IMG/VR virus record: IMGVR_UViG_3300042345_000884
Coordinates: 13,923-77,922 of that record
DNA from: a virus
Strand: one strand, 5' to 3'
Length of the DNA stretch: 64,000 nucleotides
In this document: positions 1 through 64,000 of the stretch, in pieces
Layout of the letters: every line of letters starts with the position of its first letter
How positions within the stretch are numbered: the first letter of the stretch is position 1
Made by a program: the position numbers and the translations under genes
The notes under the pieces: model-generated
The model's database searches: none
The model's input: the letters and a program-made list of their open reading frames with translations, nothing else
Told to the model about the DNA's origin: nothing

Positions 1-41
1 TGCCAATTATTACCGATGGTATTACGATGAATCCTTAAGCT

Positions 42-866
42 ATGATCTACTATCACATTTTTGGAACTGCTAGACAGAAAAGCTTGGATGGAAGCCAAGA
101 AACCTTTATATTTTGGCGTACGGGTACACCCATTTCTTGGGATAAAAACCCAGTATTAAAGATTGTTGGTGGAATTAATTTGTTTGGTCAATTCTGGAAA
201 ATAGCCAGCAAATTTGGACAGCAAGTAAATATTTTCTCTATTCCAGAAAATCAGTACAGTTCTCGTTACACTGGTTCGGTTACTGACACAATTCCTTTGG
301 AAAGAACCAGTAAAAATTACACTTATTCTGGTACTGTAACTGAACCCAAAAAACTTGCCTATGATGTCACAATAATTGACATCGTTCGCGTTACTAACGC
401 GAACGATTTTCCCAGTAATCCTTACCCAGTAAATATTCCTGAATTTCCGATTATTCCAGACAAGGATTATCAAACAGAAATTCAATTTTCTAACTCTTTG
501 CTAGAGAACACAAGCGGAGCCGAACAAAGGATAGTAGAATGGGCTAGTCCCGTTAGGGTATTCAATCTTTCTCGGACTGTATTAAAACCCGATGATTTAA
601 ACGCTATCCTTGATTTTCATGAAGAAATGAAAGGATCAAAAGAAGACTTTCTTTACCGTGATCTTTCTGATTATGAGGTTAAAAGAAGTCTTTACTATCC
701 TTTAACTTATTGTTCACCAACTTTTCCTATCAGACCAGAAAAAATCATTAATGTTCCTTATCAATCTGGAATCTATTGCCTACCAACTTTTCCTACCAGA
801 ATAGAAAAAACTATTAACGTCCCTTATCAATCTGGTATCTATTGTCCCCAAAATATTGTTAGATAA
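42..866 (+). CDS. Tail protein with the N-terminal part of a DUF2460 (GTA distal-tail-like) domain
   Basis: SGAEQRIVEWASP...FHEEMKGSKEDFLYRDLSDY resembles the DUF2460 N-half; adjacent to the hub gene. Confidence 0.6.
   Translation: MIYYHIFGTARQKSLDGSQETFIFWRTGTPISWDKNPVLKIVGGINLFGQFWKIASKFGQQVNIFSIPENQYSSRYTGSVTDTIPLERTSKNYTYSGTVTEPKKLAYDVTIIDIVRVTNANDFPSNPYPVNIPEFPIIPDKDYQTEIQFSNSLLENTSGAEQRIVEWASPVRVFNLSRTVLKPDDLNAILDFHEEMKGSKEDFLYRDLSDYEVKRSLYYPLTYCSPTFPIRPEKIINVPYQSGIYCLPTFPTRIEKTINVPYQSGIYCPQNIVR
708..849 (+). repeat. Tandem 66-bp coding repeat (2 full copies + partial), YCxPTFPxRxEKxINVPYQSGI
   Basis: Units start at 708, 774 and 840. Confidence 0.9.
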
Positions 867-874
867 AATTTACT

Positions 875-2584
875 ATGTCTTTAATAAATCTTTCAGCAGA
901 TATTCCTCCCATGACAGAAGGAATATTTTCTCCAGAGAATAATGGAATTAATACAGAATTTATCTTGCTTAAAAAATATCTTATAGGCGATCCTGTAGGC
1001 AATACTAATGAAGTTGGGATCAATATTCATTACAGACCTATTCTTTATCCAGATGTTGAAAATCTAAAGATTTATATAGGAAATACAGAAATACCACAAT
1101 CAGAATATATAGTAGCTCCTGATAGAATAGTATTTAATAGCCCTCCTGACACTAACAAAAAATTAACATGGTCAGGTACTTTTAAGGTATTGTGTCATTT
1201 TGAAGAAGATAAATTAGATTATCAGCCTATTAGGAAAGATGACAGCAATAGAACCATCTTTTCTATTCCAAAGTTAATTTTACGGGAATCAAGAATTCAA
1301 CCAGACATTGCCTTACTGGAATATAATGATGTTTTTTATCCTGGCTTAAACCATGATTTTGATTTAAATCTAACCAAAAGATGTACGATTTCTCCCAGCT
1401 TTGAGACGAATATTATTAGTTTATCTAGTGGAGAAAGAAGAAGATTTTCTCGAAAAAATATCCTTTCTGATATTAGTTCTTTACAGCAAAGAACAACTTT
1501 ATCACAAAAAGATATTGACTATTTGATTGCTTTATGGTTGTGTACCAAAGGCTCAGGAGCTACATTTCGTTATCCTGATTTAGTTAATGATTTATCTATT
1601 TTATCTCGATTTAATTCTGTTTCTTTAAGTTACCAAAACCAAACCTCCTTACAAATCTATTCACTTGGAGAATTACAAATTAGAAGATTTACCGAGGGAA
1701 TACAACAAGACGAGGGATTAGGAGATTTATTTGCAAATTCTGTTTTAACGCTGTGCCATTGCGTTTTAATCGAACTTACAAACGGAGAAAAACTCGGTTA
1801 TACGAATTTCTCTCAAGACTTAAAAATTGGTGGGATAATATTTCGGGCAAGGCAAGCCCTTGATCCGACTGCAATAGAGAGGCAATTAGGAATACAATCA
1901 GATAATCAAGAATATAAGGGTGCTTTTGGCGATAATATTGACGAAAATTTGCTTTTTTCTGATAGATTTAGAGAAGCCCGAATTATTACAGCAATTGTTA
2001 ACTGGAAAAACCTACCTAACTCACTTTTAGTCCTTCCAGAAGAACAAATCCAGATAGGTTATGTGGGAGAAATTAAATCACTTGGGGGAGAAAGCTATAC
2101 ACTTGAAAATCTTACTGCCTCTAGTATTAATTTAAGGCAAAGTAGGGACGAAAAAACATCGCCTTTTTGCCAATGGGCTTTTGGGCAAAATAACGGCGAC
2201 AACTCAGGATGCCGCAAAGAAGTACCATTTTACGAAACTCAAATTGCTGGCGTTAATAGCCGGAGAGACTTTGAAGTGTGGGGAGAATATCAAAATCTTA
2301 CTTGGGGGAAATGCACTTTTACGGACGGAGCAAATAAATCAGCTACTTACGCAATTTATCGAACTGTTTCAATATTTGGGGGTAAAACTCAAATTCAGTT
2401 ATTTACCGAAGCGTCTAGTCCAGTGGCCGTCCATGACGGCGTAATCCTTACTGCCGGCTGTGACAAAACCTACAATACTTGTAAAGACATTTGGAATAAT
2501 ACTATCAATTTTGGCAATATCCCCAGTTTTGGTAACTTTATGCCTGGAAATGACTTTTTATTAAGTTCCCCAAAACAGCAATAA
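875..2584 (+). CDS. GTA-type tail hub/baseplate protein (DUF2460 + DUF2163/BR0599)
   Basis: LTNGEKLGYTNFSQDL, C-terminal AGCDKTYNTC...NFGNIP Cys cluster typical of BR0599. Confidence 0.8.
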   Translation: MSLINLSADIPPMTEGIFSPENNGINTEFILLKKYLIGDPVGNTNEVGINIHYRPILYPDVENLKIYIGNTEIPQSEYIVAPDRIVFNSPPDTNKKLTWSGTFKVLCHFEEDKLDYQPIRKDDSNRTIFSIPKLILRESRIQPDIALLEYNDVFYPGLNHDFDLNLTKRCTISPSFETNIISLSSGERRRFSRKNILSDISSLQQRTTLSQKDIDYLIALWLCTKGSGATFRYPDLVNDLSILSRFNSVSLSYQNQTSLQIYSLGELQIRRFTEGIQQDEGLGDLFANSVLTLCHCVLIELTNGEKLGYTNFSQDLKIGGIIFRARQALDPTAIERQLGIQSDNQEYKGAFGDNIDENLLFSDRFREARIITAIVNWKNLPNSLLVLPEEQIQIGYVGEIKSLGGESYTLENLTASSINLRQSRDEKTSPFCQWAFGQNNGDNSGCRKEVPFYETQIAGVNSRRDFEVWGEYQNLTWGKCTFTDGANKSATYAIYRTVSIFGGKTQIQLFTEASSPVAVHDGVILTAGCDKTYNTCKDIWNNTINFGNIPSFGNFMPGNDFLLSSPKQQ

Positions 2585-2734
2585 CAACGACACTGGGATA
2601 ACTTTCAAAACTTTGGAGGCATCCCAGCTTTGGAAACTTCATAAAAGGCAACGACTTTTACCTTGCACATTTAAGACAAAATTAAGTTTTTTTAAATATT
2701 TTATTCAGTAAAGAAAAAAGACTAGAATGGTTTT

Positions 2735-3190
2735 ATGTTCCCCTTTTACTATGCTCTTGCTAACCAAAGCCATCCCCCTTTTACTATGTATTATATTTCT
2801 CTTGCTAACCAAAGCCATCCCCCCTATGCTGGGAATTATGGTCTAAAAATAAGTTTTAATGACATTGGCACTGTTTTGGCTATTGCAATAGCATTACTCA
2901 GTATGCTTTCAAAAAATACCAGATCACAGGCTAAAGAACTTGATCACGAAACCTTTGAGAAAACATCAAGGAAGATGGAATCTCTTGAACAGAAACTAGA
3001 GAAAATGGTCGAAAAACTATCAACAGGAATAGAAAAACTGACCACATTAACATCTCAACTCGACAAAGAGATGAGCCTAATTAAAGCCAAACAAGAAGCT
3101 TTCTCATCTATTTCTGATCAAATAGAAACAATTCGCAAGAAACAGGAAGAATTTGATAAACGAATTGGAATACTTGAACATAAATCTTAA
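2735..3190 (+). CDS. Single-TM coiled-coil protein, holin-like candidate
   Basis: TM IGTVLAIAIALLSML, coiled coil, directly upstream of the endolysin. Confidence 0.5.
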   Translation: MFPFYYALANQSHPPFTMYYISLANQSHPPYAGNYGLKISFNDIGTVLAIAIALLSMLSKNTRSQAKELDHETFEKTSRKMESLEQKLEKMVEKLSTGIEKLTTLTSQLDKEMSLIKAKQEAFSSISDQIETIRKKQEEFDKRIGILEHKS

Positions 3191-3221
3191 CAGAATTGTT
3201 AACTTTACTAACTAAACTACC

Positions 3222-3980
3222 ATGAAATCCCTAACAGCAAATCGCAACACTATCTTAAAGTCTCACCTAATCGACTCTAGTTCTGAAAGTCTTCCCCAAG
3301 ATTTTAGATCAATCCTGATTAAAGCTGGACAAAAAGTGATTTATAATAAAATTATTAAAACAGAAAAAAACCATCATTTACTAGAAATAAAACCTCCAAT
3401 TGAAGGTAGATTTAATTGGTACGCTTTTGTTAGTCACTTTGACGACCCTAATCCTATCGTAGTCCGCAAGGATCAAGTTGAGGGCGTGTTTGATAGGTTT
3501 AACGATAAGATTACTGATTTCCAGTTTAAAAAATTAGATGAATGTCTTAAAAGATTTGACATTGTTACGTTACCAAGAGTCCGTCATTTTTTAAGCCAAA
3601 TAGCCCATGAATCAGCCGGATTAAGATTCTTAGTAGAAATTCATGACGGCTCAAACTATGAAGGTCGCAGAGACTTGGGAAATACCCGTCCCGGTGATGG
3701 TAAAAAATTTCGAGGTGTGGACGCTTTACAAATGACTGGCAGAGCCAATTACCAGTTATTTGCTAATCATATAGGCGATCAGCGTGTTATGGAAGGGTGG
3801 AAATATGTATCAGAAAGATATTTGTTTTTACCTTCTGGGTTTTGGTGGATGAACAACAAAATAAATGAACTTTGTGACCGTGGGGCAACGGTAGAACAAA
3901 TCACCCGTCGCGTCAACGGTGGTACAAATGGACTAGCTGAAAGAAAACGGTATTATGAAAGGGCTTTAAGATTTATTTAA
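3222..3980 (+). CDS. Glycoside hydrolase family 19 endolysin
   Basis: FLSQIAHES, YEGRRDLGN..GDG..FRG...QMTGRANY, ITRRVNGGTNGL. Confidence 0.92.
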   Translation: MKSLTANRNTILKSHLIDSSSESLPQDFRSILIKAGQKVIYNKIIKTEKNHHLLEIKPPIEGRFNWYAFVSHFDDPNPIVVRKDQVEGVFDRFNDKITDFQFKKLDECLKRFDIVTLPRVRHFLSQIAHESAGLRFLVEIHDGSNYEGRRDLGNTRPGDGKKFRGVDALQMTGRANYQLFANHIGDQRVMEGWKYVSERYLFLPSGFWWMNNKINELCDRGATVEQITRRVNGGTNGLAERKRYYERALRFI

Positions 3981-4035
3981 AATCTTGACAATTCAAAAAG
4001 TAATCTGTAATATTTAGTTAGGTTAAGAGGTTATC

Positions 4036-4305
4036 ATGGATACAAGAGAATTTCGTCCGTTGATTTTAGAAACCGTAGATAGTTATCTAGAGTTTATCAA
4101 CTGTTACAAGATTGTTACAATTACTCATTGTCCCGTAGGGGATAATTATGTAGTGGATGCGACCTCAAAAGTGGGAATTACAATATCCAATAAAGCAGCT
4201 AAGGTCTTAATGCAAGCAATAGTTACCGATTTATTTTTTTCCAGTGACGATATTGACGAAAGAAAAGTTTTGCGGAGCGATGGGACATTCGATAGATTTT
4301 TATAA
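4036..4305 (+). CDS. Hypothetical protein
   Basis: 89-aa ORF with GAGG RBS and an upstream TTGACA-N17-TAATAT promoter. Confidence 0.6.
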   Translation: MDTREFRPLILETVDSYLEFINCYKIVTITHCPVGDNYVVDATSKVGITISNKAAKVLMQAIVTDLFFSSDDIDERKVLRSDGTFDRFL

Positions 4306-4395
4306 TATTTAGATTTCTACTTGGGTGATTTAAGAAAGACCATTAACAAAATGGTCTTTTTTCTTATATCATAGAAATAGTACGCGGCTTTCCCA

Positions 4396-5670
4396 ATGGC
4401 AAAAAAGAAGAAAAAGGATGATAAGGCATTAAGAGGTTCTCAGCGTTCCCTGTCCTCACCGGGGATCGTGTCGGTATCGCGTCGGTACGATCTAGAGATT
4501 ACGGAAAATCCTATCCGTGACCCGAGAATATCGAGAGAATTGATTGAACTTAATCAATGGTGTTATGAAGTGATCCATGCCTTAGACATGGCCGCTTCTG
4601 ATACCTTTGCATCCGACGATGGGGATGATCAAGGATGGATAATAGCCAAAACCCTTGACGATGAAGAAACTCCTATTAACCCAGAAGTGTTTGCTATTGC
4701 AGAAGATATTAGGTTAAGGAAACAAAATTTTTCAACCTATGTCATTGGTGGGGATAGACTCAAGAAAGCCCTAAGATGGGCATTAGGAAAAGGGGAATGT
4801 TTTCTAGAGTTAGGTATCGAGCGAGAAGGTTTATCTGCCAACAAGTCTAAAGATTTCTGTGTAGCAAAGACTCTTTATCTACCTACCTTTGAGATGTTTA
4901 GAAAAGAAACAGATCAAGGGGAATTAATAGGATTTGAGCAAAGAAAATACGTTTCGGAGTCTGACCCTGATTATTTTTTTGAACCTTATAAAATCTGCCA
5001 TATTCGCCATGAACCTGATTTCCTTTACGGTCGCTCTCTTTGGTTAGCTTCATTAGATGCTTGGGCTGATGTTAAGCAGGCTTTTGATAATTTAATTAGG
5101 GCATCTAATGACTTAGGAGTTTCCCCGACTCTTCATATCATGCCAGGAGTATCTAGAGAACAGTCTGAGAGTTACGAACGAGACTTAGGAATCCGTAGGA
5201 AAAGTGGTATTATAACCGATCATGTTCTCAAGTTTCCCGGTCAAGATATTCGCAAAATGGCTAATTTTAACTCTGATTTAACAGGGTTAGTCGACACTCT
5301 TTTACAATGCCGATACAAGCTAATTATCCCCGGGTTCCCTACCTATTTCTTTCCGGGATTAGAGTCAAAAGGGGGAACTAAAGAATTATCCCGGTCGCCT
5401 GATCGTCGGTATTCTAGGATGCGATACGGATGGTGTCAGCTTCTTAGTGGTGCGATTAAGCAGGTGATCGATACAGAAATCATTCTCAGAAAAGGATTAG
5501 ATTTTTATACTGAAAATGCTAGAAATAAATATCGGATATTGTGGCCAGAATGGAGTGAGTCTATCGATGGTATGTCAGGGGGAGAAGTTGAGGACAATGA
5601 TTCTGATTTAAGCGATGAAGAAACTAATAAACAACCTGTTAAAAAATTAAATATAAATCAAAATGATTAA
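4396..5670 (+). CDS. Portal protein
   Basis: 424 aa, ICHIRH...LYGRS motif, first gene of the head module. Confidence 0.75.
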   Translation: MAKKKKKDDKALRGSQRSLSSPGIVSVSRRYDLEITENPIRDPRISRELIELNQWCYEVIHALDMAASDTFASDDGDDQGWIIAKTLDDEETPINPEVFAIAEDIRLRKQNFSTYVIGGDRLKKALRWALGKGECFLELGIEREGLSANKSKDFCVAKTLYLPTFEMFRKETDQGELIGFEQRKYVSESDPDYFFEPYKICHIRHEPDFLYGRSLWLASLDAWADVKQAFDNLIRASNDLGVSPTLHIMPGVSREQSESYERDLGIRRKSGIITDHVLKFPGQDIRKMANFNSDLTGLVDTLLQCRYKLIIPGFPTYFFPGLESKGGTKELSRSPDRRYSRMRYGWCQLLSGAIKQVIDTEIILRKGLDFYTENARNKYRILWPEWSESIDGMSGGEVEDNDSDLSDEETNKQPVKKLNINQND

Positions 5671-6559
5671 TCAAATTATTCACGGTGATTGTTTTGATAT
5701 TTTACAACAAATTCCTGATAATTCAATAGATGCCGTGATAACTGATCCGCCGTATGGCATTGGATTGGCTAAATGGGATTCTGTAATTGATATTCCATTG
5801 TTTACCAGAGAAGTAAAACGAGTTACCAATGGCTTTTATTGCTTTTTTGGACAAATGCCAACGATGGTTAATTGGATTAATTCGGCTAATGATGAAAAAT
5901 TGCATCATTGCAAGCATATCTCATGGGTAAAAAGGACAGAGATGCCTGTACAGCCAAGATTAAAGCGTAAACATGAGAGTATTTTTATATATGCTCAAGA
6001 TTCAAGTAAAAGGTATTTTAAACAGACCGGACGATATGAAGACGTAAAAATACCTGGTATATTGTTTGACGTTATTACTATTCAAGCAATACAGAGAACT
6101 ATAAGCGATTTAAGAACTGGAAAAAGCAATAGGATACATAAATGTAATCACTTAGGGCAGTTTAGTAGCTCAACGAGAAACCTCGGAAAAGAACACAGGC
6201 GTATAAATATAGACGATTCTAACTACACAAATGTGTGGTCTTTTTTGCCTCCTGTGTTTAGTGATGGTAGATGCCAAAAACAATCTTATAATCATCCTAC
6301 AGAAAAGCCGATAGAAGTAATGAAACGGTTAGTAGAAATGTTAACTCCTCCCGGTGGGACAGTCTTAGACCCTTTTTGTGGTTCTGGTACTACTGCCTTA
6401 GCTTGCAAAGAATTAGGTAGAAATTATATCTGTATCGAGAAAGAACTAGAATATTATCGAATAGCCTGTAATAGATTGAACCAACCTATAGAACATATTC
6501 CAGATGAACCGATAGAAGAACCAGTAGATAATTCTCCATTACAGTTAAAACTGTTTTAA
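5663..6559 (+). CDS. N4/N6 DNA methyltransferase (class beta)
   Basis: DPPY, HPTEKP, DPFCGSGTT; ends in a clamp-binding-like QLKLF. Confidence 0.93.
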   Translation: MINQIIHGDCFDILQQIPDNSIDAVITDPPYGIGLAKWDSVIDIPLFTREVKRVTNGFYCFFGQMPTMVNWINSANDEKLHHCKHISWVKRTEMPVQPRLKRKHESIFIYAQDSSKRYFKQTGRYEDVKIPGILFDVITIQAIQRTISDLRTGKSNRIHKCNHLGQFSSSTRNLGKEHRRINIDDSNYTNVWSFLPPVFSDGRCQKQSYNHPTEKPIEVMKRLVEMLTPPGGTVLDPFCGSGTTALACKELGRNYICIEKELEYYRIACNRLNQPIEHIPDEPIEEPVDNSPLQLKLF

Positions 6560-6593
6560 ATTTGATAAAATACAGTAAAGCCAAGAGGTAACT

Positions 6594-6749
6594 ATGACAA
6601 ATCTAAAAGCTTATGTTGTTCCCGATTCTAATGATAATATTCGAGTCGCCAATATGACCGAACTGGAGGTTATTGAAGCTTTAAAAGACGAGGTGTCTAA
6701 GCTAAAAGCTCAGATCGGCGAACTTAACAAAGCAGAAACAGAAGCGTAA
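6594..6749 (+). CDS. Small coiled-coil hypothetical protein (51 aa)
   Basis: MTNLKAY...AETEA with GAGG RBS; below the ORF-track cutoff. Confidence 0.5.
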   Translation: MTNLKAYVVPDSNDNIRVANMTELEVIEALKDEVSKLKAQIGELNKAETEA

Positions 6750-6820
6750 GTGGATTAGGGAACTGACAAGAAATAACTCTTGACTGTCAAGAGTTATTAT
6801 TTAATTTAAAGAGAAAATTC

Positions 6821-7045
6821 ATGAATGACAATAACTTTGACGCTATTATCGAAGATTTGAGTATCGAAGACTTGAGAGCCGAATACGCCGAATTAACTGA
6901 CTCATACGACAATCTGATGCTTGATTATGAAAGATTAAAATTAAAGGTAAAAATGTTAGAAGTTAAAAACCGTAATCTAATAGCTAAACTTAATAAATCA
7001 GAAAACATCCAAGAATTAGTTTATGACGGACTGGGAGACAAATAA
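6821..7045 (+). CDS. Coiled-coil hypothetical protein
   Basis: 74-aa ORF in operon orientation. Confidence 0.6.
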   Translation: MNDNNFDAIIEDLSIEDLRAEYAELTDSYDNLMLDYERLKLKVKMLEVKNRNLIAKLNKSENIQELVYDGLGDK

Positions 7046-7049
7046 CACC

Positions 7050-7424
7050 ATGACAGAAGGAATTACAGTCAACGATAACTTTATACCTTGCGACCCTAGT
7101 AAGGTTTCAGATGGATACCACACTTTTGAAGAACTTTATGACCATCGATGTCTTTTATTTATTCAGCTAATCGGATTACTGCCAGCTTTTTCGTTTGCCT
7201 CTTATTGTCACAGCGACGAGACTGTGTGGGAAGGATGGTTTATTGCGGGCTGTAAATTGAATAGCGGAATGATTACCTATCATTTACCGATAAAATTTGC
7301 AGATTTAATTCCTAATTGCGTATGGGTTTATAAAGCTCCTGAATGGGATGGACATACTTCGCGTGATGTTTGTGATCGGCTAATCAAAGAAGCTAAAACC
7401 AGAAAAATACTACTATACAAATAG
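7050..7424 (+). CDS. WDGH-domain phage protein
   Basis: SDGYHTFEELYDHR...ITYHLP...WDGHT. Confidence 0.75.
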   Translation: MTEGITVNDNFIPCDPSKVSDGYHTFEELYDHRCLLFIQLIGLLPAFSFASYCHSDETVWEGWFIAGCKLNSGMITYHLPIKFADLIPNCVWVYKAPEWDGHTSRDVCDRLIKEAKTRKILLYK

Positions 7425-7425
7425 C

Positions 7426-7596
7426 ATGACAGATAAATTCAACCCAGAAGATAAAAACCTACAACCAGTTGCTCGATTACTAGAGAGAGCCGAAGTAACA
7501 GATGACGACATTCAGAAAGCTATCGATGACTGGAAAAAGAAACCTCCGGATGACGAATTTAAGAATCTATTAGAACCTGAAATAAGCTATGAATGA
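7426..7596 (+). CDS. Small hypothetical protein (56 aa)
   Basis: MTDKFNPEDK...ISYE fills the gap and overlaps the next start. Confidence 0.55.
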   Translation: MTDKFNPEDKNLQPVARLLERAEVTDDDIQKAIDDWKKKPPDDEFKNLLEPEISYE

Positions 7597-8233
7597 TTTT
7601 TCCTTTAACCCCGCGACCCGACGCTATCGAGATAATCGAACGGGGAGATTTGTCTCTACTGAAAAAGTTAGACAAATCTCCCAACAAACTATTAATACCC
7701 GTATCCAAAAGACAGATAGTATTACCCGCGACCTTTTGCAAAAAAAAATAACTGTCAGTGAGTGGGAAGAAAAAATGTCTCTTGAAATTAAAGACTTAAC
7801 TATTCAACTTTATCGAATCGGCAAGCCCGATATGAACGCTTCTGACTACGGTAGAATCGGTCAGATGCTTCGCACTCAATACGCACGATTAAGAAAGTTT
7901 TCCCGTGATATTATTCTTGGCACTCAATCAGAGGCTCAAATAATCAACCGCTCTAAGATGTATGTTGCTAAGTCTAGGGAAGCTTTTGAAGAGGGAAATA
8001 GAAGAGGACACGCTCTAATCAACAAGTGGGAAAAGAGAATAATTACCAAAAGAGAGTCTTGCCAAGAGTGCCTTTTTTATGAGAGTGCCGGCTGGCAACC
8101 GATAGGGACACTCCCCCGACCGACCGAGAAATGTACCTGTCGGGCTAATTGTGGCTGTTATTTTGTTTTTTCTAATTCTAGGACACGCCCTACCCAGAAT
8201 ATGCTCTCGTTAAATTTTGGATGGACAAAATAA
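7589..8233 (+). CDS. Head morphogenesis/minor capsid protein (MuF-like)
   Basis: RYRD..GRFV N-terminus, C-terminal CxxC...CxCxxNCxC; between portal and protease. Confidence 0.65.
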   Translation: MNDFSFNPATRRYRDNRTGRFVSTEKVRQISQQTINTRIQKTDSITRDLLQKKITVSEWEEKMSLEIKDLTIQLYRIGKPDMNASDYGRIGQMLRTQYARLRKFSRDIILGTQSEAQIINRSKMYVAKSREAFEEGNRRGHALINKWEKRIITKRESCQECLFYESAGWQPIGTLPRPTEKCTCRANCGCYFVFSNSRTRPTQNMLSLNFGWTK

Positions 8234-8413
8234 AAAAGCGTGGAGGCCACTTCCACGCTAGATAAACTATAGACTTCTTATGGAGACGAAAACTTTATAT
8301 TGAAATTGGCTATTTATAGTTTTGGATGGAAACTACACTCTATTAATATACATCAACTAACCATAAACGTCAAGTCTTTAGATAGAATTGTTTGTAAAGT
8401 ATTTTTTATTGCT

Positions 8414-9133
8414 ATGGAACTAAAATTAACCCGCGCTGAATTAGAAAGCCTGCTACAGACCCGTCATCCCACTGATGACGAGATGCAATTAATCAACCAA
8501 TTTAAACCCTACGGACTCGATCCGTGGGAATCATCGGAAATAATCCGATTTTGTGTGATTGCCTCAAATAATTTAATTCACAGTTCTGGACAGGTATGGG
8601 ATAAAAATGCACTAGAAACTATGGTGGCTAGTTTTCCCGAATGTTCGTTTATGATTGATCACGAATGGGACGATCAAACTAAAACTTTTGGGATGATCTA
8701 CGATTCTTTTATTTATTCCTTACCCAGCGTAAGTAAAGAAGGGATAACAAAAATCCTCGAAAAATCCCCTAATCCGAACGAAGATTATCGAATTATTCAA
8801 AAAACCGGTTATCATCAGGTCTTGGTTTTTGGTTTCGTAGAAGCAACTCACCCAGTTGTTTCAGAAATTTTTTACGGGCGTAAAGCCAATATTTCAATGG
8901 GGGGAATTTTCTACGGTGAATCAATTTGTCCTATCTGTGATATTCCATATAGTGATCCTAAATGCCCCCATTACCCCCCATATATGGCGGGATTAGTAGA
9001 TGAAGAAATGTTAACCTCTTATTACCGCCGATCCGGGAAGATGGAATCCGTCGAATGCAGTTTCGTTGCCACTGGCGCTTGTCGTCAAGCGAGATTAGTA
9101 GATTCTCGTCTTAATACTTTTGTTTTTTCCTAA
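8414..9133 (+). CDS. Prohead maturation protease
   Basis: IDH, ISMG, CPIC/CPH, ECSFV motifs; precedes the capsid gene. Confidence 0.75.
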   Translation: MELKLTRAELESLLQTRHPTDDEMQLINQFKPYGLDPWESSEIIRFCVIASNNLIHSSGQVWDKNALETMVASFPECSFMIDHEWDDQTKTFGMIYDSFIYSLPSVSKEGITKILEKSPNPNEDYRIIQKTGYHQVLVFGFVEATHPVVSEIFYGRKANISMGGIFYGESICPICDIPYSDPKCPHYPPYMAGLVDEEMLTSYYRRSGKMESVECSFVATGACRQARLVDSRLNTFVFS

Positions 9134-9188
9134 AACAGAAAGTTCTGTACTACAATTGTATTTAATAGTTAGTGATCAGCAATCGGTA

Positions 9189-11090
9189 ATGAAAAATACC
9201 CTAAAAGAAATTAAGCGGGTTACTCCCGTAGTTATTAAAGATTCAGTAGAAGGAAGTGATACTCCTTCTCAAGAGGAAGTCTTTACCTTGACTAAAAAAG
9301 CGGCTTTTCGAGGTGACTTAAAGCCCTCTGATAGCAGTGGCGTGCCAGTTAAAAATTCTGACTCCGACGAACCTGCTACCACTCCCGCTACTGCCCCTGC
9401 GCCAGTTTTTGACCCTAAAATGCTTCAAGAGCTTGTACAAAATACTGTGACAGCAACCGTAGCATCGGTACAGCAAGCAATGGAATCGGAAAAACAATCG
9501 GCATTAGAAGCACAAAAGCAACAGTTTGAGGCTACGAAAGCTGCCTTAGAAGCTTCTCTTAATTCTGCTGCGGAAGCTATCCAAAAATCTAATGAAAAAA
9601 TCACTCAACTAGAAACTAAAGTCACTGAGTCAGAAAAGACGATTAATAATTTTGCTGACTTAGGAAAGCTTTACGGTAGCCAAACACCAGAAAAAATGCA
9701 GTTCCCTAACATCAATAAAACCGTCGCCCATGATGCTGATAAAATTACAGGTGCGCTTGACGAAACCTTTGGTTTGATTGAAGACATTCAGAAAAATTCT
9801 GGTGTAATCTATTCGGCTCCTGTAATGGGCGGTAATCAGACAGTAAACTTGTACGATAAAGTACGATTAGATCGCCATGTTAAAAATAACCGGCAACAGA
9901 TTGTCAACTCTTTAGATGATTGGGGTCGCAAACAAGGCTGGTTCAGGGGGACTCGTTCGGCTCCTGTAATGGGCGGTCAAGTTTCAAAAAATGCCCCAAC
10001 GACTGCGGCGGATTTGCCTCCGTTTTTTCTTGATACTTTGTCAGCAATTCTCCGTACAACCCAAATCCCTGGGTTTGCATTTTGGCAGATTCCTAATTAT
10101 GCCTTAGACTTTACGGCTCGTAATGGAACTGTTATCCGAATTCCCCGATTAAATTACCTGATGAGTTCCCCGTCAGTAAGTGATTACCAACTATCAGGAA
10201 AGGGTGAGTACGCTGATCTGACTTCTGAATCAGATAATAATAGTGCATCTAGCGTATCGGCAGAAATCTTTGAGTACGGAAGAGGTAAGGTAGGGGCTTC
10301 TACTGCAATCCGACCTGTTTCTATCCCAGCTTTCACTGAATATTTTAGTGCGATGGGAATGATTGATTGGATGCAGAATACGCTGTATTACGACTATGCA
10401 AGTTTTGATAATACCATGATCAAAACTATGCTTGATAGCACGTCTTTGCATCTTTACAACAAAAAAGGTAGTCTCGTTACTTCTCCTACTGGACTATCAG
10501 CAACAGGAGATGATGGAACTTTTACCAAAGGATTCTTGCGGCGATCATATCAATATGCCCACGATAACAGGTTCCAAATGTACCCTGACCAGACGTATTT
10601 GTTATTCCTAAATTCGACTCAAATTCTGCAATTAAAAGAGAGTTATGATGACGATTGGCAAGCAAATACGACTCGCGATCTTGACGCTTTACTAAATATT
10701 CTCAATCCGTCTTATATTCCCCCTGGGGATACTGGAAGGGTTAGCTCATATTTAGGGTTGGTAGAAAAATTCCATATCTTTGAAACTGGCAATAGTGTCG
10801 GGGTCGGAGCGGCTGGTCAACCTGGTGTCCAGAGTGAAACATTAGGCGGTTCTTTAGGTGCTAAAACTACCCGTACTGGTTATTTAATCGGAGCCGGTGC
10901 GTTAGGTGTTGGTGTAGGGATGCCGTTTCAAATCACTTTTGATAATGTCACTCAATTTGATCGTCGGATTCGGGCAACTTGGTTAGCGTGGCTTGGTTAC
11001 AAAACCCTAGACGTTGACCCCGTGGGTACCGGTGAAGCTTCTCAACAGTTACGAGTAGCTGAATTACGCACTTTAGACGTGGCTGTATAA
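9189..11090 (+). CDS. Major capsid protein with N-terminal scaffold-like coiled coil
   Basis: 633 aa after the protease; GTVIRIPRL and C-terminal FDRRIRATW-type pattern. Confidence 0.75.
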   Translation: MKNTLKEIKRVTPVVIKDSVEGSDTPSQEEVFTLTKKAAFRGDLKPSDSSGVPVKNSDSDEPATTPATAPAPVFDPKMLQELVQNTVTATVASVQQAMESEKQSALEAQKQQFEATKAALEASLNSAAEAIQKSNEKITQLETKVTESEKTINNFADLGKLYGSQTPEKMQFPNINKTVAHDADKITGALDETFGLIEDIQKNSGVIYSAPVMGGNQTVNLYDKVRLDRHVKNNRQQIVNSLDDWGRKQGWFRGTRSAPVMGGQVSKNAPTTAADLPPFFLDTLSAILRTTQIPGFAFWQIPNYALDFTARNGTVIRIPRLNYLMSSPSVSDYQLSGKGEYADLTSESDNNSASSVSAEIFEYGRGKVGASTAIRPVSIPAFTEYFSAMGMIDWMQNTLYYDYASFDNTMIKTMLDSTSLHLYNKKGSLVTSPTGLSATGDDGTFTKGFLRRSYQYAHDNRFQMYPDQTYLLFLNSTQILQLKESYDDDWQANTTRDLDALLNILNPSYIPPGDTGRVSSYLGLVEKFHIFETGNSVGVGAAGQPGVQSETLGGSLGAKTTRTGYLIGAGALGVGVGMPFQITFDNVTQFDRRIRATWLAWLGYKTLDVDPVGTGEASQQLRVAELRTLDVAV

Positions 11091-11110
11091 ATCTTATCTC
11101 TCTAACAATT

Positions 11111-11338
11111 ATGGCAAGCAAAGAAACCACCATCGAAGAAACTCCATCTATTGCAACAAGTGGAACTAAAAACATTCCCCCGACAAATGGAACCAATGAG
11201 GTTACTTATAACAATCTGAAAGCATTGGGCTATCCAGTTTGTAACCGGTGTAAAGGTCAACTCAGAACTGATCTCGATCATCGTCCATTTTGTCCGGTTC
11301 ATGACAACTCATGTCCTTTGTTGAGTAAAATTTCCTAA
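11111..11338 (+). CDS. Small Zn-ribbon protein
   Basis: CNRC...CPVH...C. Confidence 0.6.
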   Translation: MASKETTIEETPSIATSGTKNIPPTNGTNEVTYNNLKALGYPVCNRCKGQLRTDLDHRPFCPVHDNSCPLLSKIS

Positions 11339-12009
11339 TGATTTTTAGCATTGATGACCTCCTACTATTCGCACCATCGGTATCTTTACCAGAAGATGCC
11401 GTCACTGGTGCGATTTACTTTGTTCAATCAATTGTAGAGGGGGATAGAGGTGCGGATCGACCTTTAGAAATTACCCGTCACAGAGAAAAGCTAAGAGTTA
11501 ACCTAAAATTCCAAAATTTTAGGTTAACTTATGTCAGCATAAATACTCCAATTGTCAGTAATCCCGCTCCGATAATTAAAGCTAGATTAGGCAATGTTAC
11601 CGATGGATTTAATCGGGCTATCGCTCCTGACAGTTGGCAGACTTTAACTTCTAACGATTATATGATCGATGTCGATGGTCAGATTCATTTATCTACTGCA
11701 ATCAGCAGATCGTGGGGATATTGGGGTTATCATGGCTATAATCGTGAGCCATATCCTGAGTTTTCCGAGGCTGATGTGGAGTATTCTAGTGGCATTGATT
11801 TCTCTCAAGATACCCGACAAATAAGAGAAATAAAAGCGGCTTTTGGTCGTATTTTAGATTGGGTATGTAATACGGGTTCTTTTAAAGGTGTTTCATCTGT
11901 AGAATTGCCTTTTGAAGAGGCAAAGATTAACTATGGAACTGGTCAACTTGGTACAATTCCCGATGATTTGTTGATGGTATTTAAAAAGTATCGCCCAATA
12001 AGCTTATGA
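11338..12009 (+). CDS. Head-tail adaptor protein
   Basis: Position after the capsid gene; VEYSSG and IPDDLLMVFKKYR patterns. Confidence 0.6.
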   Translation: MIFSIDDLLLFAPSVSLPEDAVTGAIYFVQSIVEGDRGADRPLEITRHREKLRVNLKFQNFRLTYVSINTPIVSNPAPIIKARLGNVTDGFNRAIAPDSWQTLTSNDYMIDVDGQIHLSTAISRSWGYWGYHGYNREPYPEFSEADVEYSSGIDFSQDTRQIREIKAAFGRILDWVCNTGSFKGVSSVELPFEEAKINYGTGQLGTIPDDLLMVFKKYRPISL

Positions 12010-12416
12010 AAGCAACTTTCATCTGTCCACTCCCCCCGACTCTCAATGAACAGATCAGGTTAGCTCGTGCAAACAAATTTAAAAGTGCGACTACTAAAAA
12101 AGACTGGGATGCTGATTTACAAAAACTTATCATAGAACAAGAAATTCCACGTTTTCCTGATAAAGTATGGCTACTCTATGAATGGCGAATTAAGAATTTT
12201 GGGCGTGACCCTGACAATATTTGTGGTAGCGCAAAATATGTTAACGATGGACTAAAAAAAGCGGGGGTTGTTGTCAATGACAGTTTGAAATATATTTATG
12301 GATACGATTCAATCTTTACAAAATGGCATAAAGATGAATTAAAGTTAATAATTAGTGACAAACCAATCATAAAGAAAATTTTTATAGAAGACGATGATAA
12401 CAATGAGACATCTTAA
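12006..12416 (+). CDS. RusA-like Holliday junction resolvase
   Basis: PPTLN, RDPDN...KYVNDGL...VVNDS. Confidence 0.8.
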   Translation: MKATFICPLPPTLNEQIRLARANKFKSATTKKDWDADLQKLIIEQEIPRFPDKVWLLYEWRIKNFGRDPDNICGSAKYVNDGLKKAGVVVNDSLKYIYGYDSIFTKWHKDELKLIISDKPIIKKIFIEDDDNNETS

Positions 12417-12564
12417 ATTAGACCCATCTATTGTCTGTGTTTTAATTGTTTTTGCTTACTTGATTCATTCTTTTTTTACTCCTGAAACTAGCGATACTTA
12501 CGGCATTGTTATTACAGCAATTGTTTCTGGATACCTCGGTTATTTGAAAGGTTCTGAAAACTAA
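12403..12564 (+). CDS. Two-TM small membrane protein (53 aa), possible holin
   Basis: MRHLKLDPSIVCVLIVFAYLIHSFF...GIVITAIVSGYLGYLKGSEN. Confidence 0.5.
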   Translation: MRHLKLDPSIVCVLIVFAYLIHSFFTPETSDTYGIVITAIVSGYLGYLKGSEN

Positions 12565-12995
12565 CTACCTTGTTCAAATCTTACATAAAGTTTAATCCTG
12601 CGTCCTAATTTTGCGGCGATTCCTAACTGTTGACTTGTTGGGGACTCAAACACATTTAACTGCCTAACAAGACCAATTCTGCCATTAATTGTTACTTGTA
12701 TCTCTCCTGTAGTCTTAATTGGGAACGGGTAATCTTTAGGCTTTACTAATCTTCCCTCAAAGTATTCACAATCAAGATAGCTACCCTCTTGTACTTCCGC
12801 TATAGGAGGTTTTGCCTGTTGCAGCCAACAGGCAATTACTACGGATTCCATCGCTGTAGGGCCTATAATCGGATTGCCTACACTATCGGTAGTCATAGTA
12901 GAACCCATAGCCACGGAAAAGGATAGAGAAGAATTAGCCTTAATCGTAGGATTTTCTAGAAATTTCCCCGCAACCCCAATAGCAGTGTCGAACAT
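12561..12995 (-). CDS. Putative head-closure/structural protein
   Basis: 144-aa beta-rich ORF; function inferred weakly. Confidence 0.45.
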   Translation of the reverse strand: MFDTAIGVAGKFLENPTIKANSSLSFSVAMGSTMTTDSVGNPIIGPTAMESVVIACWLQQAKPPIAEVQEGSYLDCEYFEGRLVKPKDYPFPIKTTGEIQVTINGRIGLVRQLNVFESPTSQQLGIAAKLGRRIKLYVRFEQGS

Positions 12996-13186
12996 TTGTA
13001 TTAATATAAATTTATCTAATCTCAGTGTAACAAAACTGTCTTGACAATTCAAGCAAGAAGCCATATAGTTTAGTTATGGGTGCGAAACGTTTAGGCAACG
13101 CTAAAACTCAGACAGAAAAAGATATTAAATTGATAATCGAAAAGGCGGACAAACAAAGCCAAATAACTATCTAAAAGAGGTGCGTC

Positions 13187-13735
13187 ATGGGAAAATCTCA
13201 ACTTTGTAAAAACTCATTATCTCTTGGGGTAAAAATGGGAAACACATTAAGTTATGTAGTTTTTTGTAACTACTGTAGTTTTGAGATTCAAGAATGCCTA
13301 GACATTAAAAGCATTGAACTGCTAAAAAATATTATTCAGGAAACTATCAAGGCTAATCCGATAAAAAAGTACACACAAGCAAACTGGAAAAATTGGATAA
13401 AAACCAGTCGATTAATTATTCCAGGTTTTAATGGCGTATGGAAGAAATTAAAAAAGATTAGGCAAAACTATTTTAGAAAAACAATGCAAGAAATGTGGCA
13501 AAAAATGAACGACTTTGATTACAGTCAATACGAATATGATATATTTGAAAAACTATGGGACGAGAAAGCATGGGATGAATTTCAGGAATCATGGGAAAAA
13601 GATTGCAGAGAAAGACAAAGAAAACTGGCTAGAGAACTAGCTTACACTAATGATTTGTGGGAAATTTTAGTAAAGACAAAGCAAAAATTACCTAGTTTTG
13701 ATAATTTTGGGAAGGAGTTAGGCAATGGAAGATAG
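13187..13735 (+). CDS. Hypothetical protein
   Basis: 182-aa ORF with GAGG RBS. Confidence 0.6.
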   Translation: MGKSQLCKNSLSLGVKMGNTLSYVVFCNYCSFEIQECLDIKSIELLKNIIQETIKANPIKKYTQANWKNWIKTSRLIIPGFNGVWKKLKKIRQNYFRKTMQEMWQKMNDFDYSQYEYDIFEKLWDEKAWDEFQESWEKDCRERQRKLARELAYTNDLWEILVKTKQKLPSFDNFGKELGNGR

Positions 13736-14015
13736 AATTAAAGCTAGACTTGCTTTTGTAGAAAAAACCAAAAAAGACTTAACAGAATTAAGAAGTCGAA
13801 TTTTGGGGGAACGAATGTCAAAAGAACAATATTATCAAGATAAAGTTAATGATGCTATTAGCATTAAAAACACTGTTTCTTTTTTTAACAAACATTCTGA
13901 TAGAATAAAAGAAGAATTTGGCAACCCTGATTTTGAAGCTTTATTCGATAAAAGATTAGTCATGAAAATCACTTGTTTTGACAATTTTTGGGAAGAGTTA
14001 GATAATGGAAGATAA
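13725..14015 (+). CDS. Hypothetical protein
   Basis: Overlapping ORF; C-terminus resembles that of the previous gene. Confidence 0.6.
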   Translation: MEDRIKARLAFVEKTKKDLTELRSRILGERMSKEQYYQDKVNDAISIKNTVSFFNKHSDRIKEEFGNPDFEALFDKRLVMKITCFDNFWEELDNGR

Positions 14016-14199
14016 ATTCACACTAGAAGATTACATTTACGTTGCTATTGACCCAGAAGTAGCAAGAAAGCTACTTAAAAAACACAAAAAAGACTGGAAA
14101 CCTTTTGACGAATTTAACGGCTTTTATCACTGTCTAAAAGACACACTAAAAGACTTTGATAATAGATTTGAACCCAAAAAAGAAGAGTCTGAATTTTAA
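14005..14199 (+). CDS. Hypothetical protein
   Basis: 64-aa coupled ORF. Confidence 0.55.
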   Translation: MEDKFTLEDYIYVAIDPEVARKLLKKHKKDWKPFDEFNGFYHCLKDTLKDFDNRFEPKKEESEF

Positions 14200-14214
14200 C
14201 TTTGGAGTAATAAA

Positions 14215-14418
14215 ATGTCTCAACCTATCGAACTTTCCCTAGAGCAACAGTTTAACATTCGTTCATTTCAGACTCAGGTAGAAAAAATGAGTCGTGAACA
14301 AGCCCAATGCTTTTTAGTTGAACTTTACGAACAAATGATAGTTAGGGAAAGTATGTACAAAGCTTTTCTTAAACACCAGTGGGGATTAGGAGATAATCCT
14401 TTCCCAAAAATAGAGTAA
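14215..14418 (+). CDS. nblA: Phycobilisome degradation protein NblA
   Basis: LSLEQQFNIRSFQTQVEKMSREQAQ.FLVELYEQM...YK.FLKHQWG. Confidence 0.96.
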   Translation: MSQPIELSLEQQFNIRSFQTQVEKMSREQAQCFLVELYEQMIVRESMYKAFLKHQWGLGDNPFPKIE

Positions 14419-14485
14419 TACCACAATGTCAGTTATCAGTTATCAGTTTTTACATCTCTCAAGCAAAATAAAGGCAAAACTAATT

Positions 14486-14635
14486 ATGACTATGACTCTT
14501 CAAGAAATACAACAGAAAATAGATTTACTTCTAGAAGAAATAGAAAACTGGAAACCTAAATCTGATTTATTTCTGAAAGAAATAGAAACTTGGAAGCAAC
14601 CCAATATTAAAGAAAAAGGAAAAGCCAATGTTTAA
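14486..14635 (+). CDS. Small hypothetical protein
   Basis: Overlaps the thyA start; internal LxEIExWK repeat. Confidence 0.45.
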   Translation: MTMTLQEIQQKIDLLLEEIENWKPKSDLFLKEIETWKQPNIKEKGKANV

Positions 14636-16196
14636 CGCAATCTACAAGCCCAATCAGTTGATTTTAGGCAGTGGCTATATTGCTATCTGTACAGGATGGA
14701 CTCCTGCTAAGTCGGTAGCATCAAAACTTAGTCCATCCGATTATGCCGTAATTGGCAATCTTTATAATGCCTCAAGGGGAATTAACTTTTTGGTTCGCAA
14801 TCTATTAGCTAATCCTCACGTTCGTGATCTTGTTGTAATGAACTCAACCCGTGAAGACAAAAATTCTGGTAGTGTTCAATGTCTAAAGGATTTTTTTGAA
14901 AATGGAGTTTATAAAGGAAAAAATGATGTGGGGAAAGAGTGCTGGGTAATTCATTCTTTGGTCAAAGGATACATTGATATAGATGTTCCTTTAGAGGTTT
15001 TAAATCAATTACGGTCTTCTGTTACGTTAAAGGATTGTCTCACAGTCTATTCAATTCTACCTACAGTTAAAGAAATAATCGAGCCAATGTATGGCACTTT
15101 TATTAAACCGTGGGCAGAACCGATGGTCTTTCTCTACAATGAACCTATATCAGAGGTAAAACCCGGCCCGATCTATAGTCATCGAATTGAAGGTAAAACT
15201 ATTGCTGAAACTTGGATAAAGATACTGCAAAGAATCAAGACTACTGGTACTATCAGACCGACTGGGTATGATGGTAAATGGCAAGAATTAATCGACTTAA
15301 TGGCGATAGTCACCGATGAACCCGAAGACTTTTACTTTCCCGATCCCAATTATCTACCTTTAGATAGAGAATATCTAAAGAACTATATCCCACAAATACT
15401 TGATGATGGTGATTATCGAGAAGGGGTTAAATACACCTATGGTCAACGCTTAAGGTCATGGTTTGGTCAAGACCAGATTAAAGCAGTTATTAACAAATTA
15501 GTCAAAGAAATTGACTCCGCTAGTGCCGTTATGTCGCTATGGGATAGTGGAAGTGGAAACTATCAAATACTTGCCGAACATAACAGTTGGCGTACAAACG
15601 ATTATCATACAATCGTGCGAGGAGAAAGAAAAGGGGGTGACTCAGATCATAATCACGGCGGTTCACCTTGCCTTAACCATATTTGGGTAAGAGTAGTAGA
15701 TAATAAACTATCCCTGACAGCTACCTTTAGAAGCAATGATATGTTTTCCGCTTGGCCAGCTAATGCAATGGGATTACGGGCTTTACATTGGCATATTAGG
15801 GACGAAATTGCTAGGCAGTCTGACTACGATTTAACAATTGGTCCACTGATTACCATTAGTCAATCAGCCCATATTTACGATGACTGTTGGGAAACCGTAG
15901 AACAATTACTTGCTAATCAATACCAATCGATTATTAATCAAGAGTTTCAAAACTACAATGACCCTACTGGTAATTTTTTGGTAGAGACCAGTGGATACAA
16001 TGGAAACAATATCACAGTCAGTCAGCTAACCCCTAACGGTGAATTTGTGGGGGAATGGGAAGGTAAGAATCCTTTGAAGTTAATCCGTCAAATAATTGCC
16101 GATTGTCCCAGTATTCAATCGTTTCATATTGGCTATTTAGCTAGAGAAATTGAACGAGCATCTCAACAAAAAACAAATTACACTCAGGATAAATAA
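14628..16196 (+). CDS. thyA: Thymidylate synthase fused to an MtrA-like N-domain and a DUF4346-like C-domain
   Basis: YTYGQRL, PCL, FRSNDM...WPAN, SAHIY; N-terminal RNLLANPHVR; C-terminal HIGYLAREIERA. Confidence 0.88.
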   Translation: MFNAIYKPNQLILGSGYIAICTGWTPAKSVASKLSPSDYAVIGNLYNASRGINFLVRNLLANPHVRDLVVMNSTREDKNSGSVQCLKDFFENGVYKGKNDVGKECWVIHSLVKGYIDIDVPLEVLNQLRSSVTLKDCLTVYSILPTVKEIIEPMYGTFIKPWAEPMVFLYNEPISEVKPGPIYSHRIEGKTIAETWIKILQRIKTTGTIRPTGYDGKWQELIDLMAIVTDEPEDFYFPDPNYLPLDREYLKNYIPQILDDGDYREGVKYTYGQRLRSWFGQDQIKAVINKLVKEIDSASAVMSLWDSGSGNYQILAEHNSWRTNDYHTIVRGERKGGDSDHNHGGSPCLNHIWVRVVDNKLSLTATFRSNDMFSAWPANAMGLRALHWHIRDEIARQSDYDLTIGPLITISQSAHIYDDCWETVEQLLANQYQSIINQEFQNYNDPTGNFLVETSGYNGNNITVSQLTPNGEFVGEWEGKNPLKLIRQIIADCPSIQSFHIGYLAREIERASQQKTNYTQDK

Positions 16197-16198
16197 CA

Positions 16199-16570
16199 AT
16201 GCTAAAAAACTCAGTAACTCTCAATGGATTAAGCGACGATCAAAAGTTTTTTGCTAAGTCATACATTATTCCCACTTTAATTGAATCTACTGAAACATCC
16301 GGTAAAACTTTTACTGATGGAGAAATTGCAGAACTTTACGAAATTAATTTAACTACTGCCCGTAAGTGGAGAAAATACATAAGAAACGAATGGGAACCAA
16401 ATACAAACCTCTGTTGCAGTTATTCTTTGCCTAAAATTTGGAAGATCAAGGATAACAAAATGTGGGAAAGAACAGAATATAACCCAAACAAAGACTCTTC
16501 ATGGAAAGGATTCATAATATTTGATGATGAAACTATTATAAAAGCTGGATTTGTTGTCAATAAAAGCTAG
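16199..16570 (+). CDS. HTH-like hypothetical protein (paralog of 16887-17132)
   Basis: FTDGEIAELYEINLTTARKW...PNTNLC...WERTE. Confidence 0.6.
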   Translation: MLKNSVTLNGLSDDQKFFAKSYIIPTLIESTETSGKTFTDGEIAELYEINLTTARKWRKYIRNEWEPNTNLCCSYSLPKIWKIKDNKMWERTEYNPNKDSSWKGFIIFDDETIIKAGFVVNKS

Positions 16571-16591
16571 TACAAAAAAGGAAAAATAGCA

Positions 16592-16840
16592 ATGGACGCT
16601 AAACAAGTTCTTAAAGAGTTAATACAATCGGTCAACGAAATTGATTTATACAATTTCTTATTACTTTATTCAAATATAGGAATTAATAGTGAAAATGAAA
16701 TTGATAATGAAACCGATTATGGAGAAATTAGGCACGATCAAATTAATGCTTGGATTGATAAAGCTATAGAATCGGTTTATGAAAAACCAGAAAAAAATGA
16801 CCGACCTAATATCGAAGGAATGCTAGGATTATTAGAGTAA
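16592..16840 (+). CDS. Hypothetical protein
   Basis: 82-aa ORF. Confidence 0.55.
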   Translation: MDAKQVLKELIQSVNEIDLYNFLLLYSNIGINSENEIDNETDYGEIRHDQINAWIDKAIESVYEKPEKNDRPNIEGMLGLLE

Positions 16841-16886
16841 TACAACAATAAATAGTATTAAGGTATAACTAAAGGAGACAGATAAA

Positions 16887-17132
16887 ATGATGACAAAATT
16901 TTTTAATCGCTCACATATTACCCCTGCTTTAATTAAAGTCGGTGAGACTTTCACTGACAAAGAGATTGCTGAAATTTACGGCGTTAGCTTAACTACTATT
17001 TGCAGATGGAAAAAAGATGTAAAAGCTTGTCGTCAACCAAACACAAAACTCTGTTCAACTTTATCTTACGCCTGGATAATCAAAAAAGATGGTAAATGGG
17101 AAAGAACCGAATGGAAGGGAGTGTTTAATTGA
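16887..17132 (+). CDS. HTH-like hypothetical protein
   Basis: FTDKEIAEIYGVSLTTICRW...PNTKLC...WERTE. Confidence 0.6.
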   Translation: MMTKFFNRSHITPALIKVGETFTDKEIAEIYGVSLTTICRWKKDVKACRQPNTKLCSTLSYAWIIKKDGKWERTEWKGVFN

Positions 17133-17184
17133 AATAAAATATAATAGAAGCAAAAAAATTAAATTAAAAATCAGGAGTAAATAA

Positions 17185-19437
17185 ATGATTAACGTAATTC
17201 AAAGAAGTGGAAAAACTCGTCCTTTAGACGTCACCAAAATTCGACGAGTAGTAGAATGGGCGTGTGAGGGGTTAGAAGTCAATCCTCTTGCATTAGAGTC
17301 AGGATTAACTTCTCGATTGCGAGATGGAATTACCACGCGAGAAATTCAAGAAAATTTAATCAATGTTGCCACACAATTGTTCTGTGTAGAAGAGACTGAC
17401 TGGAAGTATGTAGCTGGAAGACTTCATATCTGGGGACTATGGAAAGACACTAGAATCAAGAGAGAATTTGGTGGGTATTTATCGCGTACAGTTTTTAAAA
17501 GACTTGAAGGGACTGACTACGCCAAATATGTCCAGTGGCAAGTGGAGAGGGGTGTTTATGATTCAAAAATCACGGAAATCTATGGCAAAAAAGACCTAGA
17601 AATTGCGGGAGAGTGGATATATTCAGAATACGATAAAGATTTTGACTATGCTGGTGCGATCATGTTATCAAAAAGATATTTGCTTGATTGTGAATTACCT
17701 CAAGAGGCTTTTCTGACTTGCGCTTTGTTACTTGCTAGTGTAGAGAAAAAGCCAGAAAATAGATTACAACTTACCCATCAAATCTACCTAGCCATAGCTC
17801 AAAGAAAAATCTCTTTAGCTACTCCAATTTTAGGCAATCTAAGAACACCTAATGGTTCTTTAAGTAGTTGCTTCATCGTGGCGATGGAAGACAATCTAGA
17901 GAGTATTTTTAGCGAGATTACTAATACTGCTCGCATCTCTAAGAATGGCGGCGGTGCTGGGGTAAATGTAAGTAGAATCCGTGCCACTGGTAGCTCGGTT
18001 ATGGGGAAAGCTAATGCTTCTGGTGGGATTATTCCTTGGATTAAATTACTCAACGATACAGCTATTGCAGTAAATCAGGGGGGAAGACGCGCCGGGGCTG
18101 TCACCGTCGGGGTTGATATTTGGCATTTAGACGTGCCAGAATTTCTAGAAATGCAGACAGAAAACGGCGATCAAAGACGCAAAGCTTATGATGTTTTTCC
18201 CCAATTAGTTATCACCGATGAATTTATGCGTCGGGTGATAACTAAAGCCGAGTGGACATTAGTTGATCCCTATGAAGTTCGGACAAAACTAGGGATAGAA
18301 TTAGCAGAACTATGGGGAGATAAATTTGAAACTGCCTACAAATTAATCGAAGATAATCTAGGAATAGAGATTACTCTCTACAAAAAAATTAACGCTAGAG
18401 AACTATTTAAAGATATTATGCGATCTCACTTAGAAACTGGGATGCCTTATCTTGCCTTTAAAGATACTATTAACCGAGGCAATCCTAATAAACATGATGG
18501 ATATATCCCCGGTGTAAATTTATGCTGTGAGAGCTTTTCTAATGTCACGACGGGTAAAACAGCCCATTGCTGTAATTTAGTTAGTCTTAATCTTGCTAAT
18601 ATTGAAACCATTACTAATTTAGCGGAAATGTGTAGTCTTGCTGTCAGAATGCTTGACAACACAATCGACCTGACTTGTCCCCCAATTGGTGAAGCTAAAG
18701 AACACAATGACCGCTATCGAACTATTGGAGTAGGGGCAATGGGATTAGCTGATTGGTTAGCTAAACGGAAATTATCTTATAAAAACTTTAAATCTATCAG
18801 TGATTTATTTGAAAATATTAGCTATTTCTGTACTCATGCCTCAATGGAATTAGCTAAAGAACGCGGAGCTTATCAAGCTTTTTACAGTAGTGAATGGAGT
18901 CAGGGTAAATTACTAGGGGCTAAACCGTTAGAATGGTTTGAGTTAAACTGTGAAGATACTTATCATTGGCGTAAATTAGCTGCTAATGTACAACGCTACG
19001 GCATTAGAAACTCTCATGTTACTGCTATAGCTCCTAATACCACATCATCTTTAATTCAGGGTTGTACCGCCAGCGTTTTACCCGCTTTTAAACGAGTATT
19101 TACAGAAAAGAACTCAAAAGGTGCTGTTCCTAATTGCCCTCCTTTTATTAAAGATTCTTTTTGGTATTACCAAGAGAATCAAAATCTTGATCAAAAGATT
19201 GTTGTTCAAGCAATTGCTGAAATGCAAAAATGGATTGATACAGGGATTTCTATGGAATTACTGTTTAACCTTAATCAGGGTGTTTATTTTCCTGATGAAC
19301 CAAACCGCGTATTAACAGCTAAAGAAGTTTACGAGACTTTAATCTTAGCGTGGGAATCAGGCTGTAAAGCAGTGTATTATGTGCGAACTGTTCAAAAAGA
19401 TAACTTCAAAGATAGCTGCTCTAGTTGCGCTAATTAA
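17185..19437 (+). CDS. nrdA: Class I ribonucleotide reductase alpha subunit with ATP cone
   Basis: ATP cone, LSSCF, NQGGRRAGA, NLCCE, AIAP, KAVYY, C-terminal CSSC. Confidence 0.97.
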   Translation: MINVIQRSGKTRPLDVTKIRRVVEWACEGLEVNPLALESGLTSRLRDGITTREIQENLINVATQLFCVEETDWKYVAGRLHIWGLWKDTRIKREFGGYLSRTVFKRLEGTDYAKYVQWQVERGVYDSKITEIYGKKDLEIAGEWIYSEYDKDFDYAGAIMLSKRYLLDCELPQEAFLTCALLLASVEKKPENRLQLTHQIYLAIAQRKISLATPILGNLRTPNGSLSSCFIVAMEDNLESIFSEITNTARISKNGGGAGVNVSRIRATGSSVMGKANASGGIIPWIKLLNDTAIAVNQGGRRAGAVTVGVDIWHLDVPEFLEMQTENGDQRRKAYDVFPQLVITDEFMRRVITKAEWTLVDPYEVRTKLGIELAELWGDKFETAYKLIEDNLGIEITLYKKINARELFKDIMRSHLETGMPYLAFKDTINRGNPNKHDGYIPGVNLCCESFSNVTTGKTAHCCNLVSLNLANIETITNLAEMCSLAVRMLDNTIDLTCPPIGEAKEHNDRYRTIGVGAMGLADWLAKRKLSYKNFKSISDLFENISYFCTHASMELAKERGAYQAFYSSEWSQGKLLGAKPLEWFELNCEDTYHWRKLAANVQRYGIRNSHVTAIAPNTTSSLIQGCTASVLPAFKRVFTEKNSKGAVPNCPPFIKDSFWYYQENQNLDQKIVVQAIAEMQKWIDTGISMELLFNLNQGVYFPDEPNRVLTAKEVYETLILAWESGCKAVYYVRTVQKDNFKDSCSSCAN

Positions 19438-19471
19438 CCATGAATATTGTTTTTTATGTCATTTTATCTAT

Positions 19472-19798
19472 ATGAATATTGTGTTAATAATTATTAACTT
19501 TTTAGCAACTATTGTATTAAGTATATTTTTACTTTATATTGCTTTAATTTTTGCTGTTGTTCTGTGTAGAGTGTTTTTTAGATTTAAGACTAATTTAATT
19601 TACACAATTAAACAATTCAAATACTATTCAGTAGCTGAATACAATCGAATTAGTTCCTGTAAATATTACAATCCTGAAACCCACAAAAACTTTAATCTAA
19701 AATGTAGTGTAAATCCTTCTGTTTCTTGTGTACAATGTAGAGACTGGGAATCGTTAAAAGTAAAAAAGCAACCAAAATATGACATCAGCAAATCTTAA
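19472..19798 (+). CDS. Membrane-anchored Cys-rich protein (DUF6464-like)
   Basis: TM segment then CKYY...LKCSVNP...CVQC. Confidence 0.5.
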   Translation: MNIVLIIINFLATIVLSIFLLYIALIFAVVLCRVFFRFKTNLIYTIKQFKYYSVAEYNRISSCKYYNPETHKNFNLKCSVNPSVSCVQCRDWESLKVKKQPKYDISKS

Positions 19799-20840
19799 CG
19801 ATAAAATGCCTATTTCTCCGATCTTTAATCCGTTGGGAGATGATGCGACTGGAACTCGATCTATCTGGTTTGGTAATACTACTAACCTAATGCAATTAAA
19901 TGACGTTCGTTATACTTGGGCGGTAGGTTTATATCAACAGATGCGCGAGAATTTCTGGATACCGCAAAAAATAGACGTCACTCAAGACGTAACTGATTAT
20001 AACAACTTAACCTTAGATGAAAGACGTGCTTATGATGGTATTTTGTCTTATTTAACTTTTCTTGATTCTGTCCAGACCTGTAACATCCCCCACCTAAAAT
20101 CTTGTGTGACAGCCCCAGAGATTAGCCTTTGTATGGGAGAACAAATCTCTCAAGAGGCAATGCACAATCAAAGCTATCAATACTTAATTGAAACGATTAT
20201 TCCCTCGGATCGGAGAAGTCAAGTTTATGACTTTTGGCGTACTGATAGAGTTCTTAAGGATCGTTGTGAATTTATTGCTAATCTCTACCAAGAATACATC
20301 GATAAACAAACAACTAAAAGCTATTTTATCGCCCTTCTTGCTGATTATTTGCTAGAAAGCTTGTATTTCTATAACGGCTTTATCTTCTTCTATAATCTTG
20401 CTTCTCGACAATTAATGCCTGGTTCTGCCGATATTTTTAGGATGATTAATCGAGACGAATTAAGCCACGTCAGATTATATCAAAAGTTAATCGTTGAGGC
20501 GATGAATATCTTCTCTTATAGCAAACAAGAAATAGAAGATTTATTTTATTGTGCGGTTGAACAAGAAATTAAATGGACTAATCATATTGTCGGTAATCAA
20601 ATATTAGGAATTACCGAAGATAGCACTGATCAATACACAAAATATCTAGCCAATATTCGATTAAGGGCGATTGGCTTAAATCCGATTTTTACCGACGATA
20701 AATACAAAAAATCTCCTTATTCGCATCTAGAAAAATTCTCTGATACTCAAGGGGAAGGTCATACTAAATCAAACTTTTTTGAAGCAACTGTCACCAGTTA
20801 TGTTATGTCTTCTGGCTTAACTGGATGGGATGACATTTAA
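19779..20840 (+). CDS. nrdB: Class I ribonucleotide reductase beta subunit
   Basis: FW.P, EAMHNQSY, FYNGF, INRDELSH, NFFE..VTSY. Confidence 0.97.
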   Translation: MTSANLNDKMPISPIFNPLGDDATGTRSIWFGNTTNLMQLNDVRYTWAVGLYQQMRENFWIPQKIDVTQDVTDYNNLTLDERRAYDGILSYLTFLDSVQTCNIPHLKSCVTAPEISLCMGEQISQEAMHNQSYQYLIETIIPSDRRSQVYDFWRTDRVLKDRCEFIANLYQEYIDKQTTKSYFIALLADYLLESLYFYNGFIFFYNLASRQLMPGSADIFRMINRDELSHVRLYQKLIVEAMNIFSYSKQEIEDLFYCAVEQEIKWTNHIVGNQILGITEDSTDQYTKYLANIRLRAIGLNPIFTDDKYKKSPYSHLEKFSDTQGEGHTKSNFFEATVTSYVMSSGLTGWDDI

Positions 20841-20919
20841 TTTAATTGCTTAATCTTTGAAATTTTTGGCATCTTAATAAGTGGCAAAATTTTACCACTC
20901 TTTTATCAAAATACGATAA

Positions 20920-21087
20920 TTAACGATAAAGTCCGTTTATTTTCACTAATGGTATTTTTTGCTGGTAAATTTCATCAATTTTAATCCAAAGCATTCCTTT
21001 AATATAAATTCCATTAGCAACCTTAATCCAAACTTCTGCAGGAATAGGTAAAGGAATTAAAGGAACTCTTGGACGTAAAAAACCCAC
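20920..21087 (-). CDS. Small virion/tail-associated protein (55 aa, GTG start)
   Basis: VWIKVANG..LWIKIDE..LVKING repeats; directly follows the upstream gene. Confidence 0.45.
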   Translation of the reverse strand: MGFLRPRVPLIPLPIPAEVWIKVANGIYIKGMLWIKIDEIYQQKIPLVKINGLYR

Positions 21088-21088
21088 T

Positions 21089-21904
21089 TTAATCTCCTAT
21101 GAATGGCGGTCGGTTGGCGAATGGGTGAGAAGCAAACAGAAGGTCTTGATAGCCAAACTTCCACGCACCCCAACCAAGAATAAGATCATCTTCGTAATCA
21201 CTCAACATTCGCTGGAAGTGCAAGACAGCAAAGCATTTACACATTATATTCGGCGATAAATAATTTAAAATGCCAAGAAAACCTACTGTCGTGGCTGAGG
21301 CAAGGAACCTGCCACAGGCGATAGATTCCCGGACGGTTGCTGGTCGGTAGTCTGAGAGGTAGGTATCAATAAATGAAGAAGATAAATAACTGTTTTTACG
21401 TTGAGACATAATCACCCTTCTATTATCAAGCGATGTTTGTGTCGACAACAAACGAGATCGCCAACCTCCATCAAATAGGCCAATAGCAAAATCTGGGATA
21501 ATATTCGCTGCCAAGAGAACGGAGTTTTCTAGACTATATTGACTGAGATTGAACATATACTGGCCAAGAGCGGTAGCACCGAAAAAGTAAGCACTAAATC
21601 CAGACGCAGGCTGTAACGAGTATGAGATTCCTAACGGGTAGCCTAAAGCTTGAGCGTTATCTTTGTGAAAACAGGGTAATCCGTTTTGCGGGAAAATGAA
21701 TTGCTTTGTTGATGCTATTCCTCCTCGGCTAAAGGAAGATCCTAAACTTCCTAAATTTAGAATTGTTACAAAACCAGAGCTATCTAATACGTTATTTGCG
21801 AGCGCATCAACGTATAATTCTGGATGCAATAGATCAGGGGTCCACAACCGCCCTTGTAATCGGGCTTCATCGTATATCCAATTTAATCCTACTCCTCTAG
21901 GCAT
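21089..21904 (-). CDS. Putative tail fibre/receptor-binding protein (LamG-like)
   Basis: LWTP..L, beta-rich body, C-terminal LSD...WKFG...HPF..PP. Confidence 0.55.
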   Translation of the reverse strand: MPRGVGLNWIYDEARLQGRLWTPDLLHPELYVDALANNVLDSSGFVTILNLGSLGSSFSRGGIASTKQFIFPQNGLPCFHKDNAQALGYPLGISYSLQPASGFSAYFFGATALGQYMFNLSQYSLENSVLLAANIIPDFAIGLFDGGWRSRLLSTQTSLDNRRVIMSQRKNSYLSSSFIDTYLSDYRPATVRESIACGRFLASATTVGFLGILNYLSPNIMCKCFAVLHFQRMLSDYEDDLILGWGAWKFGYQDLLFASHPFANRPPFIGD

Positions 21905-22314
21905 TAATTAACCTCTTCATTCCATCTAAAACTTACTAAAGTATTGCCACTAGAGGGTATAGTAGCTCCCAGATTATTAGTAATATAAAGCCCCCAAGTT
22001 GATGCGTAAGGAATGCGAATCGAAGCCGCTAAATTTACTTGCCGAGAACCCGTCCCTGTCAACGCAGGGAGTTGAATTTCGCTGTTATTTTCAGCGTAAA
22101 AACTTCCCCTTTTTCTTCTTAGAATTATTGAGATCGAGCCGGTGCTACTAGGGGTCATATTTCCAGATTGAAACCACAGCCCTAGATAAAAATTCTTATT
22201 GGTTGTATTTTCAATATCTCCTATAAAAACAGTAGTTTCTGTAACCACACCATTTAAAGGGGTCGCTAAATTAGCAGATTCTGCACTTAAAGCCGACCAA
22301 GTTGCAACTGCCAT
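21904..22314 (-). CDS. Putative virion structural protein
   Basis: Beta-rich 136 aa in the fibre cluster. Confidence 0.5.
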   Translation of the reverse strand: MAVATWSALSAESANLATPLNGVVTETTVFIGDIENTTNKNFYLGLWFQSGNMTPSSTGSISIILRRKRGSFYAENNSEIQLPALTGTGSRQVNLAASIRIPYASTWGLYITNNLGATIPSSGNTLVSFRWNEEVN

Positions 22315-22808
22315 TAAGAGATACCCCCTCTCGATATTCCAATTATTCTAGGATTAATTTCCACGCCATTTAATTGCGCCCAACTTTTTCCTAAAACTTG
22401 TTTTTCTTCTAATACAATTAAAGATTCTAACCGTGTTTTAGTTGGTGCTGAAATTAAATCGGCTTGAAATAAACTAGCTACTATTTGCTGAAAAGTTGCC
22501 AAGTATTCTGATTGATTAAGATCTAAGGCTTCCAATTCACTTAAGACAGCATTAACACTGTAACAAATATTCTTAATCGATTTATTTTCTCCATTAGAAA
22601 TGTAATCAACTATATTAAATAATTCTTGAGCAAGAATTAATATAGTTTTAATTTCTCTAATTTGCACAGGTTTGTACTCACTTTGCAGAATTACAATCGG
22701 CTCATTTAACTTATCAGAAATAGCCCAATCGGGAACACTTTCGATAGTTCCCTCAAATTGATCTTTTAACTCGTTGGCAACTTGATTGATTTTGTCTAGT
22801 AATTCCAT
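22314..22808 (-). CDS. Hypothetical protein of the fibre cluster
   Basis: 164-aa coupled ORF, SWAQLNG motif. Confidence 0.55.
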   Translation of the reverse strand: MELLDKINQVANELKDQFEGTIESVPDWAISDKLNEPIVILQSEYKPVQIREIKTILILAQELFNIVDYISNGENKSIKNICYSVNAVLSELEALDLNQSEYLATFQQIVASLFQADLISAPTKTRLESLIVLEEKQVLGKSWAQLNGVEINPRIIGISRGGIS

Positions 22809-22812
22809 AGTT

Positions 22813-23037
22813 TTAAGTTACTTGGATGTAAATGCTACCTTCTGGGTTTCCATCGTTATTGTTAGGAGGCGATGTTCCGTATGTAATGGTAGTTTGGTTT
22901 ATAGGATAAGCCGCGCTTCCCGTAGCATCAGCGACATAAATCATGATTCCAGTGCCTACTCTAACAAAATAAACAGCATTAGGCGTTAGGGTAGGGGGGA
23001 GGACTCCTAATACTTTTTCAGGGCGAAAAACTACCAT
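22813..23037 (-). CDS. Small tail-fibre-associated protein
   Basis: KVLGVLP..L.PNAVYFV and GTSPP....G..GSIYIQ; paralogous to the N-terminus of the adjacent gene. Confidence 0.55.
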   Translation of the reverse strand: MVVFRPEKVLGVLPPTLTPNAVYFVRVGTGIMIYVADATGSAAYPINQTTITYGTSPPNNNDGNPEGSIYIQVT

Positions 23038-23606
23038 GCAATTGTTCCCTCCCATTCAATTTTAGGCAAGCTATTATTATAGGTAAAAAGTCCATCAGTA
23101 TTTTCTCCTATTTTATCAAGCTGAGTTTTATTGGTGTGAGTGTGGCTATTGGACACCGCCGTATCAATAGCAGTAGGAGAGCTAGTAGGCCTTCCCTGAA
23201 TATTAGCCCATTGTGAAATCAAATCAAGCGATTCAGCTTCGTTTAATTTAATCCAAGAAGTCGTAGAAACTCTATAGAGGTAAGTAGCCGCGCCGCTTGT
23301 CACAGTGGAATCGCCAGTCGCGTCCAGAACCAATACCTGAGTGTTTTTGGTCAGCACTAAAGCATTTCTTGCTGCTATATCAGCTACAATCGGCATTTCA
23401 CCAGCTAATCCAGAAATTGAAGCATCGATTAATGCCTGAATATCTACATCTGTCAATAGTCGCTTTAGAGCAGTCCCAGAAGTATTGCTTACATATATTT
23501 CAATATAGTTCGGCTTGTCTTGAGGCGCAACAAAAAACACAGCGTTACCCTCGCAGGGTAGCGATGGGACTGCAGTTAATTTAGAGGGCTTAAAAGTTGT
23601 GCTCAT
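23031..23606 (-). CDS. Tail fibre-like structural protein
   Basis: VADIAARNAL...VLVLDATGD.TV.SGAATY, WANIQGRP, HTHTNK..LDKI. Confidence 0.65.
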   Translation of the reverse strand: MSTTFKPSKLTAVPSLPCEGNAVFFVAPQDKPNYIEIYVSNTSGTALKRLLTDVDIQALIDASISGLAGEMPIVADIAARNALVLTKNTQVLVLDATGDSTVTSGAATYLYRVSTTSWIKLNEAESLDLISQWANIQGRPTSSPTAIDTAVSNSHTHTNKTQLDKIGENTDGLFTYNNSLPKIEWEGTIAW

Positions 23607-23610
23607 ATTT

Positions 23611-23970
23611 TTACCAGTCTGTAATTATCCATTGCGTGTTTTCTAGGCTATTAAGCCAATCTTGCTCCGTGCCAGTGAATCCATTATCAATAGCCACTTG
23701 ATAAGCTGATTTACCTTCACTGCCACGAATATCAATTGCATTAGCAATTAAAGAAACTAATCCAGAAGCTCCGATATACCCTCCGATATCGGGGGGTAAA
23801 CCAGAACCTCCTACCCAGCCAGATACTTGCAATACCCGACGATTGCCATCAGAAATTAAAGAAAGAATAGGAGACCAGCCAGCATTCCCTAAAGTAGCTG
23901 AAAGAATTATCTTTTGAGAACTACCTGTTATTTCTGCTATCGCACCAGAGGATTGAACAATGACTGCCAT
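23611..23970 (-). CDS. Tail fibre component
   Basis: GKSAYQVAIDNGFTGTEQDWLNSL motif common in phage fibres. Confidence 0.65.
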   Translation of the reverse strand: MAVIVQSSGAIAEITGSSQKIILSATLGNAGWSPILSLISDGNRRVLQVSGWVGGSGLPPDIGGYIGASGLVSLIANAIDIRGSEGKSAYQVAIDNGFTGTEQDWLNSLENTQWIITDW

Positions 23971-24428
23971 CAGACTTGCCCCCTCACTACTACAGGAGTT
24001 AAATCAAGGGCTAAAGGTTGAACTATCAATTTAGTAGCAATTGATTTAGAAGCCTCTAAATCAGCTTGCCAGTAATCCCTACCAGCTTTCGGTTGTTCAA
24101 TTTCTTTAAAAGCAATAGGGGTAACTTCCATCTCAGCAGTAATATTACTATCGATAATTAGCTTAAAATAAGTGTAATTTTCATATTCAGTTCCCTCTAC
24201 CGTAAAATCTCCAAACTGCAATCCCTCGATCCGACCAGTAGCTATTCTAGCCTCGCCTGATTGCTTGGCAATATAAAAATTAATGTTCCATCCTGTAAAA
24301 TCTCCTTGAATAAAAAACTCCTCATCCCAAGTCGTTCCCTGCTTAACCTCGATAACAGTTTCACTGGCAATCGTAGGATACGACTGCCCTATTAAATAGA
24401 GATTACCTGTAAGGACTTTTTGAGACAT
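23970..24428 (-). CDS. Baseplate/fibre-anchoring protein (BppU-like)
   Basis: IEVKQGTTW start, YWQADLE; first gene of the fibre cluster. Confidence 0.5.
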   Translation of the reverse strand: MSQKVLTGNLYLIGQSYPTIASETVIEVKQGTTWDEEFFIQGDFTGWNINFYIAKQSGEARIATGRIEGLQFGDFTVEGTEYENYTYFKLIIDSNITAEMEVTPIAFKEIEQPKAGRDYWQADLEASKSIATKLIVQPLALDLTPVVVRGQV

Positions 24429-24675
24429 TAACGAGATTGTACTGTTTATTGTATTATATATTGAATTTTCTTTTTTGAGATATACTTAAAAGGAAAACAT
24501 ATTTACACCGCCGCGCTCTTTTATACCGCACCCGGGAGCGCGGTTATTTTTTTGCCTTGACAATTCTATTAGGACTGTGAGAAAATTCTTAAAAAGATTG
24601 ACTTGGACTACCGCTTTACGAGGGAGCGTTTTTTTTTATCTATCCGTATTACATATATTACAAATACTACAGAGC

Positions 24676-25375
24676 GATTGTTAGATTGTAGATAGATTGT
24701 AGATAACCCTATCTACAATCGAAACCTTTACCCTATAAAGGTTCTAGACTTTGTTGATATTGTCAATGCCTTACAGAGGAAAAAAGAAAATAGAGTAAAA
24801 GATGTACGGCAAGGTCAGCAATAAAAGTGATTAAACGCAAAACTGACTCTATTGACAAAATGCCGTATTTTTGGCTAATCAGGGAATTTTAGAGGTGAAA
24901 AGTGATTCATCGCTAATTTGTTCTTTTTGTGTTTGATTGTAAATAGGCTTATCTACAATTGAAAGCCTTACCCTGATTAGATTTTAGACTTTGTAGATAT
25001 TGTCGATGTCTTATAGGGAGGAGAGAAAGATAAAGAAACCAAACAAGGTTAGCAATAAAAAGAAACAGTCTCAACAGTAAAGCAAAAAACACACACGGGG
25101 TAATCATTAACAATATCTACAAAGAAGTAAAAAAAGGATGAAAGTATTGATATATATAGCTTTCATCTTTTCTGTCTTTGTAAATACCCTTATTTACAAT
25201 CTATTTACAAACTAACAATCTAATTAATCGAAGTCAGCAATAAGAACACAAAAAAACCCGACACGGGGATAAGGCTAACAATATAAACAAAGTCTGAAAT
25301 CTATATATATCAAGGATTCCATTGTTAATATTTCTATCTACAATCTATCTACAATCTATTTACAGACTAACAAAC
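24676..25375. repeat. Cluster of four arm elements (two forward, two inverted); candidate origin region
   Basis: GATTGTAGATA-N4-TATCTACAATC-GAAACC...-AGACTTTGT(A/T)GATATTGT near 24696 and 24935; reverse copies about 25100-25210 and 25262-25365. Confidence 0.8.
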
Positions 25376-25380
25376 TAGCC

Positions 25381-25459
25381 AAGCTCCGAACATTACCCAC
25401 TAAGCTCCGAACATTAGGCTGTTAAGCTCCGAACATTACCCACTAAGCTCCGAACATTA
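25381..25459. repeat. Four iteron-like direct repeats AAGCTCCGAACATTA
   Basis: Exact 15-mers at 25381, 25402, 25424 and 25445 (period 21/22/21). Confidence 0.9.
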
Positions 25460-25465
25460 GATAAT

Positions 25466-25494
25466 AAAAACCCCTGTAGTCCCTACAGGGGGTT
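25466..25494. terminator. Intrinsic terminator
   Basis: AACCCCTGTAG-tcc-CTACAGGGGGTT hairpin with T-tract on the minus strand, after the 25556-26080 gene. Confidence 0.7.
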
Positions 25495-25555
25495 AGTTGT
25501 ATCAGTTATGCAACAGTTATCGCTTTTATCTTAGCAGTAAACAAATGCTTTTCAC

Positions 25556-26080
25556 CTAATATCCCCCCATTAACTCGATTTGTTCTTCTAGGGTAGAGTT
25601 CTCGCTCTCAAGCTTTTTGATTTGCTCTTTTAAGTCAAGTATCTCGTCAATATAGTCAACTTCTTTGTAGTCCAATTTTTCGATTTTGGCAGTTAATTCA
25701 GCAATTTGGCTATCAAGTCGCTTGTTAGTCTCAATTGCCTCACTTTTGACCTGAAAACCCGCTAATGTGTGAAGGAATAAGCGAACGCCCAACTGCATTA
25801 CTTTTAGGGCTAGTTCGTGATTGTCTTTAATTAGCCACTGGCAGATTAAATTTTCTGGTATCAATGCAACGGTTCGTAACCCACTTGCTGTCTCGATTTG
25901 AGCCTGTTCAAGACCTTTTTCACGCAAACCACTCATAGTCAAACGGCGAGAAACAGTCGAAGGTATTTTCCCTGACATCCGGGCATATCCACTAATTGAG
26001 GCAAAGCTCTCACCGGTCTGGGTATCGATGATTAACTCGATACCATCGTGATCAAAACGTTGTAAACTAGAAACAGCCAT
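25556..26080 (-). CDS. Antirepressor-like DNA-binding protein with coiled-coil tail
   Basis: LIIDTQTGESFASISGYARMSG...IETASGLRTVALI...GVRLFLH.LAGF. Confidence 0.65.
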   Translation of the reverse strand: MAVSSLQRFDHDGIELIIDTQTGESFASISGYARMSGKIPSTVSRRLTMSGLREKGLEQAQIETASGLRTVALIPENLICQWLIKDNHELALKVMQLGVRLFLHTLAGFQVKSEAIETNKRLDSQIAELTAKIEKLDYKEVDYIDEILDLKEQIKKLESENSTLEEQIELMGGY

Positions 26081-26102
26081 AATGACTCCTGATTAGTCTT
26101 AT

Positions 26103-26146
26103 TGGTTAGTCCCCCGTTAACGCGGGGGCATACCAATATTATACCG
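26103..26146 (-). promoter_or_regulatory. -10 box plus conserved 5' hairpin (copy 1)
   Basis: TATAAT-N6-ATGCCCCCG..CGGGGGACTAACCA. Confidence 0.75.
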
Positions 26147-26156
26147 TATTTAAAAT

Positions 26157-26396
26157 ATGCCTGACAAATTTGACCGATGTGGTGGGTATTCAGCAAAAAT
26201 TGACCGATTACCAGGTATTCCTCCTGATTTCAAGTCGAATGTCGTCAAACCACCACAATCCAGGGTTATTGTTTTACTGAAAACCGGAGAAGTCACAGGA
26301 ATTCCCGATGATCAGCTAGAGTCTTTCCTTGAGGAAAACCAAGATTTAATTCAAGATCGACAATCACCCAGAAAAAGACCGATTAGAAAACTTTAA
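26157..26396 (+). CDS. Hypothetical protein
   Basis: 79-aa ORF. Confidence 0.55.
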   Translation: MPDKFDRCGGYSAKIDRLPGIPPDFKSNVVKPPQSRVIVLLKTGEVTGIPDDQLESFLEENQDLIQDRQSPRKRPIRKL

Positions 26397-26400
26397 AGCA

Positions 26401-26694
26401 ATGACAAACACAGAAATCCTTGTTTTGCGGACTCTTTACAATAAAGAATTGTCGGGATTACAGACAATTCAATCTATAGCTGATATTAAAGGTAAAAGCC
26501 TTGATATTGGCTCATTTTACCCTGTATTCCAAAAGCTAGAGGAAAAAGAACTTATTAAATCCCGATGGGGAACTGAACGATCTAGCGATAGAGGCGGTGC
26601 TAGAAAAAGATACTATCGGCTCACCCGATCAGGAGAAAAAGCCCTTGCTGATATACAAGGATTTAATAATTCTCTTAACTGGGATTTTGTTTAA
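26401..26694 (+). CDS. PadR-family transcriptional regulator
   Basis: GSFYPVFQKLEEKELIKSRW...RKRYYRLTRSG. Confidence 0.9.
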   Translation: MTNTEILVLRTLYNKELSGLQTIQSIADIKGKSLDIGSFYPVFQKLEEKELIKSRWGTERSSDRGGARKRYYRLTRSGEKALADIQGFNNSLNWDFV

Positions 26695-26698
26695 TCAG

Positions 26699-26769
26699 TG
26701 TCGGGGATGGGAATTGAACCCACTGTTTCAAGCTTATGAGACTTGCGTGAACCGTTTTACTCCCCCGGC
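26699..26769 (-). tRNA. tRNA with CAT anticodon (Met or Ile2)
   Basis: GCCGGGG/CCCCGAC-A acceptor (one mismatch), CAAGT-CTCATAA-GCTTG anticodon arm, GTGGG-TTCAATT-CCCAT T arm; weak D arm; no CCA. Confidence 0.8.
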
Positions 26770-26789
26770 TTTATTATTGTATCACACTT

Positions 26790-26993
26790 TCAATCAATGC
26801 GATAAACAATTTCGTTAGGCTGTACTTCATACCTATCACAGATTGCCTGTAAAACTGCTATAGAAGGAAGCTGATCAGGATTTTGGGACAGTTTGTACCC
26901 CGTGGACATTGCGATGCCTGTTTGTTGAATGAATTTATAGACTGTGATCCCTCTTTCTTCCGTAAATTCCTTGACTCTGTTTTTTAGTACCAT
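26790..26993 (-). CDS. Cro/C1-type HTH repressor
   Basis: NRVKEF..RGITVY...TGIA..T.YKL...PS..VL..ICD.YEVQP.EI. Confidence 0.85.
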   Translation of the reverse strand: MVLKNRVKEFTEERGITVYKFIQQTGIAMSTGYKLSQNPDQLPSIAVLQAICDRYEVQPNEIVYRID

Positions 26994-27045
26994 TGTATTA
27001 GTTTTGTGTCTCTACAATTTATTATAACTTTTTTTAGAATAATGC

Positions 27046-27075
27046 TTGACAATATTACTGACTTCGCGGTAATAT
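27046..27075 (+). promoter_or_regulatory. Promoter with overlapping palindromic operator, divergent from the HTH repressor
   Basis: TTGACA then inverted repeat ATATTAC...GTAATAT covering the -10 TAATAT. Confidence 0.65.
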
Positions 27076-27155
27076 ACAGATATAGAGAAAGACGACCACC
27101 TCCAACTGCAAATTAGTGTGATCGCCTTTCCGTCAACCCTTATCAGGTCTAAGCC

Positions 27156-27602
27156 ATGATATCATCTAATTCTGCTTCTGTCAAAATCCCCATTATGTCC
27201 GGCAATTTTACTATGGTTGCCAAAGATCAAAAACATCGCGTATCCCTTGAAGTGTGGGGAAAAGGTCAGGTAACAACCCTCCGAGTCACTTGCCAGCAGA
27301 CTGGTAAAGAATGGTGGTTTGATGCACTCAACGGTAAATTGTGGCGCGGATTCGATCCTGATAAAAAAATCCCCAACTGCGAATTACCCGCAATCGAATT
27401 TATTACACCTGCGCGTCCTGCTCCTTCTCAATTACCTATTTCTTCTCGTAAATACGAAGATTGGGTAATGGTGGGCGGATGCCCATATCTGGTTCCTTCA
27501 AACGAACCCGACGACGATTTTATCTATGACGATGACGAACCGTCGGATTTAAGTCGGTACAGTGAGCCAGCAACCGACCCGATGACATGGCAAGAGTTTT
27601 AA
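27156..27602 (+). CDS. Hypothetical protein
   Basis: 148-aa ORF with acidic tail. Confidence 0.6.
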   Translation: MISSNSASVKIPIMSGNFTMVAKDQKHRVSLEVWGKGQVTTLRVTCQQTGKEWWFDALNGKLWRGFDPDKKIPNCELPAIEFITPARPAPSQLPISSRKYEDWVMVGGCPYLVPSNEPDDDFIYDDDEPSDLSRYSEPATDPMTWQEF

Positions 27603-27633
27603 AGTTATCAGTTATCAGTTGTCAGTTATCAGT
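27603..27633 (+). repeat. Heptamer run (CAGTTAT)n; further runs near 14429, 28430, 28730, 29110, 38740, 40090, 41515, 42117 and 42436
   Basis: Directly visible intergenic STRR-like runs. Confidence 0.85.
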
Positions 27634-27659
27634 TAGGCCGCTTTTCTAAAAGGAGAAAA

Positions 27660-27851
27660 ATGAACACTCGAATTGTCACAATTACGAAGGTTTCCAAAAA
27701 TAGTATCACCCATAATGAAGGCTTGTCTGCTAGTCCGAAATGGTTCCCCGGCGCAAAGGTAGGACAGCAGTGGCGTCTTACAACAGATGATGATGGCATG
27801 TATCCGCTAGGTGAAATCAAAGAAGCCGTGCTAATCAAGGAAGCGGACTAA
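27660..27851 (+). CDS. Hypothetical protein
   Basis: 63 aa with AGGAG RBS. Confidence 0.6.
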   Translation: MNTRIVTITKVSKNSITHNEGLSASPKWFPGAKVGQQWRLTTDDDGMYPLGEIKEAVLIKEAD

Positions 27852-27928
27852 CAAAGCGTGGAGCGGACGGGTGAAACTTTTCCCGTTATATCGGTTTTAT
27901 CTGTCCGCCGCTCACGCAAGCCGTTATC

Positions 27929-27991
27929 AGTACAAACGTTTAGAAATAATTCTCCCAAATACTTGACTTTATTGGGAGAATATCGTAAGAT
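27929..27991 (+). promoter_or_regulatory. 63-bp promoter/operator repeat, copy 1 of 6
   Basis: AGTACAAACGTT..TTCTCCCAA-atac-TTGACT-ttaTTGGGAGAA..TAAGAT. Confidence 0.85.
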
Positions 27992-28043
27992 GAGTCTAGA
28001 CAAGTAAAACAAGGAGATTAAGGAGATTAAGGAGATTAAGGTA

Positions 28044-28418
28044 ATGATTATTAACGCAACCCCCCATGTAATAACAATAGTTTCCAAAAAAGGAGTCGAG
28101 CAAGACTCCAAAAGACAGTTTCTTGCTGAAACCGTCGAAGTTGTCAAAGAAATCCCCCCGTCAGGGGTTCTTCCCCGTGTTTCCATGAGCAATTCCCCCG
28201 CAGGGGAAATTAACGGGATTCCTATTGAATCCGTCATTTATGGGGAGATCGAGGGACTCCCTGAGTATCAGAAGGATGTTTACTACATCGTCTCTGGATT
28301 AGTGGCTGCCGCGGCCGCTAAAGTAGGTCGTGTGGACTGCCTTGCTCCTGGCGCATTAGTCCGGGACAAAAATAACCCTGGGGTTATTTTAGGTTGTCTG
28401 TTTTTACAAAGACCTTAA
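28044..28418 (+). CDS. Conserved phage hypothetical protein
   Basis: INATPH...GLPE...YIVS..VA...R.D...PG..VRD pattern; preceded by (AAGGAGATT)x3. Confidence 0.7.
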   Translation: MIINATPHVITIVSKKGVEQDSKRQFLAETVEVVKEIPPSGVLPRVSMSNSPAGEINGIPIESVIYGEIEGLPEYQKDVYYIVSGLVAAAAAKVGRVDCLAPGALVRDKNNPGVILGCLFLQRP

Positions 28419-28471
28419 ATTGTCAGCATAGTTATCAGTTATCAGCTAACAACTTATTTAGGAGTAAAAAA

Positions 28472-28717
28472 ATGAAGGGTATTCGCATTGAAGGTATCTC
28501 TTTAAACGTAGGTAAAATCACGCTTTTTGTTAAACAAAAGCACATAATGACAGTTTTGACTGCTTATGAAAATGTATTGCCTTGTTCAGCATTTGAAAGC
28601 CTTGAACAATACTATGTAATGTTCTATCCTGATTTAAATCTGCCTCCGATTATTACGACATCTGAGTTGTCACCAGACATAAAGGAATGGATTTATACTG
28701 TTCTTAATACCTACTAA
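28472..28717 (+). CDS. Hypothetical protein
   Basis: AGGAG RBS. Confidence 0.55.
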   Translation: MKGIRIEGISLNVGKITLFVKQKHIMTVLTAYENVLPCSAFESLEQYYVMFYPDLNLPPIITTSELSPDIKEWIYTVLNTY

Positions 28718-28768
28718 TAGATAGTGGTCATCAGTTATCAGCTAACAACTTATTTAGGAGTAAAAAAA

Positions 28769-29107
28769 ATGAACAAACTAGAAAATCTTAGTAATTTTCA
28801 TGGCACGGAAAATTACTATACTAATCCCCTTTACCCGTTTGAGTACACCGACGGTATTAAATACTTAGTAGAAAATGGGGGAGGCTATTGGATACTTGAT
28901 GCAATTGCGTCATGGCAAAAAGAACTTGATTCAAGCCAGATTCAGTTCTGGATGCTAATAGTTAACTCCGATAAATCCGCAGTCCTTACCTGCGAACAAG
29001 ACAATGAATCTGCCATAAGTCAGCAGATCCCATTTACCGATTTTCCTCTTTCAGAGGTCACGCTTTGGTTGTGTGACGGTGTTTTATTGCTATCCTCTGA
29101 GTATTAG
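28769..29107 (+). CDS. DUF6876-like protein
   Basis: FHGTENYY, YTDGIKYL, YWILDAIAS, IPFTDFPL, LLLSSEY. Confidence 0.75.
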   Translation: MNKLENLSNFHGTENYYTNPLYPFEYTDGIKYLVENGGGYWILDAIASWQKELDSSQIQFWMLIVNSDKSAVLTCEQDNESAISQQIPFTDFPLSEVTLWLCDGVLLLSSEY

Positions 29108-29158
29108 TTTCAGTTATCAGTTATCAGTTATCAGTAAAAATAACTTAGGAGTAAAACA

Positions 29159-29656
29159 ATGACAATGATAGACATAGGACAATTCCCTAAAATTAACTCT
29201 GCACCGCAAGAGTTCGAGATAACCTGGTACAAAACAAAGTTAATTTATCCTTTTGAATACTCAGAAGGAATCCATTATTTTATCCAAAAAAAACAGGGAT
29301 GGATAGTTGATGAAATCGCTAAATGGGTAAAAGAAACTCATTTTAAGGAAGACTTTCCCTCAGTTATTGACTGGAAGTTAAAAGTAACCTATCAAAGCTT
29401 TAGAGATCGTATTCCGTGGGAGAATCCAAATCATTCATCTATATTAACGTGCAAAAATCGCCAAAATGCCACGTTTAAATTTGCATACATGACAGTATTT
29501 CCAAATACTAATATTGAGTTATATTACGACAGTGATCGTATAGATGAAGTTGACTTTTGTTTATTTGATATAGCCGACCCTTCTAAAACGGAATTAATGC
29601 TTGAAGAAGAATGGGTGTATTTACTTGGCGCCGCATCTTTCTTATTTGGTAGGTAA
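29159..29656 (+). CDS. Diverged paralog of the preceding DUF6876-like protein
   Basis: YPFEYSEGI..F....GWIVDEIA. Confidence 0.55.
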   Translation: MTMIDIGQFPKINSAPQEFEITWYKTKLIYPFEYSEGIHYFIQKKQGWIVDEIAKWVKETHFKEDFPSVIDWKLKVTYQSFRDRIPWENPNHSSILTCKNRQNATFKFAYMTVFPNTNIELYYDSDRIDEVDFCLFDIADPSKTELMLEEEWVYLLGAASFLFGR

Positions 29657-29675
29657 TCAAATGAGGAGTAAAACA

Positions 29676-30092
29676 ATGGAAGAATACATAGAAGAAATCG
29701 AAGAAACAATCGAAGAAGAAATTGAAGAAGATGAAGAAACAATCGAAGAAGAAATTGAAGAATGTATGTCTCCAAGCCATCGTCATTTTTGGCTTTGCTG
29801 GTATCAATTATCTCTTCTAGAGAAAAAGGTCTGTTTTTATTTTCTTTGTGGGTTTGATAACAAAGAAATTGCTAAAAAACTTTTACTAAAAACTGAAATA
29901 GTAAATGATTATACAACGGCAATTTTAAAAAAATTTAATATTTCGACTCAACCTAAGTTTATGTTCTTTTTCTATCAGCATACGGGATGGGATATAGCCA
30001 AAGATATGATTGACGATGACGAAGAAGAACAATGCGCTTTATGGGGTGTTCAAAAATGTCTAATTCCGCCTGGAATATGGAAAAATATGTAG
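29676..30092 (+). CDS. LuxR-type HTH protein with acidic N-terminus
   Basis: LSLLEKKV...GFDNKEIAKKL....V..Y...ILKKFNI. Confidence 0.7.
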   Translation: MEEYIEEIEETIEEEIEEDEETIEEEIEECMSPSHRHFWLCWYQLSLLEKKVCFYFLCGFDNKEIAKKLLLKTEIVNDYTTAILKKFNISTQPKFMFFFYQHTGWDIAKDMIDDDEEEQCALWGVQKCLIPPGIWKNM

Positions 30093-30106
30093 TTTAACGA
30101 AAATCT

Positions 30107-30385
30107 ATGACTAATACTATTGAGAATAAATATATGCCAGATTTTATCTCTCCACCAGGAGAAACCCTTGCCGAAATCCTAAAAGAAAGAAAAATAACTA
30201 GGGCTGAATTTGCTAATCGAATGGGGTTACATAAAAAAACTATCAATCAACTAATAAAAGGTAAAGCAGGAATTACTATTCGTATTGCTTACAAAATGGG
30301 ACTAGCTTTAGGCGTACCTACTGCTCATTTTTGGATAGAGCGCGAAAGACTTTACCGAGAATCTCTAGCAAATCAAATCGATTAG
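30107..30385 (+). CDS. HigA-like antitoxin HTH (orphan)
   Basis: PPGETLAEIL...FANRMG..KKTINQLIKGKAGIT...FW. Confidence 0.85.
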   Translation: MTNTIENKYMPDFISPPGETLAEILKERKITRAEFANRMGLHKKTINQLIKGKAGITIRIAYKMGLALGVPTAHFWIERERLYRESLANQID

Positions 30386-30414
30386 GAAATTTTTACAATT
30401 ATTAACGAGGATTT

Positions 30415-30621
30415 ATGAGCCTGTACCTAATTAAAGATTCAGTCACATCGTTTAGTCTTCTTATCGCAACAAAAGAATCAGAATCAGAATTAAAAGCAGA
30501 AACAGAAGCTATTTGGTATTGGAACAAATATTTTGGGAGTAAAAACAAGAATCCAATCGAAATAGAACGTGTCAATACTCCTGGTATAGTTTGGCATTGT
30601 GGACGGACTACTAGCGACTAA
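30415..30621 (+). CDS. Hypothetical protein
   Basis: 68 aa with GAGG RBS. Confidence 0.5.
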   Translation: MSLYLIKDSVTSFSLLIATKESESELKAETEAIWYWNKYFGSKNKNPIEIERVNTPGIVWHCGRTTSD

Positions 30622-32263
30622 AACCGACCCTAAACCGATTGAGGGGAACAGTATCAATAATCGTGCTAATAACTTCCTCATGTCCCTGAAATTCATTTTC
30701 AAGAGAATAAAAAGCCCCCGATAGACTATCCACGATGTCATTAGTCGGGGGTGTTTTTTTGCTACCATCAAAGCCCTGACAAGCATTTAGGAACCTAGTA
30801 TTCCATGTCCCATCTCTTAAAATAAAGATTTGTCCTCGACTAGCTGCTGTTGCCACGGGTAAAGCCCTAGTAAGTTTATCCCCTTGAGGTGCTATCGCCT
30901 TAATATCATGGTTCGGGTGATTTTCTCTGATAACATTAGTGATCGTATTCTCAACAAATTTACCACTCGATCCCCCTTCCTGTTCCCACCTTACAGCTAC
31001 GGTTCTCCCGTCTAATTCAGCAGTATTTTTAAGCATTAATTCCACTTCCCCGACCTTTTTCTGTTCACAGATATTGTCAGCAATTACATAAGCAAATTCC
31101 TTGATTTCAGTTAAATCTGGCAGTGTATTCTTAATTCTTTGGTATTTATAAACAAGAGTCCCACTGGTGTAACAATGGTAGTTTTCGGCATTTTCTTTAG
31201 CCGTTGCCGCTAAATCCCAGAATCTCACTTTACCTATTAACTTCCAATCATTGGGTACTTTATCGAAAATCTCAAACCAAGTCCGATCAAATACCGTACC
31301 AGCTTCATATTTAACTTTCCAGTTACCTCTGAGAAGTCTTTCACGTTCGATAGGATGTAAAGCGTAAAGGTTAGCCAAATAGGTAGGGTTAACCCTGATT
31401 AAAGCTGGATTATCAAAAATCGTAGCAGGAATAAAAGTAAAACTTTTAATCAGCTTATCTGGTGTAATATTAGTATCTATATTTGATAAAAACTTTTCTC
31501 TTTTATCTTTAGGAATAAGGTCAAAAAGTTCATCTTTAAGACTAAATTTATCAATTAATTCTTCTTTAGTATCAGCCCAGTGGACTGTGTTTTCTCGTCT
31601 AATAAAATATCGAACTATTCCCCCTCTTTCTTCAGTAGCGTACCCAGTTTTAGGATCAATCCACCAAGAGATAAAATTAGCTACCCATGAGTCAGCATCG
31701 GGGTTACAGGTTGCCCTAACGGCTGGTTTAATGCCTGATACCGAACGGTTTCTAGAAAGAAGGTAAAAAAACTGCTCTTCTGTAAAGTGAGTTAATTCGT
31801 CAAAACCTATCCTCGTAATTTGTCCGCCCTGGTAAACATAGACAGTTTTTTCGTATTGTAAATGCCTAAAAGATATTTTTGATCCGAGTGGAAATCGCCA
31901 CCCTGGAGGCTTTTCAATAAAATTACCTTTCACTGCTTGATAAATTTTTTGGCTTTCATCTATTAGTCCACCTGCTTGAGTAAATTCAGGATACGTCCGA
32001 CGAAATATGACAGCCCGATAGTCAGGATTACTAATAAATTCTTGACGGGCAAAATCAATTAATAACCCGGCGCTCTTGCCACTTCCTGCGCCTCCGCCAT
32101 AGAAGATTACATCAGCATCAATTTCCCCAAATAAAGCTTGTTTTCCCTCTTGTAATTGAGGAAAAACAATTTCTTCTTTGGTATTAACAAGTCGATATTT
32201 TTCGGTCGCTGTTTTTATCTTAGATAGATTTTTTAATGATAATTTACTCGCTCTCATCATCAT
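30611..32263 (-). CDS. terL: Terminase large subunit
   Basis: YGGGAGSGKS Walker A, FDELTHF, ATCNP, WDLAA, DIVDS nuclease motifs. Confidence 0.93.
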   Translation of the reverse strand: MMMRASKLSLKNLSKIKTATEKYRLVNTKEEIVFPQLQEGKQALFGEIDADVIFYGGGAGSGKSAGLLIDFARQEFISNPDYRAVIFRRTYPEFTQAGGLIDESQKIYQAVKGNFIEKPPGWRFPLGSKISFRHLQYEKTVYVYQGGQITRIGFDELTHFTEEQFFYLLSRNRSVSGIKPAVRATCNPDADSWVANFISWWIDPKTGYATEERGGIVRYFIRRENTVHWADTKEELIDKFSLKDELFDLIPKDKREKFLSNIDTNITPDKLIKSFTFIPATIFDNPALIRVNPTYLANLYALHPIERERLLRGNWKVKYEAGTVFDRTWFEIFDKVPNDWKLIGKVRFWDLAATAKENAENYHCYTSGTLVYKYQRIKNTLPDLTEIKEFAYVIADNICEQKKVGEVELMLKNTAELDGRTVAVRWEQEGGSSGKFVENTITNVIRENHPNHDIKAIAPQGDKLTRALPVATAASRGQIFILRDGTWNTRFLNACQGFDGSKKTPPTNDIVDSLSGAFYSLENEFQGHEEVISTIIDTVPLNRFRVGFSR

Positions 32264-33011
32264 TATTTATCCTAGTGGGAACCATTACATCATCATCATC
32301 AAATTCGGCACTATTACGAATAATCGAGGTTAGTCCGTCATCGGGCCCCTCCGTATCAGAATGTCCTATAAGCTTTCCGTCAGGGTCAATGACAGCTAAT
32401 CCGTGCTTTTGAACGATATTAATTGCATACTCAATCGTATCAAAACCTAAAACTTTTTCAAAGGTATCGGTTAACGTTTTAGCCATAGTCACCGCGTCTC
32501 TATGGCTCCAATTCCCGTTAGGTTCAATTGTTATAGCAATTGGTCGTCCCGATTCGTCCACAGAATCTATCCGACGGCGAGAAATCGGATAATTGGTCAT
32601 CTGTTCAATTTTTTCAAGGTTTTTTAAAGTAATCTTTAGAGTTCTTTCTCTGACTTCTCGTAAAATACTATCAGTGTAAGCTTGTTGTTCTTGAATCTTC
32701 AAAAGCCAATAGGCTTTCGCTCGCTCTTCCCACCGATAGTTTTTATGGGCTAACTGCCAGTCGTCCGGAACAGTCTTAGCTCGTTTAAATTTAGTCTTCT
32801 CTATCTGTTCCCCAGAAGCTTCCCCGCAGTTACCGTAGGCTCGATTTAAAGTGCGATAGCCTGACGGAATAGGAAGGTAAAAAATCTGAAATCTTTCAAA
32901 CCAGTCAGGGGTTTCTAGTTCTTGCTGTTCCCAGATAGGATACTTGGTAAACTCGATTACCTCTTCATGGATAGAATAAGTGCGTTTTCTGCCTCGATTA
33001 GTTATAACCAT
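32244..33011 (-). CDS. terS: Terminase small subunit (putative)
   Basis: WEQQ..ET...F..F, W.ERA.AY; immediately upstream of terL. Confidence 0.65.
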   Translation of the reverse strand: MVITNRGRKRTYSIHEEVIEFTKYPIWEQQELETPDWFERFQIFYLPIPSGYRTLNRAYGNCGEASGEQIEKTKFKRAKTVPDDWQLAHKNYRWEERAKAYWLLKIQEQQAYTDSILREVRERTLKITLKNLEKIEQMTNYPISRRRIDSVDESGRPIAITIEPNGNWSHRDAVTMAKTLTDTFEKVLGFDTIEYAINIVQKHGLAVIDPDGKLIGHSDTEGPDDGLTSIIRNSAEFDDDDVMVPTRINNDDESE

Positions 33012-33052
33012 TGGTTATTATAGTAGTAGAGTTATTTAATCTTACATCAATC

Positions 33053-33664
33053 ATGACAGATAAATTAGAAATTGAGTATCGACGGCTTTGCGATTTAAAA
33101 CAATTAAAGGGTAATTCCAAAAAACACGCCACTGAAAACACAATAGCTTCAATATTGGAATTGGGATTTAAAGACCCAATTGGCTACGATCCGAGCTTAA
33201 ACGGCGGAAAAGGGGGGATTACTGAGGGTCATGATCGGTGTGCCGCACTATTAGCAATTAAAAAGCGAAAAATAGATCGTCCTAGAGGTATAGATATTGA
33301 CAATGATGGGGAGTGGATGGTTCCTATTTTAGTAGGAGTTCACGCTAAAAATGAGGCTCAAGCTACAAAATACTCGATTATTCACAATCATTCTACGATT
33401 CACGGGGCGGGGCTTGACCTTGCTACAGAATTAAAGCTTTTTGACCCTGACTTACTAATTCATCAAGCTGAATACCTTGATGAAAAAGGGGAAAATTTAG
33501 GAGTAATCGGCGATTTAAATTCAATCCTAGAAGCTTTAAATGCTTCGGATGAAAATTATGATGATTCCCCTGATTTTCAACCAAGCGAAGAAGAACAACC
33601 TCGATTAGATGTCAAAAATCCTACTATTTGTCCTAAATGTGGGCATGAATGGACTAATGGATAA
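33053..33664 (+). CDS. ParB/Srx-like protein with C-terminal Zn ribbon
   Basis: NSKKH...SILELGFKDPI...EGHDR..AL, CPKCGHEW. Confidence 0.75.
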   Translation: MTDKLEIEYRRLCDLKQLKGNSKKHATENTIASILELGFKDPIGYDPSLNGGKGGITEGHDRCAALLAIKKRKIDRPRGIDIDNDGEWMVPILVGVHAKNEAQATKYSIIHNHSTIHGAGLDLATELKLFDPDLLIHQAEYLDEKGENLGVIGDLNSILEALNASDENYDDSPDFQPSEEEQPRLDVKNPTICPKCGHEWTNG

Positions 33665-34289
33665 AGTAGAATTAAAAGTTGCTTTTTGTAGTTATGAAGC
33701 CGCAAAATACGCTTGTCAAAACTATCATTATTCTAAAACTATACCGGCTAGTAAACTTGTTAAAATAGGTGTGTGGGAAAATGAAGAGTTTATCGGTGCT
33801 GTTGTTTTTGGTCTTGGCGCAAATAATAATCTGAGTAAACCGTAAGGTTTACTCAGTCTTGAATGCTGTGAGTTAGTTAGAGTAGCATTAAAGAAACATC
33901 AATCACCTGTTACTCAAATAGTTTCAAAGTCAATTAATTTACTAAAAAATCATTGTGTTGGCTTAAAATTAATTATTTCTTATGCGGACACTGCACAAAA
34001 CCATTTAGGCGTTATTTATCAAGCTGGTAACTGGATATATGTAGGTCGCATGAAGCAACCGACTGAGTATATTTTAAAAGGAAAAAGAATGCACGGACGA
34101 ACCCTTTCTTCTATGGGAGGAGTAAAAAAGTATCCAGAGGCACGAGCAGTAAAAGGATCAAGTAAACACAAATATTTGTATCCTTTAGATAAAAAAACTA
34201 GAAAACAAATCAGCCGTTTATCCCTTCCGTACCCCAAAAAAGATGATGTCAAACAAGCTAAGAAAGTAGATACCCATAGTGACACTTGA
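33657..34289 (+). pseudogene. Mom-family adenine modification (GNAT) gene with one in-frame TAA at 33843-33845
   Basis: HYS, ELVRVAL, ISYAD..QNH.G.IYQAGNW.Y.G and KHKYLY all in one frame across the stop. Confidence 0.85.
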
Positions 34290-34340
34290 TAAACTGTCAC
34301 ACTCCACCAACACTTATCAAAGAAACCGATCTACTATAAA
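34279..34340 (+). promoter_or_regulatory. GTGACA-N10-TGTCAC palindrome/promoter unit (copy 1)
   Basis: GTGACACTTGATAAACTGTCACACTCC, repeated at 34801. Confidence 0.7.
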
Positions 34341-34365
34341 AAAGTAAACAAAACCGAGGTTTCCT

Positions 34366-34716
34366 ATGTTAATTCAATCTTTCGCTAAAGACATTCTCAA
34401 CTACGCTGAGTGGACTACCCGCGTTAAACGGGAAAAAGTCAATCGGCATTTATGCCGTACCTTAGAAAATATGCGAAAAGATGGCGTAATTGACAGTAAG
34501 CAATGGTGTGAGTGGGACGGCATTCTTTACGGGATTGCTATGTATATCCGCACTGGGCGGGCGTCTGTTGAAATTGAAAATAAAGTTGACAGTCTCACCG
34601 GTTACGGGTTTATCAAGCTAATAATTAAGATGTGGCTCGATGGGTGTAATTGTCCTGGCGACGCATGGGATTGGCTTCGTAAAAAAGGACACAACCTTGA
34701 TAAATTAATCAGATAA
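34366..34716 (+). CDS. Hypothetical protein
   Basis: 116 aa with GAGG RBS. Confidence 0.6.
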   Translation: MLIQSFAKDILNYAEWTTRVKREKVNRHLCRTLENMRKDGVIDSKQWCEWDGILYGIAMYIRTGRASVEIENKVDSLTGYGFIKLIIKMWLDGCNCPGDAWDWLRKKGHNLDKLIR

Positions 34717-34800
34717 AATCTAGATTAAAATCGGTCTAACCCCAATGCTTTACTGGCATTGGGGTTATTGTTTTAGGGTATCTTTAGAAGTTAATAGATT

Positions 34801-34860
34801 GTGACACTTGATAAACTGTCACACTCCGCCAACACCTATCGAGAGATTCGATCTATATTA
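34801..34860 (+). promoter_or_regulatory. GTGACA-N10-TGTCAC palindrome/promoter unit (copy 2)
   Basis: 27-bp identity to 34279-34305. Confidence 0.7.
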
Positions 34861-34892
34861 GAAAAGTAAGCAAAACACAAGAGGACAAATCA

Positions 34893-35477
34893 ATGTTTTT
34901 CCCTTCTACTAATCCCATAATTGATCGCATAAATTCCGAAATCTTTTTTGATCGCTCAAAAAACTTTAATCACCGATCTATTGCTTCCCTTGATTCCTAT
35001 CGAGGAAAGGTACTTACTCGAATCAATCTTCTTCTTACTGAAGAAACGCGGCAAGAAATCTGGGACGCTTTTTATTACTGGTGGCAAAAAAACAACGACA
35101 TTGATTACTGGTATTCGTGCCGTGAACAAAAAGATTTTAAAGAAATGGCTGACTGGATTATTGCCAATTTTTGGCGAGAATTACAAATCGAACAAAAACT
35201 AGATATGGAAACATCGGATAAACTTCCAGTTGAAGTTAAAAAAAACGAAAGCGGATATTATACTTTTGGCATTCCTTCCGAAAGTGACTTAGAAGATGCA
35301 ATAAACTGGGTAGAAATTACTGAGTTTCAAGGAAGCGAAAAACAAGTGAAATGGGCAAAAAATATAGCTTTACAACACTTACAAGAGATTGTAAGTGCAT
35401 GGAAAAAAGAAATCGAAATCCCTATTTCTGCTAAGTGGTGGATCGAAAATAGAAACAGTATTGATTTTAGTAATTGA
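34893..35477 (+). CDS. Phage hypothetical protein with GSEKQ..WA...AKWWI domain
   Basis: GSEKQVKWAKNI...SAKWWIENR. Confidence 0.65.
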   Translation: MFFPSTNPIIDRINSEIFFDRSKNFNHRSIASLDSYRGKVLTRINLLLTEETRQEIWDAFYYWWQKNNDIDYWYSCREQKDFKEMADWIIANFWRELQIEQKLDMETSDKLPVEVKKNESGYYTFGIPSESDLEDAINWVEITEFQGSEKQVKWAKNIALQHLQEIVSAWKKEIEIPISAKWWIENRNSIDFSN

Positions 35478-35542
35478 TATTTTCTATTGTAAAGCATTTA
35501 ATTAGTTATCAGTAAAAACAAAACACACGGAGATTACCTATC

Positions 35543-36148
35543 ATGGAAAACTACAACTTTGAAAGCCAAATAGAAGAAACTTCCCGCATAATGCGGGAAT
35601 GGTACGAATCGCTGATCCCAGAAACTTTGCGAAAGCTAGATCGGCAACTAGCAAAATTACCAAAAGGCCAGATCGGATTAATTTTTTTCAAGGATGGCAA
35701 TATTAAAGCTTCCCTTACCACTCCTAAGTATGATCCAGGTATAGTTGATCGACTGAAAAATGCACACTATTTTTATGACAAAAAGCCTGCATGGAATCCT
35801 CAAAAGAAAAGATGGGAAATTGAAATTGATCTTCTTCCCAGGATAGCTTTTGCTTTTCCTGATTTTGAATTATCACCCTCTCTTTTAAGCCGATTTCCTT
35901 CTGTAAAAGAGATTCAAGAAAATGGCACTCGCGCCATTGCTTATATTAATTCTATTATTCAGGAATATGCAAGCGAGCATCTCAGCGAATATTACTTCCA
36001 ATACAATGAAGATCCTGAAAAAAATTATGACACTGCAACAAGAATAATTTTAGGCAAGGCTCCCATCCACGCCGAAGTACAGCCAAAAATTAAAGAATTG
36101 GCCTGGAAAATGGGATTTTCTGAATCAAATTGGGAAAAACCACAATAA
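35543..36148 (+). CDS. Hypothetical protein (possible HARP-like motif)
   Basis: WNPQKKRWEI. Confidence 0.55.
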   Translation: MENYNFESQIEETSRIMREWYESLIPETLRKLDRQLAKLPKGQIGLIFFKDGNIKASLTTPKYDPGIVDRLKNAHYFYDKKPAWNPQKKRWEIEIDLLPRIAFAFPDFELSPSLLSRFPSVKEIQENGTRAIAYINSIIQEYASEHLSEYYFQYNEDPEKNYDTATRIILGKAPIHAEVQPKIKELAWKMGFSESNWEKPQ

Positions 36149-36218
36149 AGTTTTTATCAGTTATCAGTAAAACAAAACACATAAGGAGACAAATCATGAC
36201 TACTACAGAAAACAAAAA

Positions 36219-36464
36219 ATGATTACAGCTAGACAAGCCTACATTTATCTGGTGTGGGCTAGAAACAACAATCTTGACCCAGTGCCTGTAACTTGCCGGC
36301 ATCGGAACTATCGCTTTAAAGTGGCATCAACTACCAAAGAATTAGGGATAGGAAAAGAACGAGTCAGGCAAGTTCTAGTTAAAATTCTCAACTTACTATC
36401 AAAAGGAAAACAAATTGAGGAGGCAACCCAAATAATATTAAGAGAATACGAAAAATTCAATTAA
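36219..36464 (+). CDS. Sigma region-4-like HTH protein
   Basis: ELGIGKERVRQV. Confidence 0.55.
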   Translation: MITARQAYIYLVWARNNNLDPVPVTCRHRNYRFKVASTTKELGIGKERVRQVLVKILNLLSKGKQIEEATQIILREYEKFN

Positions 36465-36465
36465 T

Positions 36466-36495
36466 AAAAACCCGTCAATTGATTGACGGGTTTTT
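36466..36495 (+). terminator. Intrinsic terminator
   Basis: AAAACCCGTCAAT-tg-ATTGACGGGTTTTT. Confidence 0.8.
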
Positions 36496-36504
36496 AGTTA
36501 ATAT

Positions 36505-36590
36505 CGTTAACAGATTGTTAGCAAGGGTATTGACAGTGGAAAGTATTGATATATATAAGTTTTATTGGTTTGTTATCTTTGTTAGCAGGT
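36505..36590. repeat. Degenerate single arm of the repeat family
   Basis: GATTGTTAG...GAAAGTATTGATATATATAAGTTT...TTTGTT. Confidence 0.6.
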
Positions 36591-36669
36591 TCCCTAATTC
36601 TCGTTTTTTCTGTGTCCAGATTCCCCAATACAGAAAATTCTGTATTGGGAGATAATTGATTATTTAAAG

Positions 36670-36714
36670 TGGTACAATACTAATATGCCCCTGCTCTAAA
36701 CAGGGGACTGACCA
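36670..36714 (+). promoter_or_regulatory. Extended -10 plus conserved 5' hairpin (copy 2)
   Basis: TGGTACAAT-N6-ATGCCCCTG..CAGGGGACTGACCA. Confidence 0.75.
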
Positions 36715-36737
36715 CAATTACTACTCTAGAGTAAATC

Positions 36738-37469
36738 ATGGCTAATATTAGTTTACAGGAATTTGATCAAAATAGTGTAAATATTGTCCCGTTTCAGTTT
36801 AACACTCAAGAAATTCGAGTGACCCTGATTGACGGGAATCCGTGGTTTATCGGTAAAGATGTTTGCAATGTACTAGAAGTTAAGGACTCATCTACAGCGT
36901 ATTCTCGGTTAAAGGGCTACGAAAAGCTGACCCGGTTAATAACCGTGTCAGGTCAAAACCGAGAAATGGTAGTCGTTTCAGAGTCTGGACTCTACCGATT
37001 AGTTCTTACTAGCCGTAAGCCTCAATCAGAACCTTTTCAGGATTGGGTAGTACAGGAGGTTCTTCCTTCAATCCGAAAAACTGGAAGTTATTCCGTTTTA
37101 CAGTCAACAGAGAAGCTTGAGTGTCAAGTCGCCCAACTGACCAAAGACAACGAACGGCTAAGAAAACATTGCCTAAACTCAACACTTGCCTCTGTGGGAA
37201 TGATCAATGGGTTGAGAGAGACTCAAGAGTCGTTATTAGAATTAGTTGAGCTTCAAAAAGACAAGATTGCAGAACTTACTCTAGAGATATTGTGCTTAAA
37301 AGACTCAAACGAAATTCAATCGGGTAAGATTGCGAAGCTTTACAGCCGAGTCGCTTTGTTTGAACAAAGACTTCAAGACTACGAAAATATCGGATTAGCT
37401 TTTTCTGAACTGACGGCTAAATGTCAAGCGGAACGAGCGGAAGCAAATAAATACAAAAATCTGATCTAG
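36738..37469 (+). CDS. Bro-N domain antirepressor-like protein
   Basis: PWFIGKDVCNVL, SESGLYRLVLTSRKP...FQDWV..EVLPSIRKTGSY. Confidence 0.92.
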   Translation: MANISLQEFDQNSVNIVPFQFNTQEIRVTLIDGNPWFIGKDVCNVLEVKDSSTAYSRLKGYEKLTRLITVSGQNREMVVVSESGLYRLVLTSRKPQSEPFQDWVVQEVLPSIRKTGSYSVLQSTEKLECQVAQLTKDNERLRKHCLNSTLASVGMINGLRETQESLLELVELQKDKIAELTLEILCLKDSNEIQSGKIAKLYSRVALFEQRLQDYENIGLAFSELTAKCQAERAEANKYKNLI

Positions 37470-37487
37470 TAAAAATACCTAAACCCA

Positions 37488-37518
37488 AATAACCCCTATG
37501 GACTCATAGGGGTTATTT
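37488..37518 (+). terminator. Intrinsic terminator
   Basis: AATAACCCCTATG-gact-CATAGGGGTTATT. Confidence 0.75.
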
Positions 37519-37521
37519 TGC

Positions 37522-37965
37522 TAGTTTGTAATTAGACTGTAGATAAGATGATCAACAATGAAAAGCATTGATATATATAGTTTCTAGACTTTGTTTATAT
37601 TGTTACTCTATTTCCCCGTGTCAGGATTTTTTATCCTTCCTTATTGTCCAGTTCGTTTATCTCTCCCTATCTTTTCTCTCCCCTGTATAGGGCATCGACA
37701 AGATAAACAAACCTCGAAACCTATACCCTGCAAGACTTTCGATTGTAGATAAGGTTATTAACAATCGAATTACAATCTAACAGCCTTACTGCTGACCTTG
37801 CTTGTTTCTTTTGCAGTCTTTTTATTGTCCAGTCTGGTTTATTCTTTTGTTTTTCTTTTTTTCCTCTATAGTCCATCGACATTATCTACAAACCTTAAAA
37901 CCTATACTCTATAAGGCTTTTGATTGTCGATCACCCTATCTACAATCTATCTACAATAATAACGA
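37522..37965. repeat. Three arms of the repeat family (one forward, two reverse)
   Basis: Arms at about 37536-37625, 37690-37780 and 37870-37960, separated by pyrimidine tracts. Confidence 0.8.
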
Positions 37966-37977
37966 GTAAATATACTT

Positions 37978-38040
37978 AGTACAAGCGTTCAGAAATAATT
38001 CTCCCAATCTGTTGACTTTATTGGGAGAATCGGATATATT
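37978..38040 (+). promoter_or_regulatory. 63-bp promoter/operator repeat, copy 2
   Basis: TTCTCCCAA..TTGACT..TTGGGAGAA..TATATT. Confidence 0.85.
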
Positions 38041-38074
38041 AAAGATGTAAGCAAAACACGCAAGGATTAAGACG

Positions 38075-38287
38075 ATGATTCATCTTTACTGGGACAATAA
38101 AGTTGTAGCAAAATTTAAAACTCAAAAAGCGGCTTTTAAAAAAGCGCATGAATATGCAAAAAAAGATAGTCGTCCACTTTGTTTGGTTGATTTTTTTATT
38201 CTAGACACAAAAAATCCTTGCAACCTAGAATTAAACAAGCAGTTTGAAAAGCAATGGTCAGAATACATAATGAGGACACCTATTTAA
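38075..38287 (+). CDS. Hypothetical protein (MIxxYW family)
   Basis: N-terminus shared with the 38468 and 43111 genes. Confidence 0.6.
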   Translation: MIHLYWDNKVVAKFKTQKAAFKKAHEYAKKDSRPLCLVDFFILDTKNPCNLELNKQFEKQWSEYIMRTPI

Positions 38288-38371
38288 AGTAGGCTTCTTA
38301 TAAAATTGCAATTCTTATATTGCTGACTAAGCAATAAAAAAACACTTAACTAAGTTAAGTGTTTTTTTATT

Positions 38372-38434
38372 AGTACAAACGTTCAAAAAAGATTCTCCCA
38401 AATACTTGACTTTATTGGGAGAATGATCCATAAT
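38372..38434 (+). promoter_or_regulatory. 63-bp promoter/operator repeat, copy 3
   Basis: Same motif, -10 CATAAT; preceded by a terminator hairpin at 38335-38368. Confidence 0.85.
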
Positions 38435-38467
38435 AGAAATGTAAACAAAACACACAGAGAAAACAAA

Positions 38468-38725
38468 ATGATCACTGTTTATTGGCAAGGCAACATAGTA
38501 TCGCGGCATCACAGTAAAAGAAAAGCTTTTGAATCTGCCGCACTTCTTTTGAAAAAAAATAATTTTTTTCAAAAATACCTAACACCCAAAGAAGTCACCC
38601 AGTGGCTTAATAGCATTCAATTTACATACGGTTTATGGGTTTCTTGTACAAGCCATCGCGAATTTATTGAGTATTTGCGGGACACATACCCTGCCAATAG
38701 CAAGATACAGTTAGCTTGTGGATAG
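38468..38725 (+). CDS. Hypothetical protein (MIxxYW family)
   Basis: MITVYWQGNIVSRH. Confidence 0.6.
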   Translation: MITVYWQGNIVSRHHSKRKAFESAALLLKKNNFFQKYLTPKEVTQWLNSIQFTYGLWVSCTSHREFIEYLRDTYPANSKIQLACG

Positions 38726-38751
38726 CCTAAAAATAGTAATCAGTTATCAGT

Positions 38752-38814
38752 AGTACAAACGTTCAAAAAAGATTCTCCCATATACTTGACATTTATGGGA
38801 GAATATCGTAAGAT
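38752..38814 (+). promoter_or_regulatory. 63-bp promoter/operator repeat, copy 4
   Basis: TTCTCCCATA..TTGACA..TATGGGAGAA..TAAGAT. Confidence 0.85.
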
Positions 38815-38853
38815 AAATCTAGACACATAATCAAAGTTTCAGGAGTTAAATAA

Positions 38854-39213
38854 ATGTGGAAATTTTTACAAGTCGATATTGCTGATATCAATCCTTCCGT
38901 TCTTGAAGAAACTTTCTCTCAAACTAAATTAGATAATTTAGCTAATCTTATTATTGAAATGGGTGGACTTATTCGCCCTGTTATCCTCAAAAAAGCTGAT
39001 AATAAAAAAGTTGGTGAACGTTATGATATTATCAGTGGAGATTTGGAATATTATGCTTCTGTTATCGCTAATCAGAAATCTCCTGACATCGAGATGATTA
39101 ACGCTTTTGTCGTTGATAAAGAAGCGGAGAGTATCGCTTCACGACAAATAGATTTATGTGATTCGGCAAAAAGAAAAAAAAACAGAGACGAAATTCACTC
39201 TATTAAATTTTAG
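38854..39213 (+). CDS. ParB-N-like domain protein (cyanobacterial type)
   Basis: LANLIIEMGGLIRPVIL...YDIISGDLEYYA. Confidence 0.7.
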   Translation: MWKFLQVDIADINPSVLEETFSQTKLDNLANLIIEMGGLIRPVILKKADNKKVGERYDIISGDLEYYASVIANQKSPDIEMINAFVVDKEAESIASRQIDLCDSAKRKKNRDEIHSIKF

Positions 39214-39264
39214 TCACCTAAGCAAGTCAGTAAACTGCTTAATTTAATCTATAATAGCAACGCT

Positions 39265-39630
39265 ATGATCTTAATTATGTCTCTTAGATCGGAAGATTTT
39301 GAAGTTTTAAAATCTTCTGTTCAAAAAATCGACAATATCGACACTAACTTAAATCTTGTTAAATTACAAGATTATTCTCTATTGGGCATAACAAGAGTAG
39401 CCTTAATCTGTGATAAACAGCCTGAAATAAAAGGGATTAATTTCTCTGTAGAGATAAGTATCCCTGAAACTAGATACTGCGCCGCTTGTTTAGTTTTAGG
39501 TAAGTTTACGCCACTTACTATCCGTAACAGTTCTGGATACTGTCTAGAACATCGAGAACTTGATCCTAAGCGAAAACGGGATCGACACAAACGCTATAAG
39601 CAGAGACGTAGTACAAATGTTCAGAAATAA
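39265..39630 (+). CDS. Zn-finger hypothetical protein
   Basis: CAAC...GYCLEH, basic tail. Confidence 0.55.
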   Translation: MILIMSLRSEDFEVLKSSVQKIDNIDTNLNLVKLQDYSLLGITRVALICDKQPEIKGINFSVEISIPETRYCAACLVLGKFTPLTIRNSSGYCLEHRELDPKRKRDRHKRYKQRRSTNVQK

Positions 39631-39672
39631 TTCTCCCAAATACTTGACATTTCTGGGAGAATATCGTAAGAT
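39610..39672 (+). promoter_or_regulatory. 63-bp promoter/operator repeat, copy 5
   Basis: Same motif with TTGACA/TAAGAT. Confidence 0.85.
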
Positions 39673-39706
39673 AGAATCAAGCAAACAAACACAAGAGGAC
39701 AAAGTT

Positions 39707-40084
39707 ATGACTTCCATTGATGATGATTGGTTACTTTACGAGTATGAGACATCGGTACTTATCAAGCATATCGAAAAAAATCTCAATGAAATTAACCGAA
39801 ACTATTTCGAGGGAATTTACGGAATACTAAGCATCACTAATAGCGGCAATTACGTTACGGTTAAAAGTCAAGAGGTTTTTGTTGCAGATTATGACACTCA
39901 AAAGCTTTTTGACGCTCTAGAAAATTTTAGTGAAGAAGATCGAGACTTTCTTTTTCCTTATGATTTGTGGAACTATTTAGATCATTGCAAGCGCACGCCA
40001 GAAGATCAGGAATCTGACAACAAGTTAAAAACCGAGAAGGAATTAACTTTTTCTGAAAACAGTAATAATATGGAAATTAGTTAG
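39707..40084 (+). CDS. Short paralog of the 40209 gene
   Basis: Shared NLNEINRNYFEG...DYDTQKLFDALENF; same EIS end as 41516. Confidence 0.7.
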   Translation: MTSIDDDWLLYEYETSVLIKHIEKNLNEINRNYFEGIYGILSITNSGNYVTVKSQEVFVADYDTQKLFDALENFSEEDRDFLFPYDLWNYLDHCKRTPEDQESDNKLKTEKELTFSENSNNMEIS

Positions 40085-40113
40085 ATACCAGTTGCCAGTT
40101 TCCAGTTATCAGT

Positions 40114-40176
40114 AGTACAAACGTTCAGAAATAATTAACCCAGATAGTTGACTTTATTGGGAGAATCGGATATATT
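40114..40176 (+). promoter_or_regulatory. 63-bp promoter/operator repeat, copy 6 (left half-site degenerate)
   Basis: AGTACAAACGTTCAG..TTGACT..TTGGGAGAA..TATATT. Confidence 0.8.
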
Positions 40177-40208
40177 AGAAATGTAACCAAACCACAAGGA
40201 CACAAATT

Positions 40209-41516
40209 ATGACTTCCATCAAATTTTACGAAAGATCGACAATTATTAAACGTATTGAGGACAATCTCAATGAAATTAACCGAAACTATTTCGAGGGAAA
40301 ACACGGAATATTATCAGTCACTAATAGCGGCGATTACGTTACGGTTAAAAATCGAGGTGTTTACTTAGCAGACTATGACACTCAAAAGCTTTTTGACGCA
40401 TTAGAAAACTTTGAAGATGATTACGAGCTTGCGCTTTCCTGCTATGATCTTTGGGATTATCTTGATAATTGTGAATACACACTTCCAGAAGATCAAAAGC
40501 TTCTTGTAAAACTTGAAGATTTACTTGATGAAATTGATTGTACATACTTTAGTCATTGCCGTTCAGAATTATTAATTGAGCAACAAAATGACGAAATAGT
40601 AAATATCCGTAAGAATGGCGAATGTTTATCATTCTTTATTCAACCGCTAGTTAGCAGCTTAGATAATATCGATACTGGTTTTTTTGATGATCTATGGGAT
40701 TATCTTGAGTATAAGTTTCTGTTTCACGCAGTAAAAACTGACAATGAATTAAAAACCAATGATGAGTTATCTTTTCCTGAAAAACGGCAAGTTGCGCTTG
40801 TCGATATGTTGTTAAGTGAACCTGTACCTATAACTGAATCTTCTGGTCTGGATGATTGGACTACCAGTTTAATACCCCACTCACAAACTATACATACCGA
40901 AGCCTCAACGCTAAAGGAATTAGTTGAGGAACTAGAACAAAAAAATGAAATTCTGGAGAAAAAAAATCAAGAATTAGAACAGAGCAAAGAATACAACGAA
41001 GCATGGATTGACAACTTAAAACAAAAAGTTCACGATTTAGAATGTGCGGTTTATCTGATGCAACAGGAAACAAATCAGATAGCAGTCTTAAACGAATCTG
41101 TTACTCAGTTACACATTCGTATCTACAAATTGGAACAGGAAAATAAGTAACTAAAAAATCAATCAGAGCCTCAACCAGAAACTAAACTAGAACCTAAACC
41201 GACAACTAAAAAGCGACCCAAATTTAAACTCCCCGAAAACTTTGCTGACTATCAGCAAGAGTGCGACGACTTAATTAATGCCTTGTCCTGTTTCTATAAC
41301 ATCAAAAAAGGTAAATGGAATGGGATTCTCCAATTTATCCTCACTCCTACCGCTTCTCAAAAAGAGAATTATCCTGACAAGTGGAGAGCAGGACTATATT
41401 TACAGCCAGGACAGTGGATAGTTGACAAAGTAAGTATGTCCGACCCTGATGACTGGCAAGAGTGGTTTATGGACATTGACGATTTTGCTGACGCTAACGG
41501 TATAGAGATTAGTTAG
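40209..41516 (+). pseudogene. Coiled-coil protein split by an in-frame TAA at 41148-41150
   Basis: Frame stays open from 41151 into the 41283-41516 ORF. Confidence 0.7.
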
Positions 41517-41583
41517 TTTCCAGTTATCAGTTATCAGTAGTCAGTTATCAGATATTAGTTGACAATTATTTAGGAGTAAAGCA

Positions 41584-42108
41584 ATGATTGAGATTGAAAT
41601 GGTAGAGATTCCTGATGCAACTTTTGCAATAGGTAAATATCCAGTGACTCAAAAACAATATGAAGCAGTAATGGGAACCAATCCCTCTTGGTTTAAAAAC
41701 AATCCCCAAAATCCAGTAGAAAATGTTAGCTATGATCAAGCTAAAGTTTTTTGCCAAAAACTAAGGAAGATGACTGGTAAAAATTATCGTTTACCAACGG
41801 AAGCAGAATGGGAATACGCCTGTCGGGCAGGGACTGAAACCCTATTTAGCTTTGGTGATGATTTATATAGGTTAGAAAGATTATGGTTGGTTGGATTGAA
41901 TTCTCAGAAGACAACTCATCCTGTGGGACGGAAATTACCTAACGCTTGGGGAATTTATGACATGAGTGGCAATGTCTGGGAAATGACTCAAGAAGCCAAG
42001 TTGCGGGGCGGTTCCAAGAACCGCGACCCTACTTATTGCTATTCTCGTTTTTATATCGTCAACACATTAGCAGAAAACATCGGTTTTCGAGTAGTTTGCG
42101 ACAAATAA
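41584..42108 (+). CDS. FGE-sulfatase (C-type-lectin fold) domain protein
   Basis: KYPVTQ, RLPTEAEWEYACRAG, PNAWGIYDMSGNVWE, RGGS, GFRVV. Confidence 0.92.
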   Translation: MIEIEMVEIPDATFAIGKYPVTQKQYEAVMGTNPSWFKNNPQNPVENVSYDQAKVFCQKLRKMTGKNYRLPTEAEWEYACRAGTETLFSFGDDLYRLERLWLVGLNSQKTTHPVGRKLPNAWGIYDMSGNVWEMTQEAKLRGGSKNRDPTYCYSRFYIVNTLAENIGFRVVCDK

Positions 42109-42163
42109 TCAAGATTCAGTTATCAGTTATCAGTTATCATCAACAAATAAACAGGAGTTCCAA

Positions 42164-42427
42164 ATGATTTTCTACAAAGCTTTCGATTTTTGCCTTCTTA
42201 CCCCTAGCGTACAAGAATTTGCTGAAAAACTAGAGAATATGCTAGTAAAATTAGACCATCATTTATTAATAAGTGAAGATGGACTTTACTGCAAAATATT
42301 TTATCTTGAACCATCACTTAATGTTTTTCCGTATGTTTTTGAAACTCAAAAAGTTTACGAGATGTTGAAAAATTTTAACAAACATAAAAGTTATTTATGG
42401 GCTTTTCTTCAAAATTGTAAAGCTTAA
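42164..42427 (+). CDS. Hypothetical protein
   Basis: AGGAG RBS. Confidence 0.55.
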   Translation: MIFYKAFDFCLLTPSVQEFAEKLENMLVKLDHHLLISEDGLYCKIFYLEPSLNVFPYVFETQKVYEMLKNFNKHKSYLWAFLQNCKA

Positions 42428-42479
42428 TAGTTTTAGCTATCAGTAGTCAGTAATCAGCGATAAATTAACAGGAGTAATT

Positions 42480-42710
42480 ATGTTTCACTTAAGCTTTGCA
42501 GAAAAAGATGAGAATGGCAATCCTAAAAATCAGACTTCTACTGTTGTGGCTATTATACGCGACAAGAATGGAAAGTGTAAAGAATATTCCCACAATATAA
42601 ATACAGAAGCTGATGTTACTGAAATTTTTGAATATTACAATCAAAGGGACGATTTATTGTATTTTGAAGCTATAGACGCTAAAACTGGTCAAACTATTAA
42701 ACTAAAGTAA
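42480..42710 (+). CDS. Hypothetical protein
   Basis: AGGAG RBS. Confidence 0.55.
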   Translation: MFHLSFAEKDENGNPKNQTSTVVAIIRDKNGKCKEYSHNINTEADVTEIFEYYNQRDDLLYFEAIDAKTGQTIKLK

Positions 42711-42729
42711 CAAGTTAACAGAGGTAATT

Positions 42730-43101
42730 ATGTTATCGTTTCAAGAGTTTCAAGAACAAGTTTTAAGTATGTTTGATGTAACCGAAAAAGATAAGTGTAA
42801 GTTTGCAAAAAATTGCATTTATTTTGGGGCAACTATTAGTTACGATAGCTATCAGGCGATAGTATTTGATGTAAAATATATCAAAAGTAACGGTCAGTGG
42901 CATATTCAAAAAATTTATACACAAGACTGTGAGGCTTTTTCGGATTCCTTGACTCAAGGAATCAAAACCATCGACAAACAAACCACAGACTCTATTAACG
43001 GTGAGTTACAAGTTTTCTTTAAAATTCAGAAAGGATGGAGAAAAGCTAAGTTCCAAGAGTTGTTTGAGTCTTTCAATGAATTAATAGAAGCAAAAAAATA
43101 A
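42730..43101 (+). CDS. Hypothetical protein
   Basis: GAGG RBS. Confidence 0.55.
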   Translation: MLSFQEFQEQVLSMFDVTEKDKCKFAKNCIYFGATISYDSYQAIVFDVKYIKSNGQWHIQKIYTQDCEAFSDSLTQGIKTIDKQTTDSINGELQVFFKIQKGWRKAKFQELFESFNELIEAKK

Positions 43102-43110
43102 GCAGGAGTA

Positions 43111-43608
43111 GTGATGATTAGATTTTACTGGAATGATAAATTAGTGTCTCGCCACGAGACAGAAGCAGAAGCTTTTGAACAAGGATTCAAATATTTGCAT
43201 CAACATCCTGCATCGCCTGATTTTAAGGGTATGCCTCATAGACAGTGTTCATTTGTGGACACAACAGAGATTGACTGGTGGAAACGTTCAAAAATCCTTT
43301 TTGAACGTTTTACTGATTGGATTTGGTATAAACGGTATTCTGATAGTAGAGGTGTACTTATAGACATGAAGCGTATCCTTTCAGAAATAAAAAGAAAAGG
43401 GTATTTATCTTTAGACGATATAAATCAACTAACAGAGGTTGACCCAGATTTCTTGCGTAGCTTTGCAAAGTGCTATAAACTAACTCTAGAAGAGGTAAAA
43501 GTGTTAGCATCTAAAAGAGAAGTAACGTTTAACATGGTTTTTGAGTACATAGAAATTCGTTATTCGGCATTAGCGTATTGGTTACGCAAATCAAAAATCA
43601 CTCCTTAA
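43111..43608 (+). CDS. Hypothetical protein (MIxxYW family)
   Basis: MIRFYWNDKLVSRH. Confidence 0.6.
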   Translation: MMIRFYWNDKLVSRHETEAEAFEQGFKYLHQHPASPDFKGMPHRQCSFVDTTEIDWWKRSKILFERFTDWIWYKRYSDSRGVLIDMKRILSEIKRKGYLSLDDINQLTEVDPDFLRSFAKCYKLTLEEVKVLASKREVTFNMVFEYIEIRYSALAYWLRKSKITP

Positions 43609-43665
43609 AACTAATAAAAATAAATTGTTATAATAGCTGTAAGTTATCCTTACAGCTATTTTTTA

Positions 43666-44064
43666 ATGATCAACTGGAATCTAGGAAGACAATTAGCGAT
43701 TGAGTCTTTTAATGAGATGACGGACGAATTTGCCCAAGAAATTAACTTTCAGATAGAAGATACTAAATGGCCTTGGCCGCGGGAAACCGAGCGAAAAAAT
43801 AATACTGTAGTTGGCTCACCTCGGGACATTGTAGATACAGGTGAGCTAAAAAATAGCCAATTTATTGAAGATGTATCTGATACCTATAAAGTAATCGGTT
43901 ATACGGCTGAACACGCACCTCTCGTTCATGAGGGATACGAAATAGAGCGTAACGATGGAACGGTGACAGATATTCCCGCCCGTCCTTTTATAGACACAGC
44001 TATAGAAGACTATAATCCAATTGAGGCTTATAGTGAAATTTTAAAGGGAAAATTAAATGAGTGA
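43666..44064 (+). CDS. HK97 gp10-like tail completion protein
   Basis: RDIVDTGELKNS...VHEG...PARPFI. Confidence 0.8.
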   Translation: MINWNLGRQLAIESFNEMTDEFAQEINFQIEDTKWPWPRETERKNNTVVGSPRDIVDTGELKNSQFIEDVSDTYKVIGYTAEHAPLVHEGYEIERNDGTVTDIPARPFIDTAIEDYNPIEAYSEILKGKLNE

Positions 44065-44506
44065 ATCAGAATTAAGAGATATTTTACTCGGTATTAGAAA
44101 TAATTTAAAAATACTTATTGGTACTGACTTAGGTAAATATGAAATAACAAGCCCTACAGGGCAAAAATTAAATGAAATAGACGCTATCTGGGTAGAGCCT
44201 CCCGAACTACCCGCTAACTATAAAGTAAAGCTTAATAGTGGAATTGAGGTAATTATTCAGAGGGAACCCGACCCCTATCACGAAAACCTATTAGGCTATA
44301 CCGTAGGTATAAATAACTATTGTATTACTTTAAAACAGTATAATCTAGAGAAATCTCTAACGCCGGTAATCGAAAGACTTAAATCTTCTCGCTACTGGAA
44401 TTTTCTAGATCAGCCCCGACTAACCCCCTACACCAAAACTTCTGAGGGAATCATTAGACCAAAAGCGACCTTTAAAATCACTACTGCTAGGCTTTTAGGA
44501 TTTTAG
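44057..44506 (+). CDS. Tail terminator protein (putative)
   Basis: Size and position between the gp10-like and tail tube genes. Confidence 0.55.
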   Translation: MSESELRDILLGIRNNLKILIGTDLGKYEITSPTGQKLNEIDAIWVEPPELPANYKVKLNSGIEVIIQREPDPYHENLLGYTVGINNYCITLKQYNLEKSLTPVIERLKSSRYWNFLDQPRLTPYTKTSEGIIRPKATFKITTARLLGF

Positions 44507-44576
44507 AGTACATAAATACTAAACTTTCTAAACTTTATAGTACAATGTAACTAGAAAAGTTTAGTCAGTGATCAGA

Positions 44577-45308
44577 ATGAGTAATCAGATTTTAGAACTC
44601 AATCGGAGTGACAACCTCACCCCGTCTCGTGATACGCGATTTTTCATATCGGGTGTTTATGGGTTCGGAGAAGACCCTCCGACGCGGGTAGCTGATTTAG
44701 CTACCGCGGTTATTTTAGGAGACACTACTCTTACCGTAGCTACGGGGGGATTTGGTAGAATCCTTTACCCTGGCAACCTAATTTATCTCGGTGCTACTAG
44801 CAACGACTACGTTGTGGTTCGCACAAAAACCACAGCCACTCAGACAGCAATTCAGATCGAGCCGGCTAAGGTCGCTGCTACTCTTGCTACCCCCGCGCAA
44901 AAATGCACGCTTAAATCTTGGGTTCCGCTTATAAGCGCAAAAACCTTCAATGTTGATACTTCTACTACTGAGGTAAGTGATAGTGTTTTCACCGAAATTG
45001 CGGTTGAAAAATTCATCTCCGAAATCATGAGTACCGGATCGGTATCGGGTGCGATTGTATTTGGCGATCCTGGTTATGAAATTGTTAAAGCCGCAGAGCA
45101 AAAAGGTGAGCGAATTTATCTTGAGATTGTCTATATGGGGCAACGCGGCGGGCTAGGATTCCAGTGTAATGTTAGCCAAAATGTTAATGGAGAAAAAGGT
45201 AATTTCTTACAGGGGAATATCACACTAACTATTAGTGGCAATGTGATCGACATTAAACCGATGGCAACGTCGCCATTCTCTTCTAATGTAGCCGATGACC
45301 TCAATTAA
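44577..45308 (+). CDS. Major tail (tube) protein
   Basis: Thr/Val/Gly-rich; SVSG...DPGY and terminal ITLTISG; upstream of the chaperones and TMP. Confidence 0.7.
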   Translation: MSNQILELNRSDNLTPSRDTRFFISGVYGFGEDPPTRVADLATAVILGDTTLTVATGGFGRILYPGNLIYLGATSNDYVVVRTKTTATQTAIQIEPAKVAATLATPAQKCTLKSWVPLISAKTFNVDTSTTEVSDSVFTEIAVEKFISEIMSTGSVSGAIVFGDPGYEIVKAAEQKGERIYLEIVYMGQRGGLGFQCNVSQNVNGEKGNFLQGNITLTISGNVIDIKPMATSPFSSNVADDLN

Positions 45309-45570
45309 AGTTAACCTTCTTGTTGATGAAAACGAAGAGGTAATGTTAGTTAACTGCAAAATAATTAATAATTACCTCTTGTTTTCTCTTGGTACATTTG
45401 ATCGGGAAATAAGTCAACAAGAAAAGACATTAATCGAACCACCAGACGGAACAAAGAACCAAGAAAGAATACAGGTATCTGTAACCCTTGATCCTCTGTG
45501 GCTCAATACAGAACAAAGCGCAAAAAGAAATCAAAAGGTAAAAATAAATGAAGTTAAGCGTATTAGGTAA
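45295..45570 (+). CDS. Hypothetical protein of the tail module
   Basis: Coupled 91-aa ORF. Confidence 0.55.
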   Translation: MTSIKVNLLVDENEEVMLVNCKIINNYLLFSLGTFDREISQQEKTLIEPPDGTKNQERIQVSVTLDPLWLNTEQSAKRNQKVKINEVKRIR

Positions 45571-46330
45571 ACTGAAATTCAATGAAACATTCTTTTTCCC
45601 TTTAAAAAAAGAATGGATTTATTATATCCAAGACAATGATGCTTTATTAGAAAAAATAGACGCAATTGCTACCGAAGAAAATGGGGAAATTGGGATTAAG
45701 TTTTTAAAACGATACGGGATTAATCCAAAGGAAAATGAAACAGTCAAGGAATACTTAGAGGCACGAGAAAAAGCTGATAAAGCTTATCTTGAAAAAATTA
45801 AAGCTATCGGGCAAAAAACGGGACTATCCACTACTGAAATTGAAGGAGTAGTAGTTAACGACGGTTCGATCCGAGAACGAATTGAACAGGTCATGGTTGA
45901 TGCCCTTGACGGGGTAAAATCTGACAGCGTAGAACAAAAAGTAGAAACCGCTGCTATTGTACAGCAATCGATATTAAACAACCGCAAGAAAACAAGAGAA
46001 CTAACAAGAGAATCTATAGAACTTGTAGAACCTTATCTTGATGAATTGAACGCTTTATTTAAAGATCGGGAAACAACCTATGAAACTTACAATAAAGCCT
46101 TATTAGCTAATTTTCTTGGCAGTCCTCGTCGGGTAGTCAAACTCAAAGATAAATCTTCTGTTGACTTTACTATACAAGACATTAACGATATGTCTCAATT
46201 TATGATGGTAGCTTTATACCAAGACTATCTCTGGCAGGACATAACCCAGTGGAAGCAATCAGAACCTGAAAAACCAGAACCAGAAAAATCAGAATCAGAG
46301 CCAACGGAGGATGACGAAAAAAACGAATAG
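45548..46330 (+). CDS. Tail assembly chaperone (gpG-like)
   Basis: Upstream of the TMP; ends at slippery site A AAA AAC. Confidence 0.75.
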   Translation: MKLSVLGKLKFNETFFFPLKKEWIYYIQDNDALLEKIDAIATEENGEIGIKFLKRYGINPKENETVKEYLEAREKADKAYLEKIKAIGQKTGLSTTEIEGVVVNDGSIRERIEQVMVDALDGVKSDSVEQKVETAAIVQQSILNNRKKTRELTRESIELVEPYLDELNALFKDRETTYETYNKALLANFLGSPRRVVKLKDKSSVDFTIQDINDMSQFMMVALYQDYLWQDITQWKQSEPEKPEPEKSESEPTEDDEKNE

Positions 46331-46776
46331 ATGACGCAATTAATGCGCGGTTAGAAGCAATCGCTAATCCCATCAATTGGGAAGAAATCTATTACAAATG
46401 GTGTGCGTGGGGACTGTCTGTCGAGGAGTGGGAAGAGTGGCCAGACTGGTTAATCCTAAAAAAATATTCAGGGATTCAAAAAGTCAAATGTGAAGAGATC
46501 AATTCACTATCGGACACAGTTAGCCAGATTGCCGCCATGGTTAACATTTACTTAATGGCTCAATCAAAAGAAAAATCACAGTCTCAACCTCCAAAACCCA
46601 GTGATTTTCTTCCTTTCCGGTTTAAAGAAAATAAAAAATATTTTCTTGATCAAGAAACCGCTCAAATTCTGTTAGAAGCTATGAAAACTGGACAAGTGCC
46701 AGTCTTCGCCACTCAGATAATAGTTGATTGCGGACTATACGACGAAATAATTCAATCAATAGGGGAGAAAAGCTAA
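46318..46776 (+). CDS. -1 frameshift extension of the tail chaperone (gpT-like)
   Basis: -1 frame is open from AAAAAAC (46318-46324) through the 46537-46776 ORF. Confidence 0.75.
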   Translation, partial: KKRIDDAINARLEAIANPINWEEIYYKWCAWGLSVEEWEEWPDWLILKKYSGIQKVKCEEINSLSDTVSQIAAMVNIYLMAQSKEKSQSQPPKPSDFLPFRFKENKKYFLDQETAQILLEAMKTGQVPVFATQIIVDCGLYDEIIQSIGEKS

Positions 46777-49700
46777 TGTCTTTATCACTTGGTACTTTAG
46801 AAATCGGTCTAGGGCTAAATACAGCCCAATATGATAGTGGTATCAAATCGGCTAAAGACCAGCTTTCTTCCTTAGAGGATTATGCCCAAAAAATCACTAG
46901 AGACATGGAATGGTCTCTTAAACAAAGTATTCCTAAGCTAACAATTGTTCCGTCAGTAGATCACCGTCCATTACACGGTTTAAATAAACATTTATCAGAA
47001 AAAGGAAAACACATTGATCAAGTTAGTAAAAAAGTTATCAAGATTAAAGTTGATGACAGTGAACTACAAGAAATAGCAAACAAAACAGTTATAGTTCAGG
47101 CGAAAGTTCAGTCTAAAAGTTCTAGCCAAAAATATTCTAATGAGATTAAACAAACAGTAGAAGTATCTATCAAAAATGCAAATCTTGAATTATTAACAGA
47201 AATTAAAGCGGTTACAAAAGAAATCAGAGAAGTTGTTAAAGCTGTTTCTAGATTAAAGCCTACAGCTATTGGAACTATAAGCAATTCTTTAATACAAGGA
47301 ATTGGATTTAATTTGACTAAAAGTTTTAGTCAAGGATTTGAACAAAGTTTTACTAGAAAAACTGGATTTAACTTTGAATCTGCTGGGCAAAAAACTGGAG
47401 ATATAACTGCTAGTTCTGTACAGTTTGTTCAACCAGTATTAAATAAACTTGTTGATACTTTACAAATAAAAATAGATAAAATAACAGGCAGAGATAAACC
47501 GATTGGAGAACGAATATTAACTGCATCAGAAACTTTCCAAAAAATACAAACCAAGATAGGAGTTTCTAATAATAATCCTTATGCTCAAAAATCTATAGAT
47601 AGTTCGATAGCAAGTTTTCAAAATATGCTCAGTGTTTTAGGAAGTGGCGAATTTTCAGAATTTCCAGAAGCATCTCAAAAGGCAATAACTTCACTAACAG
47701 AGTTATTAAACCTTATATCTTCCGAAAATAACTTAGGTGAACTTACTAAAGATTTAGCAGATTTATTAAAAATAACAATTGCTTTTAGTGGAAAAGATTT
47801 TTTACAAATTATTAAACAATCTCACTCTCTTTTGAAAACTCAAAAAGCTTTAGAGGGAAGTAGCGCAGAATTTATCGGAGCTTTAAAGCAAGCAGTATCA
47901 GAGCAAAAAATTATTGAACAAGGATTTAGATTGATTGCAAGAGAAAATCATAAATCATTTTTTGTTAACGATGAAGGTAAATATATTGGAACCGACAATG
48001 TAGGTGGTCGAGTGATCGGATTTACAGCCACACCAAAACAATCAATACCTGGTGTTGGGCAAGATATTTATGAAATTGCTTTTTCTCTAGATTCTCGGTT
48101 TTCTAGTCTAGGAGATGCAGCGCAATTAACAAAAAAAGAAGTAATTCAACTAAAAAACTCTGTGTCTGAGTTTTTTAATAAGTTTGTAAGCAATACTAAT
48201 GAAGCTATATTAACTGCATCGCCAGAAAATGTAGATCAAAAAGGAAAAAGACGGGGATCAATTTATCAACGATTTGGGTTTGTTCCTGAAGGAGAAGACA
48301 ATCGTTTAGTGGCGCAAATTTCTTCTAGGAAAATTGTTGAGCCAAACTTAAAGTTTAATTTAAAACAGAATGAACAGGTTGCTCAAATAAGTAAACAAAT
48401 TGAACAAAGATTGACAACTACTTTAGGTACGTTTGATAATCTATTTCAGCATAGTATTTCACAATCTATTCAATACGCTAAATCTATAATTATTGGAAGC
48501 GAGTTAATTCAGCAAGATTTAGAGCAACTTCAAAAAGAAGCCCAAAACGCTGAATATGATGATTCACCCGCAATACAAGCTCAAAATAGAATAAATCAAA
48601 ATTTAAAAAATTTACAAGCAAGAGTAAATCAAAGCAAAAGACTGCAAAACGATCCTATTTTACGAGATTTTTCTAAAATAGACATAACAAATATAAATAC
48701 TCTTGTACCAAAAGAACAATTAGCAAAAATTGCATTAAAAATTACTAAAATTACAGAAAATGTGCCTAAAGAAATTGTTGAAAAATTACTTGAGCGTATT
48801 GCACAATTTCAGCCAAAAGAAATAATTGACCCTACACTCTTAGGATCAATTATTTCTTCATTAACAAAAGATATACAAACTCAATTAACAGGAGTAACAC
48901 CTCAATTAAAAATGTTTGGTAGTGGTGTTAATTCAAATTATCTAAATTTATTACCAGAAAAAAAACGAGCATCATTTCTTAAAAAACAAACAGAATACGA
49001 GCAAGCATTAATTAAATACGAGCAGACCGACAATCCAGAAGCCAAAATACCGACTCCTCCACAGTTAAGCAAGATTGATAAACAGACAATTGCTAAAAAC
49101 CTTAGAATTGAAGACATTCAACGTGAAGTCTCTTATGTTATTCAAAATGCTAACACTTTAAGAAAAGCGTCTCAAGATGCTATTGATCGAGTTAATAATT
49201 TATTAGCTAAAGTGCCAAAAAACGAAAGATTTGGACATCCATTGGCATCATTAAAAGGAAACCTTACTCAACTTAAAGAATCTGCCGAAAATGTTAATCC
49301 TATTTATGATTTAAAAAAATTAGGTGTAAACAAAGAAATTCTTGACGCTATTAACGTTAAATCTCAAGTAATACCAGAAATGGCTGATGCTGGCTCTAGT
49401 ATTGTCTCTGGATTAATGCAAGGATTAAATAGTAAACTAGCAGAACTTGAGACTGTTTCAATAGACATTGCCTCTATTCCACTAGAAATAACTAAACAAA
49501 TCAATAAAATACAGTCGCCTTCTAAAGAATTTGAAAAAATAGGAAAAAATATAGTTGAAGGTGAAATTAAAGGGATTAAGTCGAAAGAAAAAGATTTACA
49601 AGCGACGATGGCTATCATTGCTAAAAATATGATAGAGAATCTTTATTTGGCGACTAAAAATCCTGTAAACATCGATCCGTTTTTTCCTCATCCACAATCA

Positions 49701-52700
49701 TCAGGTGGTGGAATACCTCCTATTCCCCCTATTAACCGACCTGTTGCTTCATCTGATCCCGAACCCGAACCAAATAAACAGGCAAAATCGGCAAGCAAGA
49801 TAATTCAGAATATAGACAATCCTACTCAATTACAAAAAATAGGTAAGGTATTTGAAGTAATTAAAAATCAGTTAAATAACTTGCCTGAACCTATTAAACG
49901 AGTCTTGCTCGGAGCAAGAACACTATTATCAGCTTTTGCTGGTTTTCAAATTCTTCAGCAAGCCAGTATGTTTTTTCGACAATTTACCACTGATTCTTTT
50001 GAAGCAGCATTAAACATGGAGCGGCTTGAAACAGCCTTAGATTTTTCAACTGAAAATGCTGAATCTTCTCTTGCTAAATTAAAGATACAAGCTGACCGAT
50101 TAGGGCTATCATTTTTATCTTCTGCCAAAAATTATCAGCAGTTTAGTGCTTCTACAATAAATACGCCATTAGAGTTTCAAAAAGATAAAATTTTTGAAGG
50201 GATAACGTTAGGATTGGCTACTAGAGGTGCTAGTTCTCAACAGCAAGATAGAGCTTTACTAGCTATTACTCAGATAGCTAGTAAAGGTCGTGTTTCAATG
50301 GAAGAACTTAACTCTCAGTTAGGTGAAGCAATGCCAGGCGCGTTACAGATTGCTGCTCGTTCTATGGGATTGACTTCTCAAGAATTTATTAAATTAGTTG
50401 AATCAGGATCTATTTTAGCAGAAGATTTGCTACCTAAACTAGCTACACAGATTAACTTAGAAAGTGCTGGTGGACTTAGTGTTATTGATGACACAGCTTT
50501 TGCTCAAGTTGCCAGAGTTCAAAATCAGATAGAATTGCTTCGCATTTCATTAGGCGAATCTTTATTAAACGCTTCTAAATTAGGATTACCATTAATAACA
50601 AAAGGACTAGAAATATTAACGAAACATGGTCAGTCGTTAGCTACTGTATTAACATCTATTAGTATTGTTACTGTTGGCAGTTTTGTGATGGTTCTAAAAA
50701 ATCTCGGACTTATAGACTTAACACTAAAAGCATTAGGAGTTACAGCTAAAACTACTGGTGGGGCAATATCTCAGATTGGAGTAGGACTACTTAAAGGATT
50801 AGGATGGACTGCATTAATCTTTGGTGTAATGGAAGCTTTTAAAGGGCTTTATCAATACATCAACGCAGGCTCCGAAGAGTCTAAACGATCCCTTAAATCA
50901 ACTCAAGAATCGTTACAAGAATTGAGACGATTACTAGAAAAACCTTTACCTACTTCTACTGTTATAACTGATAGTGCAACCGCAATTCAGCAATTTAAAA
51001 ACAACAGAGAAAAAGATAAAAGTTTAGAGTTTACTGCGGGAGGACTAAGTGATACGACACAAATCTTAAGATTATCAACTGATACATTTAGTGATACAAG
51101 AATTACCGAATTTACGGGTAAACTTGACACATTGCGGCAAAAAGCAAAAGACCTCAAGGTAGATGAAATTATAGCCAGTGGAGATGCTGACGTTAAAAAA
51201 GCTACATCTGTTCGTCAAGAAATTGCAAAAGTAAATCAAGAAATACAAGCTTTGACGGAAAAATACTTCCCTCAAATTGGGCTTATTGTTAACGAGATAG
51301 CATCTACAGAAGAAAGAATTACAGCAATCAAAAAAGTCTTAGATGATCCAGAGTCTTCTAAGTTCCAAAAAGATAATGCTAGTATTCAGTTAGAAGTCGC
51401 TGAAGCTCAACTTAGAAAATTAAAAGAATCACAAGAAAAATACAACGAAGCAGTCAAAGAAAATTTAGTTAACTACCAACGATTAACAGAACAGATAAAT
51501 AAAGTAGCAAGAGCTTTATCTAATATTGAATTTATCTCTAACGGACGGACTATTTTATCTGAAACAAATATTAAACGACAAGTTTTATCTGGTAATCTTA
51601 AGCGATTTGAAATAGATTTGGTTATTAGAGAACAGAGCCTATCTATTGTCAAGGATCAGTTTAATTCACTTAATGAATTACTAGCAACCAAAGAAAAAGA
51701 ATTACAAAACACATTAACGGATCAGATTAATCAGCGAATAACTGAGTTAATGCCTGAATTAAACGGACTAGATTTTAGAACGGCACTACAGCAAGGAATC
51801 GTGTCACCAGAAGCTATAGGTGATCGGTTACAACAGTTGGGAGACCAAGCTCCTTTTGAATTAAAACAGGTATTAGAAGCAGCTAAACAGCAAGCATCTA
51901 TTAGACGACAAACTTTAACTATTGATAAATCAATTGTCGATACAGAACTAGAAATTGCTAACGCTAGAAGAGAGCGTGCAAGAAATGCTAGACAAGCATC
52001 AATAGTGGGAGCTAATGTTAACGAGAGAATTGCTACTCTGAGACAATTACCTTTAGGTGGTCCAGTTGCTTCTTATCGGGATGCCCTATCAGAAGTTCGC
52101 AACCAAGAGAGACTATTAGAAGAGGCTTATCATCGATTAGAAAGTGCATCGGACGACCCTAATGTAATTCAGCAAGAGGTTGATAATACCCGATTAGCCC
52201 TAGAACAAGCCCGTGCTAATTTGTTACAGCAACAAACCTCACTACAAGACTATTACCGCAACCTTGACCGTCAGATAATAGATTTTAATCGTCAGATTGA
52301 AGATTACAGAAGACAGATTGAAGACGCTCAACTGTCAGCATTTAAAGAGAATCGTTCCCTATCTGAAAGTTACAGTGATTTAGTCAGGGAACTTGACAAG
52401 AACCTCTTAAATGCTCAAAATCAGCTACTGGACGCAACCGATAGAATCAGGGTACAGCAAGTCAAAAACCGTTTATTAATACCCGGTACAAGCGATGCTG
52501 GTAAAGAGTTAGGTGACATTTTCCTAGAATTTGTACAGGGTCAGGCTGACATTGCTAGTCGCGGTCGTACCTTCCAATCCCGAACCGAGGAGATAGAAAC
52601 TTCCTATATCTCTACCTTAAGAAATATCCGTAACTTACAGGAGCAACAGCAAGATGCTGAAAGAAACCGACTAAGAACGATTGAAGATATTAAACGAACT

Positions 52701-55700
52701 CAAGAAAACCTTAATCGCACTTTAGCTGATTTAATCCGACAAACCAATAAAGAATTAGGCTTTATTCCCCAATCAATCAAGGATATTGTCACAAATCTCA
52801 ATACACTCCCAGAACCGATTAAATTAATTAATTCTGAGTTAGTAGCTATTCCCCCAAATATCAAGACTTCTGGGGAAGACTTAGTAAAAAGTATAGAGGA
52901 AACTGCTGAGGCAATCAGAAAAGCTAAGGAAGGTTTAATATTACCGGCTCCCAGTAATTTTATCCCTGCTCCTGTGTGGAATGGGGGGAGTTTTTTACCT
53001 CCGCCACCGTCACAGTTGCCGTCAAATCCTAATAGATTAACACGCCGAGGTCAAGAATTATCTCAGCATTTAGACAATCCTCGCGTCAAAGCTTTTCTTG
53101 ATACTATTGCTTATGCAGAAGGTACTGCCAATATGCCAAATAAGGGATATAACACCCTTTTTGGTCATGGACAATTTAGTTCTTTAGCAACTCACCCAAA
53201 TATTCACGTTCCTTTTGGTAACACTACTTCCACTGCAGCTGGAAGATACCAAGCACTGAATTTTGTATGGGATGAAGAAAAAGTAAAATTAGGGCTAAAA
53301 GACTTCTCTCCTATCTCTCAGGACTTACTAGCATTAAGCCGTATTTCAATGCGAGGTGGGTTAGATGAGCTTCTTGAAGGAGATATTCGTGGAGTAATTA
53401 ACGCAGTCAGCAAAGAATGGGCATCTTTCCCAGGGGCTAATTACCCAGGACAAGGTATGAAACGGATGGAAGACTTGTTAAATTTTTATCAACAGTCTTT
53501 ACGAAAATATCAACCAAATGCCACCCGTACTACAGCCGAACTAGAAGCACTGCAATACAATGACAGTCCTGCTAACACTGGAGCAGTAAACCGCGTTCGA
53601 CAAATCAGGAGAAATCAAGGTGGTCAGGGTGCTAATGTCCCCTCTCAAAGTCCAGTTGTTCCTAGTGCATCATTACAATTACCACAAAATCTACAAAAAG
53701 GATCAAATATCCTAGTAAGAAAGTCTGGACGGAGAACACCAGAAGGATTAGAGATACTCCAATTTGATTTAATCAAAAACGGAAAAGTAGTAGATACAGT
53801 AATCGGAGGAGTAACAGGAAGACCATCAACGCAGTCTGCAATTGGAACTAATAGAACCAATATTCGTGGCAGTGAAACTCCACTGCCTGACGGTAATTGG
53901 TCTATTGACGCTAACCACGCATCTCGTTATCTTCGACAATTTAATTCTGGACAGCTTACAAGTTATAAACCTAGCCAAATTCCACTAGGAACTGTTGGCC
54001 CTGCGTGGATAGGAGCCGAACCAAAATTCTCTACTGGAAGATCGCAAATCGGATTCCATTTAGACGATTTACAGCTTGGCAGTGCTGGATGCCTTGTTTT
54101 CACCGATCCCAATCAAATCGCAAAAATCGCTAACTGGGTAGTTCAATCAGGAGCTAATTCAATGTTTGTCGATCTTGACGGCAAACAAACAAGTCGCGGC
54201 GGTCAAGGCGGTCAAGGTGGCCCAGAATTTAGTAGTTCTCCATCTATAACTCAAGAGTTACCATCTCCCCCGTCTATAGCCCAATTACCGACTTTACCCA
54301 ATCAAAACCAAGATAATTTCTGGGATGCTGATTTACCGCCGGTTCCTAAAGATAATCTGATTAACTTCCAGAATCCTAATTTACCTCCCGTTCCTAACCT
54401 CCCTACGGCTAATCTTGGCGATGCGGCTGGTCAAATTCGCGCAGCTGAAACAGCCGAACAAAACAGTCAAGAGTTTTTAAGACGATTAGAAGAGCAACAA
54501 AATCTAAATAATGCTCTTGATAGATTAATAAAATTTAGACAGCAACAAGAGGAAGATACTCGTACATTAGAACGTACCTTAAGAGATGCTTCTGAAAATG
54601 TCGCTGACTTGACTATTAACTCTAAAGGGTATCTGACAGTACAAGAGGAAATTAATAAAAGTGCTACAGAAGTCTCTCGACAATATCGCTCTCAAATTGA
54701 ATCACTAGAAGACCAGCGACGGACCTTGCTTTTAAATGCCGACGCTATGAAAAAACGAAGCGAGGTAATGAAAGATGAGTTGCGAAAAGAATTAGAAATA
54801 AATCCTAATACTCCCATATCAGTTGTGGAAGAAACGACAAAAGCTATCGAGATTTTAGCTAAAAACGCTGAATTAGCCAAAGAACGGGTAGGAATTCTCG
54901 ATCAAGCGATTGAACAATTAGGCAAAAATCAGGGAGTAGCTACCTTAGAAGCATCATTTAGAAGAACCAGAGATACAGTCAGAAGTATTCGCGACCGGTT
55001 AAATGATTTAACTATTCAGAGAATGAAATTAGAAAATCAATCCCGACCGACTCTATTTGATGATTCTGCTATCCTCACTGAACGTATTAGCCTACAAAAA
55101 GACAAAGAAGAACTAGAGGATTTCTTAGAGCCTTATAAAGACTTACCACAATACGCTGAATATGTAGCTAATATCCGATCAGAATGGGAAAAACTTGCAG
55201 AATTAAGATTAGAACGAGTAGCATTAGACGCTTCTCCGAATCGTGGCGCAGCTGAAAGCTTCTTTTCTGACATTAGAGAAGGAAAGGGAATAGAATCGGC
55301 TTTTGGTAGTCTTGGATTAAATGTCGTGACTAAATTTGTTGAGGGTATTACCAAGCCTGCTATTGATGCTCTAACATTAGCTATTGACGGATTTACCAAG
55401 CCAATAACTCAAGCTTTTGAGTCAGTATTTAATGCAATTATCGGGCCAGTAGGTAACTTCTTTACTAATGCCCTCAGTAGCATATTTAAGCCAGTGAGTA
55501 ACATCTTCTCTTCTATCTTTGGAGGCAGTAGCGGTGGTGGATTATTTAATGGGTTACTTAGTGGAATAACAGGGATTTTTAGCGGAGGACTTGGAGGACT
55601 CGGTTCAATTGGTTCGCTTGGTAGTATAGGAGCCTCTAGCTTTGCTTCTGCTCCAGCTTCTGCATTTTCTCTGGGTACAGGATTCAGCTTATTTAGTGAT

Positions 55701-56087
55701 GGTGGTAAAGTCGGCAAACCTAATGCTCCGATAGAGAAAAATGTCATTTCAGCTTTCCAGCGTGAACGAGCTATGAGTGGCGGTCGAAAACCTCGATTAA
55801 TCGTAGCCAATGAAGATGAGTTAGTATTAAATCCTAAAGAGACAGAAGCTTATCTAGAATATAGAAACAACGCTCCCATTAAAAATTACGCTAACGGGGG
55901 ATTTGTCGGAGGTAAACCTAACTATTCCACGACTTCAAATAACAATAACTCTAATCAGTCTTTAGTAATTAACAACACCAATAACGTTACTGTAGAATCA
56001 AGAAATGACATAGGTTATAGTTTAACTCAATTGAAAGAACGGGAAAATGCACAAAATGAACGAACCAAAAAACGATTCTTTGGGTAA
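46776..56087 (+). CDS. Tape measure protein with embedded muramidase and YkuD/Tlde1-like domains
   Basis: QIASKGRVSMEELNSQLGEAMPGA; AFLDTIAYAEG..TAAGRYQ..WASFPG; IGFH...GSAGC. Confidence 0.9.
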   Translation: MSLSLGTLEIGLGLNTAQYDSGIKSAKDQLSSLEDYAQKITRDMEWSLKQSIPKLTIVPSVDHRPLHGLNKHLSEKGKHIDQVSKKVIKIKVDDSELQEIANKTVIVQAKVQSKSSSQKYSNEIKQTVEVSIKNANLELLTEIKAVTKEIREVVKAVSRLKPTAIGTISNSLIQGIGFNLTKSFSQGFEQSFTRKTGFNFESAGQKTGDITASSVQFVQPVLNKLVDTLQIKIDKITGRDKPIGERILTASETFQKIQTKIGVSNNNPYAQKSIDSSIASFQNMLSVLGSGEFSEFPEASQKAITSLTELLNLISSENNLGELTKDLADLLKITIAFSGKDFLQIIKQSHSLLKTQKALEGSSAEFIGALKQAVSEQKIIEQGFRLIARENHKSFFVNDEGKYIGTDNVGGRVIGFTATPKQSIPGVGQDIYEIAFSLDSRFSSLGDAAQLTKKEVIQLKNSVSEFFNKFVSNTNEAILTASPENVDQKGKRRGSIYQRFGFVPEGEDNRLVAQISSRKIVEPNLKFNLKQNEQVAQISKQIEQRLTTTLGTFDNLFQHSISQSIQYAKSIIIGSELIQQDLEQLQKEAQNAEYDDSPAIQAQNRINQNLKNLQARVNQSKRLQNDPILRDFSKIDITNINTLVPKEQLAKIALKITKITENVPKEIVEKLLERIAQFQPKEIIDPTLLGSIISSLTKDIQTQLTGVTPQLKMFGSGVNSNYLNLLPEKKRASFLKKQTEYEQALIKYEQTDNPEAKIPTPPQLSKIDKQTIAKNLRIEDIQREVSYVIQNANTLRKASQDAIDRVNNLLAKVPKNERFGHPLASLKGNLTQLKESAENVNPIYDLKKLGVNKEILDAINVKSQVIPEMADAGSSIVSGLMQGLNSKLAELETVSIDIASIPLEITKQINKIQSPSKEFEKIGKNIVEGEIKGIKSKEKDLQATMAIIAKNMIENLYLATKNPVNIDPFFPHPQSSGGGIPPIPPINRPVASSDPEPEPNKQAKSASKIIQNIDNPTQLQKIGKVFEVIKNQLNNLPEPIKRVLLGARTLLSAFAGFQILQQASMFFRQFTTDSFEAALNMERLETALDFSTENAESSLAKLKIQADRLGLSFLSSAKNYQQFSASTINTPLEFQKDKIFEGITLGLATRGASSQQQDRALLAITQIASKGRVSMEELNSQLGEAMPGALQIAARSMGLTSQEFIKLVESGSILAEDLLPKLATQINLESAGGLSVIDDTAFAQVARVQNQIELLRISLGESLLNASKLGLPLITKGLEILTKHGQSLATVLTSISIVTVGSFVMVLKNLGLIDLTLKALGVTAKTTGGAISQIGVGLLKGLGWTALIFGVMEAFKGLYQYINAGSEESKRSLKSTQESLQELRRLLEKPLPTSTVITDSATAIQQFKNNREKDKSLEFTAGGLSDTTQILRLSTDTFSDTRITEFTGKLDTLRQKAKDLKVDEIIASGDADVKKATSVRQEIAKVNQEIQALTEKYFPQIGLIVNEIASTEERITAIKKVLDDPESSKFQKDNASIQLEVAEAQLRKLKESQEKYNEAVKENLVNYQRLTEQINKVARALSNIEFISNGRTILSETNIKRQVLSGNLKRFEIDLVIREQSLSIVKDQFNSLNELLATKEKELQNTLTDQINQRITELMPELNGLDFRTALQQGIVSPEAIGDRLQQLGDQAPFELKQVLEAAKQQASIRRQTLTIDKSIVDTELEIANARRERARNARQASIVGANVNERIATLRQLPLGGPVASYRDALSEVRNQERLLEEAYHRLESASDDPNVIQQEVDNTRLALEQARANLLQQQTSLQDYYRNLDRQIIDFNRQIEDYRRQIEDAQLSAFKENRSLSESYSDLVRELDKNLLNAQNQLLDATDRIRVQQVKNRLLIPGTSDAGKELGDIFLEFVQGQADIASRGRTFQSRTEEIETSYISTLRNIRNLQEQQQDAERNRLRTIEDIKRTQENLNRTLADLIRQTNKELGFIPQSIKDIVTNLNTLPEPIKLINSELVAIPPNIKTSGEDLVKSIEETAEAIRKAKEGLILPAPSNFIPAPVWNGGSFLPPPPSQLPSNPNRLTRRGQELSQHLDNPRVKAFLDTIAYAEGTANMPNKGYNTLFGHGQFSSLATHPNIHVPFGNTTSTAAGRYQALNFVWDEEKVKLGLKDFSPISQDLLALSRISMRGGLDELLEGDIRGVINAVSKEWASFPGANYPGQGMKRMEDLLNFYQQSLRKYQPNATRTTAELEALQYNDSPANTGAVNRVRQIRRNQGGQGANVPSQSPVVPSASLQLPQNLQKGSNILVRKSGRRTPEGLEILQFDLIKNGKVVDTVIGGVTGRPSTQSAIGTNRTNIRGSETPLPDGNWSIDANHASRYLRQFNSGQLTSYKPSQIPLGTVGPAWIGAEPKFSTGRSQIGFHLDDLQLGSAGCLVFTDPNQIAKIANWVVQSGANSMFVDLDGKQTSRGGQGGQGGPEFSSSPSITQELPSPPSIAQLPTLPNQNQDNFWDADLPPVPKDNLINFQNPNLPPVPNLPTANLGDAAGQIRAAETAEQNSQEFLRRLEEQQNLNNALDRLIKFRQQQEEDTRTLERTLRDASENVADLTINSKGYLTVQEEINKSATEVSRQYRSQIESLEDQRRTLLLNADAMKKRSEVMKDELRKELEINPNTPISVVEETTKAIEILAKNAELAKERVGILDQAIEQLGKNQGVATLEASFRRTRDTVRSIRDRLNDLTIQRMKLENQSRPTLFDDSAILTERISLQKDKEELEDFLEPYKDLPQYAEYVANIRSEWEKLAELRLERVALDASPNRGAAESFFSDIREGKGIESAFGSLGLNVVTKFVEGITKPAIDALTLAIDGFTKPITQAFESVFNAIIGPVGNFFTNALSSIFKPVSNIFSSIFGGSSGGGLFNGLLSGITGIFSGGLGGLGSIGSLGSIGASSFASAPASAFSLGTGFSLFSDGGKVGKPNAPIEKNVISAFQRERAMSGGRKPRLIVANEDELVLNPKETEAYLEYRNNAPIKNYANGGFVGGKPNYSTTSNNNNSNQSLVINNTNNVTVESRNDIGYSLTQLKERENAQNERTKKRFFG

Positions 56088-56490
56088 TCGGATTGTTACC
56101 GAGGCTCTTGAGTGGCTCGGTACTCCCTGGTTTCACGGTCAATCCCTCAAAGGTATTGGAACCGATTGCGTAGGATTTATCGCCGGTGTGGGGATTAAAG
56201 TCGGATTCTTGCCCCATGGTTTTATCCTTGAGAACTATGAACGGATTCCTCGGAAAGGCTCATTAGTCAAATTCCTTGATCGTCTATTAGATAGAGTTGA
56301 AGGTGATTTATGCAAAGGGGATGTCTTAATGTTTCACAAATCAGGAGTAGATGGTCATGTAGGCATCTATTTGGGAGATTGGGAGTATATTCACGCTGAC
56401 TCAATAAATGGCGTGATCAAGACCTATATTCATGAATACCCGCCTGTACTGGTTTATCGAGTACCTGTTTCGGGAGTGGTAAAATCATAG
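56056..56490 (+). CDS. NlpC/P60 tail-associated peptidase
   Basis: WLGTPW.H......G.DC.GF, GDVL.F, HVGIY...IHA. Confidence 0.9.
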   Translation: MNEPKNDSLGNRIVTEALEWLGTPWFHGQSLKGIGTDCVGFIAGVGIKVGFLPHGFILENYERIPRKGSLVKFLDRLLDRVEGDLCKGDVLMFHKSGVDGHVGIYLGDWEYIHADSINGVIKTYIHEYPPVLVYRVPVSGVVKS

Positions 56491-56508
56491 AAAATTACCA
56501 TAACTTCG

Positions 56509-56802
56509 ATGAGAAAGATTATTTTAAGCTTATTGTTTTTAGGAATGATGCCTACCGTGGCACTGTCTCTTGATAACCAGACTCAAGAGATACTTGAGAA
56601 AAGAACTTGTCAGTATTTCAAGTCTGGACTGACACTAGGAGAAACCACAGTGGCGATCAGATATGCTGTGAATCAAAACGGAAGGCCAAGGTCGGAATAT
56701 GAAGGTGTCAATATACTCATAGACGAATTTAACAGGCTTATGACAGAGAAAATCCTTGCCAACGCTAAAAACAGATGTCCAGAGTTTTTTCCTCGTAACT
56801 AA
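56509..56802 (+). CDS. Small secreted protein
   Basis: Signal peptide, two Cys, C-terminal CPEF. Confidence 0.6.
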   Translation: MRKIILSLLFLGMMPTVALSLDNQTQEILEKRTCQYFKSGLTLGETTVAIRYAVNQNGRPRSEYEGVNILIDEFNRLMTEKILANAKNRCPEFFPRN

Positions 56803-56819
56803 GAGGCGATACCGTGGGT

Positions 56820-57080
56820 AGATTGTAACCAGATTGTTAATAACCCTATCTACAATCGAAACCTTTAGCCTATAAAGGTTCTAGACTTTGTAGATGCCGT
56901 TGATGCTCTATACAGGGAAAAAAGAAAATAGGGTAAAGGGGGAAGACAGTCTCAACAGTAAGACATAAAAAAATAATATCAGGGGATAGTGTCAACAGTA
57001 TCAACAAAGTCTAGAAGCTATATATATCAAGGATTCCATTGTAGATACCTTTATCTACAATCTATTTACAATAATAACAG
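56820..57080. repeat. Complete inverted-arm element (about 250 bp)
   Basis: Left arm nearly identical to 24696-24755; right arm matches 25285-25345; purine-rich spacer. Confidence 0.85.
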
Positions 57081-57183
57081 CGACTGCCAGTACAGGACAC
57101 TAAAAAAGAGAGGGGATTATCTTAATCTCCTCTCCCTGGCTATTTCTCTCTACTCACTAGAATCGTCAAGCAACTATTCAAAA

Positions 57184-57229
57184 TGGTACAATTATAGTAA
57201 TGCCCCCGTTAGTAGCGGGGGACTAACCA
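57184..57229 (+). promoter_or_regulatory. Extended -10 plus conserved 5' hairpin (copy 3)
   Basis: TGGTACAAT-N7-ATGCCCCCG..CGGGGGACTAACCA. Confidence 0.75.
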
Positions 57230-57252
57230 CATTACCTGAATAAGAGGCCAAT

Positions 57253-57981
57253 ATGGCTATTGAAATAGTATCACAGAATGATTGTCTTGTCGTTGATTCT
57301 CGTTTGATTGCCTTAGAATTGGGGATTGAACACCGCGCTTTAATGCAAACAGTCAAGAAATATTTAACAGAAATTCAAGAATTTGGAACTCTCGCATTTG
57401 AAATGCGAGAGTTCAAAACGGCTCAGGGTAACACTTCCAAAGAGACTTACTGTTACCTAAATGAAGAGCAGGCAACTTTTTTAATGACGCTTTCTCGAAA
57501 TACTTCGCAGGTCATTGCTTGTAAGCGCAACTTAGTTAAGGCATTTACTCAAGCAAAACAAATTATCAAAGAAGTAATCCCCGCCCAAAGTGGACGTATT
57601 CGGGAATTAGAACTTGAGCTAGAACTGACAAAAGCCAAAACCTATTATATGGATCGGCGTGACGCAATTCGACTGATTCATGGCGCTGAGGTTTTAGCTT
57701 TGCTAGATGGCCGTCCAGATATTGTGATCGAGAAGATTGAAAAAGTCACTGAGACAATTATCTGTAAAAACGGACGGAATGTCAGTTTTGAGGGTCGCTC
57801 TACTGCCGAATTAGGAAAAGAGTTAGGATTCAAGTCTGGAAAAGAGTTAGAACGTTGGCTAGAGAAAACCGGTCATTCTCATCTAGTGTGTCAAGGGTTG
57901 CGAATCAATCAAGCGTCTTATATCCCCACCGAAAATCTTAAGGAAGTTAAGCAGCTTTTTTCTAAAGTCAGAAACCGTTAG
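57253..57981 (+). CDS. Rha-family phage regulatory protein
   Basis: VVDSRLIA..LGIEH...LNEEQATFLMT...K..LVKAF. Confidence 0.88.
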   Translation: MAIEIVSQNDCLVVDSRLIALELGIEHRALMQTVKKYLTEIQEFGTLAFEMREFKTAQGNTSKETYCYLNEEQATFLMTLSRNTSQVIACKRNLVKAFTQAKQIIKEVIPAQSGRIRELELELELTKAKTYYMDRRDAIRLIHGAEVLALLDGRPDIVIEKIEKVTETIICKNGRNVSFEGRSTAELGKELGFKSGKELERWLEKTGHSHLVCQGLRINQASYIPTENLKEVKQLFSKVRNR

Positions 57982-58003
57982 TTATTAATCGGAGAATAAA
58001 GTT

Positions 58004-58033
58004 AAAAGTGCCAGTTTATAAACTGGCACTTTT
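58004..58033 (+). terminator. Palindrome/terminator AAAAGTGCCAGTTTATAAACTGGCACTTTT
   Basis: Perfect inverted repeat after the rha-like gene. Confidence 0.75.
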
Positions 58034-58193
58034 AATATCGACTATTCCGATGACTCTCAAGTATCAGTCATCGGGTAAACTTCTAATCAATTCCCGGACG
58101 ACCTCGGTTATTGACCGTTTTTTGGAATTACAGTATTTTTTTAGTCTTTCATATTCAGGTATCGAGGTACGGACGTTAAGAGGATAATAATTT

Positions 58194-58230
58194 TTACTTG
58201 ACATTTCTAGTAAGCTTATGGTAGATTTAA
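58194..58230 (+). promoter_or_regulatory. Promoter duplicated upstream of the Cas effector
   Basis: TTACTTGACATTTCTA..AAGCTTATGGTAGATTTAA, also at 59072. Confidence 0.8.
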
Positions 58231-58271
58231 GTTAGTTAAATATAGTTTAGCACCTTTTTCTGCCTTAAGTT

Positions 58272-58754
58272 ATGCCTAATTCTCCAAAAGTACAACAAAA
58301 TTTTAATGCTCCTGTTTATGGAGTAACTGGTTCTCCAAAAGTACAACAAAATTTTAATGCTCCTGTTTATGGAGTAACTGGTTCTCCAGAAGTGCAACAA
58401 AATTTTAATGCTCCTGTTTATGGAGTAACTGGAAAAATTGCCAAAGATCAAACAGAATTAAAATTTGATTATATTGTTAGATTTATTGCATGGGTTTTTC
58501 CTGATAAAAGCGATTCAGTTTATAAAAAATTGCTTATAACCGATATTTCTATTGGGATTACCTCTGAATTAGCCGTAAAGTCTGGTAAATTTGACGAGAC
58601 TAACTACTGTTGTGTTTACATCGCACCAGAAATTTTTGAAAAATTTATTATCACTAAAACAGGATCAAATTATACGGCTCAGACCGTTGACGTGCCGAGA
58701 CTATTAGAATATTGGGAGACTATAGGGTTTTCTCTTTATATTGATAAAAGTTAG
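58272..58754 (+). CDS. Hypothetical protein with three 17-aa repeats
   Basis: SPKVQQNFNAPVYGVTG x3 (51-bp units at 58281, 58332, 58383). Confidence 0.7.
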   Translation: MPNSPKVQQNFNAPVYGVTGSPKVQQNFNAPVYGVTGSPEVQQNFNAPVYGVTGKIAKDQTELKFDYIVRFIAWVFPDKSDSVYKKLLITDISIGITSELAVKSGKFDETNYCCVYIAPEIFEKFIITKTGSNYTAQTVDVPRLLEYWETIGFSLYIDKS

Positions 58755-58777
58755 TTTTTTTATTTAGGGGACACAAA

Positions 58778-59044
58778 GTGATTACTGCAAAACAATTAAA
58801 AGAGTTTTTGGCAACCGTTGAAGACGATGCACTTATTTTTATAGGGAAAAGCGGAGGGATGTCTTATGGTTGCCAAGATTTTATGGTTAAGAAGGAATTG
58901 TTTATAGAGAAAGAAGACCAGTTTCTTGATTCCCTAATTTGGGAGCATGGCTTTGACGATGAAGAAATTGAAAAGCTTGAAAAGCAAGCTATCGAGCGAC
59001 AAGCTATCTATTTGCAATACTACCCGGACTGGGGGGATGATTAA
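58778..59044 (+). CDS. Hypothetical protein
   Basis: 88-aa ORF, GTG start. Confidence 0.55.
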   Translation: MITAKQLKEFLATVEDDALIFIGKSGGMSYGCQDFMVKKELFIEKEDQFLDSLIWEHGFDDEEIEKLEKQAIERQAIYLQYYPDWGDD

Positions 59045-59071
59045 ATGTCAAATAAAAAACCTTTAGACTTC

Positions 59072-59108
59072 TTACTTGACATTTCTATAAAGCTTATGGT
59101 AGATTTAA
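59072..59108 (+). promoter_or_regulatory. Promoter of the Cas12-like gene
   Basis: TTGACA-N18-TAGATT with TG extension; near-identical to the 58194 copy. Confidence 0.75.
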
Positions 59109-59132
59109 ATAAGAATAAAGGAAGGTCGATCC

Positions 59133-60941
59133 ATGAAAGCCAAAAGTAAAGTCAACCGTAAAGTAGATGAGTGCCAAATTCAAGAAACACTTAGTTCTAA
59201 AGATAACTATCTAAGGTTTAGTATTGTCAAAAAGACTCCTAAGACAAAGGAAGAAAAACCTCCTATGGAAGTCTTAGAATTTAAAATACATCCTACCAAA
59301 GAACAAATCACAGAAATTAACCGTTCTTTTGTGGCGTGTAAGTTACTATGGAATCTTTCAATCGCACTCAAAGAAGAGTCAAAACAAAGATATTATCGTA
59401 AAACTTATAAATTTGATGAGTTTAGCCCTGAGATATGGGAGTTAAGTTATTCTGGACATTACGACGAAAAAGAGTTTAAAACCCTTAAAGATAAAGAGAA
59501 AGAACTTTTAATAAAAAACCCTTGCTGTAAAATTGCCTATTTCAAAAAGACAAGTAACGGAAAAGAATATACTCCCTTAGATGCTATTCCTATCCGCCGT
59601 TTTATGAATGTCGATGACATTGATAAGGATGCTGTTAACTATCTTAATAGACAAAAACTTGCTTTTTACTTTCGAGAAGATACAGCAAAATTTATCGGTG
59701 AAATTGAAACAGAGTTTAAAAAAGGCTTTTTTAGAAGTGTGGTTAAACCTGCTTATGATGCCGCTAAAAAAGGTATCCGTGGGATTCCCAGATTCAAAGG
59801 AAGCCGGGATAAAGTGGAGACTCTTGTTAATGGTCAACCTGAAACTATAAAAATTGAATCTAATGGAGTTATCGTTTCCTCAAAGATAGGATTACTGAAA
59901 GTGCGGGGGATTGACCGACTACAAGGAAAATCTCCCCGAATGGCTAAAATTACTCGTAAAGCGACGGGATATTACTTACAGTTAACCGTTGAAACTGACA
60001 ACGCAACCTATAAAGAATCCGATAAGTGTGTTGGTTTGGATATGGGTGCTGTGGCAATATTTACCGATGATTTAGGGAGACAATCAGAAGCTAAACGCTA
60101 CGCAAAAATTCAGAAAAAGCGACTTAACCGATTACAGCGTCAAGCTTCCAGACAAAAAGATGGCTCTAATAATCAGCGTAAAACCTACGCTAAACTTGCC
60201 CGTGTTCACGAGAAAATAGCCCGTCAAAGAAAAGGGAGAAATGCCCAATTAGCCCATAAAGTAACCAGTGAATATCAAACAGTTATTTTAGAAGATTTAA
60301 AACTAAAAAACATGACAGCCGCCGCAAAACCTAAAGAAAAGGAAGACGGCAATGGCTATAAACAAAATGGCAAAAAAAGAAAGTCTGGATTAAATAAAGT
60401 ATTGCTTGATAATGCTATCGGTCAACTTCGCACATTTATTGAAAATAAAGCTAACGAACGTGGCAGAAAAGTGATTCGTGTTAATCCTAAATATACCTCG
60501 CAAACTTGCTTAAATTGTGGTAATATTGATAAAGCTAACCGTGTTAGTCAGTCAAAGCTTAAATGCACTAGCTGTGGTTTTGAAGCCCACGCCGATCAGA
60601 ATGCCGCCGCAAATATTCTGATCCGTGGACTGCAAGATGAGTTTTTAAGAGCGATTGGCTCTTTAATTAAGTTTCCCGTCTCTTTGATTGGAAAATACCC
60701 TGGTTTAGCAGGGAAATTCACGCCTGATCTTGATTTGCATCAAGAGTTTATCGGGGACGCGCCGATAGAGAATGCCGAACACTCGATTAGTAAGCAGATG
60801 AAGCAGGAAGGGAATCGCATACCCACTCAGTCCGAGAATGACTCGCAATCCCTTATTTTTCAAACCGCCCCACCTCAGCCGTGCGAGGATAGCCACGGCA
60901 TAAATAACCCGAAAGCCTTACCCAATAAGGCATCTAAGTGA
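59133..60941 (+). CDS. Compact type V CRISPR effector (TnpB-derived, Cas12f/C2c8 V-U2-like)
   Basis: LEFKIHPT N-motif (alternative start 59265), RuvC-I GLDMG, RuvC-II LEDL, Zn finger CLNC/CTSC, RuvC-III ADQNAA; array 170 bp downstream; no tnpA. Confidence 0.88.
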   Translation: MKAKSKVNRKVDECQIQETLSSKDNYLRFSIVKKTPKTKEEKPPMEVLEFKIHPTKEQITEINRSFVACKLLWNLSIALKEESKQRYYRKTYKFDEFSPEIWELSYSGHYDEKEFKTLKDKEKELLIKNPCCKIAYFKKTSNGKEYTPLDAIPIRRFMNVDDIDKDAVNYLNRQKLAFYFREDTAKFIGEIETEFKKGFFRSVVKPAYDAAKKGIRGIPRFKGSRDKVETLVNGQPETIKIESNGVIVSSKIGLLKVRGIDRLQGKSPRMAKITRKATGYYLQLTVETDNATYKESDKCVGLDMGAVAIFTDDLGRQSEAKRYAKIQKKRLNRLQRQASRQKDGSNNQRKTYAKLARVHEKIARQRKGRNAQLAHKVTSEYQTVILEDLKLKNMTAAAKPKEKEDGNGYKQNGKKRKSGLNKVLLDNAIGQLRTFIENKANERGRKVIRVNPKYTSQTCLNCGNIDKANRVSQSKLKCTSCGFEAHADQNAAANILIRGLQDEFLRAIGSLIKFPVSLIGKYPGLAGKFTPDLDLHQEFIGDAPIENAEHSISKQMKQEGNRIPTQSENDSQSLIFQTAPPQPCEDSHGINNPKALPNKASK

Positions 60942-61029
60942 AGTTCCAAAAAATCACGGGGCGCAATCTCCGAAAACCCTGACCAGTTTACGATCTGGGA
61001 TTCACCAGCCTGATTTTTTGAACCAAGCA

Positions 61030-61041
61030 GAACCTTGAAAA
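61030..61041 (+). promoter_or_regulatory. boxA-like antitermination motif in the CRISPR leader
   Basis: GAACCTTGAAAA, matching the cyanobacterial rrn spacer boxA as I recall it. Confidence 0.6.
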
Positions 61042-61110
61042 CTGAATTTTAACGAATGGGGCGCAATCCTTACTCAAAACCCTTTTATATCAAGGGTTTT
61101 GGGAAGATAA

Positions 61111-61363
61111 GAAACAATTAGGCTTAAGCTTTATTAGGGATTGAAACAACCTTACACCCTGACACGGCTTTAATGCTTTACCGAAACAATTAGGCTTAAG
61201 CTTTATTAGGGATTGAAACAACAATGACCCTCGAAATGTCTCAACCCCAACTCAAAACAATTAGGCTTAAGCTTTATTAGGGATTGAAACCAAGTTAGTA
61301 TCTGTTTTTAATTGCTTAGGAATAAAGAAACAATTAGGCTTAAGCTTTATTGAGGATTGAAAC
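61111..61363 (+). CRISPR. CRISPR mini-array: four 37-bp repeats, three spacers (35, 34, 36 bp)
   Basis: GAAACAATTAGGCTTAAGCTTTATTAGGGATTGAAAC at 61111, 61183, 61254 (first base A) and 61327 (last, degenerate). Confidence 0.97.
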
Positions 61364-61375
61364 TGACACTAAACA

Positions 61376-61663
61376 ATGAGTCAAACACAACTAGATAAAA
61401 AGATCGATCAATTTCTAAGAAAGAAACTAACCAAAGCAAAACTAAAAGAAATGGGAATAAAACCACGCCCTTTAATTTTGACAATACGCAATTTTGTCAA
61501 GAGGTATTTACTTATCATTTTAGATAGTATTTTTATTAATGTTCCTTGTGGATGGGATAACTTTTTTGAAAGTTTTTATTGCTGGCAGAAGCTAATACTT
61601 AAAAGCAATAAATCTCTGTTAGTAATTTATTTCTGGGAAACTATTAATAACTATAAAGAATAA
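61376..61663 (+). CDS. Hypothetical protein (paralog of 62839-63162)
   Basis: VPCGWDNFFESFYCWQKL. Confidence 0.6.
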   Translation: MSQTQLDKKIDQFLRKKLTKAKLKEMGIKPRPLILTIRNFVKRYLLIILDSIFINVPCGWDNFFESFYCWQKLILKSNKSLLVIYFWETINNYKE

Positions 61664-61676
61664 ACGAAACAAAACC

Positions 61677-62132
61677 ATGTTACAAATTATCTCAGGATAT
61701 AAACTAGAGGGATTATCAGTTGCTTCTATCGGGATGTGTCAGTCCCTAGAGTCAATCGATGCCCTAGTATCTGACTTTATAAGTAGAAGCGACTACCCAG
61801 TAGTATCTAATGTTTTAGATTTTTTTACTTACTGGCAACTAGAAGAAACAAAACTATGTCAACTCTTAAAACGCTGGCGACTTAGCAGTACATCGACTAA
61901 AATAGCATTCTGGGTAATTGAAAGAGACTCGCTTAGTGGACTATTCCTTTTTTACCAATTATTAGAGGGGTATAGCAAAGAGGCTAGAATACACACAACT
62001 TCTATTGAGGTTGTTGATTTCTTGCTAGAATATTGGCCAAGTAATCGAATCACTGTGATTAAAGAATCAAGAGTATTAAACAAAGACCTCGCTCAAAGAA
62101 TCAGAAATCGAGGACTAGATATATTAAGATAA
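61677..62132 (+). CDS. Hypothetical protein
   Basis: 151-aa ORF. Confidence 0.55.
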   Translation: MLQIISGYKLEGLSVASIGMCQSLESIDALVSDFISRSDYPVVSNVLDFFTYWQLEETKLCQLLKRWRLSSTSTKIAFWVIERDSLSGLFLFYQLLEGYSKEARIHTTSIEVVDFLLEYWPSNRITVIKESRVLNKDLAQRIRNRGLDILR

Positions 62133-62157
62133 ACCTACACCTAAAAAGAGACACTTT

Positions 62158-62490
62158 ATGAACAATGAAATTTATCAAATCTTTGCTTTGCTTTTTATCG
62201 GAGTACCAACTTTATTACTTGGCCTTTTTATAGGAGTAACAATAGAATATTTTTCATGGTCTGACACAAAAAATAGAAAACTTGATACAGACTTTAAATA
62301 TCGCTATAAAAAGCCAATTAGTGCCAAGGAATTTGCCATAGAAAATTACATTTCCTTAAAACAATCTAAAAAATTCCTTGACAATAAACTCTTAGAATTT
62401 GGGGGAATAGTAGTTACCGAAAATGGTGATAGTGAGTATCATTTTGATATATCGAGATTTTTAAATGGTAATGATGAAATAGAATTATGA
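62158..62490 (+). CDS. Membrane-anchored hypothetical protein
   Basis: N-terminal TM plus small wHTH-like domain. Confidence 0.55.
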   Translation: MNNEIYQIFALLFIGVPTLLLGLFIGVTIEYFSWSDTKNRKLDTDFKYRYKKPISAKEFAIENYISLKQSKKFLDNKLLEFGGIVVTENGDSEYHFDISRFLNGNDEIEL

Positions 62491-62539
62491 GACAATAGCT
62501 CATAACTGTCCCATAAAAGCTCATAACTGGCTCATAACG

Positions 62540-62575
62540 AAAAGGATTGACTTTAAACCTTATTAGGAATTAAAC
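62540..62575 (+). repeat. Orphan degenerate CRISPR-repeat-like sequence
   Basis: 26 of 37 positions match the array repeat by manual alignment (one gap). Confidence 0.45.
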
Positions 62576-62594
62576 TTTATTAGAGAACAAGACA

Positions 62595-62786
62595 ATGGAA
62601 AAATACACTTTGATTAGAATAGAACAGGATGGAAGTGCTAAAACTTTCATCTATGAACCAACTGACACAGAACCCACTAAAAAAGAACTTAAGGATAAAT
62701 TAATAGAAATCCTGATGATACTTAAAACACTGACGGCAGAAAAGGTAAATTTAATTTATTTTCTTATTAAAACTATAAATAAATAA
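62595..62786 (+). CDS. Hypothetical protein
   Basis: 63-aa ORF. Confidence 0.5.
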   Translation: MEKYTLIRIEQDGSAKTFIYEPTDTEPTKKELKDKLIEILMILKTLTAEKVNLIYFLIKTINK

Positions 62787-62838
62787 CTTTAATTATGGTA
62801 AAGTAATATAGAACACCTAAAAAGGTTAAAGTAAAATT

Positions 62839-63162
62839 ATGAAAATAAAACCGATGACCCTGATCTTAAATTCGCTCTTAATTTTTGCGTGGGGATTTAT
62901 GTTAATTACTAACGGATTGGTTTATACTTTGTCTTTTGGTTTTTACGTTTATATTTGTAATAAACTCTATAAGCCTATCAAAAGCTATCTACCTATTATT
63001 TGGACTAATCTTAAAGAGTATGTTCCTTATGGATGGGAACAATTCTTTGACGCTTTTCGTTTATGGCAAAGCTTAATGGCTGAAAAAAAACACACAAAAT
63101 TTTACAAGGGAGTGTTTTTTTGGTTTCTTAGTGACAAGCAATGGTATCTTGGCGACAAATAA
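62839..63162 (+). CDS. Membrane hypothetical protein
   Basis: TM segments; VPYGWEQFFDAFRLWQSL. Confidence 0.6.
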   Translation: MKIKPMTLILNSLLIFAWGFMLITNGLVYTLSFGFYVYICNKLYKPIKSYLPIIWTNLKEYVPYGWEQFFDAFRLWQSLMAEKKHTKFYKGVFFWFLSDKQWYLGDK

Positions 63163-63202
63163 ACATTAGAACTTTATCTGTAAAATTAATCGGAGTCACA
63201 AT

Positions 63203-63727
63203 ATGTTTTATGTAGAACTGTTAAATCCTTGCTATTCTTACTCTTCTATTGAAGACAGTCAGTCAGAAGAACCTGTTGAAAACTATCCTCAACAAAATCA
63301 AGGACTTCTCAGTGATATTAATAAAAACCGTCAAACTCAAAAAGGATTAGAAGGTTATTTACAAACCTTTCTAAATATTTGGAATCGAGAATTAGAGCCT
63401 GATGGTGAATTTAGTTGGCAGATTATTTGGTTTCAGTTTAAAGAAACAAAAAGTTTTATGTTAGCCATTGTTTTCTCTACACAAGAGTACGGAGAAAACC
63501 CTCAACCCGTTTCTGAATTAGAACAAAAGCAACAAATAGAATCTCTCAATCAACTAATAAAACAGAAAAATGATTTAGTCTGTTCAGTTTCTGATACAGA
63601 AATTATCATTATTAAACGCAATGAACAAAGGCTCTGGACTTGTAGCATGGCGCGTAAAGACGCAGGAGAGGCAATCCTTGAACTCCTCAATTTACAAGAA
63701 TCTCAAAAGAATCAAAAACAAGTATGA
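63203..63727 (+). CDS. Hypothetical protein resembling the C-terminal domain of type IIG R-M enzymes
   Basis: IIIIKRNEQRLWTCSMARKDA; weak recognition. Confidence 0.45.
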   Translation: MFYVELLNPCYSYSSIEDSQSEEPVENYPQQNQGLLSDINKNRQTQKGLEGYLQTFLNIWNRELEPDGEFSWQIIWFQFKETKSFMLAIVFSTQEYGENPQPVSELEQKQQIESLNQLIKQKNDLVCSVSDTEIIIIKRNEQRLWTCSMARKDAGEAILELLNLQESQKNQKQV

Positions 63728-63768
63728 TTGACAAGCATTAAGAATTATAGTAAGATAAATTTAAACAA

Positions 63769-63850
63769 GGGTTGGTGACCGAGTAGCCGAAGGTGACAGA
63801 CTGTAAATCTGTAGAGTAATTCCACGCTGGTGCGAATCCAGCCTAACCCA
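63769..63850 (+). tRNA. tRNA-Tyr (GTA)
   Basis: GGGTTGG/CTAACCC-A acceptor, ACAGA-CTGTAAA-TCTGT, long variable arm, GCTGG-TGCGAAT-CCAGC; own TTGACA-N17-TAAGAT promoter at 63728. Confidence 0.92.
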
Positions 63851-64000
63851 CTAAAATAAAACATATTGACAAATTTTGAAGACTTGGAGAAGTTTTTAAT
63901 ATGACCAGACAAACATCTAATTTTGTTAACAATGATCGCACAATCCTTACCTACCTTGAAATTTTAGCAAATAAAAGTATTGAACCTGAAAGGTATCGTG

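Follow-up and report, generated by a model that had tools for sequence, protein, structure and literature searches.

The window analysed here is the whole 64,000-nucleotide stretch (positions 13,923 to 77,922) of virus record IMGVR_UViG_3300042345_000884. It comes from a 78 kb Microcystis-infecting phage whose likeness to T4-like phages is confined to the N domain of the terminase. No integrase or ParAB gene was found among the ~45 ORFs tested with Pfam or PHROGs, and no lysogeny genes were found among the ORFs tested in this phage. Three genes in the window carry the same short leader, and each lies near a cluster of arm repeats. The features of the three loci are listed by position.

24678–25373, no strand: four-unit arm cluster 1, lying downstream of cassette 1.
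25471–25491, minus strand: terminator of cassette 1, a 9-bp stem, then TTTTTATTAT.
25556–26080, minus strand: g1, 174 aa; the N-terminus has a predicted Bro-N/KilA-N-like fold and the C-terminus is a coiled coil.
26063–26068, plus strand: candidate antisense −10 box of cassette 1 (TAAACT, opposite g1, CDS nt 18→13); a lead only.
26103–26131, minus strand: leader 1, with ATG, CCCCCG (26128–26123), loop CGTTAA, CGGGGG (26116–26111) and tail ACTAACCA (26110–26103).
26138–26167, minus strand: cassette 1 promoter, TTGTCA, 18-nt spacer, TATAAT (11/12 matches in the promoter scan).
26157–26694, plus strand: ORF79 and a PadR-family regulator (PadR gene 26401–26694; Pfam PadR 7e-12), divergent from g1.
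36671–36678, plus strand: cassette 2 −10 region, GGTACAAT, with a T upstream that gives an extended TG-N-TACAAT.
36685–36714, plus strand: leader 2, with ATG, CCCCTG (36688–36693), loop CTCTAAA, CAGGGG (36701–36706) and tail ACTGACCA.
36738–37469, plus strand: Bro-N protein, 243 aa, Pfam Bro-N (PF02498) 8e-21.
36750–36755 and 57265–57270, minus strand: equivalent candidate antisense boxes of cassettes 2 and 3; a lead only.
37487–37518, plus strand: terminal hairpin of cassette 2, a 14-bp stem with the tail UUAUUUUG partly within the stem (−19.8 kcal/mol, z −4.9).
37518–37963, no strand: three-unit arm cluster 2, lying downstream of cassette 2.
56815–57078, no strand: arm cluster 3, a convergent pair of units lying upstream of cassette 3.
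57163–57192, plus strand: cassette 3 promoter, TCGTCA, 18-nt spacer, TACAAT, with TG upstream.
57200–57229, plus strand: leader 3, with ATG, CCCCCG (57203–57208), loop TTAGTAG, CGGGGG (57216–57221) and tail ACTAACCA.
57253–57981, plus strand: Rha-family protein, 242 aa, Pfam Phage_pRha (PF09669) 2e-13.
58001–58036, plus strand: terminal hairpin of cassette 3, a 16-bp stem (−21.8 kcal/mol, z −9.2).

The leader reads [-10 box]-N6/7-ATG-CCCC(C/T)G-loop-C(G/A)GGGG-ACT(A/G)ACCA, followed by 22–23 nt (22, 23 and 23 nt for copies 1, 2 and 3) and ATGGCT. The copies span 26145→26103 (−), 36671–36714 (+) and 57185–57229 (+). An earlier note on this DNA had described a common leader before three genes, and this was borne out, as the whole 77,922-bp genome holds exactly these three copies and no others. 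Three copies per genome is far above chance: ATGCCCCYG occurred three times in the window against 0.22 expected, and GGTAYAAT-N5-8-ATGCCCC three times against zero expected. The hairpins of copies 1, 2 and 3 folded at −12.6, −10.5 and −14.1 kcal/mol, and copy 2 does differ at stem pair 5, with T-A in place of C-G. For cassette 2 there was no clear −35 element, and the two-hexamer scan made no call. Each copy sits before one monocistronic gene that ends at a hairpin; of these three terminal hairpins, only that of cassette 1 has a textbook U-tract.

The products of cassettes 2 and 3 were assigned by Pfam. The gene at 36738–37469 scored 74.9 bits for Bro-N (gathering cut-off 25.6) and 1e-47 for the PHROG anti-repressor Ant, and the gene at 57253–57981 scored 51.4 bits for Phage_pRha (gathering cut-off 29.9). 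No Pfam or PHROG domain matched g1, which gave only coiled-coil noise. Its AF2 model (pLDDT 71, moderate) was compared with BFVD using Foldseek and matched Bro-N domain proteins (E 3e-4 to 1e-2, probability up to 1.0), along with viral entries annotated as KilA, Ant N-terminal and "repressor domain"; the predicted fold of g1 resembles Bro-N/KilA-N proteins. VIA-align of the model against the PDB matched the C-terminal coiled coil only and was uninformative on the N-domain. The three genes had been called non-homologous. They are mutually non-alignable, save for the first 13–17 residues of g1 and the Bro-N protein, but the structural matches of the g1 model qualify the term for that gene.

Approximately 95 further copies of the leader were found in ~70 Microcystis-type phage contigs from IMG/VR and metagenomes. 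The motif did not occur before arbitrary genes, a pattern that would have spoken against the proposed cassette: ~94 of the 95 copies precede a Bro-N, Rha or g1-type gene or one with a fourth N-terminal type, and the one remaining hairpin stands between Rha and RusA within a tandem array (G006). Five near-complete relatives each carry two to three copies, without exception at these three loci, and, for g1, the leader is present in 56/56 relatives. Homologues in two isolated phages, Anabaena phage A-4L (g1, 31% identity) and Aphanizomenon phage CL131 (Rha, 47% identity), lack it. A scan of genome contigs for the hairpin and tail gave, among the matches listed, only chance matches in GC-rich bacteria, a result that carries no information on host genomes, and a promoter-anchored scan (GAAACTTTCNG..TATAAT..GCC) gave mostly chance matches. 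An Rfam search returned only two tRNAs and no leader family, sar (RF00262) included, with the window searched at the gathering threshold and three relatives at E ≤ 0.1.

An arm cluster does lie within about 200 bp of each cassette gene, as first described: 183 bp separate the g1 stop from 25373, 49 bp the Bro-N gene stop from 37518, and 85 bp position 57078 from the Rha −35 element. There is also a partial arm unit at 36500–36600, upstream of cassette 2. This association breaks in relatives. In one (G005) the cassette is cleanly deleted and the arms are kept, in another (G002) the arms are deleted and a cassette remnant is kept, and distant leader-bearing phages have no arm motif within 1.5 kb. 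The cassette–arm link is local synteny only, and the idea that the cassette proteins regulate the neighbouring arms found no support. Pairing by eye of the leader tail with a putative arm small RNA gave only 5–7-nt matches. Contigs from RNA libraries do not cover most arm units, although such contigs drop short RNAs, so absence is not implied.

The stem varies among copies in ways that keep it paired. The majority form is CCCCCG/CGGGGG; CCCTCG/CGAGGG occurs in 23 copies and CCCCTG/CAGGGG in this window, and the stem is preserved via two compensatory changes and U·G intermediates, with 98.9% and 100% of stem cells paired. In distant phages, where another promoter precedes it, the stem has been rebuilt at the same site (GACTCCCTT/AAGGGGAGTC, CCCCCTAG/CTAGGAGG and CCCCCGG/CCGGAGG), and imperfect stems cluster ahead of truncated 105-aa genes. 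The gap from the −10 box to the stem stays at 6–13 nt over at least eight promoter contexts. Loops are free in sequence and length (5–7 nt), and two distinct stems can occur within a single phage (L017, L294).

These patterns bear on whether the element acts as DNA. The GC palindrome over +1 could be an operator bound by a dimeric repressor, for example PadR, that co-represses the three cassettes. It overlaps the predicted start site in all three promoters, the symmetric change in copy 2 preserves the dyad, and the PadR-family gene is head-to-head with g1 throughout the close relatives (the ATG of the divergent ORF79/PadR pair is 12 nt from the g1 −10 box). However, the spacer (5–7 nt) and arm length (6–9 bp) vary, arm sequences differ within one genome (the window, L017, L294) with half-site changes unlike those expected of a single repressor, and two 100%-complete leader-bearing relatives have no PadR gene. 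Loop freedom and coexisting stems argue against a sequence-specific dimer operator, and we consider this explanation very unlikely.

Selection on RNA structure, which had been proposed from the covarying stem, is favoured by the two compensatory pairs, the U·G intermediates and the rebuilt stems. The covariation statistics are modest: within close relatives there is one double-changed pair per alignment, and 5/500 and 45/500 shuffles reach the observed score. Sense-strand U·G pairs occur in three lineages, and sense-strand C·A, equivalent to antisense G·U, in two or three (L255/L294a, L362/L368). The wobble/mismatch asymmetry neither favours the sense strand nor tells which strand folds. In addition, repeated loop inversions among leaders indicate that the palindrome undergoes template switching at the DNA level, which can also make "compensatory" changes without selection. 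Selection on structure is only partly sustained.

Comparisons among related phages show that the cassettes are self-contained and exchange their payloads by recombination. A type 1 promoter and hairpin was found joined to a type 2 leader and gene; such mosaics have their junctions within the leader, where the hairpin and tail lie. At locus 2, relatives hold a g1 paralogue in place of Bro-N. At locus 3, the Rha N-terminus is replaced in a relative by an unrelated N-terminal domain, with the C-terminal 147 aa 90% identical. The mosaic leaders, the locus 2 replacement and the locus 3 domain swap support the proposed cassette architecture with a swappable DNA-binding payload. Cassettes have also been gained and lost. 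The tandem array of G006 contains two cassettes flanked by three hairpin elements, the last before RusA, and the loop flips between the two cassettes (ATCGCAT vs. ATGCGAT).

The closest published analogue is the PeSL (promoter-early stem-loop) cassette of T4-type phages (Arbiol et al. 2010, PMC2839356; Comeau et al. 2014, PMC4122927). Both elements join a strong sigma-70-type promoter and a stem-loop of G/C runs before the SD and ATG in one conserved motif, and one PeSL subclass has the stem-loop downstream of the −10 box, as here. In both, several copies flank variable genes, and recombination between copies, seen here as mosaic junctions, payload replacement, clean deletion and the tandem array, explains insertions, deletions and replacements among close relatives. 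For PeSL, crossover points have been located in the stem-loop and within its loop (PMC2839356; PMC4122927). The systems differ in that PeSLs lie in hyperplastic regions of T4-type myoviruses among diverse, assorted ORFans, whereas the leader has only two to four copies per genome, serves one protein class and occurs in siphovirus-like Microcystis phages and a provirus. In the leader stem, moreover, the C-run comes before the G-run, an additional tail is conserved, and the conserved stretch reaches the first codons. The sense strand has no U-tract downstream of the hairpin, so a terminator role of the PeSL type is doubtful here, and a sense-strand intrinsic terminator or attenuator was rejected on the same ground. 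The earlier statement that this is not a described system is fair for the leader element, but the PeSL cassettes come close to it (PMC2839356).

An alternative is that the hairpin has no regulatory role and simply travels with the cassettes as a recombination linker, a PeSL- or attC-like cassette boundary or a weak transcriptional insulator. Junctions at the hairpin and tail, loop flips even within one genome, the three flanking elements of the G006 array and the PeSL precedent (PMC2839356) all fit, as do the terminators of cassettes 1 and 2, which resemble the leader stem (CCCCTGTAG.., CCCCTAT..), and an ACTAACC that adjoins terminator 1. Against this, stems of other sequence have been rebuilt at this position in distant phages, something that recombination driven by homology would not by itself call for; stem decay coincides with gene truncation; and the spacing to the −10 box is tight. 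We regard a linker with no regulatory role as quite unlikely.

We tentatively favour, at a little short of even confidence, a portable expression cassette of the PeSL kind, with a hairpin that works at the RNA level at the predicted 5′ end of the mRNA. The cassette consists of a sigma-70-type promoter, a GC-rich hairpin 6–13 nt past the −10 box, a short single-stranded tail (ACUNAYYA), ~15 variable nt, a Shine-Dalgarno sequence, AUG-GCU, one Bro-N/KilA-N/Rha-type DNA-binding gene and a closing hairpin. Its distance from the −10 box would put the first hairpin right at the 5′ terminus of the predicted transcript. On the sense transcript this stem-loop may shield a short monocistronic mRNA from 5′-end-dependent decay and keep the downstream ribosome-binding site unstructured, which would give all payloads the same expression behaviour; common post-transcriptional control of the cassette genes is plausible. 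At the DNA level, the conserved block of promoter, hairpin and tail, together with the first six codons and the C-terminal halves that proteins have in common, would serve as homology patches, at which recombination would swap payloads among cassettes and phages, as with PeSL in T4-type phages.

Stem-loops at the 5′ terminus are established mRNA stabilisers according to work listed in PMC3997798 (Emory, Bouvet & Belasco 1992 and related papers). The ompA, papA and aprE stabilisers, as cited there, likewise have a stable hairpin near the 5′ end, an unstructured leader and a ribosome-binding site; they are single-gene elements with measured half-lives, whereas the leader here is shared and mobile and its 5′ end is predicted. 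Among RNA-library contigs of two studies there is coverage of both g1 and Bro: one contig begins at 36703, within the 3′ stem arm, and another runs from ~24 nt upstream of the Bro ATG through to the terminator; contig ends are not 5′ ends. Decay machinery in cyanobacterial hosts differs (RNase E, RNase J). In the G006 array a hairpin also stands at the 3′ side of the preceding gene, which speaks against a strictly 5′-terminal reading, and the stabiliser model leaves the conserved tail and the invariant CDS nt 13–18 unexplained. Two other roles were rejected: a lambda nut/boxB-type antitermination site, as loops are free in sequence and even inverted, and a tRNA-minihelix mimic suggested by the ACCA end of the tail, as the variants ACTCATCA and ACTAAACA lack CCA.

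A further possibility, which can coexist with the 5′-hairpin model, is that a sar-like cis-antisense RNA silences translation of each cassette gene. An opposite-strand −10 at CDS nt 18→13 would give a ~60-nt RNA from approximately nt +6, running back across the AUG, Shine-Dalgarno sequence and tail and ending at the palindromic hairpin; at locus 1, transcription would run on into the divergent ORF79-PadR operon as a face-to-face promoter switch. The P22 sar RNA is a precedent for control of this kind. ANNNTA occurs at CDS nt 13–18 in 9/10 distinct cassette gene starts, including non-homologous N-termini, compared to 2/66 other genes (antisense TANNNT forms TAAACT, TAAAAT, TACTAT and TACAAT). 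Among 23 unique g1/Bro starts, nt 13 and 15–18 are invariant while codons 2–4 are hypervariable and later codons vary synonymously, and an invariant A occupies the predicted +1. Leaders of the GAAACTTTCAG promoter class have CAUUUUUAUUAU after the hairpin on the antisense strand, and the C·A mismatches noted above would be antisense G·U pairs. With the PadR or ORF79 start codon 25–28 nt away from the hairpin, the promoter of that gene has to overlap the g1 leader. Conversely, there is no −35 element and the promoter scan calls none there, the antisense tails in the window (CAUACCAA, CAUAUUAG, CAUUACUA) are poor U-tracts, the wobbles of three lineages favour the sense strand, and Rfam gave no match, even to sar. 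Residues 5–6 open the first beta-strand of the g1 model, so protein constraint and AT-rich codon bias could explain ANNNTA. We consider the antisense RNA a weighty rival, though on the unlikely side. The loop as a −35 of the PadR promoter (TTAACG..TATTAT) was rejected for its 14-nt spacer, and a tRNA-Met divergent from the leader (L017, L255, L294), which has its own TATAAT 7 nt upstream, lends the antisense promoter no support.

The P22 immI (Pant-arc-sar-ant) and P1/P7 c4-icd-ant regions also place an antirepressor-class gene under RNA-level leader control, which is putative here. In P22, sar is a short antisense RNA on the ribosome-binding site that ends in a hairpin, an arrangement possible in our cassettes; the phages described here differ in having no sequence or Rfam match to these systems, an antisense promoter that is only a candidate, and three dispersed copies with different payloads. 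In 2002 Iyer, Koonin and Aravind reportedly described how KilA-N, Bro-N, Rha and Ant-type phage regulators shuffle their domains. Here too, unrelated N-terminal DNA-binding domains swap on shared C-terminal modules; the difference is that swapping occurs between near-identical phages, with one crossover point in a shared non-coding leader. A joint reading, unlikely as a whole, would make one hairpin both the 5′ cap-hairpin of the sense mRNA and the terminator of a ~60-nt antisense RNA with its −10 in codons 5–6, in a mobile cassette devoted to RNA control that is an integron- or PeSL-like in-frame docking site for KilA-N/Bro-N/Rha domains, with a PadR face-to-face switch at one locus.

Blooms of Microcystis are a serious threat to water quality, and next to nothing is known of how their phages are regulated. 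The leader marks a small regulon of DNA-binding proteins conserved in several phage lineages and a provirus, with domain-level payload swapping caught in progress among near-identical phages. At 45 nt, and with natural compensatory variants, it is a compact and experimentally tractable handle. If the hairpin turns out to be a stabiliser of 5′ ends in general or the terminator of an antisense RNA, it could be a portable expression part for cyanobacteria and would be a siphovirus/cyanophage counterpart to the PeSL regulatory motifs that double as recombination sites.

Three antirepressor-type genes in the window are each preceded by a common leader, consisting of a promoter −10 box, an ATG, a C-run/G-run hairpin and an ACT(A/G)ACCA tail. 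The cassettes are as follows:

25556–26080, minus strand, g1 (locus 1)
36738–37469, plus strand, Bro-N (locus 2)
57253–57981, plus strand, Rha (locus 3)

The three leader copies described in the earlier note, each with a promoter, a hairpin and about 23 nt to ATGGCT, were borne out. ATGCCCCYG occurred three times in the window versus 0.22 expected, and three times together with a GGTAYAAT box versus 0 expected; the other 13.9 kb of the 77,922-bp genome held no additional leader copy. Aligned, the leaders comprise a TATAAT or TACAAT box (with upstream TG in two of three), 6–7 nt, ATG, a 6-bp C-run/G-run stem enclosing a 6–7-nt loop, ACT(A/G)ACCA, and 22–23 nt with an SD before ATGGCT. A consensus promoter scan called two of the three promoters (TTGTCA-18-TATAAT, and TCGTCA-18-TACAAT with TG), and the leader hairpins had folding energies of −10.5 to −14.1 kcal/mol. 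As had been noted, a strong hairpin ends each gene, being present 3' of all three. The products are Bro-N, Rha and a 174-aa protein (g1) without a Pfam domain, and they could not be aligned with one another except over the first 13–17 residues of g1 and Bro-N. Their description as non-homologous held for alignment, but needs qualifying for g1 in the light of its predicted structure. The AlphaFold model of g1 (pLDDT 71), in which a beta-beta-beta-alpha-alpha-beta-beta-alpha N-domain precedes a coiled coil, matched Bro-N, KilA and 'repressor domain' proteins in BFVD, and because of these matches g1 is read as a putative remote member of the Bro-N/KilA fold class.

In cassettes 1 and 2 the terminators (25471–25491 and 37487–37518) look like the leader stem (CCCCTGTAG..CTACAGGGG and CCCCTAT..ATAGGGG). 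An ACTAACC tail motif directly adjoins terminator 1 (25491–25497), which may be chance or a relic of hairpin-to-hairpin recombination; ACTAACC was found 10 times in the window versus 6.7 expected. Just 5' of the Rha promoter lies a hairpin, GAGAGGGGATT..AATCTCCTCTC (57105–57137), preceded by AAAAAA. Read on the minus strand it is a hairpin plus UUUUUU, which could stop antisense transcription running out of the Rha cassette, and it is still present in the related record G005 despite deletion of the cassette there. Just 3' of the same cassette, three perfect or near-perfect 51-nt tandem repeats (58280–58432) lie inside an ORF at 58272–58754.

The window comes from one virus record of 77,922 bp with 36.6% G+C, and megablast returned short matches only, all to Microcystis phages. 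ORFs named by domain or profile included a large terminase, ribonucleotide reductase, thymidylate-synthase-like protein, DNA methylase, DUF3987 primase-like protein, helicase, baseplate proteins, NlpC/P60 peptidase and an ORF of 3,119 aa. Tests of ~45 ORFs turned up no integrase or partition gene, and the majority of ORFs were orphans. An odd cargo within the structural region was a formylglycine-generating-enzyme-like (FGE-sulfatase) domain (4e-31) in a 174-aa ORF at 41584–42108. The phage also encodes tRNAs at 26699–26769 (minus strand) and 63769–63850 (plus strand). Summed RNA-contig depth rose to 22,000 on GTTATCAG heptamer tracts (27168–27834, 28502–29168 and 41175–41841), probably because host or other genomes carry this repeat too; ATCAGTT repeats have been reported for Mic1 and Microcystis NIES-843 (PMC7156551). 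The leader promoters are not the only repeated class: another, separate one carries GTAC-N4-GTTC (LexA-box-like) 5' of a −35 element, TTGACT, which lies within a TTCTCCCAA..TTGGGAGAA hairpin. The six copies of this second class are at:

27921–28020
37970–38069
38364–38463
38744–38843
39602–39701
40106–40205

Pattern and protein scans of IMG/VR, together with one metagenome scan, yielded ~95 leader copies in ~70 contigs of 35–48% G+C. Five near-complete relatives carried two or three copies apiece, solely at the same three loci. Placement of the motif before arbitrary genes, named in the earlier note as grounds for refutation, was looked for and was not the case: all copies but one stand ahead of a single gene class, made up of g1-type genes (several sub-types, 172–281 aa), Bro-N, Rha and a fourth type (MAIDIVPFSQS...). 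The lone exception is in G006, a 63-kb record of IMG/VR class provirus, where promoter-hairpin-Bro-N and promoter-hairpin-Rha follow in tandem without terminators between them (42500–44200; L351/L354); a third leader-type hairpin lies between the Rha stop and a RusA-like resolvase gene, 5 nt ahead of the latter. The distant phages L004, L017, L030, L255, L294, L362 and L368 have another promoter, GAAACTTTCRG..TATAAT or TAAAAT, and in them too a hairpin stands at that spacing from its −10 box, ahead of a related tail and a gene of the one class. The leader is absent from isolated phages with homologous proteins, A-4L (g1) and CL131 (Rha), and is therefore a trait of the Microcystis-type lineages examined, not of the protein families. 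A tRNA-Met is divergent from the leader cassette in L017 (5290–5360), L255 (3422–3492) and L294 (4473–4543), where a palindromic element resembling CAGAAACTTTCTG, set between two opposed TATAAT boxes, is common to both.

In close relatives the stem was mostly CCCCCG/CGGGGG, with 23 cases of CCCTCG/CGAGGG, CCCCTG/CAGGGG as window copy 2, and U·G intermediates (CCCTCG/CGGGGG and CTCCCG/CGGGGG). Paired cells reached 98.9% and 100% in two gap-free alignments versus 33–73% for slid partners; a double change occurred at one pair only per alignment, and shuffle controls were modest (5/500 and 45/500). Stems of the distant phages were rebuilt from other sequences (GACTCCCTT..AAGGGGAGTC, CCCCCTAG..CTAGGAGG, CCCCCGG..CCGGAGG), which points to hairpin selection more strongly than the alignment statistics do. 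The few damaged stems were located ahead of genes cut to 105 aa. Loops were unconstrained and repeatedly inverted (GTACTAA/TTAGTAC, GTACCAA/TTGGTAC, TTGACG/CGTCAA and ATCGCAT/ATGCGAT, the last between adjacent cassettes within one genome). Loop inversion is known to mark template switching in DNA hairpins, and because template switching can itself generate symmetric changes, covariation in the leader stem proves RNA selection less well than it usually would. Wobble asymmetry favoured the sense strand in three lineages and the antisense strand in two or three, which leaves the strand unsettled. The earlier attribution of stem covariation to RNA selection is partly supported by its compensatory pairs and rebuilt stems, and is tempered by the shuffles, template switching and strand. 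A purely DNA-level linker role for the hairpin is a less likely possibility.

A cassette with a swappable DNA-binding payload, as previously proposed, agrees well with mosaic leaders, replacement at locus 2 and an N-terminal swap at locus 3. The locus-1-type promoter and hairpin were found fused to the locus-2-type post-hairpin leader and gene start, and also to a third leader type. One rebuilt hairpin stands ahead of Rha in L017 and of the fourth gene type in L294, and two different hairpins precede the same Rha gene. Most relatives have a g1 paralogue (49% identity) at locus 2 versus Bro-N in this phage, whose Bro-N protein carries a 13-residue g1-like stub before the canonical Bro-N start. 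At locus 3, some relatives combine a C-terminal half 90% identical to that of the Rha protein here with 100 N-terminal residues that are unrelated. G005 has cleanly lost the −10 box, hairpin and Rha gene and has kept the arms (repeat clusters beside the cassettes), −35 box and terminator; another relative, G002, has lost arms and leader and keeps a 215-nt Rha remnant. Three copies of a short iteron (TATGAGCC..), different from the tandem AATGTTCGGAGCTT repeat of the window, occupy the site of the lost arms and leader in G002. Metatranscriptome contigs from two studies cover the g1 and Bro-N genes. One begins at 36703, inside the 3' arm (the second stem half of leader 2), and another runs from just past the hairpin to the terminator; contigs are not proof of transcript ends, and these fit monocistronic units.

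The arm clusters lie 49–183 bp from the cassettes, in keeping with the roughly 200 bp first described:

24678–25373, arm cluster 1
37518–37963, arm cluster 2
56815–57078, arm cluster 3

Their ten units, laid out in convergent pairs, have a common direct and inverted repeat (ATTGTAGATAG, TTGTAGATA-N6-TATCTACAA) plus a TTGATATATATAG box and TCTAGACTTTGTTGATATTGT, and look like operator-promoter units. Arms and cassettes stay adjacent only in syntenic close relatives; G002 and G005 break the pattern, and arms are absent around the leaders of the distant phages; no sign supported the suggestion that cassette proteins regulate neighbouring arms. Arms and cassettes both seem to gather at genome module boundaries. 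The stretch from the g1 terminator to arm cluster 1 contains four tandem AATGTTCGGAGCTT copies (25385–25460, minus strand; L342, a related contig, 2580–2650).

In no fewer than eight promoter contexts the first stem base falls 6–13 nt past the −10 hexamer, a spacing that would place the hairpin at the extreme 5' end of the predicted mRNA. Classical 5' stabilisers are built in this way (references in PMC3997798), and a 5'-terminal hairpin stabiliser is our preferred, if tentative, reading. A sense-strand terminator is unlikely given the lack of a U-tract, as is a boxB-like protein site given that loops are free in sequence. Recognition of the leader palindrome as a dimer operator is likewise unlikely: its arms vary in length and sequence and its spacer in length, even inside one genome, and the PadR regulator gene, head-to-head with g1 here (26401–26694, plus strand), is missing from two complete leader-bearing relatives. 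A less probable but serious rival to the stabiliser, with which it may coexist, is a cis-antisense (sar-like) RNA started opposite the early CDS. ANNNTA occupies CDS nt 13–18 in nine of ten distinct cassette gene starts versus 2 of 66 other genes, these positions being invariant and the adjacent codons variable; the opposite strand thus reads TANNNT, and seven nt downstream of it an A is invariant. On the antisense strand of one promoter class, CAUUUUUAUUAU comes after the hairpin, and the PadR operon (ORF79 and PadR) requires a promoter in exactly the early-CDS/leader region. However, the putative antisense promoter has no −35 element, U-tails are weak in this window, and ANNNTA conservation could be explained at the protein level.

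Among published systems the nearest is the PeSL cassette of T4-type phages, in which a conserved promoter and G/C stem-loop motif flanks variable genes and mediates their shuffling (PMC2839356). The leader element is like PeSL in architecture and evolution, and differs in phage type, in its narrower cargo and probably in terminator function. The earlier note did not recognise a described system here, and we concur: the leader is real and conserved, has apparently not been described before, and offers clear experimental handles.

Follow-up and report, generated by a model that had tools for sequence, protein, structure and literature searches.

What does a TnpB-like gene do in a phage genome when it is followed by a short CRISPR array and accompanied by no other cas gene? 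The window analysed here, a stretch of 64,000 nt, corresponds to positions 13,923-77,922 of the IMG/VR record IMGVR_UViG_3300042345_000884, the full length of which is 77.9 kb. Coordinates are those of the window, and features lie on the + strand unless otherwise stated. The replicon was recognised as a tailed phage by its large terminase, tail proteins, 3119-aa tape measure protein, RNR and thymidylate synthase, and the best explanation of the carrier is a Microcystis siphovirus-like phage. Microcystis is a bloom-forming cyanobacterium. A megablast of the locus plus 16 kb of phage against the phage collection revealed no close relative, the only matches being short Ma-LMM01/MaMV segments. The original prediction was of a minimal type V system with no tnpA, cas1, cas2, cas4 or cas6 in the window. 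This absence extended to the whole 77.9-kb record, in which Cas1, Cas2, Cas4, Cas6 and Y1 TnpA were all missing and transposon ends were likewise not found.

The c2c8 gene (59133-60941) encodes a 602-aa protein that is a member of the C2c8 (type V-U2) family, the identity first proposed for it. The NCBIfam model NF038192 matched at 458.5 bits against a cut-off of 350, with residues 47-469 corresponding to model positions 2-457, and a six-frame genome search with the same model gave 458.4 bits. The IS200_TnpB family model reached 138 bits against a cut-off of 425, and the Cas12f2 model NF049972 stayed below its cut-off (89.4 against 450 bits) though the fold is similar. The RuvC residues D303, E387 and D488 and the zinc-finger cysteines C459, C462, C478 and C481, both already noticed in the ORF, were invariant in an alignment of 35 sequences. 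The core of the AlphaFold model had pLDDT values of 80-94, and its best matches among PDB folds were Cas12p, TnpB, Cas12f and LaTranC (Foldseek E 1e-15 to 1e-22). Relatives include some at 35% identity (P0026-P0030). The pN/pS ratio in the core was 0.10-0.13, with 0.13 for the window against a relative; judged from these substitution patterns, the gene is under strong purifying selection. C2c8 would probably cleave DNA under RNA guidance.

It is hardly credible that the gene is an ordinary IS200/IS605 TnpB transposon beside a captured host array. The Pfam domains found were HTH_OrfB_IS605, OrfB_IS605 and Cas12f1-like_TNB, the OrfB_IS605 domains being what such a transposon would carry, and relatives bear the database label 'IS605 OrfB family transposase'. 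Against this stand the low IS200_TnpB score, the lack of Y1 TnpA in the record and the synteny around c2c8, which is kept across the phage lineage. In the profile comparison with IS605 TnpBs, each host genome held a single C2c8, at 414-492 bits, in a fixed position next to an array, apart from 15-20 ordinary TnpBs scoring at most 116 bits.

Both ends of the protein differ from those first described. A large N-terminal insertion had been proposed, and a family-typical insert, poorly modelled, is present at about residues 96-154. Residues 1-44 (59133-59264), however, are a phage-specific basic extension, modelled as disordered and not found in host copies, which begin at M45; host-phage homology runs from 59265 onward. 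The extension carries in-frame indels in relatives, and since L007 has no Met at position 45, it must be translated there. The proposed C-terminal extension exists as a disordered tail, but it is truncated by a nonsense mutation that the first reading had missed. This change, CGA>TGA at 60939-60941, was seen in DNA and protein alignments and in translation, with CGA (Arg) in 10/10 other loci. The TGA stop is common to the window and the identical contig L016, and the truncated 602-aa protein is represented by a 5-sequence cluster from 6 contigs.

C2c8 of the relatives is 25 residues longer, so that the 169 'intergenic' bases include about 72 that were once coding. Alignment with relatives placed 23 codons and the old stop at 60942-61013, including a decayed motif, QFTIWD (60984-61001; QLTIWD in relatives), and four lineage-specific missense changes have arisen behind the new stop. 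QL is invariant at the C-terminus of the family, and the family end motif QL-x-[LIF]-[WF] is not present in the window protein, a defect of this allele rather than a mismatch to the family. The full-length tail resembles a beta-clamp-binding motif, and a C-terminal beta-binding motif was noted earlier in cyanobacterial IS200/IS605 OrfB proteins (PMC3971601). When the tail of host C2c8 was modelled in complex with Microcystis DnaN, the score was 0.62, against 0.40 for the best of 3 controls, passing a mark reached by 58/80 solved complexes and 2/110 mismatched pairs; at least 39% of contacts agreed between runs and partner pLDDT was at least 43. As solved clamp-peptide complexes exist, this pass denotes likeness, not binding.

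The predicted array of four 37-nt repeats and three spacers occupies 61111-61363 and starts 169 nt after the c2c8 stop codon. The repeats lie at 61111-61147, 61183-61219, 61254-61290 and 61327-61363, the last one degenerate, and enclose spacers s1 (61148-61182, 35 nt), s2 (61220-61253, 34 nt) and s3 (61291-61326, 36 nt). Whether homologs are array-linked was answered by the relatives. In all 15 of the close viral relatives the gene is followed, 172-184 nt past the end of the tblastn match, by an array of 3-25 spacers in the same orientation, and an array also follows c2c8 in two further clades, L017/L018 and CL131. Terminal repeats are degenerate in relatives' arrays as well. In L006, L010 and L011 the trailer-end spacers are held in common and the gene-proximal spacers differ; spacers are thus gained at the gene-proximal end, with polarised turnover.

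The host I-D repeat, which has been published for M. aeruginosa FACHB-524, is matched at 29/37 positions by the window repeat and at 32/37 by the repeats of relatives, and the 3' end is identical. The leader (61014-61110), delimited by DNA alignment, is near-invariant between phage and host copies. Two of its motifs, GAACCTTGAAAA (61030-61041) and GGGGCGCAATCC (61058-61069), recur in the ordinary Microcystis I-D leader. A hairpin, CCCTT..AAGGG, lies at 61080-61096, and CAATCCTTA (61064-61072), as read from the sequence, could pair with repeat nt 25-33. By nucleotide alignment, both the repeat and the leader of the phage are variant forms of those in the Microcystis type I-D system. Phage and I-D spacers are alike in length, and a 5' GT flank was found at 12/23 targets of phage spacers and 9/12 targets of host spacers, compared with about 1/16 by chance. 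The I-D-like repeat and leader together with the shared GT flank indicate that host Cas1-Cas2-Cas4 probably supplies the spacers, and the phage array may also draw on host Cas6. For adaptation it appears to work like an I-D array, but it is not a member of that type, the phage having no cas operon.

Upstream of c2c8, a consensus scan gave a promoter-like TTGACA-18-TAGATT with a TG-extended -10 (59076-59105, 10/12 matches). It is the best such match of the region and agrees with the proposal that the gene has its own promoter. The sequence from 59054 on is about 89-91% conserved in phage relatives, and the promoter region is duplicated before a second c2c8 paralogue in L007/L008. As a check on whether the carrier is Mic1, a phage with a 'TnpB-like' gp49, the two published repeated promoter motifs of Mic1 were both looked for, and neither was present.

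A candidate tracrRNA-like anti-repeat, pairing with repeat nt 5-30, lies at 60920-60946, about 165 nt before the array starts. In the window the pairing is not significant (the observed energy was reached by 54/1000 shuffles), and the anti-repeat of this clade was singled out by its positional prior only, not by a duplex search of the whole 600-nt region. The corresponding counts in relatives were 4/1000 for L004 and 1/1000 for L006. In L017/L018 the anti-repeat is strong (22 bp, 0/1000 shuffles), and in CL131 it matches at 16/18 (L063:4480-4497). Three clades whose repeats are unrelated all have a same-strand anti-repeat some 145-165 nt before the array. Very deep metatranscriptome contigs, which give neither strand nor ends, cover 60727-61075, the site of a candidate abundant non-coding RNA. 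The depth of these contigs is a weak proxy for the amount of RNA, and host copies may contribute to it; summed over contigs in runs X2/X4, it fell from 2555/25556 at 60727-60813 to 363/714 at 60988-61074, compared with about 12-160 across the gene body. A weaker form of this trend was present in study P1. Codons 501-627 have diverged synonymously 2.5-3 times less than the core. Rfam gave nothing above threshold on the leader and 3'-ORF (CRISPR-DR9, 19.9 against 45, on the last repeat), and the fold of 429 nt of 3'-ORF plus leader was no more stable than shuffles (z -1.28). The anti-repeats, the deep contigs and the low synonymous divergence suggest that a tracrRNA-like RNA is encoded across the 3' end of c2c8 and the leader.

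The reading we favour, at a probability of roughly 0.6, is a phage-borne V-U2 module composed of C2c8, a tracrRNA-like RNA and an I-D-like mini-array, armed by host adaptation and directed against co-resident DNA. C2c8 would be a TnpB-derived RuvC nuclease expressed from its own promoter. During infection, the host I-D Cas1-Cas2-Cas4 proteins would insert spacers at the gene-proximal end of the array, choosing protospacers beside 5'-GT(C/T), and host Cas6 may also cut the pre-crRNA. The anti-repeat of the tracrRNA-like RNA would pair with the array repeat, and C2c8 with crRNA and tracrRNA would attack mostly small CyRepA-type plasmids, as well as rival phages. In full-length relatives, the C-terminal clamp-like motif may anchor the nuclease on DNA that is being replicated.

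The same array might instead serve the host type I-D (or III-B) effector, with C2c8 a passenger that has another role, for example as a regulator or homing nuclease. Host Cas6 would cut the phage pre-crRNA, crRNAs with the 8-nt tag ATTGAAAC would be taken up by Cascade-like complexes of the host, and the phage would redirect host immunity onto plasmids and rival phages. We consider this unlikely. It does fit a repeat that is only 5-8 of 37 positions off the I-D repeat with 3' hairpin and handle kept, and a GT flank common to phage and host spacers; this flank and the Cas6-type 3' handle would suit I-D crRNAs equally well. The weak window anti-repeat, the position of cas6 directly upstream of c2c8 in host genomes and the existence of array-only phages such as cyanophage N-1 (PMC4916379) also speak for it. 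What it leaves unexplained is that gene and array are never apart in the 15 relatives, with the gene under strong purifying selection, and that phage repeats retain their own 5' half and are not homogenised with the host repeat. The anti-repeat, moreover, pairs with the phage-type repeat and not with the I-D repeat, and the matching anti-repeats beside c2c8 in L017/L018 and CL131, whose repeats are unrelated, make sense only if C2c8 uses the array.

As a weapon, the system had been imagined to act on co-infecting elements or host genes; targets of the first kind were found, and none among host genes. From a total of 87 unique phage-borne spacers, 21 match a family of 7-9 kb Microcystis plasmids, on both strands; these small plasmids are CyRepA-type and include p1 of NIES-2549. 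Of the window spacers, s3, the oldest, matches Ma-LMM01-like viral contigs at 35/36, its target being Ma-LMM01-like myoviruses. The protospacer has AAA, not GT, on the 5' side and GTT on the other. Spacer s2 of L012 matches a sister phage. Window spacers s1 and s2 had no target in the phage or plasmid collections, among 17 Microcystis genomes or in exact scans of IMG/VR. The phage backbone is matched by none of the 87 spacers, which is what a working interference system would predict. No defence gene was recognised by Pfam among the plasmid ORFs, so the idea that the phage targets plasmid-borne defence lacks support so far.

These spacer data also bear on a decoy role, in which the repeats, like a solitary-repeat type of RNA anti-CRISPR, would soak up host Cas6 or I-D subunits and the spacers would be irrelevant. 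The repeat does mimic that of the host I-D system, and MaMV-CH01 and other Ma-LMM01-type myoviruses carry one solitary copy of the same repeat, without c2c8 or spacers, between homologs of the genes that flank the c2c8 locus. However, the array is no isolated repeat: the window has four repeats around three spacers, and relatives reach 25 spacers. Spacer turnover polarised towards the leader end, enrichment for GT-flanked protospacers in plasmids and phages, and avoidance of the phage's own genome are none of them required of a pure decoy and thus argue against it, leaving this explanation very improbable.

For the window copy in particular, a decaying remnant that has lost interference, with its nonsense mutation, diverged repeats and three old spacers, is a possibility to be taken seriously, if still a doubtful one. 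CGA>TGA removes the family-wide C-terminal motif and was followed by the four missense changes; the repeat:anti-repeat pairing is the weakest of the clade; the array is the shortest, with three spacers and two degenerate repeats; and two of those spacers are the ones without a target found. Conversely, apart from the early stop the 602-aa frame is undamaged and no catalytic residue is missing, the core pN/pS against a relative is 0.13, the allele occurs on at least 6 contigs, RNA-library contigs identical to it span 60691-61018, and the disordered tail may be dispensable for cleavage. The window copy is a derived allele and may be partly disabled.

Between codon 45 and the end of the leader, the chromosomal c2c8 loci of Microcystis and the phage locus are about 89% identical in DNA. 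In three Microcystis genomes, c2c8 stands in place of cas4-cas1-cas2 as an exact replacement, between cas6 and the long I-D array, the usual site of those genes. The host clade nests among phage sequences in the tree, but the key forks have support of only 81/76 and the direction of transfer is not settled. One rather improbable idea is that the c2c8-leader-repeat cassette is a phage-spread converter of host I-D loci, swapping out cas4-cas1-cas2 and the native leader by repeat recombination. If so, spacer acquisition by the host would be knocked out and its array passed to a clamp-tethered class 2 nuclease; cassette phages would draw on I-D adaptation modules still intact in other hosts to act against small plasmids, themselves perhaps satellites that interfere with phages. 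The replacement seen in the three genomes ties phage CRISPR modules to the loss of host adaptation.

Returning to the favoured module, a class 2 effector is accompanied here by a leader and array of class 1 type, which implies that the host provides adaptation in trans; this would be one answer to how mini-systems without adaptation genes keep their arrays current. V-U2 is the only original 'V-U' subtype for which no guide RNA, PAM or activity has been reported. The phage lineage makes it directly testable, with a tracrRNA candidate whose position is kept in three clades, 5'-GTC as a candidate PAM, real targets in small plasmids and rival phages, and full-length and naturally truncated alleles for comparison.

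C2c8 shares the RuvC and zinc-finger fold with TnpB (ISDra2, ISFba1) and with Cas12f, Cas12p and TranC. As in TnpB/omegaRNA, the 3' end of the gene apparently also encodes the scaffold of the guide RNA, and the guide is 3' of the repeat as in TnpB and miniature Cas12 systems. C2c8 differs in falling under the TnpB and Cas12f family cut-offs, in having neither transposase nor transposon ends, in using an array with turnover instead of a fixed guide, and in repeats borrowed from a class 1 system. The lytic Vibrio phage ICP1 reportedly carries its own type I-F CRISPR-Cas, a complete system with adaptation genes, against PLE, a small host-resident mobile element. Here too a phage CRISPR system is turned on small host-resident mobile elements, but without adaptation genes, and the targeted Microcystis plasmids have no recognised anti-phage gene.

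Cyanophage N-1 lacks adaptation genes and has a short array, with repeats like those of its host, that is probably used against competitors (PMC4916379), whereas the window array travels with an effector gene and a candidate tracrRNA. Chromosomal C2c8/V-U2 loci of cyanobacteria, credited in PMC6293099 to Shmakov et al. 2017, belong to the same family, to which the phage copy adds its own promoter and the 44-residue N-terminal extension. The original prediction had allowed that phage-borne type V loci might already be catalogued, and cyanophage CL131 has indeed been published with a putative V-U2 system (PMC6293099), so the existence of phage-borne V-U2 is not new. What is new is the lineage-wide linkage of gene and array, the I-D-like repeat and leader, the targets, the anti-repeat with deep RNA contigs, the replacement of host cas4-cas1-cas2 and the truncated allele. 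CL131 is likewise a cyanobacterial siphophage with a C2c8-family effector (451 bits on NF038192, 37% identical to the window protein), a co-oriented array a few hundred nt downstream and no other cas genes. Its repeat is unrelated to that of the window and, according to its authors, unlike the repeats of its host (PMC6293099). It has 10 spacers with one weak match, compared with the lineage-wide turnover, I-D-like repeats and leader, and plasmid and phage targets found here. Its authors found no tracrRNA (PMC6293099), whereas the present search located the 16/18 anti-repeat given above.

The replicon is a tailed phage: it derives from a 77.9-kb IMG/VR virus record (completeness estimate 86%; window, bases 13923-77922), and its genes include those for the large terminase subunit, for proteins of tail assembly and the minor tail, and for a tape measure of 3119 aa, together with thymidylate synthase and ribonucleotide reductase. 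The 602-aa c2c8 ORF (59133-60941, plus strand) matched the Pfam families HTH_OrfB_IS605, OrfB_IS605 and Cas12f1-like_TNB, and an array of four 37-nt repeats (starts 61111, 61183, 61254 and 61327) begins 169 nt 3' of the gene, with spacers of 35, 34 and 36 nt and a degenerate final repeat. No Cas1, Cas2, Cas4, Cas6 or Y1 TnpA was found across the complete 77.9-kb record, which bears out the original prediction of a compact RuvC effector with a three-spacer array and without adaptation genes. The effector had also been given its own promoter, in agreement with a TG-extended, promoter-like TTGACA-18-TAGATT sequence at 59076-59105, the top-scoring site in the region. Upstream, a 51-nt unit is repeated three times in exact register (58280-58432) within ORF 58272-58754, giving a 17-residue peptide three times; a Pfam search with this ORF returned no match.

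The suggested assignment to C2c8 (type V-U2) held, as the protein scored 458.5 bits on the NCBIfam C2c8 model (cut-off 350). The models for IS200/IS605 TnpB (138 bits, cut-off 425) and Cas12f2 (89 bits, cut-off 450) were rejected, as was that for IS607 TnpB, where the score fell under the model cut-off. The three RuvC acidic residues and the zinc finger noted earlier were confirmed as D303, E387 and D488 and four cysteines, all invariant over 35 sequences of family members and TnpB relatives. In the AlphaFold model the core had pLDDT values of 80-94, with residues 1-40, 96-154 and 514-602 disordered, and the closest PDB folds were Cas12p, ISFba1 TnpB, ISDra2 TnpB, several Cas12f and LaTranC. 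Strong purifying selection acts on the core (residues 45-500; pN/pS 0.10-0.13). Each Microcystis genome carrying c2c8 had exactly one copy (414-492 bits), far from its 15-20 ordinary TnpBs (at most 116 bits). The probability that the locus is a V-U2 module is put at roughly 90%.

Fifteen IMG/VR contigs encoded proteins 90-100% identical to the window C2c8, and all 15 carried a co-oriented array at an equal distance from the gene, with 3-25 spacers. The spacer sets mostly differed. Three of these loci (L006, L010 and L011) had common trailer-end spacers and a divergent gene-proximal end, and terminal repeats were degenerate; the shared trailer end with gene-proximal differences is the signature of polarised spacer gain at the leader end. 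Downstream arrays with unrelated repeats were also present in the distant viral clade L017/L018 (45% identical) and in cyanophage CL131. Directly behind the array, the sister phages L007 and L008 have another gene of the C2c8 family (L008:8817-10581, likewise L007), preceded by a duplicate of the c2c8 promoter. Its 561-aa product scored 370 bits and shares 32% identity with the first C2c8.

Three Microcystis assemblies carried c2c8, with a DNA identity of ~89% between codon M45 and the end of the leader, followed by 1-2 phage-type repeats and then 15-68 repeats of a second type, known from M. aeruginosa FACHB-524 as its published type I-D repeat (PMC11855584 Table 2). The phage and I-D repeats differ at 5-8 of 37 positions and have in common the 3' hairpin and ATTGAAAC end. 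The leader of ~95 nt was near-invariant across phage and host copies, and the motifs GGGGCGCA..CCTTA.CCCG and GAACCTTGAAAA were common to the phage leader and the ordinary I-D leader. A class 2 effector is here coupled to a leader and array of class 1 type. Of 136 host spacers, 12 matched the phage lineage, several perfectly, which identifies Microcystis as the host. A 5' GT flanked 9 of these 12 protospacers and 12 of the 23 protospacers of phage spacers (10 of them GTC), with a chance expectation of ~1 in 16 in both cases. Most simply, the I-D Cas1-Cas2-Cas4 of the host would supply the phage array with spacers in trans. The mechanism proposed for the phage module as a whole is considered somewhat better than an even bet.

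In Microcystis genomes lacking c2c8, the gene order was cas6-cas4-cas1-cas2-leader-array. In the three c2c8 genomes (L029:5790-6010, L028:2271-2490, L099:3120-5270), c2c8 occupies precisely the place of cas4-cas1-cas2 and the I-D leader: cas6 was followed by ~47 nt of the cas4 5' end, ~130 nt of unrelated sequence, c2c8 from M45 and its leader, and then by the 1-2 phage-type repeats (one of them a hybrid in L029) and the I-D array. Cas1 was not detected in these three assemblies. Among 11 genomes with I-D arrays, array-adjacent cas1 was present in eight and c2c8 in its stead in three (Fisher ~0.006). Host C2c8 copies were nested among the phage copies in the protein tree, with weak support. 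In Microcystis sp. LSC13-02 (L030), the chromosomal c2c8 (1076-2512) is split by insertion of an IS200/IS605 TnpB (337-aa ORF, 1461-2474).

Of the 87 unique phage-borne spacers, 21 matched related Microcystis plasmids of 7-9 kb at ≥85% identity over the full spacer length, with hits to either strand. This plasmid family includes M. aeruginosa NIES-2549 plasmid p1 (L085, 6987 bp), a 7606-bp plasmid (L084, G016:C2) and L086-L088. The plasmid-matching spacers (at least 21) came from six phage arrays. Genes for a tyrosine recombinase, a Rep primase/helicase and a DNA-binding (Mu-like HTH) protein are present on the plasmids; one replicon encodes a CyRepA1-type replication protein, and no defence gene was recognisable in the targeted plasmids. 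None of the 136 host spacers matched the 7-9 kb plasmids, and no spacer was common to the host and phage arrays. The phage-borne V-U2 arrays are aimed mainly at plasmids.

None of the 87 spacers matched the phage backbone. Since an infected cell probably contains more phage DNA than any other DNA, this absence speaks for selection against self-targeting spacers, which in turn implies that interference works. Spacer 2 of phage L012 matched the second c2c8 paralogue of L007/L008 (35/36, GTC-adjacent), and window spacer s3 (61291-61326) matched three Ma-LMM01-like viral contigs at 35/36 and Ma-LMM01 proper at 30/36. The s3 protospacer (L097) has AAA where other targets have GT, and GTT on the opposite side, so that s3, the oldest spacer, may have entered flipped.

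Anti-repeats, low synonymous divergence and deep RNA contigs jointly point to a candidate omegaRNA/tracrRNA-like transcript spanning the c2c8 3' end. In L017/L018, a 22-bp perfect same-strand repeat complement lies ~145 nt upstream of the array, and its duplex energy of ~-41 kcal/mol was reached by 0/1000 shuffles. CL131 (MG209611.1), for which the authors reported that no tracrRNA was found (PMC6293099), has a 16/18 same-strand complement (L063:4480-4497) 150 nt upstream of its array. The corresponding site in relatives of the window is ACCCAAUAAGGC..UAAGC..AGUUC, which pairs with nt 2-30 of the repeat at an energy reached by 4/1000 shuffles for L004, 1/1000 for L006 and 54/1000 for the window; the host I-D repeat showed no pairing with this site. 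Synonymous divergence was 2.5-3 times lower in codons 501-627 than in the core. Freshwater metatranscriptome contigs over 60727-61075 had peak-bin summed depths of 2555 and 25556 (gene body ~12-160), although contig depth is a poor measure of RNA level and carries no information on strand or ends, and host copies may contribute. A second study gave the same trend, more weakly, and one contig identical to the window allele covers 60691-61018. Rfam gave no matches for the candidate region, and its predicted fold was no more stable than shuffles.

At 60939-60941, the window and its twin L016 have TGA, compared with CGA (Arg) in 10/10 other loci, where C2c8 runs 25 residues further, ending in ..PENPDQLTIWDLLA. 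Four further lineage-specific missense changes lie 3' of the new stop in the window. Even family members at 35% identity keep the QL-x-[LIF]-[WF] motif at the C-terminus, with one clade ending exactly in QLTLF, and the motif resembles one for beta-clamp binding; a putative C-terminal motif of this kind was described in cyanobacterial IS200/IS605 OrfB (Gomez et al. 2014, PMC3971601). The predicted complex of the host C2c8 tail with a Microcystis DnaN dimer scored 0.62 (best control 0.40), a mark attained by 58/80 solved complexes and 2/110 mismatched pairs. Contact agreement between runs was at least 39% and partner pLDDT at least 43, with C2c8 residues 577-587 docked on DnaN 179-184, 254-259 and 374-381; since clamp-peptide complexes are already solved, the model shows likeness only. 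The stop sits within the anti-repeat, and the C>U change turns the affected pair into G-U. No other array of the clade is as short as that of the window, whose repeats have diverged. The window copy may be weakened; its core remains intact. The chances that it remains fully active are about equal either way.

A putative V-U2 system of TnpB-like ORF061 and 10 spacers has been published for cyanophage vB_AphaS-CL131 (PMC6293099), so the existence of phage-borne V-U2 was already known and is ordinary. The CL131 effector is 37% identical to the window protein and scores 451 bits on the C2c8 model. In a 2024 review, V-U2 is still entered with neither a size nor a PAM. The details of the Microcystis phage locus are informative: natural spacer turnover without adaptation genes of its own, mostly plasmid targets and a candidate tracrRNA. 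The 'TnpB-like' gp49 of the Microcystis siphophage Mic1 is among the immediate-early genes; a fall in burst size from ~450 to ~2 accompanied its disruption (PMC11237433).

One solitary copy of the repeat of the window locus, without c2c8 or spacers, was present in the Ma-LMM01-type myoviruses MaMV-CH01 (L065:2440-2620; PP681321.1, ~152650-152720; compare window 58980-59060 and 61327-61440), DL01, DL02 and DH01. It is flanked by homologs of window genes 58778-59044 and 61376-61663, and would be a solitary-repeat decoy or else what is left of a collapsed locus. Ma-LMM01-like contigs (L096, L098) and the window also have several segments of 0.3-0.8 kb in common at 79-92% identity (within 22895-23710, 29112-29660 and 41622-42754). 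As the window phage is siphovirus-like and otherwise unrelated, these segments point to modules exchanged between Microcystis phage families.

Follow-up and report, generated by a model that had tools for sequence, protein, structure and literature searches.

A phage-borne type V-U2 CRISPR cassette in Microcystis siphophages and its relation to the type I-D system of the host

The stretch of viral DNA analyzed here (the window, 64,000 nucleotides) carries a short CRISPR array downstream of a gene for a type V-U2 effector, C2c8. We consider it fairly probable that this phage cassette receives its spacers from the type I-D system of the Microcystis host and that the crRNAs are used by C2c8. As a part of this reading, the supply of spacers in trans by the host I-D Cas4-Cas1-Cas2 is well supported by sequence comparisons, since spacers turn over in a polarised manner among sister phages, their length and PAM are I-D-like, and adaptation genes are lacking. 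The complete virus record (77.9 kb) has about 90% nucleotide identity, in patches, to Microcystis phages of the Ma-LMM01/MaMV group, and Cas1, Cas2, Cas4 and Cas6 were searched for in it and not found.

The c2c8 gene, the array and a candidate scaffold RNA

The cassette extends from about 59054 to 61363 and comprises a promoter, c2c8, a 170-nt leader/scaffold region and the array. Homology to the cassettes of sister phages begins at about 59054, as indicated by alignment blocks, and a strong promoter-like site (TTGACA, 18 nt, TAGATT, with a TG; 10/12 match) is present upstream of c2c8 at 59076–59105 on the + strand. The c2c8 frame (59133–60941, + strand) encodes 602 aa, and translation may in fact begin with the ATG at 59265 (residue M45). 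The product scored 458.5 bits with the NCBIfam model V_cas_c2c8 (NF038192; cut-off 350) and matched Cas12u2 of PADLOC (E 2.8e-163) and, in Pfam, OrfB_IS605 and a Cas12f1-like TNB. Its translation contains the RuvC motifs (D/E/D) GLDMG, ILEDLK and HADQN as well as a CxxC...CxxC zinc ribbon, and it could be aligned with a Cas12f of known structure. Downstream of c2c8, at a distance of 170 nt and on the same strand, the array follows with no adaptation module, which is the layout of V-U2 loci. By its profile matches, the adjoining gene can be assigned to the class 2 effectors, as C2c8 of type V-U2. The first-pass annotation had assumed a class 2 effector, and the score above a curated cut-off and the intact RuvC motifs bear this out.

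We considered the possibility that the gene is the TnpB of an IS200/IS605 transposon. This was rejected because the IS200_TnpB model gave 138 bits for a cut-off of 425, no Y1_Tnp or TnpA was found in the virus record, and the gene is accompanied by a multi-spacer array with turnover. Nor is gp49 of phage Mic1 the same thing: it is an ordinary TnpB of 414 aa, 26% identical, with no V-U2-type array downstream. This early TnpB-like gene has been disrupted, which resulted in a smaller burst size (PMC11237433).

The array (61111–61363, + strand) consists of four direct repeats of 37 nt and three spacers of 35, 34 and 36 nt, which confirms the repeat length and the spacer lengths of 34–36 nt first reported for it. 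As read from the sequence, repeat 1 (61111–61147), repeat 2 (61183–61219) and repeat 3 (61254–61290; first base A, not G) are followed by spacer 1 (61148–61182, 35 nt), spacer 2 (61220–61253, 34 nt) and spacer 3 (61291–61326, 36 nt), respectively, and the trailer copy, repeat 4 (61327–61363), is degenerate, with TTGAGG for TTAGGG. A 22-nt core of the repeat occurred four times in the window (at most 3 mismatches) versus 0 times in 100 dinucleotide shuffles. The site of repeat 4 is the one at which phages of the MaMV-DH01 type hold a solitary repeat. No target was found for any of the three spacers. They gave only repeat matches in phage and plasmid collections, matched only the twin contig L056/L090 in IMG/VR (exact 24-mers), and gave nothing in 17 Microcystis genomes (at most 3 mismatches over 30 nt). 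Similarly, two whole arrays of sister phages (L044 and L050) gave only repeat matches in the phage collection.

The leader, or intergenic region, between c2c8 and the array (60942–61110, + strand) is cassette-specific and as conserved as coding sequence. It is about 88–90% identical among host, plasmid and sister-phage cassettes and was present in only 3 of 17 Microcystis genomes, which are those with c2c8. The idea that this 170-nt region is an ordinary I-D leader was discarded, because it occurs only in c2c8 genomes and aligns poorly with the I-D leader apart from one 12-mer, GAACCTTGAAAA (61030–61041, + strand), the only stretch that the two have in common. The 12-mer is identical in the Microcystis I-D leader, where it occupies positions -43 to -32, versus -81 to -70 (38 nt farther) in the V-U2 leader. 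I-D leaders are reported to have a conserved motif at about -44/-50 (PMC6607411; bioRxiv 10.1101/2021.02.06.429022), and we infer that the 12-mer corresponds to this motif.

A candidate scaffold RNA, tracr- or omega-like, spans 60676–61091 (+ strand), where very abundant metatranscriptome contigs map; the stretch takes in the 3' part of the c2c8 ORF together with intergenic sequence. Depth was taken as the sum over assembled contigs of four metatranscriptome runs from two studies, which give neither RNA ends nor strand; it is a rough measure, and the contigs may include host copies of the cassette. The summed depth over 60676–60883 was about 850–2,090 in run X16 and 13,000–14,000 in run X18. 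It was about 590 and 1,530, respectively, over 60884–60987 and intermediate up to 61091; the body of the c2c8 gene had a depth of 20–130. A lesser excess on the scaffold stretch was seen in runs X15 and X17. This pattern points to an abundant RNA that extends over the last part of the ORF and over the leader, a layout comparable to that of the TnpB omega RNAs and the V-K tracrRNAs. The array of the window is itself mostly uncovered by metatranscriptome contigs owing to its strain-specific spacers, and this says nothing about its transcription.

Two candidate anti-repeats could be recognised in the candidate scaffold. The first, CAATCCCTTAT (60846–60856, + strand), would pair through 10 of its 11 bases with AUUAGGGAUUG of the repeat and falls inside the highly covered RNA stretch. 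The second, CAATCCTTA (61064–61072, + strand), is predicted to pair with UAGGGAUUG of the repeat. RNAalifold returned a consensus helix between CAAUCCUUA (61064–61072) and UAGGGAUUG of repeat 1 (columns 340–348 and 412–420), and the repeat variants GGGG and UAAGG preserve this pairing, with five one-sided changes and none that break it. In addition, the stretch has CAATCC motifs complementary to GGGATTG of the repeat. The predicted fold is conserved and beats shuffles (z -2.78), and covariation is thin, three pairs showing double changes among closely related sequences. With Rfam, no known family was found in the leader and scaffold, the only matches being a weak one to CRISPR-DR9 and a chance one to an lncRNA.

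Repeat kinship, spacer turnover and chromosomal cassettes

The M. aeruginosa repeat type DR1, GTTCCAATTAATCTTAAACCCTATTAGGGATTGAAAC, is confined to the DNA that follows the I-D cas cluster (PMC4428289); it is exactly the Microcystis I-D repeat that the first-pass annotation had given. We also found it in long arrays of three Microcystis genome contigs. The repeat of the window has 8 mismatches to DR1, being identical at 29 of 37 positions and throughout the last 16 nt, so that our recount agrees with the figures given earlier and a close host repeat does exist. Consistent differences at positions 2–4, 11–12 and 20–21 set it apart from repeats that are DR1 or nearly so, and the locus lies in a phage without I-D genes. 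Comparison of phage, plasmid and chromosomal cassettes yielded a V-U2 family consensus, GAAGCAATTAA(G/C)CTTAAGCCTTATTAGGG(A/G)TTGAAAC, from which the window repeat departs at only 3 positions (34/37 identical); repeats of this family are also the first one or two repeats after the chromosomal copies of c2c8. Since the family is common to phages, a plasmid and chromosomes, the resemblance to DR1 is best read as common descent of the whole V-U2 repeat family from the I-D type and not as a private imitation. 'Mimics', the word first used for this relationship, was therefore the wrong one.

Identity to DR1 extends over the 8-nt 5' handle, ATTGAAAC, and over the 3' arm of the predicted Cas6 hairpin. 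In the 5' arm, CCCU of DR1 has become CUUU with G-U pairs retained, and these C-to-T changes preserve G-U pairing on the transcribed strand only. The predicted minimum free energy is -3.5 kcal/mol for the window repeat versus -5.3 kcal/mol for DR1.

Synteny with the window extends to both flanks in 15 IMG/VR contigs, with 80–90% nucleotide identity. All 15 carry the c2c8 cassette at the same locus, and one of them (L056) is identical to the window. Their arrays comprise 4–21 repeats and 70 distinct spacers. In three of them (L046, L050 and L051), the last 3–6 spacers, at the trailer end, are common, whereas the c2c8-proximal spacers differ; terminal repeats of sister arrays are degenerate and old shared spacers bear point mutations. 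A shared trailer combined with a differing leader end is the pattern classically left by polarised, leader-end acquisition. The turnover could also have arisen in another replicon and have been moved by recombination. Invariant spacers, which the first-pass annotation had named as speaking against its proposal, are contradicted by this comparison of related phages. Other relatives (MaMV-DH01 and at least six IMG/VR contigs, L073 among them) have a solitary V-U2-type repeat at the same site and no c2c8, and MaMV-CH02 has two perfect DR1 repeats behind a consensus promoter. The window differs from such solitary repeat units by the presence of an effector and three spacers.

As to the origin of the spacers, those of phage V-U2, plasmid V-U2 and host DR1 arrays are alike in median length (35 nt, mostly 34–36) and in GC content (0.42). 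Host DR1 spacers match these phages, at protospacers that are flanked on the 5' side by GTT or GTC, the I-D PAM. Only three V-U2 protospacers were found in total. The two that lie in phages (for spacers L052_2 and L041_4) have GTC as their 5' flank, and the protospacer of an anti-cas1 spacer is flanked by ATC, not GTY. A spacer of sister phage G317 matches, at 35 of 36 positions, the 3' part of a second c2c8 paralogue (32% identical), which occurs in other sister phages and is absent from G317 itself. Two of the three protospacers, a small number, sit in CRISPR-cas genes (I-D cas1 and the c2c8 paralogue), which fits the use of the cassette in conflicts among mobile elements.

Near-identical cassettes (c2c8, 170-nt region and repeats) were found in 15 viral contigs, one plasmid and three Microcystis chromosomal contigs. 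The plasmid, p1 of M. aeruginosa NIES-2481, has a c2c8 annotated by PGAP, followed by 23 V-U2-family repeats. A standard chromosomal I-D locus, such as that of G004, consists of cas6, cas4, cas1, cas2, the leader and a DR1 array. In G002 and G003, the order is I-D cas6, c2c8, the V-U2 leader, two V-U2 repeats and a DR1 array. In G001, cas6, c2c8 and the leader are followed by one V-U2 repeat fused to the last 170 nt of cas1, and then by cas2, the I-D leader and a DR1 array. The host cassette thus stands exactly in place of I-D cas4-cas1(-cas2), directly after a cas6 that is 94–96% identical to standard I-D Cas6. In these draft genomes, Cas1 was not detected (G001, G002 and G003), and neither was Csc2 in the drafts of G002 and G003. 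In G002 and G003, the first V-U2 spacer corresponds, in reverse complement, to the 3' end of I-D cas1, a sequence present in nine other Microcystis genomes.

Three further readings of these loci were set aside. What looked like a spacer and part of a repeat behind the lone V-U2 repeat of host locus L005 is the 3' end of I-D cas1. The likeness of the cas1 segment to the 5' half of the repeat beats shuffles for one repeat variant only and was treated as chance. An omega-RNA-like reading, with the flanking DNA as the guide, found no PAM support.

Two more distant C2c8 loci, from other cyanobacteria (G241 and G187), allowed us to extend the comparison of repeats. In each, the c2c8-adjacent repeat resembles the cas1-linked repeat of its own genome, with one difference over the 26 positions compared, and the repeats of the two genomes differ from DR1 and from each other. 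V-U2 repeats thus track the resident cas1-linked class 1 repeat in three lineages, which is what dependence on the resident class 1 machinery predicts. The first-pass annotation had suggested a class 2 effector fed by class 1 machinery. As far as adaptation is concerned, the suggestion has strong support from sequence comparison, in view of turnover without adaptation genes, I-D-like spacer length, the GTC PAM and the co-variation of the repeats. For processing by Cas6, the one observation here that bears on it is the cas6 kept directly upstream of host c2c8, which is suggestive.

Proposed mechanism and rival explanations

In the reading that we favor, the cassette would be a stable resident at one locus in a lineage of Microcystis siphophages. 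Its repeat would have descended from the host I-D repeat and still be compatible with it, having the same length and the same last 16–17 nt. New spacers would most likely enter at the c2c8-proximal end through the host I-D Cas4-Cas1-Cas2, during the stay of the phage, or of some other cassette carrier, in an I-D-positive cell. C2c8 would use the crRNAs, probably together with the abundant scaffold RNA made from the 3' end of its own ORF and the leader, which bears putative anti-repeats to UAGGGAUUG. Candidates for cutting the pre-crRNA are host Cas6, RNase III acting with a tracrRNA, or C2c8 itself. The Cas6 and tracr routes would be partly exclusive, since little of the anti-repeat duplex would be left after a Cas6 cut 8 nt before the spacer. 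The cassette would probably serve to cut rival mobile DNA, with C2c8 as the presumed DNA-cleaving enzyme.

We considered the possibility that the array acts as an RNA decoy (an RNA anti-CRISPR), whose repeat transcripts mainly soak up Cas6 or Cascade subunits of the host I-D system and thereby weaken I-D immunity to the phage, c2c8 being secondary. Solitary repeat units are said, in work by Camara-Wilpert et al. from 2023, to act as RNA anti-CRISPRs. Such a role would account for the identity with DR1 of the last 16–17 nt of the repeat, including the handle and the 3' arm, and for the G-U pairing retained on the transcribed strand only; the solitary repeats of c2c8-less relatives at the same site, the expression by MaMV-CH02 of two perfect DR1 repeats from a consensus promoter, and the targeting of this phage lineage by host DR1 spacers go in the same direction. 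Yet spacer turnover, up to 21 repeats and a conserved nuclease of 600 aa whose RuvC is intact would be superfluous in a decoy, and all V-U2 arrays show the same divergence in the 5' half of the repeat, which resembles privatisation and not mimicry; we regard this explanation as rather unlikely. The same features of the repeat would also allow phage crRNAs cut by Cas6 to load into the host I-D (or type III) effector and to be turned against competitors, which would leave C2c8 with some other role. The I-D spacer length and PAM would make such guides valid for I-D interference, but c2c8 is conserved in all 15 sister contigs, and in the drafts of G002 and G003, which yielded neither Csc2 nor Cas1, the DR1 array is next to cas6 and c2c8, pointing to C2c8 as the user of the guides. 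As the main function we judge this hijacking of Cascade unlikely. Both it and the decoy are possible side functions of the array.

Spacer differences between sister phages could, on the other hand, have been imported by recombination with host or plasmid V-U2 arrays instead of arising by adaptation on phage DNA. The repeats provide long homology for this, and near-identical cassettes (88–90% at the nucleotide level) are at hand in chromosomes and on a plasmid. However, the 70 phage spacers have none in common with the sampled spacers from the plasmid (22) and from hosts (107), and a shared trailer with unique leader ends is the product expected of stepwise acquisition. The imported spacers would anyway need a borrowed adaptation module somewhere, and we give little credit to import as the source of the differences. 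It is very improbable that the cassette is an inert relic of a horizontally acquired host fragment. The short array (three spacers), the degenerate last repeat and the lack of identifiable targets would suit a relic, but the reading frame is unbroken, sister phages diverged by about 10–15% at the nucleotide level hold the cassette at one locus, the non-coding leader is conserved like coding sequence, and the cassette is present in RNA libraries.

The preferred reading, a host-fed cassette whose crRNAs serve C2c8, can be extended on the basis of the anti-cas1 and anti-c2c8 spacers. The V-U2 cassette would then be a CRISPR-parasitic selfish element, fed by I-D, that directs its guides against rival CRISPR modules and replaces them, a tentative idea that we hold to be possible but not likely. 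Such an element would ride on phages, plasmids and chromosomes, perhaps with crRNA processing by the I-D Cas6. Cleavage followed by recombination would replace its targets (I-D cas1, and the second c2c8 in sisters), and in a phage it might serve as a weapon and a gene drive during co-infection.

Significance and comparison with known systems

A phage V-U2 locus (in CL131), a cas-less I-D-type array (in N-1) and the feeding of V-K arrays by I-D, as a proposal, were already known. An incomplete literature search returned no paper on a Microcystis phage lineage with V-U2 cassettes, and no report of polarised spacer turnover in phage V-U2 cassettes, of a V-U2 cassette replacing I-D adaptation genes, of anti-cas1 or anti-c2c8 V-U2 spacers, or of an abundant V-U2 scaffold RNA; any of these may have been described elsewhere. 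Reviews treat V-U2 as an uncharacterised candidate subtype (PMC11641405, PMC12669027); no DNA cleavage by a V-U2 effector had been demonstrated as of the former, and V-U is still given 'candidate' status in the latter. The present loci make up a natural data set, in which copies from phages, a plasmid and chromosomes, with about 90% identity, come with dozens of arrays of ordered spacers and with matching I-D loci. With this locus family, the borrowing of adaptation, and possibly of Cas6, across CRISPR classes becomes directly testable. The findings suggest that phages of a major toxic bloom-former may turn host-fed CRISPR on each other and on CRISPR modules. They bear on the ecology of bloom viruses and on the emergence of Cas12 from TnpB beside class 1 arrays. 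A compact effector (about 560–600 aa) with a defined candidate scaffold may also interest tool developers.

Viral mini-arrays, reportedly described by Medvedeva et al. and by Faure et al. in 2019, use host Cas proteins and target related viruses. Relatives of this phage carry solitary repeats such as those described as decoys, whereas the array of the window has its own effector; moreover, only a spacer of a sister phage, and not those of the window, matched a related virus. CasPhi (Cas12j), from huge phages, matures its crRNA by itself and is not known to have host-like repeats. We know of no link between CasPhi or Cas12r and a host class 1 locus. Cas12r of the Thermus Lalka phages is described as a compact phage type V system (bioRxiv 10.64898/2026.04.20.719267). 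CasPhi and Cas12r both resemble the window in combining a phage-borne minimal Cas12 with an array and no adaptation genes; they belong to Cas12 families other than the C2c8 of the window.

The V-K systems also resemble the window, as their class 2 effector is a cyanobacterial one derived from TnpB and comes without adaptation genes; their repeats (37 bp) have ends in common with I-D repeats, their spacers measure about 35 bp, the PAM is GTN and the leader has an I-D-like motif. The tracrRNA of V-K systems is encoded in the interval from the effector gene to the array. Their effector, Cas12k, is nuclease-dead and belongs with a Tn7-like transposon, whereas the window has an intact RuvC and a phage as the carrier. 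V-K (Cas12k) arrays have been proposed to be fed by the I-D Cas1-Cas2-Cas4, and a passing remark in the same work mentions that they shared spacers with a V-U2 array (Hsieh and Peters, bioRxiv 10.1101/2021.02.06.429022). V-K repeats were argued there to be without a Cas6 stem-loop, whereas the predicted stem of the window repeat is retained through G-U pairs and I-D cas6 adjoins c2c8 in the host loci.

Cyanophage N-1 has five repeats of 37 nt, of the I-D type DR5 and ending in ...GGGATTGAAAC, in an array for which transcription was seen during infection and database targets were not found (Chenard et al. 2016, PMC4916379). Like the window, it carries a short cyanophage array of I-D-like repeats without known targets; however, N-1 has no cas gene at all, whereas the array of the window comes with a dedicated effector and scaffold. 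A further comparison is with cyanophage vB_AphaS-CL131, whose V-U2 locus has no adaptation or other cas genes (Sulcius et al. 2019, PMC6293099). As in the window, a C2c8-type effector is next to an array and adaptation genes are lacking, and the CL131 effector is the best phage match to the C2c8 of the window (P0001), with 37% identity. The repeats of CL131 (36 nt) are little like the I-D and III-B repeats of its host, whereas the window repeat agrees with that of the host I-D system at 29 of 37 positions; no tracrRNA was found and no spacer dynamics were shown for CL131 (PMC6293099), whereas the sisters of the window document turnover. Also unlike CL131, the window has near-identical counterparts of its cassette in host I-D loci and on a plasmid.

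Position of the c2c8 cassette in host type I-D loci

Three Microcystis chromosomes (G001-G003) carry the c2c8 cassette exactly where cas4-cas1(-cas2) is found in type I-D loci, with the I-D cas6 on one side and a long array of DR1, the host I-D repeat, on the other. This emerged from the comparison of L005:2470-5090, L006:4985-8000 and L007:51-4300 with L113, the standard I-D locus of a fourth genome (G004). In G001, the last 170 nt of cas1 are joined directly to a single V-U2 repeat, and no Cas1 was detected in the three c2c8-bearing genomes, which are drafts. At the stop codon of c2c8, 9 nt are inserted in one of the host copies (L005 ~4140-4150), so that the local sequence becomes GGATTGAAAC, the same as the repeat 3' end. 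This variant was also found in an RNA contig from the metatranscriptome run X17 (loose end at 60920).

In the window, the region 60676-61091, which takes in the leader and the 3'-terminal part of the c2c8 ORF, was represented by metatranscriptome contigs of very high depth, far above that of the gene body. The corresponding RNA is a candidate scaffold RNA.

Spacers against host, phage and rival c2c8

In two host genomes, the V-U2 spacer closest to the leader (L006:7890-7923 and the first spacer of L007) corresponds, in reverse complement, to the 3'-terminal sequence of the I-D cas1 (protospacer L113:1501-1534). The matched sequence is kept in nine other Microcystis genomes, and the 5' flank of the protospacer is ATC, not the I-D-like GTY.

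Spacer 9 of the host DR1 array in L006 matches window positions 37714-37746 (33/37 nt, 4 mismatches) as well as the sister phage G316 (36/37, with a GTT flank), and therefore the host I-D system records this phage lineage. One spacer is directed at a rival effector gene: V-U2 spacer 2 of the sister phage G317 (~L052:7058-7093) matches, at 35/36 and with a GTC flank, a second c2c8 paralogue (target L047:9375-9410, inside ORF L047:7896-9581). This paralogue, of 561 aa and 32% identical, is present in other sister phages and absent from the spacer-bearing one; in some targets of the spacer the flank is mutated to GCT.

Repeats in relatives devoid of c2c8

In relatives lacking c2c8, a single repeat of the V-U2 type is retained on its own at the syntenic site, as in MaMV-DH01 (L040:3303-3339) and in L073, L080, L081, L083, L086 and L091. 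This site is bounded by homologues of the window ORFs 58778-59044 and 61376-61663. Solitary repeats of another type (type B), with a promoter-like site of their own, occur in L079, L085 and L088.

Elsewhere in the window, a 51-nt unit is present three times in tandem with 98% identity (58280-58432, within ORF 58272-58754), a short way upstream of the cassette, and a 3119-aa ORF extends over 46728-56087. The region of the tRNA-Tyr (GTA) gene (63769-63851) is ~92% identical to that of Ma-LMM01/MaMV, the remaining genome being different.

In the cultured Fukuivirus MaMV-CH02, two perfect copies of the host DR1 repeat lie downstream of a consensus promoter (TTGACA, 17 nt, TATAAT; L140:1440-1640; PP681322.1 ~40340-40540), and the 39-nt spacer between these copies duplicates the promoter region in inverted orientation. 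A related stretch in Ma-LMM01 is annotated as a '56 bp repeat unit'. The MaMV-CH02 promoter and its two DR1 repeats may constitute a decoy or a regulatory mini-array.
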